A stretch of 32,000 nucleotides of DNA from Psychrobacter sp. DM4 (GTDB lineage Bacteria; Pseudomonadota; Gammaproteobacteria; Pseudomonadales; Moraxellaceae): NCBI RefSeq assembly GCF_051307035.1, contig NZ_CP195536.1, forward strand, positions 2,806,592 to 2,838,591. Reading direction: 5' to 3'. Positions within the stretch are counted from its first letter, which is position 1. Every line of letters begins with the position of its first letter. The translations under genes were made by a program, and so were the position numbers. The notes beneath the pieces were generated by a model. The model was not told where the DNA came from. It worked only from the letters and a program-made list of their open reading frames with translations, and did no database searches. Positions 1 through 32,000 of the stretch are shown piece by piece.

Positions 1-709
1 GGCGGATAGACTCCTCAGAACCTTTTGCCAGTACCACTTGCGCTTCAGCATCACGGCGTGAGGCTTCCAGACGTCCATCGGCCTCCAAGATAGCCGCTTG
101 CTTTTGACCATCGGCACGCGTCACGGTTGCACGGCGCAAACGTTCTGCGGCAGCCTGCTCTTCCATCGACGCTTGCATGGTTTGTGAAGGGTTGATGTCT
201 TGAATCTCGACCGTCTTTAGCGTGATACCCCAATCGGCGATATCTTCTGAGATAGCATTTTTGAGCAGTGCTTTGATCTCATCACGGCTAGATAACGCGT
301 TATCCAAATCCATCTCACCAATGATTGAGCGCAATGAGGTTTGTACCAAATTGCGAATACCATACTCGTAATCTTCGATACCATAAACGGCTTTGTCTGG
401 GCGTACGATGTTAATGTAAGCCACCGCATTGGCGATGATTACGACGTTATCACGAGTAATTACTTCTTGTGAGGGAATATCAAGTACGATGTCTTTGGTC
501 GTGACTTTATACGCTACTCTATCGATAAACGGGATAATCAATGTTAGACCAGGCTCGAGCGTCTGATTATATTTACCGAGACGCTGAACCACCCATTTAT
601 AGCCTTGCGGTACGATACGTACGCCTTTGAACACGGTAAAGATTATCAGGGCAATCAATACCACCATGACGATCCCGCCGCCACCTAGGATACCTATAAT
701 ACTGTTCAT
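1..709 (-). CDS. SPFH/band-7 (stomatin/QmcA-like) membrane protein; 3' end runs off the window
   Basis: Absent from the ORF track because it is open at the window edge. Manual translation from ATG at 709 (AAGGAGA upstream) gives MNSIIGILGGGGIVMVVLIALIIFTVFKGVRIVPQGYKWVVQRLGKYNQTLEPGL...ITRDNV...EEQAAAERLRRA. This shows an N-terminal TM helix, an SPFH core and an Ala/Glu-rich tail. It lies directly downstream of an NfeD gene, the classic pairing. Confidence 0.85.
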   Translation of the reverse strand, partial: MNSIIGILGGGGIVMVVLIALIIFTVFKGVRIVPQGYKWVVQRLGKYNQTLEPGLTLIIPFIDRVAYKVTTKDIVLDIPSQEVITRDNVVIIANAVAYINIVRPDKAVYGIEDYEYGIRNLVQTSLRSIIGEMDLDNALSSRDEIKALLKNAISEDIADWGITLKTVEIQDINPSQTMQASMEEQAAAERLRRATVTRADGQKQAAILEADGRLEASRRDAEAQVVLAKGSEESIR

Positions 710-820
710 ACTGCTCTCCTTGGACGCTTGCCATCAATGAGGCTGCAAAACGTCGTATTTATATCGTCTTTTTGCATTTCATATTTATACTTCAAGCCTT
801 GTAATAAAAGGCGTTATCAC

Positions 821-1441
821 TCATTTATCGTTAAATTTCTTTCTTAAACGGGCTCGATCTAAATTTGGCTTGTTTAAATTTAATCTGCTGGTTTTGACTT
901 TTTCTCTAACAGCGTCTTTTGTTATAGGATTGGTAATATTGGGAGCAAGATGACCCTCAGTAGTAGGAGGTGCCAAACGCTGAGTAGGCGCTACTATCAG
1001 ATCATTACCGCTAGTACCTGTCACCACAACTCTATCGCCAATCTCTACTACCGCATCTTCAGTACGACACGTCCATTCATCTGCGCCGAATATGGGGACA
1101 TTGAAACGTATCATGCCAACCGTATCTGCTTGCGGCTTAACAACGATCATGCCTGTTTCGCCGATGATAGTACTATTGCTCTGTCCAGCCTTTTTGCGGT
1201 CAATGGATAAAGGCTTGATGTATTTAATCCAGGCAAACATAAATAGCACTGATAAGCCTAACCAAACAAGGACTTGCACGACCAAAGGCACTGGCAATAA
1301 CCAAGCAAGAGCCGCCACAATGATAGCCGCTGCACCGAACCAAAGGCTTGCAAAGGTTGGAATGAATATCTCAGCAATCATCAACAAGAAGCCTAGTACG
1401 AGCCAATGCCAAGGCTCAATCATCCAAATAGTCTCAATCAT
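821..1441 (-). CDS. NfeD-family membrane protein (partner of the SPFH protein)
   Basis: 206-aa ORF with AGGAG about 9 nt upstream of ATG 1441. The N-terminal half is hydrophobic with multiple TM helices. The soluble part, GETGMIVVKPQADTVGMIRFNVPIFGADEWTCRTEDAVVEIGDRVVVTGTSGNDLIV, is typical of the NfeD OB-fold. It sits upstream of the SPFH gene. Confidence 0.7.
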   Translation of the reverse strand: MIETIWMIEPWHWLVLGFLLMIAEIFIPTFASLWFGAAAIIVAALAWLLPVPLVVQVLVWLGLSVLFMFAWIKYIKPLSIDRKKAGQSNSTIIGETGMIVVKPQADTVGMIRFNVPIFGADEWTCRTEDAVVEIGDRVVVTGTSGNDLIVAPTQRLAPPTTEGHLAPNITNPITKDAVREKVKTSRLNLNKPNLDRARLRKKFNDK

Positions 1442-1580
1442 TGCGGTATGCTCCTAGTCATTCCTATCCTTTAATGTAGCACACTTACGTTATCAACATT
1501 GTCTTAAAAATCAATACCATACTATTAATTATAGTTTACAATGATTCAATGAAAAATATTGTTATATAGCAGTTATCCAT

Positions 1581-1610
1581 AAAAAAACGACCACCGGAGT
1601 GATCGTTTTA
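1581..1610 (-). terminator. Rho-independent terminator after the OMP gene
   Basis: The minus strand reads AAAACGATCACTCCGGTGGTCGTTTTTTT: an 8-bp stem (one G-U pair), a 4-nt loop and a T7 run, about 25 nt after the stop at 1635. Confidence 0.7.
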
Positions 1611-1634
1611 TTAAGCTTAGTTATAGACTTTATC

Positions 1635-2177
1635 TTAGAACTTTACATGAGCACCTATAGTCAATAACGAGGCGTCAGAATCGCTATCCATCATGGCATA
1701 TTCAGCTTCAACATTGAAATCAGGGCTTATAGCATAGCCAAGACCAATACCACCTGCAATACCAGTGTCATCAATAGAGTCGCTACCACCATTATTAAAA
1801 TCAGCTTCTAACTCTGTTTTGGCAATACCAAGTTTACCTTTGGCATACAAAGCAGTATTTGGGAAAGCGTAACGGTAAGTACCATAAGCGCCATAGGTTT
1901 TAATGTCGTATTCTCCATTAAAACTATTGTCTAAATCTGCATCATCTGATCCTACATACTCAACTTCCATACCAAAGTTTGGATCGAAGTTATAACCAGC
2001 ATAGACACCATAAGCCGTTGGATCATCGCCGTCAACATCGGTATCAAATTGACCAACTTTGACACCAACGTAGGGCTGACCGGTATAACCATTACCATAA
2101 GTAATAGCGGCTTGTGCGCTTACGCTCAATAGTGAACCAGCTGCTAATGCGAGTAGTGTTTTTTGTAGAGTTTTCAT
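1635..2177 (-). CDS. Small outer-membrane beta-barrel protein (OmpA-like/OMP_b-brl porin family)
   Basis: The start is taken at the internal ATG 2177 (GAAGGAGAGCACAATG) rather than the ORF-track start at 2210. The signal peptide is MKTLQKTLLALAAGSLLSVSAQA. The sequence has alternating aromatic/Gly-rich beta-strand patterns and a C-terminal ...AHVKF with terminal Phe. Confidence 0.75.
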   Translation of the reverse strand: MKTLQKTLLALAAGSLLSVSAQAAITYGNGYTGQPYVGVKVGQFDTDVDGDDPTAYGVYAGYNFDPNFGMEVEYVGSDDADLDNSFNGEYDIKTYGAYGTYRYAFPNTALYAKGKLGIAKTELEADFNNGGSDSIDDTGIAGGIGLGYAISPDFNVEAEYAMMDSDSDASLLTIGAHVKF

Positions 2178-2433
2178 TGTGCTCTCCTTCAGTTGAAATT
2201 TGACAAACAAGTAATTTATTTATGTAGATCGTTATGATCTTATCGTCTTGTCTGCTAACGATGTATACATAGTAACAAATTATTTCAAGGCGTCTGTCAG
2301 TCGTTGATAGCAGGAGAGTTAAGATTTGCAATCATTTATCAGTGACGAAGTTACAAAGGTCGATATATGAAACCTTTTGTTACATTGCTAGAGTTTGCAA
2401 TAAATTTATGTCCTTGGATAAGTCTTCTCATGC

Positions 2434-2465
2434 ATAAAAAAACGCACTCCGAGGAATGCGTTTCT
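2434..2465 (-). terminator. Rho-independent terminator after dnaK
   Basis: The minus strand reads AACGCATTCCTCGGAGTGCGTTTTTTT: an 8-9 bp stem followed by a T7 run, about 60 nt after the dnaK stop. Confidence 0.75.
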
Positions 2466-2522
2466 GATTAAGGGCTAAAGGCTAAAAGAGATACTGATAC
2501 TTTAGCGAATGACTAGTACTAA

Positions 2523-4463
2523 TTACTTCTTGTCATCGTTAACTTCAGTGAATTCAGCATCGACGACATCATCATCAGCTTGTGAGCTATCTGCTGATTC
2601 AGTCTCTTGGCCAAACTGACCTGGATCCATACCCTCGCCGCCTGCGCCGCTATCAGCATAAATCTTTTGGCTGACTGGTAAGAATGCATTGTCTAATGCT
2701 TCAAGCTTAGCTTTGATATCTTCGTGGTCATCTTCTTTGGTCGCCGTTTCTAGATCAGAGATAGCCGTTTCGACTGATGATTTTTCTTCATCAGTGACTT
2801 TATCTTCTGCGTCTTTTAGCGCTTTTTGTACCGCATGGATACGACCGTCCGCTTCGTTACGCACTTGCGCTAGATTTGCGAACTTCTCATCTTCTTCAGC
2901 GTTAGCTTCAGCGTCACGTACCATTTGCTCGACTTCTTCATCCGACAAACCAGAGTCTGCTTTGATCTGGATGCTTTGCGCTTTGCCTGTACCTTTATCA
3001 GTTGCTGAGATGTTCATGATACCGTCAGCATTGATGTCAAAGGTGACCTCGATTTGCGGCAGACCGCGCGGCGCTGGTGGAATATCCGTCAAATCAAAAC
3101 GACCAAGCTGTTTGTTTTGATTGGCGATTTTACGCTCACCTTGATACACCTGAATCGTGACCGCTGGCTGGTTGTCTTCAGCAGTTGAGAATACTTGTGA
3201 TTTCTTGGTCGGAATCATGGTGTTCTTTTCGATAACTGGTGTCATTACGCCGCCCATCGTTTCGATACCGAGGGTTAACGGCGTAACATCGAGCAATAGG
3301 ACGTCAGTTTTGTCGCCAGATAAGACCGCACCTTGAATCGCTGCACCTGCGGCAACAGCTTCATCAGGGTTAACGTCTTTACGCGGCTCTTGACCAAAAA
3401 AGTCTTGAACGTGTTGTTGTACCAGTGGCATACGTGTCTGACCACCAACTAAGATAACGTCGTCGATATCAGTTAGCTTGATGCCTGCATCTTCTAGAGC
3501 TATCTTACAAGGACCCATGGTGCGCTTGACGAGTTCTTCAGTTAGGCTCTCAAGTTTTGAGCGGCTGATCGTGATGACCAAATGCTTAGGACCGTTGCTG
3601 TCTGCGGTGATATACGGCAAGTTGACTTCAGTACTTTGCGCACTTGAAAGTTCAATCTTCGCTTTTTCAGCAGCCTCTTTAAGACGCTGCATAGCAAGAG
3701 AGTCGCCTTTTAGGTTGACGCCTTGCTCTTTTTTGAACTCGTCAACGAGATAGTCAATAAGCGCTGAGTCAAAGTCTTCACCGCCGAGGAACGTATCACC
3801 GTTAGTGGCGAGTACTTCAAATTGCTGCTCACCATCGACATCAGCGATTTCAATGATTGAGACATCAAACGTACCACCGCCTAAGTCATATACGGCAACC
3901 GTGCTATCGCCTTGCTTTTTGTCCATGCCATAAGCGAGGGCTGCAGCAGTTGGCTCATTAATGATACGCTTAACATCAAGACCGGCGATTTTACCCGCAT
4001 CTTTGGTCGCTTGACGCTGCGAGTCATTGAAGTAAGCAGGAACAGTGATGACCGCTTCTGAGACGCTCTCACCAAGATAGTCTTCTGCTGTTTTTTTCAT
4101 CTTTTTCAAGATTTCGGCTGAAACTTGTGGTGGTGCTAATTTTTTGCCGTTGATTTCGACCCAAGCATCGCCATTGTCCGCTTTTGCGATCTTGTACGGA
4201 ACCATGCCGATGTCTTTTTGTACGACTTTGTCATCGAAGCGGCGACCGATCAGACGCTTGATAGCAAACAAAGTGTTCTTTGGATTGGTAACTGCTTGGC
4301 GCTTAGCTGATTGACCAACGAGCGTTTCGTCATCTTTGTAAGCGACGATTGAAGGTGTGGTACGCGTACCTTCAGCATTCTCGATAATTTTAACGCTATC
4401 GCCTTCCATTACCGCCACACATGAGTTGGTGGTTCCTAAGTCAATACCGATTACTTTACCCAT
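2523..4463 (-). CDS. dnaK: Molecular chaperone DnaK (Hsp70)
   Basis: 646 aa. Contains [39 protein letters not shown] and an acidic C-terminal tail, which are unmistakable Hsp70 signatures. AGGAG lies upstream of ATG 4463. Confidence 0.98.
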
Positions 4464-4590
4464 AATTAAATACTCCTAATTTTTTGATTATTGTGTTGAG
4501 TGCTAGCCTTACTATATCGCTTATGATTTTAGAATCTATAACCGAGAAGTAAGGCTGACATATCAGACCTTAGTAGGTCACTTGTTGCTT

Positions 4591-4620
4591 TATATCGGTT
4601 TACGCACGCATTTTTTCAAG
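4591..4620 (-). promoter_or_regulatory. Candidate sigma-32 (heat-shock) promoter for dnaK
   Basis: The minus strand reads gaCTTGAAaaaatgcgtgcgtaaaCCGATATA. CTTGAA matches the -35 core. CCGATATA matches 7 of 8 positions of CCCATNTA, with a 16-nt spacer. It lies about 130 nt upstream of the dnaK ATG. Confidence 0.55.
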
Positions 4621-4704
4621 TCAATGCCTACGTAATCCTTAGTTTTTATGTGAATTTTTGTGAATATCCCTGATATAAACAAGGATTATATCATCGACTA
4701 ATTA

Positions 4705-5304
4705 TTATTGACCGACGCGAACCATAGCAGGACGCAATAAACGACCGTTTAGACTATAGCCTTTTTGCAGTACAGTCCCTACCGTATCTGCCTCAGCTTC
4801 AGCGTCTATACCGACTGCTTCATGAAAATCAGCATTGAATTTTTCGCCCATAGGATTGACAACTTCGACACCGTTTTTGCTCAGTACTGCAACGAGGGCT
4901 TTATGCGTTAATTGAACGCCTTCAGCCACAGGATCATCCGCATTAGCACTTTCGATGGCGCGCTCTAAATTGTCGACAATCTCAAGTAATTCTCTCGCAA
5001 ATTTCTGTAGAGCGAATTTTTTACTTTTATCCGCTTCTTGTTCTATACGTTTTTGGGCGTTGTAGGTTTCAGCATTGGCGCGGGCAGTGCCTTCGCGAGC
5101 TTGCTTCACCTCGCCTTCTAATTCTTTGATACGCGCTTCAAAGACACTTAAGTCGATATCGCTCTCTATAGTTTCATTATGACCTGAATTATTGGCAGGA
5201 TCGAATTCATCCATAGTTTCAGCGAGCACGCTCTCATTGCCCTCGATATTGTCGTGCGCCGTTTGCTCATTGCTGTTATTTTGATTGGGGTTGTTCTCGC
5301 TCAT
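4705..5304 (-). CDS. grpE: Nucleotide exchange factor GrpE
   Basis: 199 aa. It has a long helical region (RIEQEADKSKKFALQKFARELLEIVDNLERA) and a C-terminal beta domain (GTVLQKGYSLNGRLLRPAMVRV). It sits immediately upstream of dnaK, with AGGAG before the ATG. Confidence 0.95.
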   Translation of the reverse strand: MSENNPNQNNSNEQTAHDNIEGNESVLAETMDEFDPANNSGHNETIESDIDLSVFEARIKELEGEVKQAREGTARANAETYNAQKRIEQEADKSKKFALQKFARELLEIVDNLERAIESANADDPVAEGVQLTHKALVAVLSKNGVEVVNPMGEKFNADFHEAVGIDAEAEADTVGTVLQKGYSLNGRLLRPAMVRVGQ

Positions 5305-5450
5305 GATAACTCCTTATGATTGCGATAAATAATTTAAGACCTATTAGCCACTCATCCTTCTGTGCTTGTACTCGTTTGCAACTGATAGGTTTTTTAAGTG
5401 GTTTGACTGTTACTATTTGCTCTTTTATAGAGCTATCTCAATAGCTGATT

Positions 5451-5480
5451 GATAAAGGCTATAGGTGCTAATTTCAAGCC
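5451..5480 (-). promoter_or_regulatory. Possible sigma-32 promoter for grpE (weak -10)
   Basis: The minus strand reads ggCTTGAAAttagcacctatagCCTTTATC. The -35 is good, but the -10 matches CCCCATNT only poorly. Confidence 0.3.
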
Positions 5481-5804
5481 TTTATCTTGGATAATTTTTT
5501 GGTGCTACCACTAGTCTCAATACTAGGCCCAACCCAAAAACATTGTAAGGCTTCTAGAGTATCAGCAGCATATCCATATTCTAAGTACTGCTATCAAGTT
5601 AAGTGTAAAAATACACTTACAAAAGGCACAAGAAGTACCAGTTATTCCAAATACTTTACTTTCCGTATATAAACCATTACCAAACAGCACTCAACTTGTT
5701 TAATAGCTGCTTTATCATTCTCTCAAATAATCATCATCTATATAACACCTTAGAGTAAACGTTGGCTTTTGTGCTGACTATGCATTAAATAAGAGAGTAA
5801 GACT

Positions 5805-7226
5805 ATGAGAAATGTTATGCCAAACTCACCAATAACATCGCTCAATACTTGGATAAATAAAGCAGCGATAACCTCAAATAAAGACAACACTCAAACTGAT
5901 ATAGCGCTTTTAGAGCGGATAAAGAGCTACCACAATAATGAAAGCCCTACTAATGGCACTTATCGACTTGTCAGCGAAAAGCTCGCTAGTTACTTGCCAA
6001 CCAACGATTTTCAGCGTCATGCCCTTCATTATGTCTTAAAGGGTATCAGCTATTTGCCAGATCCATTACTAGAGAACGTAGTGACGCGTTTGAAGGGTCC
6101 GACATCCAAACAATATTTACATGCCGATGCGCATATGCGTCTGATCATTGCTGCAAACAGCAAACTGAAGACGCCGCTACATATCGATAAAATGCTAGAG
6201 CTACGTCAAAGATTCGCAGCTGATTCCGTTGCTATGCAAGCCCCAAAAGTATGGCAGCAAGAAGGCGTAGGTCAGCGCAGTAATCTTAAGCGCTTTATGA
6301 AAAAAGGGGCCAAGTCGGTAAATTGGCAAGACAAAACGATTGCTAATGCTGATGCGGGCGACATGAGGGTGCGCTGCTATCAGGCAAAGAATAACGATAA
6401 GGCCAACTCTAGCGCCAATCCTGATGAAACCGTGATGCTGTTTTTTCATGGTGGTGGATTCTGTATAGGCGACGTCGACACGCACCATGAGTTCTGCCAT
6501 GCCGTATGTGAGCAAACAGGCTGGGCTGTCGTTAGCGTTGACTATCGGTTAGCGCCTGAGCATCCAGCACCAGTAGCACTCAGAGACTGTATCGCCGCTT
6601 ACGCGTGGCTGGCTGAAAACTCTCATACTTTAGGCGCGTCTGCCAAGCGTATCGTATTAGCGGGTGATAGTGCAGGCGGCGGTATATCAACGCTGGTAGC
6701 GCAGCAAGTGATTACCCCGACTCAAAACGCATGGGCAGATTTGGGCGCTGAGGGTCAAAAGAGTTTTGCACAGCTTCAAAACCTGCCAGCACCGCTTGCG
6801 CAAATGCCACTATATCCTGTGACGGATGTCGAAAATGACTATCCTAGCTGGGAGCTGTACGGTGAAGGCTTGTTATTAGATCATGCTGATGTGGCGGTGT
6901 TTGACGCGGCATGCCTTGCTAATAGTCCGCTATCGCGCGATCATCTACTGATATCACCGATGCTAGGCGATAACCATCAGGTGTGTCCGACTTACGTGGT
7001 TGCATCCGAGCTCGATGTATTGCGTGACGAGGCTTTTGCTTATGCTAAGCAGTTAGAAGGTTTTGGTATCGCGACCCAGACGTATACTGTGCTCGGCGCG
7101 CCGCATGGCTTTATCCATTTGATGAGTGTTCATCAAGGCATTGCTAAAGAGACGCACAATATCATCAAGGGCTTCGCCGAATTTGTGAATGAAATTATAA
7201 AAGCTCAGGCCAGACTAGCGGCTTAA
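5805..7226 (+). CDS. Alpha/beta-hydrolase, hormone-sensitive-lipase family (family IV esterase/lipase) with a long N-terminal extension
   Basis: 473 aa. Oxyanion motif FFHGGGF (His215, nt 6447), nucleophile elbow GDSAGGG (Ser289), then ELDVLRDE and APHGF near the C-terminus. The HGGG box sits about 130 aa further from the N-terminus than in about 310-aa family IV esterases. Confidence 0.85.
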   Translation: MRNVMPNSPITSLNTWINKAAITSNKDNTQTDIALLERIKSYHNNESPTNGTYRLVSEKLASYLPTNDFQRHALHYVLKGISYLPDPLLENVVTRLKGPTSKQYLHADAHMRLIIAANSKLKTPLHIDKMLELRQRFAADSVAMQAPKVWQQEGVGQRSNLKRFMKKGAKSVNWQDKTIANADAGDMRVRCYQAKNNDKANSSANPDETVMLFFHGGGFCIGDVDTHHEFCHAVCEQTGWAVVSVDYRLAPEHPAPVALRDCIAAYAWLAENSHTLGASAKRIVLAGDSAGGGISTLVAQQVITPTQNAWADLGAEGQKSFAQLQNLPAPLAQMPLYPVTDVENDYPSWELYGEGLLLDHADVAVFDAACLANSPLSRDHLLISPMLGDNHQVCPTYVVASELDVLRDEAFAYAKQLEGFGIATQTYTVLGAPHGFIHLMSVHQGIAKETHNIIKGFAEFVNEIIKAQARLAA

Positions 7227-7291
7227 AGATTGAGTATCTGTATAAATTTCTTATCACGTAATCCGCTTTACCTTTTAATCGGTTCTACCTC

Positions 7292-8425
7292 CTAGTGCGT
7301 GTTGCCTTTTAAAGTAATGAGCCAAATCTCAGCACGCGATCCCAATCGAAACGGGATACCCCAAAAGCCATAACCTGAGGACACTACAAAGTGACCTTGG
7401 TTTATGGCTTCGTAGCCATAGCCTATTCTATTAATAGCCTTGACGATGAAGTTTGCCGGAAATACTTGTCCATTATGGGTATGCCCTGAGACCTGCAAGT
7501 CTATCGGTAGCTGACTGTGCTCCTCGATATCGCTCGGTCTATGGTCAAGTAGAACAACAGGCTCTGTCGTATCCACTTTCGCTAACAGTTCAGTGGTAGC
7601 GACGCGCTGACTCTTATGATTATCAAAACGTCCGACTAACCACAGCGGATCACCTTTGTGCTTAATCCTTAGCACCTCATCATTTAATAGTTGTACACCG
7701 GCGCGGCGTAGCGCGGCGCTAATAGGCTGCTCATGACCATACAAATCGTGATTGCCTAAAGTGGCATAAACGCCGTAAGGCACACTCGCGCATAGTTCAG
7801 CTAGATTTTTGGACATATTATAGGCATTAAACGCCTGCGTATTATCATCCATAATATCGCCTGGCATCAGCAAAATATCTGCTCGATTATCAATGAGGAG
7901 CTGATGCAACTTATCAATCGCTCTATTACCAAACAGGCGTCCAATATGTAGATCACTGGCCAGTGCCAAGCGCAAGGGATGAGATAACGGCTTATCAATC
8001 TCAAGGCTCAGCTTACGCACGACAGGCACGTAAGCGCTATAAAGCGCATAGACGAATAACCCTATGAATGTAATTAGCGCAAATACTCGAAGGCCAAAAT
8101 CTAGCTTGGCTGATTGAATTGGCGCTATGCTAGTAAATGAAGCCAGCAGCCAGTACCCGCCATACAAAATACTGATTGTTAGCGCAGTCAATATCACAAA
8201 ATGCATGATAAGCATCCACATACTCACCCAGCGATAGCTATTGGCAAAGGCTCTTTTGACGCTTAATACTAGCAGTCCATTAGTAACAGCAAATACTATG
8301 ATCCATACCGCTACTTGTAATGCCGAGGTACTCCAAGGCGCAAACCACCACTGCAAGCTGAGCGCAGCACCCGTACTAAAGAGCTGTAGGAGCATAAACA
8401 CAGTGATAAAAAACGTATAGCGCAT
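7292..8425 (-). CDS. Membrane-anchored metallophosphoesterase (calcineurin-like, COG1408/YaeI-type), paralog 1
   Basis: 377 aa. The N-terminal ~130 aa is multi-TM. Catalytic motifs follow: LASDLHIG, GDIMDD, GNHD, LLDHRP and SGHTHNGQ. Confidence 0.85.
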   Translation of the reverse strand: MRYTFFITVFMLLQLFSTGAALSLQWWFAPWSTSALQVAVWIIVFAVTNGLLVLSVKRAFANSYRWVSMWMLIMHFVILTALTISILYGGYWLLASFTSIAPIQSAKLDFGLRVFALITFIGLFVYALYSAYVPVVRKLSLEIDKPLSHPLRLALASDLHIGRLFGNRAIDKLHQLLIDNRADILLMPGDIMDDNTQAFNAYNMSKNLAELCASVPYGVYATLGNHDLYGHEQPISAALRRAGVQLLNDEVLRIKHKGDPLWLVGRFDNHKSQRVATTELLAKVDTTEPVVLLDHRPSDIEEHSQLPIDLQVSGHTHNGQVFPANFIVKAINRIGYGYEAINQGHFVVSSGYGFWGIPFRLGSRAEIWLITLKGNTH

Positions 8426-8534
8426 AAGGTACCCTAGAGCTGAATAGACTACAGATATGAGAACAGCTCAAACCAAAATCAATAAAAAAGCCGCTTAATA
8501 GTAGAGGCTGTTAAGTCATTATTAGGAGTTTGGC

Positions 8535-9608
8535 TTAGGACGTTGATTGTAACCTAATCATCCAAATCTCAGAGCGCGTACCGAATCTAAACGGCACAGG
8601 GCCGAACCCATAACCTGAGGTCACCAAAAACTGCGTATTCCCTAGCTTTTTTGCGCCATAATTGAGCGGTTCAAACCAGTTTTTTAGCATCGTTAACGGG
8701 AATATTTGCCCGCCATGCGTATGACCAGATAAATGCAAATCTACTGGCAGCACGCTGATCTCCTCCATCATTGAAGGGCGATGCTCCAAAAAGACTACAG
8801 GCTTGTCAGTATCGACTTGCTTGAGTAGCGTGTCCGCTGCTAACCTCGTCAAATCGACATCGTCTGAGCGCCCAACCAGCCACACCGCATCATTTAACAA
8901 TACACTTTCACTATCGAGCGCTGTAATGCCAGCCGCCTCCACAGCTTGAGTAATCTCTGCATCATAGCCTCGGTAGTCATGATTGCCAAGCGTAGCATAG
9001 ACGCCAAGCGGCGCTTTTAGCTGAGACAACTGCTCATGCATGTTGGTATTGTCATAAGCGATGGTCGTGTCATTCATAATGTCACCAGCGATGACGACCA
9101 CATCAGGGCTTTGCTCATCAATTAAGTTAACCATCTTTTTTATTTGCCGATTACCAAACCACCTACCCAAATGCGTATCAGAGATAAGCGCGATATCCAC
9201 AGGTTTATCTAAAGGCTTGTCAGTTGTGACCGTCATATAGCGAAGCGCTGGCGAATAAGCGTTAAATACTGCGAGCATTACTATGCTGGCAAAAGTGCCG
9301 ATAGCAAATAAACGCGTCTGCTTGGGATGTGGATTTTGTTTCAATACTTTGGCTAATATAAGCCTCGCTAGCGCTGTTATTACAATCGCATAGAACATAA
9401 ACCCTTGCAAGATGGCGACAACCAAATAGACATGAAAACGCTCGTACCAAAATTCGGTAAAACCATAAATGAGCGCCACATTATTAAACAGCAAAACAGC
9501 TATGATAAGCACAATCTTACTAGCAGCGCGCTTCGGTTTGATCATCCATAAAAGAATCATGATGGTTATGAGTGTAAGTAGCTGCGTAAAAATGATAAAA
9601 AACCACAT
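8535..9608 (-). CDS. Membrane-anchored metallophosphoesterase, paralog 2
   Basis: 357 aa with the same architecture and motifs as its neighbour: LISDTHLG, GDIMND, GNHD, FLEHRP and SGHTHGGQ. The C-terminus RSEIWMIRL compares with RAEIWLITL in paralog 1. Confidence 0.85.
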   Translation of the reverse strand: MWFFIIFTQLLTLITIMILLWMIKPKRAASKIVLIIAVLLFNNVALIYGFTEFWYERFHVYLVVAILQGFMFYAIVITALARLILAKVLKQNPHPKQTRLFAIGTFASIVMLAVFNAYSPALRYMTVTTDKPLDKPVDIALISDTHLGRWFGNRQIKKMVNLIDEQSPDVVVIAGDIMNDTTIAYDNTNMHEQLSQLKAPLGVYATLGNHDYRGYDAEITQAVEAAGITALDSESVLLNDAVWLVGRSDDVDLTRLAADTLLKQVDTDKPVVFLEHRPSMMEEISVLPVDLHLSGHTHGGQIFPLTMLKNWFEPLNYGAKKLGNTQFLVTSGYGFGPVPFRFGTRSEIWMIRLQSTS

Positions 9609-9640
9609 AACCCTATCTAACTATGTAAATATAAAGCCAG

Positions 9641-9680
9641 CTTACTGTACAGCGCCCTAAAGCTAAATAGCGCTAGTAAG
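9641..9680 (-). terminator. Possible terminator hairpin after the DUF393 gene
   Basis: Imperfect inverted repeat CTTACT(GTAC)AGCGC ... GCGCTAGTAAG, located 29 nt after the stop at 9709. The stem is bulged and only a weak T-rich tail follows. Confidence 0.3.
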
Positions 9681-9708
9681 TTTTCACTCAAACTTCATAG
9701 AAAATCCT

Positions 9709-10167
9709 CTAACGCTTATCAGGAGCGATTTTGCAAACGCCGTTAGTACAGGCTTGAGTCACTGCTTTACCATAAATGAGTGTGATTATCCAGTTTGGAA
9801 TACGGTAGCGGTTGCGCGCGACAGTAGGATAGATGAAGTCGCCAAATGGTTTGATGATAGGTAGATATAATACCGACGCCCATTTAACCCCGCCCATTTT
9901 GTATAGCAGTCTGACGGCATCCATATGTGTGTACCACTCGCCTTGATCGGTCTTAACACATAAATAGGTCATGGCATCGACGCGGCTAAACCCTGCCTCT
10001 TGTAACTCGTCTATGCCGTGCTCTACTGGCATCAGCTTAATAGCCTTTGGTCTACGAGTTTGCATACCGTGCGCCTCAGTACTACAGAGCACGCAACTAT
10101 CATCGTAGTACATGGTAATAGCTGCAACCTCTGAGATTGAGTGGTTCTCTTTGCTTGAAATGATCAT
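9709..10167 (-). CDS. Thiol-disulfide oxidoreductase DCC-family protein (DUF393)
   Basis: 152 aa. It has the characteristic N-terminal YYDDSCVLCSTEA (DxxCxxC) motif. AAGGAG lies upstream of ATG 10167. Confidence 0.75.
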   Translation of the reverse strand: MIISSKENHSISEVAAITMYYDDSCVLCSTEAHGMQTRRPKAIKLMPVEHGIDELQEAGFSRVDAMTYLCVKTDQGEWYTHMDAVRLLYKMGGVKWASVLYLPIIKPFGDFIYPTVARNRYRIPNWIITLIYGKAVTQACTNGVCKIAPDKR

Positions 10168-10264
10168 GTGATAACTCCTTAAGATCTGGTATTAATCGTC
10201 AATATTTCTATAGTATCGCTTACAGCCTAGTATCACTTTGTGTATCTTTATGACTTTTCGTCGT

Positions 10265-11074
10265 TCACATCTTTTCTAGATAGCTAGTCGTTAATATAGG
10301 TATCACAGGCTGCCGCGTCCACTCAGGTGCCTGAGCATCCAAACGTGTGGCAAGCTCTGGCAGATGATTGGTGGGTACGGCTGGGAATAGATGATGTTCG
10401 ATATGGTAGAGCAGATTAAAAGTCAACAGATTAATAAAGGGGCGACGCTCACTGCGAGCGAAAACGCCCTCATCACAGCCATGATGGACGCTCCATACTG
10501 CAAAGAAGCCGACCATAGTATTAGCAAGTATCATGACCAGCACATGATAGATTAAGACAGGATACATAGTGATAAAAGCGGCTGCCGTTACAGTGACTAT
10601 CAACATCATATCGATAGCGACAAGCAAGCGGTTACGATGACTGCCATGAGTCAGGCCAAACCACTGAATCGCTATCGAAAATAACCCACCGCCAAGTATC
10701 GCTTGGTACCAAGGCAACCGTGCCCAGTTGCCCTCGACATCGCTCTCCCCTAGCGGATCGCGATGATGATTGAGGTGAGTGTGGCGAATCGCATGCGTAC
10801 TACAGAGCATTGTGATGCTGAGCACAAATAGCATGAGCTCGGTTGCAACCTTGCCGACACCTAAAGTATGGTGATAACAGTCGTGAGCCTGCCTGAGTGC
10901 GGCGGTAAAAAAGAAAAACGTCCCTACTAGTGCCAGTAGCCAAAACCCTTGCCATGCACTCCACCATGACCATAGTAAAAACGGCAATGACAGTAATACG
11001 TTGTAAATAACTTCGGCAAGACGCAGTTGACGTAAGTCTTGCCACTCGATTTTGTTGAGCGAAGGATGACGCAT
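10265..11074 (-). CDS. Short membrane di-iron fatty-acid-desaturase-family protein
   Basis: The start is taken at ATG 11074 (AAGGAGAACACCATG; 269 aa) rather than the track start at 11188. There are three histidine boxes, HDCYHH, HLNHH and HIEHH, and the protein is hydrophobic throughout. Confidence 0.8.
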   Translation of the reverse strand: MRHPSLNKIEWQDLRQLRLAEVIYNVLLSLPFLLWSWWSAWQGFWLLALVGTFFFFTAALRQAHDCYHHTLGVGKVATELMLFVLSITMLCSTHAIRHTHLNHHRDPLGESDVEGNWARLPWYQAILGGGLFSIAIQWFGLTHGSHRNRLLVAIDMMLIVTVTAAAFITMYPVLIYHVLVMILANTMVGFFAVWSVHHGCDEGVFARSERRPFINLLTFNLLYHIEHHLFPAVPTNHLPELATRLDAQAPEWTRQPVIPILTTSYLEKM

Positions 11075-11126
11075 GGTGTTCTCCTTAATTATCCAACTAT
11101 GCAAATATCCACTTATATAATTTACT

Positions 11127-11150
11127 TTATTTCTGTCAAAACTGAAATAA
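11127..11150 (-). promoter_or_regulatory. Palindromic operator copy 1, overlapping a sigma-70-like promoter of the desaturase operon
   Basis: TTATTTCTGTCAAAACTGAAATAA, with arms matching 9 of 10 positions as an inverted repeat. On the gene strand it embeds TTGACA (11134-11139), followed after 16 nt by TATAAG (11112-11117). It lies 53 nt upstream of ATG 11074. Confidence 0.65.
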
Positions 11151-11165
11151 TAGGCTAAATAATTA

Positions 11166-11194
11166 GGCGGTTTATAGATTGCGTCCAAACCGCC
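11166..11194 (-). terminator. Possible terminator hairpin after the yfcH-like gene
   Basis: GGCGGTTT-N13-AAACCGCC, an 8-bp perfect stem about 80 nt after the stop at 11273. The loop is long and the tail is only AT-rich. Confidence 0.35.
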
Positions 11195-11227
11195 TAGCTA
11201 TATTTAAACGTTGCTACATTGCTTAGA

Positions 11228-11243
11228 AGTTTCACATGAAACA
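11228..11243. other. parS-like site (AGTTTCACATGAAACA), intergenic
   Basis: Exact match to GTTTCAYRTGAAAC, with 2 mismatches to the 16-mer parS consensus TGTTTCACGTGAAACA. Confidence 0.6.
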
Positions 11244-11272
11244 AAACCAATCCCTAAGCTTATAAACATATC

Positions 11273-12235
11273 TTACTGCTGCTCTTCTAAGGCCTGCTTG
11301 AGTATTGGCTGTTTAAACTCATAGCCGGCGTCTTGCAAGGCTTGCGGGAGTACCTTTTGTCCATCAATGAGTAACGTCGACATCTCACCGAACATGAGCT
11401 TCAGTAAAAACTCTGGCAAAGTGAAAAACGTGGGACGATGTAACCAAGCGCCAAAGGTTTTAGTAAAAGTATGATTGCTCACAGGGTTAGGCGCGGTTAG
11501 GTTATAAACGACAGCGGGCGTATCAGAACTGGTTTTTGTCGCGTTATTTTGGGTCACTTGGCTATCAATAGCACTATCAACGTGTTGCTCGATGATAAAT
11601 ATCACAGCCCCAACCCAGTCCTCACGGCTGATCCAGCTCATAACTTGCTGACCATCACCCAGTTGTCCACCAACGCCCATCTTAAATGGCATCATAAGTT
11701 TACCCAGCATACCGCCTTCAGGATGCATCACAACACCTGTGCGCACAATAGCAACGGGCACGCCGTAATCAGTCGCTTTGAGCGCTAGTTGCTCCCAGGT
11801 ATTACAGAGTTTATGCGAAAAATCGGTCTCATAGCCACTGCTCTCGGTTAACGGTTTGTCGCCTTGCGTGCCATACCAGCCAATCGCTGACCCGCTAACC
11901 ATCAATTTGGGCTTAGTGCGACTACCAGCGATGTACTCAAGTAGTGATTCAGTTGGTTTGACGCGGCTGGCAAGTAATTGTTCCTTACGCTCATCACTCC
12001 AGCGCGAGTCAGCAATCCCCGCTCCTGCTAAGTTTAAAACGACATCAAAATCGTTATCGGTCTTGGCAAGCTCATCATAAGTCATCATATTGACACGACT
12101 TGGATGCGCTTGCGTCTTGTCCCGAGTGAGCCATGTGATATGCACCTCTTTGCCGTTGCCTTGATAACGACTGATGATCTCTTGGCTAAAAGCACTACCC
12201 AAAAACCCTGATCCGCCGCTAATTAAAATATTCAT
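11273..12235 (-). CDS. TIGR01777/YfcH-type epimerase-family SDR (NAD-binding N-terminus plus DUF1731 C-terminus)
   Basis: 320 aa. It begins MNILISGGSGFLGS (Rossmann GxxGxxG). The C-terminal FFTLPEFLLKLMFGEMSTLLIDGQKVLPQALQDAGYEF is typical of DUF1731. Confidence 0.8.
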   Translation of the reverse strand: MNILISGGSGFLGSAFSQEIISRYQGNGKEVHITWLTRDKTQAHPSRVNMMTYDELAKTDNDFDVVLNLAGAGIADSRWSDERKEQLLASRVKPTESLLEYIAGSRTKPKLMVSGSAIGWYGTQGDKPLTESSGYETDFSHKLCNTWEQLALKATDYGVPVAIVRTGVVMHPEGGMLGKLMMPFKMGVGGQLGDGQQVMSWISREDWVGAVIFIIEQHVDSAIDSQVTQNNATKTSSDTPAVVYNLTAPNPVSNHTFTKTFGAWLHRPTFFTLPEFLLKLMFGEMSTLLIDGQKVLPQALQDAGYEFKQPILKQALEEQQ

Positions 12236-12266
12236 TATAGTTTCCTTATTGACGATGATTTGTGCA

Positions 12267-12770
12267 TTATCTATCTAATCTTGCTGTATAAAATGTATCA
12301 TTACCGATATCGTGTGCTTTTCTACCGCTGTTGTCAAAATGGCTTTTAGTGAGTTTAGGTAAGGTAAAGTAGCCCGCTACCGTAGAGTTAATACCACCAA
12401 ACAACCCGCCGATCAGCATAAATATGAGTAAGACTAAGATCTCCGATAAAGACCCTATACCTAGATATAACACTATAAAAGCGACATAAAGCGCTGACAC
12501 CAAAAACCCTGTCAAAAAAGTAATCTTTGTAGCATTTTTTGCTCTTTGCTTTAGCTTGATAAAAGCTAATATACAGGCTGTTATAAATGCGGGTAAAAAT
12601 CCAAACAATCCCACGTATATCAGAGGCTGAAATCCTATCTGCGCAAGGCTTGATTCTCTGAAAATAATTAAGATGCTAAGCTCTGCTATCACTCCACCAA
12701 GAGCACTACCAAGTGCTGAAAATAAAAGAACAACTTGTTGATAAGGGTAAGCCCCATTATTGTTTTTCAT
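12267..12770 (-). CDS. Hypothetical integral membrane protein (about 4 TM helices)
   Basis: 167 aa with AGGA upstream of ATG 12770. It has four long hydrophobic segments and no family signature that I recognise. It ends 32 nt upstream of the yfcH-like gene, so the two are probably one operon. Confidence 0.6.
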   Translation of the reverse strand: MKNNNGAYPYQQVVLLFSALGSALGGVIAELSILIIFRESSLAQIGFQPLIYVGLFGFLPAFITACILAFIKLKQRAKNATKITFLTGFLVSALYVAFIVLYLGIGSLSEILVLLIFMLIGGLFGGINSTVAGYFTLPKLTKSHFDNSGRKAHDIGNDTFYTARLDR

Positions 12771-12867
12771 TGTATTTATCCTAAAAGTAACTTGTGAGCT
12801 TAGTATAAATATAGCGTTGGTGATGCCGATGAACTCTGTATGAATAACTGATGGAAAATAATTTTAT

Positions 12868-12892
12868 TTATTTCTGTCCAAACAGAAAATAA
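12868..12892 (-). promoter_or_regulatory. Palindromic operator copy 2 (upstream of the membrane-protein/yfcH-like operon)
   Basis: TTATTTCTGTCCAAACAGAAAATAA. The core TTTCTGT-N4-ACAGAAA is a perfect 7-bp inverted repeat. It lies 98 nt upstream of ATG 12770. Confidence 0.6.
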
Positions 12893-12929
12893 CACTTAAA
12901 TTTTTATTGAGATCAATACGACTTGACTA

Positions 12930-13448
12930 TTAACGCAAAACTTTTTTGATACTAGCGCCCAGCTTTAGTACCTTTTTAAGGATACTCGTTGGTAGTTTGA
13001 GCATCTCTGATGACCACGTGGTTAATGTACTGACGAACTCTTGCGTATCACGAATACGGGCTTTAACTTCGCTATTCTCATGTTCAAACTCAGGACTATC
13101 CATCAGCTCGTGTAAGAATTGGACAGTAGGATCTAGCTCTCGCTTTTGCCGTTCAACAACGATAATACGTGCCAGCTCCCAAACATCGGTATTGGTCGTA
13201 AAATGATCGCGGCGATCACCCAATATCGATACCTTTTGCACCAGTCCCCAATTCTGTAGCTCCTTAATACTATTAGAAACGTTTGAGCGTGCCACGCCTA
13301 ATGTCTCTGTAATCTCTTCGGCATTCAACGGTTTGCCAATCACGTAGAGCAAAGCATGAATCTGTGACATCGTACGATTGACACCCCATTTAGAGCCCAT
13401 TTCGCCCCAATGTAAGATAAATTTTTCGGTGACAGGGTTTAATTTCAT
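12930..13448 (-). CDS. GbsR/MarR-type winged-helix transcriptional regulator (COG1510-like)
   Basis: 172 aa. The wHTH region is SQIHALLYVIGKPLNAEEITETLGVARSNVSNSIKELQNWGLVQKV, followed by a helical C-terminal domain. Its own upstream region carries operator copy 3. Confidence 0.75.
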   Translation of the reverse strand: MKLNPVTEKFILHWGEMGSKWGVNRTMSQIHALLYVIGKPLNAEEITETLGVARSNVSNSIKELQNWGLVQKVSILGDRRDHFTTNTDVWELARIIVVERQKRELDPTVQFLHELMDSPEFEHENSEVKARIRDTQEFVSTLTTWSSEMLKLPTSILKKVLKLGASIKKVLR

Positions 13449-13505
13449 GATGAATACGTACTCTTGACTTTTATGGTTTGTTTAAAGATATACTGCGCTA
13501 TTCTT

Positions 13506-13529
13506 TTATTTCTGTCAATACTGAAATAA
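13506..13529 (-). promoter_or_regulatory. Palindromic operator copy 3 (upstream of the regulator gene; implies autoregulation)
   Basis: TTATTTCTGTCAATACTGAAATAA, differing from copy 1 at one position. It embeds TTGACA on the gene strand (13513-13518) and lies 58 nt upstream of ATG 13448. Confidence 0.65.
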
Positions 13530-13590
13530 TAAATATACGTTTTATTGTTAGTGACTTTTAATGAAGGCTGCTTTTATCAAATGACTATTT

Positions 13591-14217
13591 TTAACGGACG
13601 ATTAGACCAGTAACTGCATCTCGTATTTGGCTTGGCTGCGTATAATTCAAAGTCTCCGCACTTAGATAACGTATTTTGTCATCAAAGTAGGCGCACGCTT
13701 CGGTGAGGGTTGTGGCAGGCGGCTGACCTGAAGGGTTACAACTGGTAGAGACAATAAAACCGTAAGGGTTAGTGGCAGACACTAGCCGCTGGCACAGCTG
13801 ACGAATAAGAGGATGGGCGATGACTCTAACCGCAATGCTCTGATGCTCGCCCGTTATCCAAGAAGGAATAGTGCTGGTAAGCGTTTGAGAGATAGGCAAG
13901 AGCCAAGTATGGGCTTGCTGATGTTGGACATCTATACTATCGCCAATCTGCCAGCTATGGATAATTTGTTGACGCATACCTTTATCTAAAGGGTCTAACA
14001 AGGGCATTAAACGCTCAATGCTGTTGGTTATGACAATCATGCCTTTGCGCTGCGGGCGCTGTTTGATGTCCAAGATACGCCGGACTGCTGTCTTATCATA
14101 GGCGTCACAGCCAATACCCCAAACGCTTTCGGTTGGATAAGCGAGCAGTTGTCCTTGTTTAAGCCATGTAGTAGCTTGATCGACGGATTCGGTAACATTG
14201 GCTTTGTATGATGGCAT
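13591..14217 (-). CDS. tsaC: L-threonylcarbamoyladenylate synthase, type 1 (TsaC/YrdC)
   Basis: 208 aa. It has the YrdC-domain signature LLAYPTESVWGIGCDA and ...STSCNPSGQPPA. Confidence 0.85.
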   Translation of the reverse strand: MPSYKANVTESVDQATTWLKQGQLLAYPTESVWGIGCDAYDKTAVRRILDIKQRPQRKGMIVITNSIERLMPLLDPLDKGMRQQIIHSWQIGDSIDVQHQQAHTWLLPISQTLTSTIPSWITGEHQSIAVRVIAHPLIRQLCQRLVSATNPYGFIVSTSCNPSGQPPATTLTEACAYFDDKIRYLSAETLNYTQPSQIRDAVTGLIVR

Positions 14218-14294
14218 AGAGTGAACGTTAAAAGTAGTGGACTGAGAACATTATAAAAAGGTCAATACCGTGAAAGGCGCGCTAAAAATTATAG

Positions 14295-15503
14295 CTATAT
14301 ACGCAGATAACGACCGCCCTGCTCACTAATGAGACCCAAGAGCTCAAGCTCCATGAGTTGACTAATAAGCTGCGAAGTTGTTAACGAAGTACTGGAAAGT
14401 AAAACATCTAAATCCTGACCATGCCAGTCAAGCTGCTCGTACACAGCAGCCAAATGCTCAGGTGTAACTACGTCAACCTTAGTCGTAGGAGCGGTGTTCG
14501 AAAGTTTTTGATCGTCTGGCAGGTAATCAGTGCTGTTATTGATGCGAGGTTTAGTTTTATTGACACTTGGATGAATTGATGGCGTATAAAGTTGGGCACT
14601 CACATCGTCCAATACTTGCTGCGGATGATATATCAAGGTTGCGCCTTCACGTATTAGATGATGGCAACCTTCAGCGTTGCTGTTGTCAATGTGACTGGGT
14701 ACGGCAAAGACTTGCTTGCCCTGCTCTGAGGTCAGACGTGCGGTAATCAGTGAACCGCTTTTTATCGTCGCTTCGGTCACTATCGTGGCTAGACTCAGAC
14801 CTGCGACCAAGCGATTACGGCGCGGAAAGGTATGCTTGTGCGGCTGGGTATGCGGCAATAGCTCACTGATAAGACAGCCGCCTTGCTCGATGATTTTGCT
14901 AAAGAGTTGATCGTGATGATTGGGATAGCTGATATTGATACCCGTACCCATAACCCCAATGGTGCGGCCCTTATACAGAGTATCCGTTTGCGTCAGTGCG
15001 CCTAAGTGCGCACACTTATCAACACCTATTGCCAGACCGCTAGTCACTACGTAGCCGGCTTGTACGAGATACTGTGCCATATCAAAGGTAATCTTTTGCG
15101 CATGAGTGCTAGGCTTGCGGCTACCAACAATAGCGATTTGAGGCTGCTGTAACAACGTATGATTACCACGATAAAACAACAATGGCGGTGGATCATATAT
15201 TTGCGATAGTGATGTTGGATAATCAGGCTGATTGGCGAACAGGAGACCGTAGCGACCCTCTATCAGGGCTTGCTCAATTTTATCGAGATCAGTCTGTGTC
15301 TGCTCTGGGTTTTCATGGCGTTTGAGATGTGTATGGTGGATACCCAACTCTTGCCAAACGTTTGCTTTGGCTTGCCATGCCAGCTGCGCACTACCCAAAT
15401 GACTAACCAGCTTATGATAAGCCGATAGTGATGCATTGACCTCATACCATAGCGCTAATATAGCGCGCTGATCTACTGATAAAAAAGGTCGTTGCATGGT
15501 CAT
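14295..15503 (-). CDS. dprA: DNA-processing protein DprA (Smf)
   Basis: 402 aa. The core is IAIVGSRKPS...GLAIGVDKCAHLGAL...GTGINISYP...PRRNRLVAGLS, with a C-terminal winged-helix-like tail. Confidence 0.9.
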   Translation of the reverse strand: MTMQRPFLSVDQRAILALWYEVNASLSAYHKLVSHLGSAQLAWQAKANVWQELGIHHTHLKRHENPEQTQTDLDKIEQALIEGRYGLLFANQPDYPTSLSQIYDPPPLLFYRGNHTLLQQPQIAIVGSRKPSTHAQKITFDMAQYLVQAGYVVTSGLAIGVDKCAHLGALTQTDTLYKGRTIGVMGTGINISYPNHHDQLFSKIIEQGGCLISELLPHTQPHKHTFPRRNRLVAGLSLATIVTEATIKSGSLITARLTSEQGKQVFAVPSHIDNSNAEGCHHLIREGATLIYHPQQVLDDVSAQLYTPSIHPSVNKTKPRINNSTDYLPDDQKLSNTAPTTKVDVVTPEHLAAVYEQLDWHGQDLDVLLSSTSLTTSQLISQLMELELLGLISEQGGRYLRI

Positions 15504-15543
15504 GTGTCGTTTGCTCTTTTTAGTTTTTTACCTTCAAAAACTG

Positions 15544-16641
15544 TTATAAATAAGGCGGCGGTAGTAATTTATCACCCACATTGAGTGGCAAGTCAGAGCT
15601 TAAGACATAAGCATAACTGATATCGCTAAAGGTATTGAATACCATTAGCATACCGCTTGGCTCATTTGGTAGACGCACTGGCATATCGTTATCGATAGTG
15701 TCACGTACCAAAGCGCCTTGTTGGTAGATAGTCAAGACATCGCCAGGTTTTGCGCCTTGAGTACTGCCCAGATTGATAGCGACCACGCTACCTTTGGCCG
15801 CTGAGCTGATTGAATCCATGACGCGCACGATCATACCACCGCGATTGACTGTTGCAGGCTGAGGATAGAACACAGGCGGTATTGAGTTACCCAGCTCAAC
15901 GAATACCCGATCGCCTTCACGCACCTCCTTGTCATGAGAGTCTGTCAGTTGCAAGCTGCTCACGCCGTTGGTAGCCACGCTCGTCACCATACCCGTTGCT
16001 ACTTGGGTCACCTCTAACCCTATAATTCTTTGGCTCTTGGGGTCGATATATTTTTCGCCCTCGCGGTAGACGCCATAACGTTGACCGACAATTAAAGGAA
16101 CGCCTTTTGCATAGACCTTGTCACCGCTTGCGGTAATCAAATTACCCGTTTTAGATGCCAAGACATATGGCGTACTCTCAAAGTCTGCTGGATTGACGAT
16201 GATGGTTTTATCAAGCCAGTGCTGAATGGCAGAGCGCGGAATCGCAGGAATACTATTGGCGATCGACGTGATAGCGACCGCAGCGACCGCAACATTGCCT
16301 GTTAATTGCCTCTCAACGCCAGCACAGCCCTCGCCCGTATCAACACCAATGAGCGTTTTACCTTGAATAACGCACAAGATAAGAACATCGTTTGGATAAA
16401 TGAGGTTTGGGTTTTTGATTTGCTTATTGGTCGCCCAAATATCTCTCCAGCGCCAAGGGCTATCTAGATATCGTCCTGATATATCCCATAAGGTATCGCC
16501 TTTTTTGACGATATAGCGATTGGGCGCATCAGCTTTGATCGTAGGTGGTGGATTGTTAGCATAAGCAGTCGTCAGTAGCATAGTGCTACTAAAAGCGGTG
16601 ACAATAAAAGCCTTGGTTATGGCAGTGATGCTTATCTTCAT
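15544..16641 (-). CDS. tsaP: LysM-domain periplasmic protein, TsaP-like (type IV pilus secretin-associated protein family)
   Basis: The start is taken at ATG 16641 ([19 protein letters not shown]...AYA signal peptide); the track start at 16653 is a GTG. The LysM motif is [30 protein letters not shown]. The long beta-rich C-terminus and the position immediately upstream of dprA match the Pseudomonas/Neisseria tsaP locus. Confidence 0.7.
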
Positions 16642-16858
16642 TATTATATCCACAAAATATTGAGTTTATCGTAGGCAGTATAGACTGAGAGGATAGGCTT
16701 GATAGTGATCAAACAATCCTATGTAAAGCGTTCAAACTATAGGCGTACAAATTCTATATTTACAATAGTATGAACCATAGCATAATTTCGGACATATTTT
16801 TACAAAAATATATCTATTTTGAACTTTCATAGAGGCACTAACTGTCGTTACGATCTTT

Positions 16859-16898
16859 GTTTCATGTGGAACATTAAAATTATTGTTCCACATGAAAC
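16859..16898. repeat. Perfect 15-bp inverted repeat; each arm is a one-mismatch parS-like site
   Basis: GTTTCATGTGGAACA (16859-16873), the loop ttaaaattat, then TGTTCCACATGAAAC (16884-16898). It lies 14 nt after the thrC stop. No T-run follows on either strand, so it is not a canonical intrinsic terminator. Confidence 0.8.
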
Positions 16899-16912
16899 CA
16901 TTATTAGAACTA

Positions 16913-18331
16913 TTATACGTTTGCAGTCACGTACTTACGAATTTGCTCAGCGACCAGCGCTGCGTCATTAGCTAATACGATAACGTACTGCGGCAAATCT
17001 TCTAAGCCCTCAGTATGAGCAGGACGAGCAATATCGATCGGTCCAATGGACTCAACGATAGTATCTGAGAATTTGACGGGCAAAGCCGTTTCAGCACAGA
17101 TGATAACCTCGCCATCTTGCTGTAGCTCCTTAGCTACTTTAATACCGTCAGCAGTATGCGGGTCTACCAGTTCACCGGATTGCTCATATAAAGCGCGAAT
17201 AGTTTGCAGGCGATCCTCATGGGTTGATTTGCCAGCTGCAAAACCGTAGCGGGTATTAACTGTATCCATCGCGTCAGAGAGATCAAAGCCTTGTCCCGAC
17301 TTGACGCCTTCGAACAACTCATGAACGCGCGTGCTGTCTTTATCTAATAATAGGTACACGAAGCGCTCAAAATTAGAGGCCTTGGAGATGTCCATCGACG
17401 GGCTTGAAGTGATATAAGTCTGCTCGGTGGGGCGCGGCTGATAACCTCCTTTGTTGAAAAAGTCATTCAGTACATCGTTTTCATTGGTCGCGACGATTAG
17501 ACGTCCAATAGGCAAACCCATCTCGCGAGCAATGTGACCGGCACATATATTACCGAAATTCCCTGACGGTACGCTAAAGCTCACACACTCATCATTACTA
17601 TCGGTCACCGCAAAGTAGGCTTTAAAATAATAAACGATTTGCGCCAGTATACGGCCCCAATTGATAGAATTGACTGTGCCTAGATTATAGGCAGCTTTGA
17701 ACTCTGCATCTTGCTGTAGCGCTTTGACAATATCTTGACAGTCATCAAACATGCCATCAATGGCGATATTGTGGATATTATCATCCGTCAAGCTATACAT
17801 CTGCGCACGCTGAAACTCGCTCATTCGGCCATGCGGCGATAGCATAAAGACCTCAATATTCTCTTTGCCACGTAGTGCGTATTCAGCTGCACTGCCTGTA
17901 TCACCACTGGTCGCACCGATAATCGTAATGCGAGCATCTTTTTTCTTCAGTACATATTCAAAAGCATTACCCAAAAACTGCATCGCAACATCTTTAAAGG
18001 CTAGCGTTGGACCATTTGACAAGCCTAAAATGTATAAATTATCGTCAAGTTTACGAACGGGAACGATTTCTTTATTACCAAATACTTCAGCAGTATAAGT
18101 GCGGTCGATAATATCTTTTAAATCAGCTGCAGAAATGTCAGTTGCAAAGCGCTGCATAATTGCCAATGCCAATTCTGGATAGCTAAGCCCACGCCATTTA
18201 TCGAGAGTATCAGTATCAATCGCTGGATAATGCTCTGGCAGCATCAAGCCGCCATCAGGGGCAAGGCCTAATAAAAGCACATCGCTAAAGTCCATCGGCT
18301 CAGTCTGACCCCGGGTACTGATATATTTCAT
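16913..18331 (-). CDS. thrC: Threonine synthase (long form)
   Basis: 472 aa. It begins MKYISTRGQ, has the PLP-lysine motif GPTLAFKD, and also SGDTGSAA and VPSGNFGN. Confidence 0.95.
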   Translation of the reverse strand: MKYISTRGQTEPMDFSDVLLLGLAPDGGLMLPEHYPAIDTDTLDKWRGLSYPELALAIMQRFATDISAADLKDIIDRTYTAEVFGNKEIVPVRKLDDNLYILGLSNGPTLAFKDVAMQFLGNAFEYVLKKKDARITIIGATSGDTGSAAEYALRGKENIEVFMLSPHGRMSEFQRAQMYSLTDDNIHNIAIDGMFDDCQDIVKALQQDAEFKAAYNLGTVNSINWGRILAQIVYYFKAYFAVTDSNDECVSFSVPSGNFGNICAGHIAREMGLPIGRLIVATNENDVLNDFFNKGGYQPRPTEQTYITSSPSMDISKASNFERFVYLLLDKDSTRVHELFEGVKSGQGFDLSDAMDTVNTRYGFAAGKSTHEDRLQTIRALYEQSGELVDPHTADGIKVAKELQQDGEVIICAETALPVKFSDTIVESIGPIDIARPAHTEGLEDLPQYVIVLANDAALVAEQIRKYVTANV

Positions 18332-18381
18332 TATTTTTCCTACCTAAAATAAGAGTGTCTGATAGTGCGTTGAATCGTTGT

Positions 18382-19920
18382 TTACTTCGCCGTCTTTTGC
18401 AATAACGCATAATAAAACCCATCGCCGCCATCGCTATCGATGGGCAGGCATTGACGACCAATCTCTTGACTAATACCCCAGTTGCAAGCATCGGTAAATT
18501 CAATTGCCAGCGCATCGTCATGATGTTTGATAAAGTCCTGCATCTGCTCAACGTTTTCTTGCTTTAAAATAGAGCAAGTCACATAGAGCAGATAGCCACC
18601 AATTTTGAGCTGTGGCCATAAATTATGCAAGATATCTGCTTGTAGTAATGCTGTCTGCGCCATATCTTCTTCGTTACGCAAGATGCTGATATCAGGATGA
18701 CGACGGATAACGCCTGTTGCCGTACAAGGAGAATCAAGCAAAATAGCATCGAACATGGCTAGGTTTTCATCTTTAGCTTGCTGCCAGCGAGTGGCATCTG
18801 CACAAACGACATTGAGATCAATGTGTTCGTTTTGATCTTGGTCGAGGTGTAAGCGCTCTAAGTTTTCATGAATACGGGTAATACGCAGCGCTTCGTTATC
18901 GATAGCGGTTAATTTAATGTCAGCATCATTTTGTTTCACATGAAACAAAGACTGCTCATCGTTAGAACTTATTAATTCCAACCAATGAGCAAGCTTACCA
19001 CCAGGGGCTGCGCAAGCATCTAGCAGATGAATAGCAGTAGTCGATGCACCCTCTTCGCGCGCGACAGTTATCTTTTGGACAAGCGCTTGGTTGATGAGTA
19101 CGGCAGCGAGCTGAGCATGCATGTCTTGTACACTGGCAGCGCCATCGCTAAATTGCGGTAAATGACTTACCGCGGTACTTTGCTGCAAGCGCAGAGCTTG
19201 TGATGACATTTGGGTAACGGTAGCCTCAGCTTGATCTGCTAGCGGGTTGTTCAAAACTAAACCACTACGCAGCTCAACTACATCGTTACTGATATCGGCA
19301 TCTATAAGCATTTGATGGTAGTCATTTACCAAATGGATGTTGCTATTAGCGCGCAAAAACATAGGCGCCGCTTGACGCAGTCCTTGAGTAAGCTCATTGT
19401 AATATTCGCTCCAATCTTGCTTGATCTGATACGCAAGCCAGTTAGGTAAGCTATGATTCTTGTCACATTTTTTGCGAAATTTATTGGGGTTTTTAGCGAT
19501 TTTACGTAAGATCGCATTGACCAAACCTGTGGCATGGGCGAACTCTATCTCTTTGATCGCTTCAACGGTTTCGTGAATCGCGGCGTGATCGGCGACTTCT
19601 AAATACAGCAGTTGCACCATACCAACCTGAATCGTCGTACGTACTTCTATCTCTTCGATAGGGTTATCCGCTAGACTATCGAGCAATCGCTCTAGCGCGT
19701 ACCACTGACGCAAAGTCGTCAACAGTAGCGCATGAGCGAAGCCTTTGTCTCCATCATGCAAGCTATTAAGTAGAGGATCGAGCACGCTTGCGAGGGATTG
19801 GCCATTTTGAATCGCGAGCAAAGTGCGAATGACGCGCACGCGCACGCTGCCGATCATTTTTAGGTTGCTCGATGGCTTGGATTTTTTGCTGTTGTGATTA
19901 GACGCGGTTTGGTGTCTCAT
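18382..19920 (-). CDS. rsmB: 16S rRNA (cytosine967-C5)-methyltransferase RsmB (Sun)
   Basis: 512 aa with an N-terminal NusB-like domain. It has the SAM motif LDACAAPGGK and the catalytic DSPCTATGVIRRHPD. It follows fmt, as in most gammaproteobacteria. Confidence 0.9.
   Translation of the reverse strand: MRHQTASNHNSKKSKPSSNLKMIGSVRVRVIRTLLAIQNGQSLASVLDPLLNSLHDGDKGFAHALLLTTLRQWYALERLLDSLADNPIEEIEVRTTIQVGMVQLLYLEVADHAAIHETVEAIKEIEFAHATGLVNAILRKIAKNPNKFRKKCDKNHSLPNWLAYQIKQDWSEYYNELTQGLRQAAPMFLRANSNIHLVNDYHQMLIDADISNDVVELRSGLVLNNPLADQAEATVTQMSSQALRLQQSTAVSHLPQFSDGAASVQDMHAQLAAVLINQALVQKITVAREEGASTTAIHLLDACAAPGGKLAHWLELISSNDEQSLFHVKQNDADIKLTAIDNEALRITRIHENLERLHLDQDQNEHIDLNVVCADATRWQQAKDENLAMFDAILLDSPCTATGVIRRHPDISILRNEEDMAQTALLQADILHNLWPQLKIGGYLLYVTCSILKQENVEQMQDFIKHHDDALAIEFTDACNWGISQEIGRQCLPIDSDGGDGFYYALLQKTAK
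18932..18947. other. parS-like site (TGTTTCACATGAAACA) inside rsmB
   Basis: One mismatch (central G to A) to TGTTTCACGTGAAACA. It sits within the near-palindrome TTTGTTTCACATGAAACAAA. Confidence 0.7.
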
Positions 19921-19991
19921 GATACTTAGATGTCCTATATACGAAATATGATTTGCGCCTGTTTATTTTTGCTTCGATGTTTAAAAAAACA

Positions 19992-21050
19992 TTAGTCAGA
20001 GTCACTAGCGAATTTATCGCCATCATCAAGTTGGTTGCCGTGACAGATTTGTTCAGCGCTGACAGGTTTGCTGCCTGCAAATTGTAATTGGGTAATTCGT
20101 AGGGTGCTAGCTTGGGTTGAGCTTTTATCAGCTTTTTGACCCTCATCAAACCCACATGCGACCAAAATAGCTTTGCGTCCGACACTGATGATCGTGCCCG
20201 CAGGCTTGTCTGTTGGTTGCGCATCATTCACAGGCAGACTCTCTAATATCTTGACCCGCGCACCATTCAAAAAAGTATAAGCACCAGGCCAAGGGGTCAG
20301 ACCGCGTATCTGACGCTCAATAGTTGCAGCATGCTGCGTCCAGTCGATCTGCCCTTCTGTCTTGACGAGCTTCTCAGCATAATTGGCTTGACTATCATCT
20401 TGCACGATTGCTTGTGCTTGGTAATGTGACAGGTCTTTTAATACCGTACTAATAGCGTCAGCGCCCAAACGTGCCAGCTTATCATGCAAACTTGACGCAC
20501 TATCCTCTGATTCAATAGTGCAGCTGACTTTATAAATCATATCGCCAGTATCTAGCCCCTTATCCATCTGCATAATAGTAATACCCGTCTTGTCATCACC
20601 TGCCAATAGTGCACGATGAATAGGAGCGGCCCCGCGCCAACGGGGTAGCAAAGAGGCGTGAATATTTAGGCAGCCATAAGTCGGCGTGGTCAAAACACCA
20701 ATCGGTAAAATAAGTCCGTAAGCTGCAACGATCATTATGTCAGGCTGATAAGTGCACAGCGTTTGTCTGGCGGCCATACCTTCAACCGACGATTTTTTGA
20801 AAGTAGCGGGCTGCTCAACTGGAATGCCATGTGACAACGCTACTTGTTTGACTGCTGACATTGCCAGCTTTTGACCTCGGCCTGCTTTGCGATCAGGCTG
20901 GGTGTAGACAGCAACGATGTCTACTCCTAGCGATTCTTGCTCGGTGATTAGCGCCTCAAGACTGGTTGCCGCAAACTCAGGTGTCCCTGCAAACACAACT
21001 CGGAGTGGACGATTTAAGACTGCTTGTTGAGTGCTAGTAGATAAGGACAT
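19992..21050 (-). CDS. fmt: Methionyl-tRNA formyltransferase
   Basis: Contains LRVVFAGTPEFAA and NIHASLLPRWRGAAPI. The start is uncertain: ATG 21050 gives 352 aa with a normal-length N-terminus, while ATG 21110 (the track start) adds 20 aa. Neither has a strong RBS. Confidence 0.9.
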   Translation of the reverse strand: MSLSTSTQQAVLNRPLRVVFAGTPEFAATSLEALITEQESLGVDIVAVYTQPDRKAGRGQKLAMSAVKQVALSHGIPVEQPATFKKSSVEGMAARQTLCTYQPDIMIVAAYGLILPIGVLTTPTYGCLNIHASLLPRWRGAAPIHRALLAGDDKTGITIMQMDKGLDTGDMIYKVSCTIESEDSASSLHDKLARLGADAISTVLKDLSHYQAQAIVQDDSQANYAEKLVKTEGQIDWTQHAATIERQIRGLTPWPGAYTFLNGARVKILESLPVNDAQPTDKPAGTIISVGRKAILVACGFDEGQKADKSSTQASTLRITQLQFAGSKPVSAEQICHGNQLDDGDKFASDSD

Positions 21051-21283
21051 ATTAGGGCTTGGTAAAGGAGTGATTGAGCTATTATAAGTGAGTTTTCTAT
21101 ATTGCGCCATGTCTGTACTAGCGCCTTATCTAGGCTAGGGCAAAGCATCCATTCGTTTTTTTTACTAAAATAGCGAGGTCAAACCGATGACAAGGGTTTA
21201 GTATGGTTGTTATACTCAAATGTGTTATCAGTTTTGTTAGTCGCCTCTTATAGGATTTGGTACTGACATAGGATCCTGCTTTT

Positions 21284-24067
21284 ATGCAACAGTTCCAATC
21301 CTTACAACGCTTGCTGCTATTTTATACAGTAACGCTGACAGTAATGTTGGCGTTGTACTATGCCATGATCTTTAGTGAGCTCAGAACTTTTAGCAAGCAG
21401 CATAGCATTGATACTTTTGACGCTCTACAGTACGATTTTGTTAATCATGATGACAACGTTACTGACCTTGATGTCAAAAAATTACTAGATAAACCTTATT
21501 TTCAAGATTTGAGCTATCAGCTCATATTTATGCTGCCCTCGAGCCAGACTTTTATTCATAGATACACTCGTCCCAATGATAGTACGATATCGACCGTTGT
21601 CTTTCCTACGATCTCAACTCCTACCAAGAGCAGTAGTAATAGCGCCTACCTACTGACAGCCGTTGATCTAAAAGGCACCATCAAGCTCCAAAACGGTCAT
21701 CAGCTCTACGTTATGATCAAGCATCGCCCTGTCGAGATGGACTGGATATCTTATCAATTCTGGCTCCCTTTGATGACAGCGCTCTTTTTATTGACGCTCG
21801 CTTTACTCTATATGCTCAGACGCAATGCCAATTGGAGAGAGCTACTAAGTTATGCTGATAATTTGGGTAATAGTGCAAAAGAGTCCTATAGTCCGCAGCC
21901 CTTTTTAGAGAGTAACACTACCACTGAATTTATGCGTTTAGGGCATGCACTTAGCCGTATTAGCTATCAGCTGCACAACAACTATCGCAGTATAAGAACG
22001 CTCAATCATCGTCTTGAGCGCTTGGTTGAACAAGCACCGCTACCGATGCTCATGCTCATGCGCCACGGTCAGATCAGTTTTTCTAATAAACGTTTTGAGC
22101 AAGTATTTGGTATCTCATCTGATCCTAATCATAGCTACCAGTTAACTGAGTTTGTCTCAGGACTTGATGATGCCACTCAGCTATGGCTCAAAAACCTATC
22201 GACGCAGCGTGTTATGCGTACTTTAACAGTAAAGAGTTTAAAGGATGAGCAAGCCTACCAGCTTCATATCACTCCTTGGTTTGGTGATCACGGACAAATT
22301 CATGGGTTTACCATACTTTTAAACTCTATCAACGACTTTGTCAAACAAACGGAGCGATTACAACGTCATAATCAAAGTTTGCAAAGGCAACTCAACGAGG
22401 CAAATAGAACCAAAGCTATTATTCATCACGAGCTTACTACACCTTTGGATAAAATAACCAGTATGATCCAATCGATAGAACCTAATACCTCATTAAGTAA
22501 AGATCTCGATATATTGGATGACATCATCCGATTAAGTAGTACCATGTCAAATAAACTTAACGAGGTGCTAAGTAGTACAAAAACAGAAAGCCCAAAATCA
22601 ATGGTTACCAATAAACCTGTAGATATCTTTGTCCTTGGCAAGCAAGTGATTGCTGATATTACGGATAGAGTACATCAACAAAATCTTGAGCTTTTGTACT
22701 TTTTTGCCCCAAACTGTCCACGTTATATTAGTACTGATGGCGCTAAACTAAAACAGATACTGCTCACTCTATTAAAGGACGCTATTGGCGCTACTGACTT
22801 GGGATGTGTCTCATTGACCATTGATGCCATCTCTAACATGAGCGCTATACCAGACGAACAACCACAAGCTTCTATAATCAATGCGCTTGATAATAACTCC
22901 TGCTATTGGGTGCGCTTCACTGTGCAAGACACGGCAACTAAAAAGCTTCACAAAAAGCATATCCATCCTTACTACTATCTAGAAGAGGCGCAAAAATCAA
23001 CTCAGCAAAACTACTATAGCAGCAAGCTAAGAATGGCCGCTATCGATACCTCAGCTCAGTTATTGGGAGGTTATTTTGATTTTGGAGATCGCTTAAATAA
23101 AGAATTAAAGGATGCCTCAAATGAAATTTTTGACAAAACCACTTCTAATGAGGTCAACAGTACTATTCTCTACTTACCGTGTCGCCAGCCCGACTATACG
23201 CCGGTATATTTTGTTAACGATAGCTTATCTGACGTACACCTTATCGCTATAGTTAGTCATCAAATGTACGCCCAGCATTTACAGCATCTATGCCAGTATC
23301 TGTCCACGAAATGTAGCGTTTATACAAGTATTGATCAGATAGAGGATATAAAAAGTCTGGTGCAAAAAGAGCAAAGCCTTGTGCCTATCATTCTATTAGA
23401 CTTTGAGCTTTATGAGACTACTTATAACCAAGCGTTGGATGATAGCAAAAAATCTAACAATCAAGCCGATATCATAAGGTTTTTAGATGAGTTGCTCACT
23501 GAAAAATCACTCTCAACCTTACTGTTGAGTCGCAAATGTGCACGTCGCATACCTGCGACTATCCTTGATCGTTTTGATGGTTTTTTAGACAAACCTTTAG
23601 ATGTGAGCTTATTATTATCTGAGCTCAAACGCATTGCCCTGTTAATAAAAAAACCTCAAGAAACAGTTATACCCGCTCTCACTAAAACGACAGAACCAGA
23701 GTTATTATCACCATTAGTACTAGTCGTTGAGGACAGTCCAACCAATCAAAAGATTACTTGTAAATTACTCAAAAAACTAGGGTATCGTAGCGTCGTGGCA
23801 GATGATGGACAAAAAGGGCTGGCGCAATTTGAGGCTCAAAATGAGCATATTGACCTGATTTTGATGGACTGTCGTATGCCTATTATGGATGGGTTCAAAG
23901 CCACTCAAGCCATTCGCGCACAAGATAGCAATATTCCAATTGTTGCTCTCACAGCCAACAACACAGAGGCTGATAGAGAGGCTTGCTTTCGAGCAGGAAT
24001 GAATGACTTCTTATCTAAGCCTATCAATAAAGATAATCTACACGCGGTTCTACAAAAGTTTATTTAA
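21284..24067 (+). CDS. Hybrid sensor histidine-kinase-like protein: 2 TM/periplasmic sensor, PAS-like, HisKA, degenerate HATPase, receiver-like and canonical receiver domains
   Basis: 927 aa with TM helices at about aa 10-31 and 158-178. The H-box is IIHHELTTPL (His382 = nt 22427-22429). The N-box-like LKQILLTLLKDAIGAT has Asp499 where the Mg-ATP Asn is expected. The G1 position reads VQDTATKK, not DxGxG, and no GxGLG G2 box is present. The C-terminal REC domain is intact (VVEDSP..., LILMD with Asp862 = nt 23867-23869, Thr890, Lys912-Pro). Confidence 0.8.
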   Translation: MQQFQSLQRLLLFYTVTLTVMLALYYAMIFSELRTFSKQHSIDTFDALQYDFVNHDDNVTDLDVKKLLDKPYFQDLSYQLIFMLPSSQTFIHRYTRPNDSTISTVVFPTISTPTKSSSNSAYLLTAVDLKGTIKLQNGHQLYVMIKHRPVEMDWISYQFWLPLMTALFLLTLALLYMLRRNANWRELLSYADNLGNSAKESYSPQPFLESNTTTEFMRLGHALSRISYQLHNNYRSIRTLNHRLERLVEQAPLPMLMLMRHGQISFSNKRFEQVFGISSDPNHSYQLTEFVSGLDDATQLWLKNLSTQRVMRTLTVKSLKDEQAYQLHITPWFGDHGQIHGFTILLNSINDFVKQTERLQRHNQSLQRQLNEANRTKAIIHHELTTPLDKITSMIQSIEPNTSLSKDLDILDDIIRLSSTMSNKLNEVLSSTKTESPKSMVTNKPVDIFVLGKQVIADITDRVHQQNLELLYFFAPNCPRYISTDGAKLKQILLTLLKDAIGATDLGCVSLTIDAISNMSAIPDEQPQASIINALDNNSCYWVRFTVQDTATKKLHKKHIHPYYYLEEAQKSTQQNYYSSKLRMAAIDTSAQLLGGYFDFGDRLNKELKDASNEIFDKTTSNEVNSTILYLPCRQPDYTPVYFVNDSLSDVHLIAIVSHQMYAQHLQHLCQYLSTKCSVYTSIDQIEDIKSLVQKEQSLVPIILLDFELYETTYNQALDDSKKSNNQADIIRFLDELLTEKSLSTLLLSRKCARRIPATILDRFDGFLDKPLDVSLLLSELKRIALLIKKPQETVIPALTKTTEPELLSPLVLVVEDSPTNQKITCKLLKKLGYRSVVADDGQKGLAQFEAQNEHIDLILMDCRMPIMDGFKATQAIRAQDSNIPIVALTANNTEADREACFRAGMNDFLSKPINKDNLHAVLQKFI

Positions 24068-24075
24068 CCTGATGA

Positions 24076-24732
24076 TTACTTCATGAAACCATTATCAGCT
24101 AAGAACGCTTCTGTGATTTTGTTTTTTGGACTAGCAGGTGTTTTGTTCAATAAGCGCTCAAGATAACGCGCGACAATATCAACCTCAACATTGACTTTAT
24201 CTCCTACTAGCCAGTGCTTGGCAATATTAGTCACTTGTGCGGTATGCGGAATGATATTTAGCGAGACGATATTATCTTTGACTAGGTTGGTCGTTAGACT
24301 TATACCATCTAGAGTAATGGAGCCCTTGGTTGCCGTGTAATGAGCCAAATCTTCTGGAATAGCGATCTCGATGTAGATAGAACGCGCGTCTTGCTGTAAT
24401 TTTACGACTGTACCTACACCATCGACATGGCCTGAGACAATATGACCGCCAAATCGAGTCGTTGGTAACATCGCTTTTTCTAAGTTAACAATATCGCCAG
24501 TTTTTAGTCCTTCAAGAGCCGTATGAGTCATAGTTTCACGTGAAACATCAACCGAATAGTAGTTGCTACCTCTGTCTACTACCGTGAGACAAATACCGTT
24601 GGATGCTATAGAGTCTCCGAGCTTAACATCGCTAAAGTCCAGATCATCAGACTCTACCGTCAAGCGTATATCTCCACCTACCGATTCCATAGATTTTATT
24701 TTACCTATACTTTCTATAATTCCTGTAAACAT
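24076..24732 (-). CDS. ribE: Riboflavin synthase (alpha chain)
   Basis: 218 aa. It begins MFTGIIESIGKI and has two lumazine-binding repeats (GDSIASNGICLTV and KGSITLDGISLTT). Confidence 0.93.
   Translation of the reverse strand: MFTGIIESIGKIKSMESVGGDIRLTVESDDLDFSDVKLGDSIASNGICLTVVDRGSNYYSVDVSRETMTHTALEGLKTGDIVNLEKAMLPTTRFGGHIVSGHVDGVGTVVKLQQDARSIYIEIAIPEDLAHYTATKGSITLDGISLTTNLVKDNIVSLNIIPHTAQVTNIAKHWLVGDKVNVEVDIVARYLERLLNKTPASPKNKITEAFLADNGFMK
24532..24547. other. parS-like site (AGTTTCACGTGAAACA) inside ribE
   Basis: Canonical CACGTG centre, with one mismatch at the outermost base. Confidence 0.75.
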
Positions 24733-24974
24733 ATGAACCTCGTGTGTACCTGCTCAATATAGAGCAGCTATTAAATTAACATGTATTTTGATGAGTTAGA
24801 TATCTAATGCAGATAAATATAAAGTCTAAAGTTGAGTACTAGATTACGTATACATTTATTAGAGTTATCCACAATACGACTCTATCTTAGAAGATATATA
24901 AATAAACAGTAATTAAACATAAGTTATTGATTAATATCAACTTATTATGGAATGATTAAGATGATAACTTATTT

Positions 24975-24990
24975 AGTTTCATATGAAACA
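24975..24990. other. parS-like site (AGTTTCATATGAAACA), ribD-ribE spacer
   Basis: The arms are exact but the centre is CATATG. 3 mismatches to the 16-mer consensus. Confidence 0.5.
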
Positions 24991-25001
24991 AAGTTATACA
25001 C

Positions 25002-25017
25002 AGTTTCATGTGAAACT
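25002..25017. other. parS-like site (AGTTTCATGTGAAACT), ribD-ribE spacer
   Basis: The 14-mer arms are exact and the centre is CATGTG. It abuts the TTATACACA DnaA-like box. Confidence 0.5.
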
Positions 25018-25092
25018 AAACGCTGTGAAAATACAGTTATTAACCGATATTCAAACACCTTTGCTGTGGATAACTTGTTGATAATCTTTTAG

Positions 25093-26148
25093 TTAAGTAG
25101 GTCGTAAAGTTAGCTTTAAGTCAGAGCCAATTTTCTCAAAATTATGATACTCAAAACGTAACTGCTGTGCCAAGGATATGGGATTACTATCAATCATAGG
25201 ACGTGATTTTGTTCCCAAGATACAGGGTGCTTGATAAACAATGAGCTCATCTACTAGTTGCTGTTCTAAAAAGCTCGCTGCTACATTAGCGCCAGCCTCT
25301 ACCAGCACATCATAGCAGTGGTGCTCACTTACCAAATATTTCAACAACTCTATTAAGTTATCACGACGCCAGTAAACCGTATCGACACACTGACACAGCT
25401 TATAATCAGATCGCAAGTCATGTGTTAAGCGCTCGCGTCTGTCCAGTATAACGATAACAGGCGCGGGCACTTGCTCTGATGGTACGCCTAACTGATTGGA
25501 GCGTACGTTGAGCTGTGGATTATCTTTAATCACCGTCTCGCTACCTGTGATAATCGCACCGCTTAAGGCTCGCAGTTTTTGAACATCTGCGCGAGCAGCT
25601 GATCCTGTAATCCACTTCGACTCCCCGGTTGCCATTGCCGTACGACCATCAAGGCTAGTAGCAATTTTGAGACGTACAAAAGGCATTTGCGTGCGCATAG
25701 CCTTTAAGAACCCAAGATTTAGTGCTTCTGCTTGCTCAGTGAATACCCCAACTTTTACTTCGATATCTGCTTGCTCAAGTAGACTTACGCCGCGTCCAGC
25801 GACCTGCGGATTGGGATCAAGGCCAGCTATGACCACGCGCTTAATGCCAGCCTTTATTAACGCTAGCGCGCAAGGGGGCGTACGCCCAGTATGACTACAG
25901 GGCTCCAAGGTCACGTAAGCCGTAGCACCAGCAGCTTGCTCCTTGGCATCGTTGAGCGCGAACACTTCTGCATGCGGCCTACCTGCTTTGGGATGATACC
26001 CTTGACCGACTATTTGTCCTGCTTGCACGATGACGCACCCTACGGCTGGATTGGGCCTAACCGTGTACAAACCAAGTTTTGCCTGCTCGATAGCAAGCAT
26101 CATAAAGTAGCGGTCTTGGGCGTCTTGCGTATGATCTAAGGATGGCAT
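25093..26148 (-). CDS. ribD: Bifunctional riboflavin biosynthesis protein RibD (deaminase/reductase)
   Basis: The deaminase zinc motifs are HAEVFAL and PCSHTGRTPPC, followed by a C-terminal reductase domain. The start is taken at ATG 26148 (MPSLDHTQD...). The track start at 26220 is a TTG that adds a hydrophobic 24-aa leader, which is unlikely to be real. Confidence 0.9.
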   Translation of the reverse strand: MPSLDHTQDAQDRYFMMLAIEQAKLGLYTVRPNPAVGCVIVQAGQIVGQGYHPKAGRPHAEVFALNDAKEQAAGATAYVTLEPCSHTGRTPPCALALIKAGIKRVVIAGLDPNPQVAGRGVSLLEQADIEVKVGVFTEQAEALNLGFLKAMRTQMPFVRLKIATSLDGRTAMATGESKWITGSAARADVQKLRALSGAIITGSETVIKDNPQLNVRSNQLGVPSEQVPAPVIVILDRRERLTHDLRSDYKLCQCVDTVYWRRDNLIELLKYLVSEHHCYDVLVEAGANVAASFLEQQLVDELIVYQAPCILGTKSRPMIDSNPISLAQQLRFEYHNFEKIGSDLKLTLRPT

Positions 26149-26232
26149 AAGTAACAGCTTAATAGAGAATGCAAAGTTTAAATACAAAAATAATAAAAGG
26201 GAGAGATTGATACATTCCAAGTGGCTTATATG

Positions 26233-26700
26233 TTACTTACCAGATTTATCATTGGGCCGGATGTTAGCAATTTCCTGATGAAAAGCATCAATATCTTGAA
26301 AGTCACGATAGACACTAGCAAAGCGAACATAAGCGACATCATCTAAAACTTTGAGTTCGCTCATGATGATCTCACCTAAAACCTTACTGTTGATCTCGCG
26401 CTCACCCATTTGCCTAATACGTTTTTCGATACGGCTAATCATTGCCTCTTGCTCATCAAGAGTAATAGGACGCTTTTGTAGCGGCAATAAAATTGAGCGA
26501 CGCAGTTTTTCATTATCGTAAGGCACAATCTTACCGCTTGATTTGATAATACGCGGCATGACAACCTCTACCATTTCAAAGGTGGTAAAGCGCTCTTGAC
26601 AGCTATTGCAAGAACGGCGGCGACGTACTTGCGCGCCTTCTGCGGCCAAACGTGAGTCAATGACCTTCGTCTCTGAAGCGTTACAATAAGGACAATGCAT
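26233..26700 (-). CDS. nrdR: Transcriptional repressor NrdR
   Basis: 155 aa. It has the zinc ribbon [17 protein letters not shown]...[12 protein letters not shown] followed by an ATP-cone domain. The nrdR-ribD linkage is conserved. Confidence 0.93.
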
Positions 26701-26733
26701 ACTGCATCCTTTTTTTAGTGTTGCAATGTGTAC

Positions 26734-28152
26734 TCACTTACCTATACAAAAACTACCAAATATCTTGCCCAGTAGATCATCAGCATTGAATTCACCTGTG
26801 ATCTCACCTAAGCTTCGCTGAGCTTGACGCAAACTTTCAGCGACTAGTTCACCTGCTGTAAATACCGTAAGCTGTTCGTGCGCCTCGTTCAAGTAATCAG
26901 CGGTACGTCTGAGAGCATCTAGATGACGAGTACGTGCAATCAAACTATTTTCTGGTGGGTGAAATCCTACTTTATCACATAACGTTGCTATCAGATGATC
27001 GATACCGACGCCTGTTTCACATGAAACATTAATCTGTTCATAGCCTTTACTTCGCATCTCATTTTCGGTGTTAAAAGCTATGTTTTCGTTACCCTTATCG
27101 TTTAACAAATCGCTTTTGTTAGCGATAATCAGTAAGCGCTTAGCATCAGGGAGCTTGCCAAATAGCTGCTTTGCGAGCTGTAAAGGTGTGCTCTCACTCT
27201 CAAGGTCACGAGTTACATCATAGACCATAAGTAGTATGTCAGCTTGCTCAATCGCTGTGCGAGCGCGCTCAATGCCTATGCGCTCTACGGTGTCTTCGGT
27301 ATCTCTTAGACCTGCGGTATCAGTCAGATGTAGTGTCAGACCATTGAGCACAACCGTCTCATTCAACGTGTCTCTAGTGGTTCCTGCGACCTCTGTGACA
27401 ATAGCACGCTCTTGTCCCGCTAATCGATTGAGTAGACTTGATTTGCCAGCATTTGGCCGGCCTGCCAGTACGACATGAATACCATCACGTAACAACTGCC
27501 CTTGTTTTGCGGTTGCCAAAACTTGCTGTATCTGCGCCTGCACCTGTTCAAGCTTGTCTTGTATGATGCCATCGGACAAAAAATCAACGTCTTCTTCATC
27601 AGGGAAATCGATAGCCGCTTCAACATGCAAACGCAGATGAATTAGTTGCTCTAATAGCTGATTAATCTTGTGTGAAAACTCACCACTCAACGAGCGAATA
27701 GCACTACTAGCAGCCGCGGCGCTAGTTGCATCTATAGCATCAGCGATAGCTTCTGCTTGCACGAGATCGAGCTTATCATTATCAAAGGCACGATAGGAAA
27801 ACTCACCTGCTGTTGCCTGCTGCGCGCCAAGCTCAAACGCTCGTGCTAACAGTTGATTCTGTAGTATCACCCCGCCATGACCTTGTAGCTCGATGACATC
27901 TTCACCCGTAAAGGAATGCGGCGCTTTGAAATACAGCACTAAGCCCTCGTCAATAACCGTACCATCTGCTTGATAGAAACGGCAAAAGCTCGCCATACGT
28001 GGCATAAAGACGGATTTGCCAGTCAATTTACAGGCAATGCTATAAGCATGCGACCCTGATAGACGAATGACGCCTACGCCTGCGCGTCCGAGTGGCGTTG
28101 CAATAGCAGCAATGGTCGACAATCCAGAAGCAGTTGGCGGCTCAGTTGACAT
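26734..28152 (-). CDS. mnmE: tRNA uridine-5-carboxymethylaminomethyl(34) synthesis GTPase MnmE (TrmE)
   Basis: P-loop GRPNAGKSSLLN, then DTAGLR, NKSDL and a C-terminal FCIGK. The start is taken at ATG 28152 (472 aa); the track start at 28188 is a TTG. Confidence 0.93.
   Translation of the reverse strand: MSTEPPTASGLSTIAAIATPLGRAGVGVIRLSGSHAYSIACKLTGKSVFMPRMASFCRFYQADGTVIDEGLVLYFKAPHSFTGEDVIELQGHGGVILQNQLLARAFELGAQQATAGEFSYRAFDNDKLDLVQAEAIADAIDATSAAAASSAIRSLSGEFSHKINQLLEQLIHLRLHVEAAIDFPDEEDVDFLSDGIIQDKLEQVQAQIQQVLATAKQGQLLRDGIHVVLAGRPNAGKSSLLNRLAGQERAIVTEVAGTTRDTLNETVVLNGLTLHLTDTAGLRDTEDTVERIGIERARTAIEQADILLMVYDVTRDLESESTPLQLAKQLFGKLPDAKRLLIIANKSDLLNDKGNENIAFNTENEMRSKGYEQINVSCETGVGIDHLIATLCDKVGFHPPENSLIARTRHLDALRRTADYLNEAHEQLTVFTAGELVAESLRQAQRSLGEITGEFNADDLLGKIFGSFCIGK
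27013..27028. other. parS-like site (TGTTTCACATGAAACA) inside mnmE
   Basis: One mismatch (centre) to TGTTTCACGTGAAACA. Confidence 0.7.
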
Positions 28153-28291
28153 TAGCGGCGTAGCGATAGAATTCACATCTATTCTCAATAGCTAAAAACA
28201 TCATTATAGACGGCTGTAAGGAGACTGACAAAGCAAACTTCGTATCAGTATTCATTACCGATATTTTGTTAAACAGTAAAACTATAACCAT

Positions 28292-28320
28292 AAAAAAACC
28301 ACCGCTTAAGCGATGGTTTT
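28292..28320 (-). terminator. Rho-independent terminator after yidC
   Basis: The minus strand reads AAAACCATCGCTTAAGCGGTGGTTTTTTTA: a GC-rich stem (one G-U pair), a TTAA loop and a T7 run, about 25 nt after the stop at 28344. Confidence 0.75.
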
Positions 28321-28343
28321 AAGACGTTACAGAAAGTATGAGA

Positions 28344-30020
28344 TTAGCTGAGCACTTTCACTGTGCGACGCTTTTGCTCCTCTTCAACTTTTTTGTTGAC
28401 GATATACTGCTGCGTCATACTAAATAAGTTATTCACTGTCCAGTACAGTACGAGACCGGCTGGAAAGAACAACATAAATGCGGTAAAAATAATCGGCAAA
28501 AACTTCATTACTTTGGCTTGCATCGGATCAGCAGGCTGCGGGTTAAGCTGCTGCTGAATAAACATTGACGCACCCATGAGAAGAGGTAAGATAAACCAAG
28601 GATCCATCGCGGATAAATCCTGAATCCATAGTATCCACGGAGCGTGGCGCAACTCAACACTTTCGACAAGCACCCAATACAGTGCTAAGAAAATGGGCAT
28701 TTGCATGAGTATTGGCAAACATCCTGCCATTGGATTGACTTTTTCTTCTTTGTAGATGCCCATCATCTCTTGCGACATCTTCATGCGATCGTCGCCATGT
28801 TCTTCTTTGAGCGCGGCTAAGCGTGGAGCTAGCGCACGCATCTTCGCCATCGAATAGTAGCTCTTGTTTGAGAACCACATCAGGGCAATCTTAACCAGAA
28901 TAGTCAGTACGATGATTGACCAGCCCCAGTTGCCAAGTACTTTGTGAATACCATCGAGGATGGCAAATAGTATCTTAGATATTGGCCATAACAATCCATA
29001 ATCAACGGTTTGATTAAGACCTACCGCAACATCTTTGAGCTCAGACTGTACTTTTGGTCCTGAGTATAACGTTGCATTTAACGTCACTTGCTTGTTTGGT
29101 GCAACGTTGACAGGCTGACTATTAAAACCAATAAAGTAATCATTGCCTGTTTCACGTGAAAAGAACTTACCTGTAAAGTTCTCAGGTGTCCATGCTGAAA
29201 CAAAATAATGCTGAACGATGCCTACCCAGCCTTCATCACTGGTCACTGCCAACTGCTCGCTAAAGTCCTTAAATTTAAGCTTGTTGTAAGGATCATCAGG
29301 GGTACCCCAAGCACCGCCTAGATAAGTGGCCATACTTAAAGCACCTTTATCAGACATGCCTGGATCTTTACTATCATCACGTTTGAGCTGCGCAAACATC
29401 TGTCCTTGCCATGCTGCTGTAGATGCGTTTTGAATCTGATAACTGACGTCAATAGGGTATTTGTCTTGTGTAAAGGTAAAGGTCTTGGTAATCGTCACAC
29501 CATCTTTTTGATAAGTAAGTGGCACAGACAGTGTTTGTTGGCCTTCTTCCATAACATAGTTATTAGCGGTATGGCTGTAGTTAGCGCGACCTTCTGCGGT
29601 ATCAATACCATCTTGACCAATCAGACCAGACTGCGCCACATAGATACGATTGCTGTTACTCTCTAGTAATACAAAAGGCTCATCACTGTCGAGTGTCGCA
29701 TCATACTGCTTAAGCGCTGCGTACTCTATATCGCCGCCCTCAGGATTTATTTTAATGTCGTAACGGTCAGTGGTCACTGTGATAAGAGATGTATTGCTAG
29801 ACGGCGCGGCTACGATACTATTATCAGTAGGTAGTGTTTGTACAGGAATGTCCCCTGCCGCACCAGTAGTCGCTGGTATATCAGCACTTACCGATGCTGC
29901 GGGTTTAGACACAGTATCCACAGCAGGTGCATCAGCGTAATCGTCACGCCATGCTAATATCAGCAGATAAGCGGTGATCAGCATTGCAATAATGATCATC
30001 ACCCGAAGTATCTTTTGCAT
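28344..30020 (-). CDS. yidC: Membrane protein insertase YidC
   Basis: 558 aa. It has an N-terminal TM helix, a large periplasmic P1 domain, and a conserved C-terminal 5-TM core (GWSIIVLTILVKIALMW..., GCLPILMQMPIFLALYW). Confidence 0.95.
   Translation of the reverse strand: MQKILRVMIIIAMLITAYLLILAWRDDYADAPAVDTVSKPAASVSADIPATTGAAGDIPVQTLPTDNSIVAAPSSNTSLITVTTDRYDIKINPEGGDIEYAALKQYDATLDSDEPFVLLESNSNRIYVAQSGLIGQDGIDTAEGRANYSHTANNYVMEEGQQTLSVPLTYQKDGVTITKTFTFTQDKYPIDVSYQIQNASTAAWQGQMFAQLKRDDSKDPGMSDKGALSMATYLGGAWGTPDDPYNKLKFKDFSEQLAVTSDEGWVGIVQHYFVSAWTPENFTGKFFSRETGNDYFIGFNSQPVNVAPNKQVTLNATLYSGPKVQSELKDVAVGLNQTVDYGLLWPISKILFAILDGIHKVLGNWGWSIIVLTILVKIALMWFSNKSYYSMAKMRALAPRLAALKEEHGDDRMKMSQEMMGIYKEEKVNPMAGCLPILMQMPIFLALYWVLVESVELRHAPWILWIQDLSAMDPWFILPLLMGASMFIQQQLNPQPADPMQAKVMKFLPIIFTAFMLFFPAGLVLYWTVNNLFSMTQQYIVNKKVEEEQKRRTVKVLS
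29148..29163. other. Degenerate parS-like site (TGTTTCACGTGAAAAG) inside yidC
   Basis: The left half and centre are canonical, with 2 mismatches at the right end. Confidence 0.45.
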
Positions 30021-30213
30021 AAACCTTTCCTAGATTAAAAATTAGGGAGCGAAATGTTGAGAGAGATATCATGGCAGTTATAGCAAACATTTTACTATTG
30101 CTTGTCTAAAAAGTAGAAACATAAGCAGCCACTGACACAAAATGTGCACTATTTTACTAAACATTCACTATAAATGATACCAATAGCCTAAATCGCTGAC
30201 TATGTAGATACGT

Positions 30214-30294
30214 TGGGGATAACTTTGCCTATTAGAGACATTTCTATCTAAAAGTGGATCAGTTGCTGTGGATAACTATATCGACTTATCCACA
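30214..30294. other. DnaA boxes in the yidD-yidC spacer
   Basis: TGGGGATAA at 30214-30222 (one mismatch, minus-strand box), TGTGGATAA at 30267-30275 (perfect, minus) and TTATCCACA at 30286-30294 (perfect, plus). The two perfect boxes face each other 10 bp apart, 8 nt after the yidD stop. Confidence 0.6.
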
Positions 30295-30301
30295 ATAACC
30301 C

Positions 30302-30664
30302 CTAGCTCTTTATAATTAGACTATTCAAACGAGCAACATAACTTATGTCATCTCGCCAAACGCCCAAACCTTGACTCAGTAGAGGGGTAGGTAAATATCG
30401 ATAGCCGTAAGAAAAAAGCGGCAAAGGTACAAAATCGATGCCGTGTCCTCCTAACGGATGGCAACGACTTAAACGCTTTAACAATAGCCAACTACCCGAC
30501 CAAGGACCGTACCATGCCAAAGCTTGTTTGCCATACTCTGAACAAGTTGGGTAATAGCGACAGCGAGCAGGTAATATTGGACTTAGTATTTTTTGATAAA
30601 GGGTAATAACAAAATTAAATAACTTTTGAAAAATATTATTAAATCTATCTTTAATTACACTCAT
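30302..30664 (-). CDS. yidD: Membrane protein insertion efficiency factor YidD (with a C-terminal extension)
   Basis: 120 aa. The core is LYQKILSPILPARCRYYPTCSEYGKQALAWYG...RLSRCHPLGGHGIDFVP. About 35-40 extra residues follow the conserved domain. Its ATG lies 1 nt after the rnpA stop. Confidence 0.88.
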   Translation of the reverse strand: MSVIKDRFNNIFQKLFNFVITLYQKILSPILPARCRYYPTCSEYGKQALAWYGPWSGSWLLLKRLSRCHPLGGHGIDFVPLPLFSYGYRYLPTPLLSQGLGVWRDDISYVARLNSLIIKS

Positions 30665-30665
30665 T

Positions 30666-31037
30666 TTATTTTTTTTCTATCTTTTTAAGAATATTATTAA
30701 TCTCATCTATTAACTCTTTTTTGTCTAAGTCTTTTACTGATTTTTTAACAATGAATACAATATCTTTGTTTTTCAGTTTAAGAGATTTCACTCGAAACTG
30801 TTCACGTATTTGACGTTTGATTAAGTTTCGAGTAACCGCAGTAGGAACTTTTCGTTTGGTAATCGCCATACCAACTCGTGGCTGCTCATAAATATTATCA
30901 CGTACAAAAGCCATCAGATGACTTTGATGAAGCTTTTGATCAGGGGCATCAAACACCGCCCGAAAGTCATCAGGCTTTAGTAGACGCTGCGTTTTGATGA
31001 AGCGGGTAGTAGGTACTGCTAAGACAGTGTTGGACAT
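30666..31037 (-). CDS. rnpA: Ribonuclease P protein component
   Basis: The start is taken at ATG 31037 (123 aa). Contains LLKPDDFRAVF and the basic RNR-like motif TAVTRNLIKRQIRE. The track start at 31100 is a TTG lying inside the rpmH terminator. Confidence 0.88.
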   Translation of the reverse strand: MSNTVLAVPTTRFIKTQRLLKPDDFRAVFDAPDQKLHQSHLMAFVRDNIYEQPRVGMAITKRKVPTAVTRNLIKRQIREQFRVKSLKLKNKDIVFIVKKSVKDLDKKELIDEINNILKKIEKK

Positions 31038-31098
31038 AGTACAGCCTAAATAAGAAGCTAATAGTGCTATCAAGAATGATAGTACAAAATATAGAGAC

Positions 31099-31125
31099 AA
31101 AAAAAGCGCCTATAGGGGCGCTTTT
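31099..31125 (-). terminator. Hairpin plus T-run between rpmH and rnpA (terminator/attenuator)
   Basis: The minus strand reads AAAGCGCCcctataGGCGCTTTTTTT: an 8-bp stem with a T-run, about 90 nt after the rpmH stop. Confidence 0.7.
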
Positions 31126-31216
31126 GATACATGGTTCAAAGGTAAATAGAGTCTATCTTATTATCACACTAGATATTCAATGAGAACCTTGATCCATAGT
31201 TGTTATAACGTGCTAG

Positions 31217-31351
31217 TTATACAGTAAGACGATGACGTCCTTTAGCGCGGCGACGTGCTAGAACCTGACGGCCCTTTTTGGTTGCCATACGAGCACGGAA
31301 ACCGTGAGTACGTTTACGCTTAATCACGCTGGGTTGGAATGTACGTTTCAT
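31217..31351 (-). CDS. rpmH: 50S ribosomal protein L34
   Basis: Too short for the ORF track. Manual translation gives [44 protein letters not shown] (44 aa), with the stop TAA at 31217-31219. Confidence 0.95.
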
Positions 31352-31533
31352 AACTCACCTATCAAAATAATGGACTAAATTCGTAATAGCGGAGGATTAT
31401 ACCACTCAGTAGTAATTGGGTCAATCAACTAATTTATTTAATCATTTTTGTATTGTCAGTCAGTAGTATTATCGTTGATAACGTTATTCAGTTCCTACTC
31501 ATCTTGAGTTTAACTCTGACCCGTATCGAAAAG

Positions 31534-31768
31534 TTATCCACAGGAAAAGTCGTTTTCCATAATAATTAATAATTAATATATATAAGTATTGTTGTTATTG
31601 GTGCCCTAATTATCTGGGGTTAAGTCTAATAATTTATTATTTATCAATATACTAGACTAGGGGTAACCCTGTGTATAACCTGTGGGTGAAATATGGATAA
31701 CTCTGATTTTTGACTTATCCACAAAAGTATCCACAGCCTTGTCCACAAGAAAATAGATGTTATCCACA
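31534..31768. other. Chromosomal replication origin (oriC), partial: DnaA-box cluster plus AT-rich tracts upstream of rpmH
   Basis: Perfect TTATCCACA boxes at 31534, 31715 and 31760 (+). One-mismatch boxes at 31670 (TGTGTATAA), 31692 (TATGGATAA), 31727 (GTATCCACA) and 31739 (TTGTCCACA). AT-rich tracts at about 31561-31600 and 31627-31652 are candidate unwinding elements. The rpmH-side location matches Pseudomonas-type origins. Confidence 0.75.
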
Positions 31769-31818
31769 GGTGATTCATGCTAGATTAGTATCTATTAAGT
31801 GAATGAACTATCATTCAT

Positions 31819-31912
31819 TGTGCTCTGTGCTCTGTGCTCTGTGCTCTGTGCTCTGTGCTCTGTGCTCTGTGCTCTGTGCTCTGTGCTCTGTGCTCTGTGC
31901 TCTGTGCTCTGT
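31819..31912. repeat. Heptanucleotide microsatellite (TGTGCTC)x13 plus a partial unit
   Basis: Thirteen perfect head-to-tail TGTGCTC units span 31819-31909, followed by TGT. There are no interruptions. The tract is intergenic, between the DnaA-box cluster and the window end. Confidence 0.97.
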
Positions 31913-32000
31913 CATTAGAGCGAGGTAATAAAAACAAGTTCTAGTTATTGACAACGTATATCTAGCGCATCGTTTTTAAGCTAAAAGGTTAATTTTTTTT

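Follow-up and report, generated by a model that had tools for sequence, protein, structure and literature searches.

A regulator of the GbsR/MarR type, encoded on the minus strand at 12930-13448, probably represses three adjacent minus-strand transcription units of Psychrobacter sp. DM4 by way of a palindromic operator that is present in three copies. All of these lie within the 32,000-nucleotide stretch of DNA analysed here (the window; positions are counted from its first letter). The controlled units would be the regulator gene itself, a pair of genes for a membrane protein and a yfcH-type SDR, and a pair for a desaturase and a DCC1-like protein. Together they make up what is apparently a hitherto undescribed regulon under a repressor of a known family. 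The system is one branch of a family that extends through the Beta- and Gammaproteobacteria, where the pairing of repressor and site recurs ahead of membrane and redox genes. The sequence-only reading of this DNA had not recognised the system as a described one, and nothing on this branch was found in the literature searched for the operator, for GbsR-type regulators and for the target families; the sister subfamily of CydE and CioR has been described. The regulon may exceed the cluster considered here.

The regulator

The regulator is a winged-helix protein of 172 residues, none of them cysteine. It matches the PF12802 MarR_2 model with an E-value of 6e-11 and 42.8 bits (cut-off 27), and its homologues carry the NCBI name GbsR/MarR, both of which bear out its initial identification. 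A match to the NCBIfam equivalog for the choline regulator CudC is weak, at 40.9 bits against a cut-off of 218. The structure of Mj223 (1KU9), which has served as the template for GbsR, is the best sequence match in a profile search (E 2e-15) and also ranks first in a Foldseek search with the predicted structure (E 1.7e-8). This AlphaFold model, which has a pLDDT of 89.8, is made up of a helix-helix-helix-helix-strand-strand core followed by long C-terminal helices. Membership of the MarR family, and of its GbsR/Mj223 subgroup, is thus well supported. The counterpart in Psychrobacter sp. DM8 is 97% identical.

The Bacillus regulators of choline and glycine-betaine genes, GbsR, OpuAR and OpcR, share the MarR-type winged helix and the Mj223-like fold, although the similarity is remote. 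These proteins repress neighbouring genes. The window regulator has neither osmoprotectant transporter genes nor betaine-synthesis genes linked to it, and the literature searched describes no operator of the form given below for the Bacillus proteins.

Three operator copies

The unit shared by the three sites is a 20-bp palindrome in 8-4-8 register, ATTTCTGT-N4-ACAGAAAT, from which each copy departs by one mismatch. The copy upstream of the regulator gene, O-reg, occupies 13508-13527 (plus strand ATTTCTGTCAATACTGAAAT) and would be autoregulatory. O-mem (12870-12889, ATTTCTGTCCAAACAGAAAA) lies between the regulator stop codon and the membrane-protein/SDR operon, and O-des (11129-11148, ATTTCTGTCAAAACTGAAAT) precedes the desaturase gene. 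The longer string first noticed, TTATTTCTGTCAA[A/T]ACTGAAATAA, is indeed present at 11127-11150 and 13506-13529 with a single base of difference, and had 0 matches in 100 shuffles. The variant TTATTTCTGTCCAAACAGAAAATAA is likewise found at 12868-12892, but the one-base insertion that an earlier 25-mer alignment placed in this middle copy is unneeded, and the 8-4-8 register replaces it. An inverted-repeat search of the window allowing up to 3 mismatches confines the motif to these three places, as had been claimed, with a single extra match at 23077 that is weak and carries 3 mismatches. Each copy stands a short distance from the first codon of a minus-strand gene: 53 nt for the desaturase (ATG 11074), 98 nt for the membrane protein (ATG 12770) and 58 nt for the regulator (ATG 13448), in agreement with the original measurements.

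Conservation of the operator

The same arrangement recurs in 80 orthologous loci (1.02 Mb in total, regulators 56-97% identical) from Psychrobacter, Moraxella, Neisseriaceae, Chromobacterium, Burkholderiales and other taxa. These loci contain 156 sites with up to 2 mismatches, against a mean of 0.25 (range 0-2) per shuffle. Phylogenetic footprinting, which had been proposed as a check, shows that 73 of the 80 have the palindrome upstream of the orthologous regulator, at a distance that hardly varies: among 77 such sites, 48 begin 44-45 nt ahead of the regulator ATG. A site also follows the regulator gene, within 1100 bp of its stop codon, in 69 of the 80. The 10 remaining sites are farther downstream in the same locus, in most cases immediately before a gene of the cluster, and an equivalent site stands ahead of the orthologous desaturase in four loci (L001 and L003-L005). 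No site with up to 2 mismatches falls outside the cluster region anywhere in the 1.02 Mb, and the motif is in this sense linked exclusively to the regulator gene and its neighbours. An independent metagenome scan gave a similar picture, since in 77 of 120 stretches with a perfect palindrome the site adjoins a gene for a regulator homologue (42-72% identical); several of the other stretches carry cluster genes. The proposal of one regulator acting on its own gene, as well as on the two units beside it, through three operators therefore has strong comparative support from the 73 loci with an upstream site and the 69 with a downstream one.

Predicted promoters and mode of action

As first described, both O-reg and O-des enclose a TTGACA hexamer on the gene strand (TGTCAA on the plus strand), at 13513-13518 and 11134-11139 respectively. 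At O-des this candidate -35 is followed 16 nt later by TATAAG (11112-11117), the promoter-like geometry that had been reported, although the TATAAG is not kept in the closest relative, locus L001. At O-reg a candidate -10, CAGTAT (13490-13495, minus strand), was picked out by reading the sequence 17 nt past the hexamer. It is unflagged by a consensus promoter scan; other Psychrobacter loci have CAAGAT at equal spacing. Across the family the spacer of the autoregulatory copy, [A/C]TTG, is nearly invariant and creates the TTGACA, with TAnAnT about 17 nt later, whereas the spacer of the target sites varies freely. For the membrane-protein/SDR operon the best sigma-70-like match is an uncertain one, TCGGCA-16-TATACT at 12802-12829 on the minus strand, downstream of O-mem; the motif CCAACGCTATATT[T/C]ATACTAA in this region is common to the window and L001. 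A consensus scan of 9500-13700 for promoters and terminators missed the operator-embedded promoters, and its promoter-like matches were no commoner than in shuffles. Past the SDR stop codon, an inverted repeat, GGCGGTTT...AAACCGCC (11167-11195, minus strand), may be a terminator between the two target units, though it was absent from the output of the terminator scan.

These elements suggest how regulation could work. The regulator would bind the 20-bp palindrome, most likely as a dimer. At the regulator and desaturase promoters the -35 hexamer is inside the operator, so bound repressor would exclude RNA polymerase, as the sequence-only reading had envisaged. The middle copy is less certain, as its best promoter-like match lies some 40 nt past the operator, a geometry that does not fit occlusion; at this site the repressor may block an overlapping promoter, or it may block read-through from the regulator gene. 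Release of the repressor by a signal would then induce the three units jointly, and the regulator would be subject to negative feedback.

It is also conceivable, if unlikely, that the protein binds these sites as an activator or dual regulator of one or both target operons, O-mem especially. This site is centred some 45-60 nt upstream of TCGGCA-16-TATACT, where an activator site or a roadblock would be more usual than an occluding operator. Nevertheless, all characterised GbsR-type proteins (GbsR, OpuAR, OpcR, CydE and CioR) are repressors, and the overlap of the autoregulatory site with the -35 is a feature of the whole family. In the Beta and Neisseriaceae loci, moreover, only 16-25 nt separate the end of the target operator from the start codon, and a promoter there must therefore overlap that operator. 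Repression is the reading that we favour for all three sites.

Relationship to CydE and CioR

The closest described relatives are two GbsR-type repressors of cytochrome bd genes: CydE of Alishewanella sp. WH16-1, which has a footprinted site TTTCAGA-N4-TCTGAAA (PMC6096048), and CioR of Chromobacterium violaceum, which is also a direct autorepressor (PMC11837568). They belong to the same GbsR/MarR subfamily as the window regulator, and in both cases autoregulation operates from a palindrome just upstream of the regulator's own gene, although here this is a prediction. Regulators that adjoin cydAB or cydDC are 42% (Ralstonia) and 47% (Rhizobium) identical to the window regulator over their full length, as compared with 56-97% for orthologues of its own branch and 42-53% for remoter members with the same operator. 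All three share the N-terminal motif FxLHxGEMGxxWGxNRT. Upstream of the cyd-linked regulators are TTTCAGAAATTTCTGAAA in Rhizobium, an exact copy of the site footprinted for CydE (PMC6096048), and a degenerate copy, TTTCAGAAATTCCTAAAA, in Ralstonia.

The window operator is clearly akin to the CydE type. Both have the frame TTTC-N10-GAAA, with arms of 7-8 bp and a 4-bp spacer, but the inner triplet is TGT/ACA in the window (TTTCTGT-N4-ACAGAAA) and AGA/TCT in CydE. The recognition helix differs in parallel, reading A-R-S-N-V-S-N/T here and S-R-S-N-V-S-M/I in the CydE type. Of 153 regulators with TGT/ACA operators, 152 have the form xARSN[VIT]S[NT][SG]; the form xSRSNVS[MI][SG] is carried by the two regulators that have AGA/TCT as their sole operator. 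This correlation is to be read in light of metagenome loci that were picked for their operator and of independent counter-examples that are few, namely these two and one Pseudoalteromonas regulator with an upstream region that matches both operator patterns. The pair of branches is a clean natural case of divergence in operator specificity, in which the frame is the same while the inner triplet and two recognition-helix positions differ.

The targets differ as well. CydE and CioR act on cytochrome bd genes, being encoded beside cydAB/cioAB and co-transcribed with them, whereas the clusters considered here carry SDR, DoxX_3, DUF2269, DCC1 and desaturase genes behind several operators per cluster. 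Searches with tblastn found no cydA or cydB match in the window, the 80 genome loci or the 120 metagenome loci. Membership of the window system in the CydE group was rejected, as no cyd genes are linked and the operator differs.

Other explanations of the palindromes

The kinship with CydE bears on whether some other transcription factor, such as a global regulator, might bind the palindromes, the MarR gene being merely one of its targets. The CTGT...ACAG cores do look like LexA boxes. The spacing, however, is N4 in all sites, not the N8 required of the gamma- and betaproteobacterial LexA box, and the Variovorax loci contain genuine TACTGT-N8-ACAGTA boxes as distinct sites; a LexA SOS box was rejected for this reason. 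The tie of the motif to the regulator gene in both the genome and metagenome sets, and its confinement to the cluster within the flanks, also speak against an outside factor, as do the footprint of the sister protein CydE on a site of the same frame and the covariation of recognition helix and operator type. We regard this explanation as improbable.

Still less probable is that the inverted repeats act as RNA hairpins, whether terminators, attenuators or stability elements, rather than as protein-binding DNA. The arms could pair as an 8-bp stem closed by a 4-nt loop, and the middle site does come after the end of a gene. Among 94 distinct sites, however, 106 departures from the consensus arm pairs were counted, of which 87 disrupt pairing and just 1 is compensated; it is therefore the arm sequence that is conserved rather than the pairing, and this holds over wide phylogenetic distances. 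The sites are followed by no U-tract and gave no Rfam match, and the autoregulatory copy is upstream of the predicted transcription start. A chance or mobile (REP/MITE-like) repeat with no regulatory role, for which the repetition itself is the sole argument, can be given almost no weight, as zero chance matches are expected, the three copies in 32 kb all occupy 5' regions of one cluster, and site position is conserved across proteobacterial classes while the flanks diverge.

The predicted target genes

The family assignments made at the outset for the four target genes hold, including the lack of any family for the first of them. This gene (12267-12770, minus strand) encodes a hydrophobic protein of 167 residues, probably multi-pass, which is seen only in Moraxellaceae loci (cluster c3). 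A relationship to DoxX_3, in which this protein and the SDR would mirror the DoxX_3-SDR fusions of other loci, was considered and rejected at an hhalign probability of 0.09. The SDR itself (11273-12235, minus strand) is an NAD-dependent enzyme of the yfcH/TIGR01777 type (E 3e-87), with an Epimerase domain and DUF1731 at its C-terminus, and matches human SDR39U1 (4B4O) and 3OH8 with E-values near 1e-36. In the literature searched, functional work on a yfcH homologue is limited to ThyD of Anabaena, which has been connected with cell division and high-light acclimation.

The third gene (10265-11074, minus strand) encodes a 269-residue membrane di-iron enzyme of the FA_desaturase family (E 2e-20) with the His boxes HDCYHH, HLNHH and HIEHH, its start being set at the ATG at 11074, which is preceded by AAGGAG. 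It has no NCBIfam equivalog, and a PDB sequence search gave no relative; homologues are found in the same cluster in other loci (L002-L007, L010, L011, L073, L087 and L119). The last gene (9709-10167, minus strand) encodes a DCC1-like (DUF393) putative thiol-disulfide oxidoreductase (PF04134, E 1e-17), for which a PDB sequence search also gave no match. This gene recurs in the cluster across taxa. The genes most often found downstream of the regulator are DCC1/DUF393, DUF2269 and an SDR, which is of the yfcH type or carries a fused DoxX_3. Across the family this NAD(P)-binding SDR is often joined to a DoxX_3 membrane domain or stands next to one. The desaturase and small membrane proteins are present in some loci only.

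Possible physiological role

The suggestion that the cluster remodels membrane lipids in response to cold or osmotic conditions is unsupported, as the genes that recur most are SDR/DoxX_3, DUF2269 and DCC1 rather than the desaturase. The system is also common outside the known cold specialists, for example in Burkholderia and Neisseria, and the nearest characterised relatives of the regulator control cytochrome bd. Our best guess is that the signal is a stress at the membrane, whether respiratory, redox or from lipophilic compounds, rather than cold or osmolarity, because the sister branch of CydE and CioR represses cytochrome bd genes; the link to respiration or redox is drawn from two sources, this paralogy and domain content. 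The quinone-stress regulons of MhqR and YodB (MarR/DUF24 type) in Firmicutes offer a parallel, in that a small repressor there controls DoxX-like membrane proteins and oxidoreductases. Those regulators, however, belong to another subfamily with no sequence evidence of relatedness, and YodB sensing is thiol-based, whereas the window regulator lacks cysteine.

More speculatively, the cluster might be the Psychrobacter version of a widespread and so far unrecognised membrane stress module, composed of an SDR with or without DoxX_3, DUF2269, DCC1/DUF393, DUF4166 and a short desaturase-family enzyme. Its dedicated sensor would be a CydE/CioR paralogue responding to the same class of signal as they do, either respiratory-chain or quinone-pool status or a lipophilic redox-active toxin, and its enzymes would repair or modify membrane quinone or lipid. 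We hold this idea only tentatively, and if true it would give several orphan families their first physiological context at once.

Although the regulatory logic itself is ordinary, the operator and its probable cognate regulator are now defined for families that are almost all uncharacterised: DUF393/DCC1, DUF2269, DoxX_3, yfcH/DUF1731, DUF4166 and the short desaturase-like enzyme. Predicted control by a single small repressor makes the function of these families directly testable. Many Beta- and Gammaproteobacteria carry the gene set, among them the Burkholderia cepacia complex, Achromobacter, Moraxella and Neisseriaceae.

Operator copies in the Psychrobacter cluster

All five genes of the window cluster are on the minus strand, and the identities proposed for them by the sequence-only reading are confirmed by domain and family matches and by the names of homologues, with the membrane protein belonging to no family. 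The regulator (12930-13448), which is 97% identical to its counterpart in Psychrobacter sp. DM8, matches MarR_2 and has homologues named GbsR/MarR. It is accompanied by a 167-aa membrane protein (12267-12770), an SDR of the yfcH/TIGR01777 type (11273-12235, E 3e-87) that contains DUF1731, an FA_desaturase-family enzyme that probably begins with the ATG at 11074, after AAGGAG, and a DCC1-like/DUF393 protein encoded by the last gene (9709-10167). Just downstream of the DCC1 gene, 7292-8425 and 8535-9608 encode tandem paralogous membrane-anchored calcineurin-like metallophosphoesterases. Most Psychrobacter loci have one or two such genes in the corresponding place, L001 and L007 having two. Within 7292-9608 of the window, neither gene was found to have an operator ahead of it.

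Three copies of one motif had been proposed to control these genes, and all three are present: TTATTTCTGTCAAAACTGAAATAA at 11127-11150 and TTATTTCTGTCAATACTGAAATAA at 13506-13529, with 0 matches in 100 shuffles, and a third copy, TTATTTCTGTCCAAACAGAAAATAA, at 12868-12892. The motif had also been said to occur nowhere else in the window, and a looser inverted-repeat scan allowing up to 3 mismatches adds just one weak match at 23077. Comparison with related loci defines the common unit as a 20-bp palindrome, ATTTCTGT-N4-ACAGAAAT, from which the autoregulatory core (13508-13527), the middle core ahead of the membrane protein and SDR (12870-12889) and the desaturase-site core (11129-11148) each depart by a single mismatch. 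The middle copy aligns without gaps in this 8-4-8 register, making the one-base insertion implied by its original 25-mer description unneeded. Elsewhere in the window, 24076-31100 contains housekeeping genes identified by eye from ORF translations (riboflavin synthase, ribD, nrdR, mnmE, yidC and rnpA), and no Rfam family, the FMN riboswitch included, was detected in any part of the window.

Conservation of the operator

A relative of the regulator is encoded in at least 597 stretches overall, and 80 loci were retrieved with a regulator profile from contigs representing one genome per species. Regulators from Psychrobacter are 88-97% identical to that of the window, apart from one strain at 69%, while identity is about 72% in Moraxella, 58-67% in Neisseriaceae, Eikenella and Kingella, and 56-63% in many Burkholderiales; Chromobacterium, Nitrosomonadales, Crenothrix and Thiodiazotropha are also represented. 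The 1.02 Mb of these loci contain 156 operator sites with no more than 2 mismatches, compared with 0-2 (mean 0.25) in shuffled sequence. The palindrome is conserved upstream of the orthologous regulator gene in 73 of the 80 loci, and 48 of the 77 sites in this position begin 44-45 nt ahead of the ATG. A site also lies within 1100 bp past the regulator stop codon in 69 of the 80. The other 10 sites are all farther downstream within their locus, mostly immediately ahead of a gene of the cluster, and none was found elsewhere in the flanks at this threshold. This arrangement supports the earlier proposal that one regulator serves its own gene and two neighbouring units through a shared operator. 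One of the loci, L014 (contig CAUUHT010000006.1), is binned as Candidatus Nanosyncoccus (Patescibacteria) and encodes a 69%-identical regulator with the same cluster; it also has the Neisseria DNA-uptake sequence GCCGTCTGAA and is probably a misbinned Neisseriaceae contig.

As an independent test, metagenome contigs were scanned for the perfect palindrome, giving 120 stretches. In 77 of these 120, a set selected for carrying the operator, a regulator homologue (42-72% identical) is encoded immediately next to the site. Several of the remaining stretches hold cluster genes or end at a contig edge, and the rest are apparent chance matches inside ORFs or low-GC DNA.

A role as RNA hairpins is very unlikely. 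The 94 distinct sites depart from the consensus arm pairs 106 times; 87 of these changes break pairing and 1 is compensated. Because the arms are conserved as sequence and not as pairing, and because no Rfam match was found in the window, the palindromes are regarded as putative protein-binding DNA.

The regulator and its CydE and CioR relatives

In the AlphaFold model of the regulator (pLDDT 89.8), long C-terminal helices come after a winged helix, and Mj223 (1KU9), the GbsR template, is the regulator's best match in sequence (E 2e-15) as well as in fold. Some homologues in plasmid and chromid records are encoded immediately ahead of cytochrome bd genes. Two of these are of the CydE/CioR type: RSOE_05770 of Ralstonia solanacearum OE1-1 (42% identical), which is followed by cydAB-type genes, and RLTA1_29870 of Rhizobium leguminosarum TA1 (47% identical), which is followed by cydDC and then cydA. 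Both share the N-terminal motif FxLHxGEMGxxWGxNRT with the window protein. Upstream of them are TTTCAGAAATTTCTGAAA in Rhizobium and a degenerate copy, TTTCAGAAATTCCTAAAA, in Ralstonia; the CydE site footprinted in Alishewanella (PMC6096048) is exactly the Rhizobium sequence. In Chromobacterium violaceum, CioR directly represses its own operon, cioRAB (PMC11837568).

The two branches use the same operator frame, TTTC-N10-GAAA, but differ in the inner triplets, which are AGA/TCT in CydE and TGT/ACA in the window branch. The recognition helix reads xARSN[VIT]S[NT][SG] in 152 of the 153 regulators with TGT/ACA operators, including ones only 42-50% identical to the window protein, and xSRSNVS[MI][SG] in both regulators (n = 2) that have AGA/TCT as their sole operator. 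The helix of a third CydE-like regulator, from Pseudoalteromonas, is the related ISRGNVSMG, and the region upstream of that regulator matches both patterns. The helix thus appears to track operator type, with few counter-examples and in a comparison whose metagenome members were chosen by operator. Since cydA and cydB were found neither in the window nor around any of the 200 loci, identity with CydE is rejected, and the regulator is placed in a probable sister branch.

The regulator most likely binds each palindrome as a dimer and would repress the regulator gene together with both adjacent units until released by a signal. Repression is preferred over activation because every characterised member of the family is a repressor and because the autoregulatory site overlaps the -35 element. 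Thiol-based sensing by the regulator is excluded, as the protein has no cysteine. Kinship with cytochrome bd repressors points weakly to membrane, respiratory or redox, or lipophilic-compound stress as the signal, as does the target set, which combines Rossmann-fold oxidoreductases linked to membrane domains with a di-iron membrane enzyme and a DCC1-like protein that is a putative thiol-disulfide oxidoreductase.

Target genes across taxa

The genes that recur behind operators across taxa encode DCC1-like/DUF393 proteins, DUF2269 proteins and NAD(P)-binding SDRs, the last being either yfcH/TIGR01777-type proteins or NAD_binding_10/Epimerase-type proteins that have a DoxX_3 membrane domain fused to them or following them. 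The short FA_desaturase-family enzyme is a variable member, found in Psychrobacter, Moraxella lacunata, some Burkholderiales and metagenome loci, and GST is another. Small membrane proteins are variable and lineage-specific: cluster c3, which includes the window protein, in Moraxellaceae; c57, initially recognised in Neisseriaceae; and c93, initially recognised in Pandoraea and Trinickia and matched by tblastn in Burkholderia-group loci. The window cluster lacks DoxX_3 and DUF2269 and retains yfcH, c3, desaturase and DCC1, while Psychrobacter locus L002 has all of these; c3 as a divergent DoxX_3 was rejected (hhalign probability 0.09). Distant regulators (42-50% identical) with the same operator adjoin DUF4166, saccharopine-dehydrogenase-like NADP-binding proteins, yfcH and DUF2269. 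A cold or osmotic lipid-remodelling role had been suggested for the system; its sole support is the presence of the desaturase, a variable member, and the system is common among genera that have no known specialisation for cold.

The literature search yielded no paper with this operator sequence or linking GbsR-type regulators to the cluster DUFs. A 2018 survey of the GbsR family sorted gene neighbourhoods into GbsR, OpuAR, OpcR/YvaV, CydE, "others" and "unknown" groups and does not describe the window gene set, in agreement with the earlier view that this is not a described system. The regulatory logic is classical and the regulator family already known; the regulator branch, its operator and the conserved target set of orphan families appear to be new. 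The operator/regulator pair is solid and useful for giving function to several DUFs, and would not surprise a specialist.

Two smaller observations concern gene content. In the Burkholderia cepacia complex (L041, L046, L047, L049, L052 and L061, at about 7618-7735) the c93-type gene has decayed to an 18-39 codon remnant or an in-frame fusion to the N-terminus of the SDR-DoxX_3 gene; elsewhere, as c93 and its tblastn matches in L028, L056, L058 and L079, it is the first gene behind the operator. Close to one set of distant regulators that share the operator and are 47-49% identical, a transporter of the Na+/sulfate-symporter family and a Pyridox_ox_2 flavoprotein are encoded (L105:3731-5865, L195:802-2268); a response of CydE to sulfate has been reported.

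Promoter and site anatomy

Across the 80 loci the spacer of the autoregulatory copy is almost always [A/C]TTG, so that spacer and right arm read TTGACA, and the spacer at target copies is freely variable and T-rich. In most betaproteobacterial and Neisseriaceae loci (among L013-L080, e.g., L041:6956-7003) a TAnAnT hexamer follows about 17 nt past TTGACA, with the regulator ATG 6-8 nt further, which predicts a leaderless regulator mRNA. Psychrobacter differs in having a leader of about 40 nt, and the candidate promoter in the window consists of TTGACA (13513-13518), 17 nt, CAGTAT (13490-13495) and about 40 nt to the ATG. The TTGACA-16-TATAAG promoter described for the desaturase site is present in the window, but L001, the closest relative, does not share its TATAAG -10 element. 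A consensus promoter scan flagged neither of these operator-embedded promoters.

The target operator of Betaproteobacteria and Neisseriaceae lies between a ribosome-binding site and a GC hairpin with a T7-G run, the terminator that closes the regulator gene at a fixed distance before the operator (L013-L080, -15 to -8); the TTG of this run may double as a -35 element. As the operator ends just 16-25 nt from the start codon, any dedicated promoter there must overlap it. The middle operator of the window is 98 nt from the start codon, and the best promoter-like match for that unit (12829-12802) is downstream of the operator, so control there may be by occlusion of a weaker overlapping promoter or by a roadblock to read-through. 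Many target operators in L013-L080 are followed at +1 to +8 by a third, half-site-like element, tACnGAA, and Achromobacter has a nested double palindrome, GTTTCTGTTATTTCTGTCTTGACAGAAATAACAGAAAC (L062:6945-6985, L070:5950-5990, L078:6945-6985), which suggests binding of two dimers.

Two further elements were seen near autoregulatory sites. A canonical LexA-type SOS box, TACTGT-N8-ACAGTA, unrelated to the operator, lies about 55-70 nt upstream of it in Variovorax (L039, L040, L048, L054) and in an unclassified Proteobacteria MAG (L075), facing a divergent gene of about 365 aa. In a Psychrobacter MAG (L008:4770-4840), about four tandem copies of the 14-nt sequence CTGTCATAACTGAA separate the operator from the regulator start.

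Follow-up and report, generated by a model that had tools for sequence, protein, structure and literature searches.

A parS-like array with mostly non-canonical centres around the replication origin of Psychrobacter

The replication origin of Psychrobacter is flanked by an array of parS-like palindromes comprising at least 14 sites over approximately 30 kb on both sides of oriC, and most of these sites carry a centre other than CACGTG. Nine exact or near-exact copies lie in the window, by which we mean the whole 32,000-nucleotide stretch of Psychrobacter sp. DM4 that was analysed and which forms the left flank of oriC. In all likelihood the copies are chromosomal parS sites with off-consensus centres and make up the centromere of the Psychrobacter chromosome. 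An origin-proximal ParB-type array of this kind had been proposed in the initial annotation of the window, and the proposal fits the match to the parS consensus, the clustering around oriC and the genus-wide conservation at the DNA level that are described below.

Copies of the motif in the window

The 14-mer GTTTCAYRTGAAAC is present across the whole window in six exact copies and three copies with one mismatch (Table 1), all with the coordinates and sequences first recorded for them. Dinucleotide-preserving shuffles of the window, which define the chance expectation, gave averages of 0.00 exact and 0.02 near matches compared with the six and nine observed, counts that no shuffle reached, and the early estimate of a large excess over chance is borne out. 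For parS we adopted the working definition applied to B. subtilis and P. aeruginosa, a 16-bp palindrome within approximately two mismatches of TGTTNCACGTGAAACA, and the motif falls within this definition. The reported match to the near-universal consensus holds for all nine copies, which deviate from the 16-bp TGTTTCACGTGAAACA by 1–3 mismatches; six have one or two, and three have three, of which one or two are at the outer positions 1 and 16. The centre CACGTG is confined, as first noted, to the copies at 24533 and 29149, and the intact core is absent from the other seven. Published P. aeruginosa parS lists accept core mismatches, as in parS5 and parS10 (PMC4368675; PMC5961200), and a non-CACGTG core is therefore a variant difference and not an exclusion from parS. 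The flanks of the copies have a mean ungapped identity of 32%, the highest values arising only from the overlapping flanks of two pairs; since the flanks are unrelated and not shared as in a dispersed repeat, the copies are not a MITE, in keeping with the original judgement.

Table 1. Candidate parS sites and predicted DnaA boxes in the window
Feature	Coordinates	Strand	Centre or sequence	Context
Candidate parS, exact	11229..11242	.	CACATG	Intergenic, fatty-acid-desaturase-like gene/yfcH-like gene; leftmost of the array
parS-like, one mismatch	16859..16872	.	GTTTCATGTGGAAC	First of pair, thrC-like gene/LysM gene intergenic region
parS-like, one mismatch	16885..16898	.	GTTCCACATGAAAC	Second of thrC-like/LysM pair
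Candidate parS, exact	18933..18946	.	CACATG	Inside rsmB, hypervariable linker, read F-H-V-K
Candidate parS, exact	24533..24546	.	CACGTG (canonical)	Inside ribE, read V-S-R-E-T
DnaA-box cluster	24865..25073	.		ribD–ribE intergenic; perfect boxes at 24865–24873 and 25065–25073 plus the spacer box; encloses the parS pair
Candidate parS, exact	24976..24989	.	CATATG, both arms GTTTCAT	ribD–ribE intergenic, one of pair
DnaA box	24994..25002	+	TTATACACA	Within the 13-bp spacer between the two ribD–ribE parS copies
Candidate parS, exact	25003..25016	.	CATGTG	Second of ribD–ribE intergenic pair
Candidate parS, exact	27014..27027	.	CACATG	Inside mnmE, read V-S-C-E-T at the GTPase G5 motif
Doubtful parS-like copy	29149..29162	.	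GTTTCACGTGAAAA	Inside yidC, read F-S-R-E-T; one arm intact, the other without the invariant G
oriC DnaA-box cluster	31534..31768	.		Between rpmH and dnaA; array centred here

Extent of the array around oriC

The perfect DnaA boxes near the right edge of the window mark oriC where it had been placed, and in a conspecific contig they are followed by dnaA. Further sites occur on the right-hand side of oriC, in recF, which is on the opposite strand and reads its site as F-H-M-K, and in the recF–gyrB, gyrB–mntP and mntP–rlmF spacers; contigs that come from the two samples of the window's species contain these right-hand sites too. No site within two mismatches occurs in positions 1–11228 of the window or in the 3.4 kb beyond its left edge, nor in the 9.3 kb past the outermost right-hand site. 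In the oriC-flanking loci examined, an enrichment far above chance is thus concentrated in the origin domain, and the clustering around oriC described earlier applies to both flanks, with site-free DNA beyond. The earlier count of up to nine sites in about 18 kb stands, and the array is actually larger and two-sided, but its density is not exceptional and has a precedent in C. glutamicum, where ten parS sites in 35 kb form one origin-proximal centromere in which any single site is sufficient (Bohm 2020, PMC7083940). The ten C. glutamicum sites are identical, nine of them are intergenic and they lie 73 kb from oriC (PMC7083940), whereas in Psychrobacter the centres differ, oriC is in the middle of the array and five sites fall within genes.

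Conservation of the sites across the genus

The sites are found at orthologous positions in approximately 80 Psychrobacter species: in mnmE in 83 of 83 loci, in recF in 65 of 66, and in ribE and rsmB in about 80 (80 and 77, respectively), while the ribD–ribE spacer has approximately two sites per locus. The entropy of third codon positions is 0.05 bits within the motif versus 1.18 in the flanks for mnmE, 0 bits versus 0.85 for recF and 0.62 versus 1.30 for ribE. In the hypervariable linker of rsmB the motif is the sole conserved stretch of the region, and its centre is CACGTG in about 61 of the 77 loci and CATGTG in about 16, a synonymous change in a His codon. Several sites in coding sequences use one of the two stop-free frames, V-S-(R/C)-E-T or F-H-(V/M)-K, and the frames assigned to the genic copies at the outset agree with the ORF coordinates and translations. 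Synonymous and intergenic positions alike are invariant within the motif across some 80 species, amid flanks saturated with change, and conservation is thus of the DNA, independent of the encoded product. Judged from these alignments, the copies are real sites under selection at the DNA level, the level to which the signal had been attributed. An origin by chance, by codon constraint or as a small mobile repeat can be regarded as refuted: the peptide S-(R/C)-E-T is common to three genic copies, yet the shuffles contain no matches, four to five copies are intergenic, the reading frame is not the same from gene to gene, synonymous positions do not vary, the flanks are unrelated and the positions are orthologous across species.

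Conservation is not uniform among the remaining copies. Most related metagenome contigs long enough to include the region have an exact site corresponding to that at 11229, located 3.1–5.8 kb downstream of dprA, nearly always as TGTTTCATGTGAAACA and flipped in two cases. The pair at 16859 and 16885, with a 26-bp spacing, is lineage-specific, because only a few relatives have a site at this position and there it is single with CACGTG. The yidC copy is a doubtful member of the array; only eight of 83 loci have a match within two mismatches at this position, the G that it has lost is kept in 98% of real sites, and the copy is probably fortuitous or weak.

Arm and centre sequences

The arm logo, pooled from 1118 arms of 559 genus-wide sites, reads t-G-T-T-T-C-A-[C 0.66 / T 0.34], corresponding to 66% GTTTCAC and 34% GTTTCAT. 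Arm position 1 is G in 98% and arm position 6 is A in 99.5%, and the arms therefore differ from the Noc-binding site (NBS) arm, ATTTCCC, in which position 1 is A and position 6 is C (Jalal 2020, PMC7383237). The centres are TG in 188 sites, CG in 183, CA in 179, TA in seven and AA in two, and approximately two thirds of the 559 sites carry TG, CA or TA. Variation at the centre is limited to C or T in each arm, and sites with both arms changed are rare: TA centres number seven compared with about 66 expected under independent arms, a figure from simple arithmetic on pooled multi-species counts that are phylogenetically non-independent. The arm would appear to be recognized as GTTTCA followed by a pyrimidine, with one C-to-T arm tolerated or even preferred and two selected against. 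The CATATG at 24976 is a rare derived state, given that this site in relatives is almost always CACATG and that TA centres are so infrequent. In the 16885 copy, arm position 4, which is N in the consensus tGTTNCACGTGAAACa, is C. We also considered whether orphan GTTTCAC half-sites are avoided; none occurs outside parS in the window, but the pooled loci give an observed/expected ratio of 1.4 and the idea was rejected.

ChIP-seq of P. aeruginosa ParB gave the same arm logo, in which positions 4 and 7 admit T in place of C and GTTTCAT is enriched, a precedent for T at arm position 7; from in vitro data, by contrast, its authors concluded that the CACGTG core needs to be intact (Jecz 2015, PMC4368675; Kawalek 2018, PMC5961200). 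The relaxed centre specificity suggested in the initial annotation is a fair inference in view of the former; in view of the latter, the variant-centre sites may be of low affinity. Taken to its extreme, this argument would leave only the CACGTG sites, that in ribE and some in the right arm, as functional, with CACATG, CATGTG and CATATG as decayed relics unused by ParB. P. aeruginosa parS5, with the core TACATG and a second change in the other arm, is indeed the weakest site in vitro and has no ChIP signal (PMC4368675; PMC5961200), and the recF site is CACGTG in A. baumannii and in a deep Psychrobacter clade. We nevertheless consider decay unlikely: sites with a variant centre match the canonical ones in conservation (CATGTG in 83 of 83 loci in mnmE and in 65 of 66 in recF, and, among 74 loci, CA in 71 for one member of the ribD–ribE pair and in 66 for the other), relics would drift everywhere and by transversions as well, while the centre shows only C/T and G/A exchanges, and the mnmE site was newly created in the genus already with a variant centre. 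A purely mutational origin of the non-CG centres, by deamination of methylated CpG or avoidance of CACGTG restriction, would make them uninformative about the preference of ParB. All of the centre changes are transitions from CG to TG or CA; however, the observed/expected ratio of CpG is 1.02, CACGTG is not depleted (observed/expected 1.42, with about half of its copies outside parS), and at intergenic sites a single transition would restore CG, yet CA is fixed genus-wide. We find this account scarcely credible.

The ribD–ribE pair and its DnaA boxes

Of the 81 loci with a site at ribD–ribE, 74 have the pair at a 27-bp spacing. In these 74 loci the spacer TGTGTATAACTTT is nearly invariant, whereas the intergenic sequence around it has changed to saturation; in a deeper clade TGTGGATTA is retained with a 28-bp spacing. 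Together with the DnaA box in the spacer, the two perfect boxes on either side bring the region to three boxes in 209 bp, a DnaA-box cluster in the sense of several TTWTNCACA matches in a short, conserved non-coding stretch, and at least two perfect boxes are present at ribD–ribE in 80 of 83 loci. A riboswitch and a consensus sigma-70 promoter were searched for as causes of the conserved spacer and were rejected.

Partition genes

The window contains no ParA or ParB homologue, and in the fetched Psychrobacter loci parAB were not found over approximately 31 kb on the left side of oriC or 20 kb on its right, in agreement with the earlier remark that parAB are not beside the array. The gene names in the window were confirmed, including nrdR-ribD-ribE after mnmE, where the gidA-gidB-parA-parB block had been said to be replaced. 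With Spo0J, Soj and ParB as queries, tblastn gave no match in the window or in loci L001–L149; an approximate P. aeruginosa ParB query matched only Pseudomonas, and an A. baumannii ParA query, ParA being more conserved than ParB, matched only Acinetobacter. A scan of IMG/VR with a ParB alignment returned nothing closer than 51% identity, and a ParB search of a representative library returned 150 sequences, of which ten, checked by cluster, had uninformative names. Our literature search turned up no study of a chromosomal parS or ParB from Psychrobacter or another member of the Moraxellaceae and no printed instance of the variant 14-mers in a parS context, and parB is not mentioned in the supplementary files of two Psychrobacter genome papers. 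In A. baumannii, rsmG-parA-parB lies 41–48% of the chromosome away from oriC. A location of parAB distant from oriC is probably a trait of the family, and in Psychrobacter the genes presumably lie elsewhere on the chromosome, as in Acinetobacter.

With ParB not found in the searches made and two pairs of sites intergenic and upstream of genes, the motif might be suspected to be the operator of another DNA-binding protein, such as a transcription factor, that merely resembles parS. We regard an operator as very improbable: five sites are within unrelated genes, the sites surround oriC on both arms with no regulon pattern, the sequence is that of universal parS with an arm logo equal to the ParB ChIP logo of a related member of the order, and the recF site is common to Acinetobacter, which has ParB. 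For a parS array, we infer that ParB binds its sites. Dimers of the host ParB would bind each predicted site and, on binding CTP, would close into clamps that slide onto adjacent DNA; many closely spaced sites would yield one large ParB–DNA complex over the origin, ParA would pull the origin complexes apart after replication and SMC may load at the complex.

Discussion

Psychrobacter and Pseudomonas are related gammaproteobacteria and belong to families that GTDB places in the same order, Pseudomonadales. The two systems share 16-bp palindromes of the same consensus near oriC and the same arm logo, with positions 4 and 7 free to be C or T. In Pseudomonas, however, the origin has four sites, each with the CACGTG core, parAB is approximately 7 kb from oriC, and T-arm variants are known solely from isolated half-sites and not from conserved full palindromes (PMC4368675; PMC5961200). 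Psychrobacter carries about 14 sites, of which two thirds have a single GTTTCAT arm, and lacks parAB within approximately 20–31 kb of oriC. A. baumannii, the origin region of which was taken from chromosomes filed as plasmids in PLSDB, is of the same family and resembles Psychrobacter in having a canonical parS at the same recF codon and rsmG-parA-parB unlinked from oriC. It differs in having only two sites within 20 kb on either side of mnmE, both CACGTG, and its MnmE reads V-S-A-K-Q, with the G5 motif S-A-K and no parS. Because A. baumannii has two canonical sites near oriC, the expansion of the array and the shift of its centres would have arisen within Psychrobacter.

DnaA boxes are known elsewhere to lie in centromere or partition loci, or next to them, at a distance of a few kilobases from oriC: the centromere of Caulobacter crescentus is described as containing DnaA boxes (Mera 2014, as reviewed in PMC6399470), and in Pseudomonas the oriCII DnaA-box cluster lies upstream of gidAB-parAB (PMC13438810). 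In Psychrobacter, by comparison, a single predicted box lies exactly between two parS sites 27 bp apart, and the cluster is upstream of ribE, without gidAB-parAB there. A more ambitious and speculative scenario, in which we place rather little confidence, is that the Psychrobacter centromere has been rebuilt from about two canonical sites to about fourteen. Its standard site would have one GTTTCAC and one GTTTCAT arm, and ParB would accept or prefer this asymmetric form; one pair would have been fused with a DnaA box into an invariant parS–DnaA box–parS unit, within a second DnaA-box cluster 6.5 kb from oriC, and ParB and the initiator would act on a shared 41 bp, in competition or in cooperation, coupling initiation to segregation.

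A parS array is an ordinary kind of feature, and this one is unusual only in its conserved off-consensus centres and in the DnaA box fixed between two copies. As expected biology, its value is mainly for annotation, in that it marks the centromere and origin of Psychrobacter. The approximately 80 species also amount to a natural mutagenesis of parS, in which only arm positions 4 and 7 are free, to pyrimidines only and rarely in both arms, a pattern consistent with the P. aeruginosa ChIP data and more precise than they are. Protein sequence has likewise been altered by selection for parS, the G5 motif of MnmE having changed from S-A-K to S-C-E. With its DnaA box lodged invariantly between two parS copies, the ribD–ribE spacer is a concrete candidate at which to test whether the machineries of initiation and segregation touch directly.

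Genomic setting and identity of the array

The window carries yidC, mnmE, nrdR, ribD, ribE, a hybrid histidine kinase gene, fmt, rsmB, a thrC-like gene, a LysM protein gene, dprA and tsaC, with yidD, rnpA and rpmH at its right, which bears out the gene names in the initial annotation. In a metagenome contig encoding an identical YidC, the perfect DnaA boxes of oriC are followed by dnaA, dnaN and recF. The best 80 relatives of MnmE in species-representative genomes all belong to Psychrobacter or to metagenome-assembled genomes (81–87% identity). These observations identify the window as the left flank of the Psychrobacter oriC, which lies at its right edge as first proposed. Almost every gene is transcribed away from oriC, and the cumulative GC skew declines steadily until the origin is reached. 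The hybrid histidine kinase gene is missing in a deeper Psychrobacter clade (loci L151 and L152), where fmt stands directly after ribE; it may have been inserted into the centromere region.

A scan of the window for the self-complementary 14-mer GTTTCAYRTGAAAC returned the six exact and three one-mismatch copies originally reported, at the same positions, and all nine differ from the 16-bp parS consensus TGTTTCACGTGAAACA by one to three mismatches. Such numbers lie far above chance, as had been claimed: dinucleotide-preserving shuffles of the window give expectations of 0.00 exact and 0.02 one-mismatch copies, and the observed counts were never approached. The 40-nt flanks of the copies share a mean identity of 32% and are thus unrelated, so the copies are not a mobile repeat, in agreement with the initial rejection of a MITE. 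ORF coordinates and translations likewise reproduce the assigned reading frames, the motif being read as V-S-C-E-T in mnmE, V-S-R-E-T in ribE, F-S-R-E-T in yidC and F-H-V-K in rsmB. Only the copies at 24533 and 29149 have the canonical CACGTG centre, again as noted at the outset. The feature was correctly identified as a parS array, an uncharacterised example of a very well known kind.

Features of the window (coordinates in nt of the window)
Feature	Position	Setting	Remarks
Exact copies of GTTTCAYRTGAAAC	11229, 18933, 24533, 24976, 25003, 27014		n = 6
One-mismatch copies of GTTTCAYRTGAAAC	16859, 16885, 29149		n = 3
Pair of imperfect parS sites	16859–16898		26 bp apart; no DnaA box in spacer
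rsmB	18382–19920		linker with parS around 18933
Hybrid histidine kinase gene	21284–24067 (+)	within the array	sole gene there directed towards oriC
Second DnaA-box cluster	24865–25073	ribD–ribE intergenic, 6.5 kb from oriC	two perfect boxes TTATCCACA plus TTATACACA
Perfect boxes flanking the parS pair	24865, 25065		
parS–TTATACACA–parS unit	24976–25016		41 bp
DnaA box TTATACACA	24994–25002	within the spacer TGTGTATAACTTT	
GTPase G5 motif of MnmE	27014–27027	mnmE codons 387–391	S-C-E; S-A-K in A. baumannii
Two perfect DnaA boxes	30267–30294	yidD–yidC intergenic, outside oriC proper	opposite orientation, 11 bp apart
Perfect DnaA boxes of oriC	31534–31768		
Tandem heptamer TGTGCTC	31819–31912	between oriC DnaA boxes and dnaA-side window end	13.4 copies, perfect

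Extent and conservation of the sites

The array extends beyond the window. In complete Psychrobacter chromosomes, sites right of oriC lie in recF and in the recF–gyrB, gyrB–mntP and mntP–rlmF spacers, and four more (two exact, two with one mismatch) come from two contigs of the two samples that also contain the species of the window. The array therefore comprises 14 or more sites in about 30 kb, some 20 kb of it to the left and 10 kb to the right of oriC; the clustering at the origin noticed initially is supported, and the array is larger than the up to nine sites in about 18 kb first counted. No site with two or fewer mismatches was found in window positions 1–11228, in the 3.4 kb further left, or in the 9.3 kb past the outermost right-hand site of Psychrobacter sp. 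VH5. The site-free DNA in these flanks is partial evidence of clustering. Several origin-proximal parS sites are the rule in most species (review, PMC7022226), and Corynebacterium glutamicum already has ten in 35 kb (PMC7083940), so that the density is not exceptional; the array is rich in sites, though not surprisingly so.

Every Psychrobacter locus (related sequence region) spanning the region holds several exact copies at orthologous positions. The mnmE site is TGTTTCATGTGAAACA in essentially all of 83 loci, and the recF site, just past the window, is the same 16-mer in 65 of 66; the ribE and rsmB sites are each found in about 80 loci, the ribD–ribE spacer holds about two sites per locus, and, for the leftmost site (11229), most of the related metagenome contigs that extend far enough hold an exact orthologue. 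Entropy profiles support the original view that the signal lies at the DNA level, since the motif bases are frozen and nearby third codon positions saturated: third-position entropy within and around the motif is 0.05 versus 1.18 bits in mnmE, 0.62 versus 1.30 in ribE and 0 versus 0.85 in recF. In rsmB the motif lies in a linker that is hypervariable among species, and no other stretch of that linker is conserved. The copies are functional DNA sites, with the exception of that in yidC, for which only 8 of 83 loci have a match at two or fewer mismatches and whose one bad arm (half palindrome) lacks the G that is 98% conserved in other sites; we consider it an incidental or weak site. The 16859/16885 pair is lineage-specific, being represented by one CACGTG site in a few relatives and by none in most. 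The pair appears to have arisen by a recent local gain or duplication.

Variation at the centre

Centre statistics were pooled over the Psychrobacter loci (559 sites, 1118 arms), and the counts are not phylogenetically independent. The pooled arm is t-G-T-T-T-C-A-[C 0.66 / T 0.34]; among the inner positions, variation is otherwise seen at arm positions 3 and 4, where T predominates and C makes up 3–5%. The central dinucleotide is TG in 188 sites, CG in 183, CA in 179, TA in 7 and AA in 2, which means that transitions alone alter the centre. If the two arms varied independently, ~66 sites with two T arms would be expected, about ten times as many as are seen, subject to the same phylogenetic non-independence. 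A mutational origin of the non-CG centres is rejected on a CpG observed/expected ratio of 1.02 and on undepleted CACGTG.

Species differ between CG, TG and CA at sites where a change is synonymous, as in rsmB, or falls outside genes, as in the recF–gyrB spacer. The variant centre of the mnmE and recF sites is fixed and alters the protein (Cys instead of Arg and Met instead of Val, respectively). The CA centre of the intergenic ribD–ribE pair is fixed in 71 of 74 and 66 of 74 loci, even though CG is a single transition away.

Published Pseudomonas aeruginosa data on variant centres cut both ways. The ParB ChIP-seq logo, GtTcCAc, allows C-to-T at positions 4 and 7, and GTTTCAT is among six enriched half-sites; in vitro, the CACGTG core was concluded to matter, and the weakest site, parS5, combines a TACATG core with a change in the other arm (PMC4368675; PMC5961200). 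What can fairly be said is that selection maintains, in Psychrobacter, full palindromes of which one arm looks weaker, as predicted ParB sites. These conserved half-canonical centres are the lineage-specific twist.

Comparison with Acinetobacter and the location of parAB

Three whole chromosomes of A. baumannii are filed as plasmids in PLSDB (NZ_CP077849.1, our loci L167 and L168; NZ_CP064203.1; NZ_CP104448.1). In the 20 kb to each side of mnmE, A. baumannii has only two parS sites, both CACGTG. One of the two occupies the recF codon that also carries parS in Psychrobacter, the peptide reading M-F-H-V-E in A. baumannii and V-F-H-M-K in Psychrobacter, and the recF site is still CACGTG in a deep Psychrobacter clade. 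The mnmE site is absent from A. baumannii, where the G5 motif reads V-S-A-K-Q rather than V-S-C-E-T, which indicates that the site was created in Psychrobacter, together with the Cys. This Cys is a small residue replacing Ala; a canonical centre would require Arg. MnmE was apparently recoded to accommodate parS. Given the two canonical sites of A. baumannii and its lack of the mnmE site, both the increase in sites and the centre shift are derived within Psychrobacter.

As first reported, parAB are absent here: searches of the window, of some 150 related Psychrobacter loci and of about 20 kb to the right of oriC gave no ParA or ParB homologue. In A. baumannii, rsmG-parA-parB lies at 41–48% of the chromosome from mnmE/oriC, with no parS within 6 kb, and its ParB is 57% identical to the P. 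aeruginosa protein. In locus L167, parA occupies positions 5150–5932 and parB positions 5929–6816. The family therefore does encode ParB, and an unlinked par operon is probably a family trait, judging from this distant operon. Par operons usually lie within the origin domain, unlike that of A. baumannii, which is far outside it (PMC7022226).

A parS pair enclosing a DnaA box

Of the 81 loci that have a site in the ribD–ribE region, 74 show the pair at a fixed spacing of 27 bp. The 13-bp spacer between the two sites, TGTGTATAACTTT, hardly varies across the genus, and the intergenic DNA around it is saturated; in a deeper clade TGTGGATTA is kept and the spacing is 28 bp. Within the spacer, TTATACACA matches the DnaA-box consensus TTWTNCACA and is identical to E. 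coli box R2. The ribD–ribE region has two or more perfect boxes in 80 of 83 loci. The pair of boxes between yidD and yidC is likewise conserved, with a box present there in 78 of 83. No Rfam family or consensus sigma-70 promoter accounts for the conservation of the ribD–ribE spacer.

Precedents are DnaA boxes within the Caulobacter parS region (PMC6399470) and the Pseudomonas oriCII DnaA-box cluster upstream of gidAB-parAB (PMC13438810); no description of a single DnaA box exactly between two parS sites was found in the literature examined. The ribD–ribE cluster may be an oriCII-like element or one that couples DnaA and ParB, with DnaA binding predicted from sequence only. The parS–DnaA box–parS composite element is worth an experiment.
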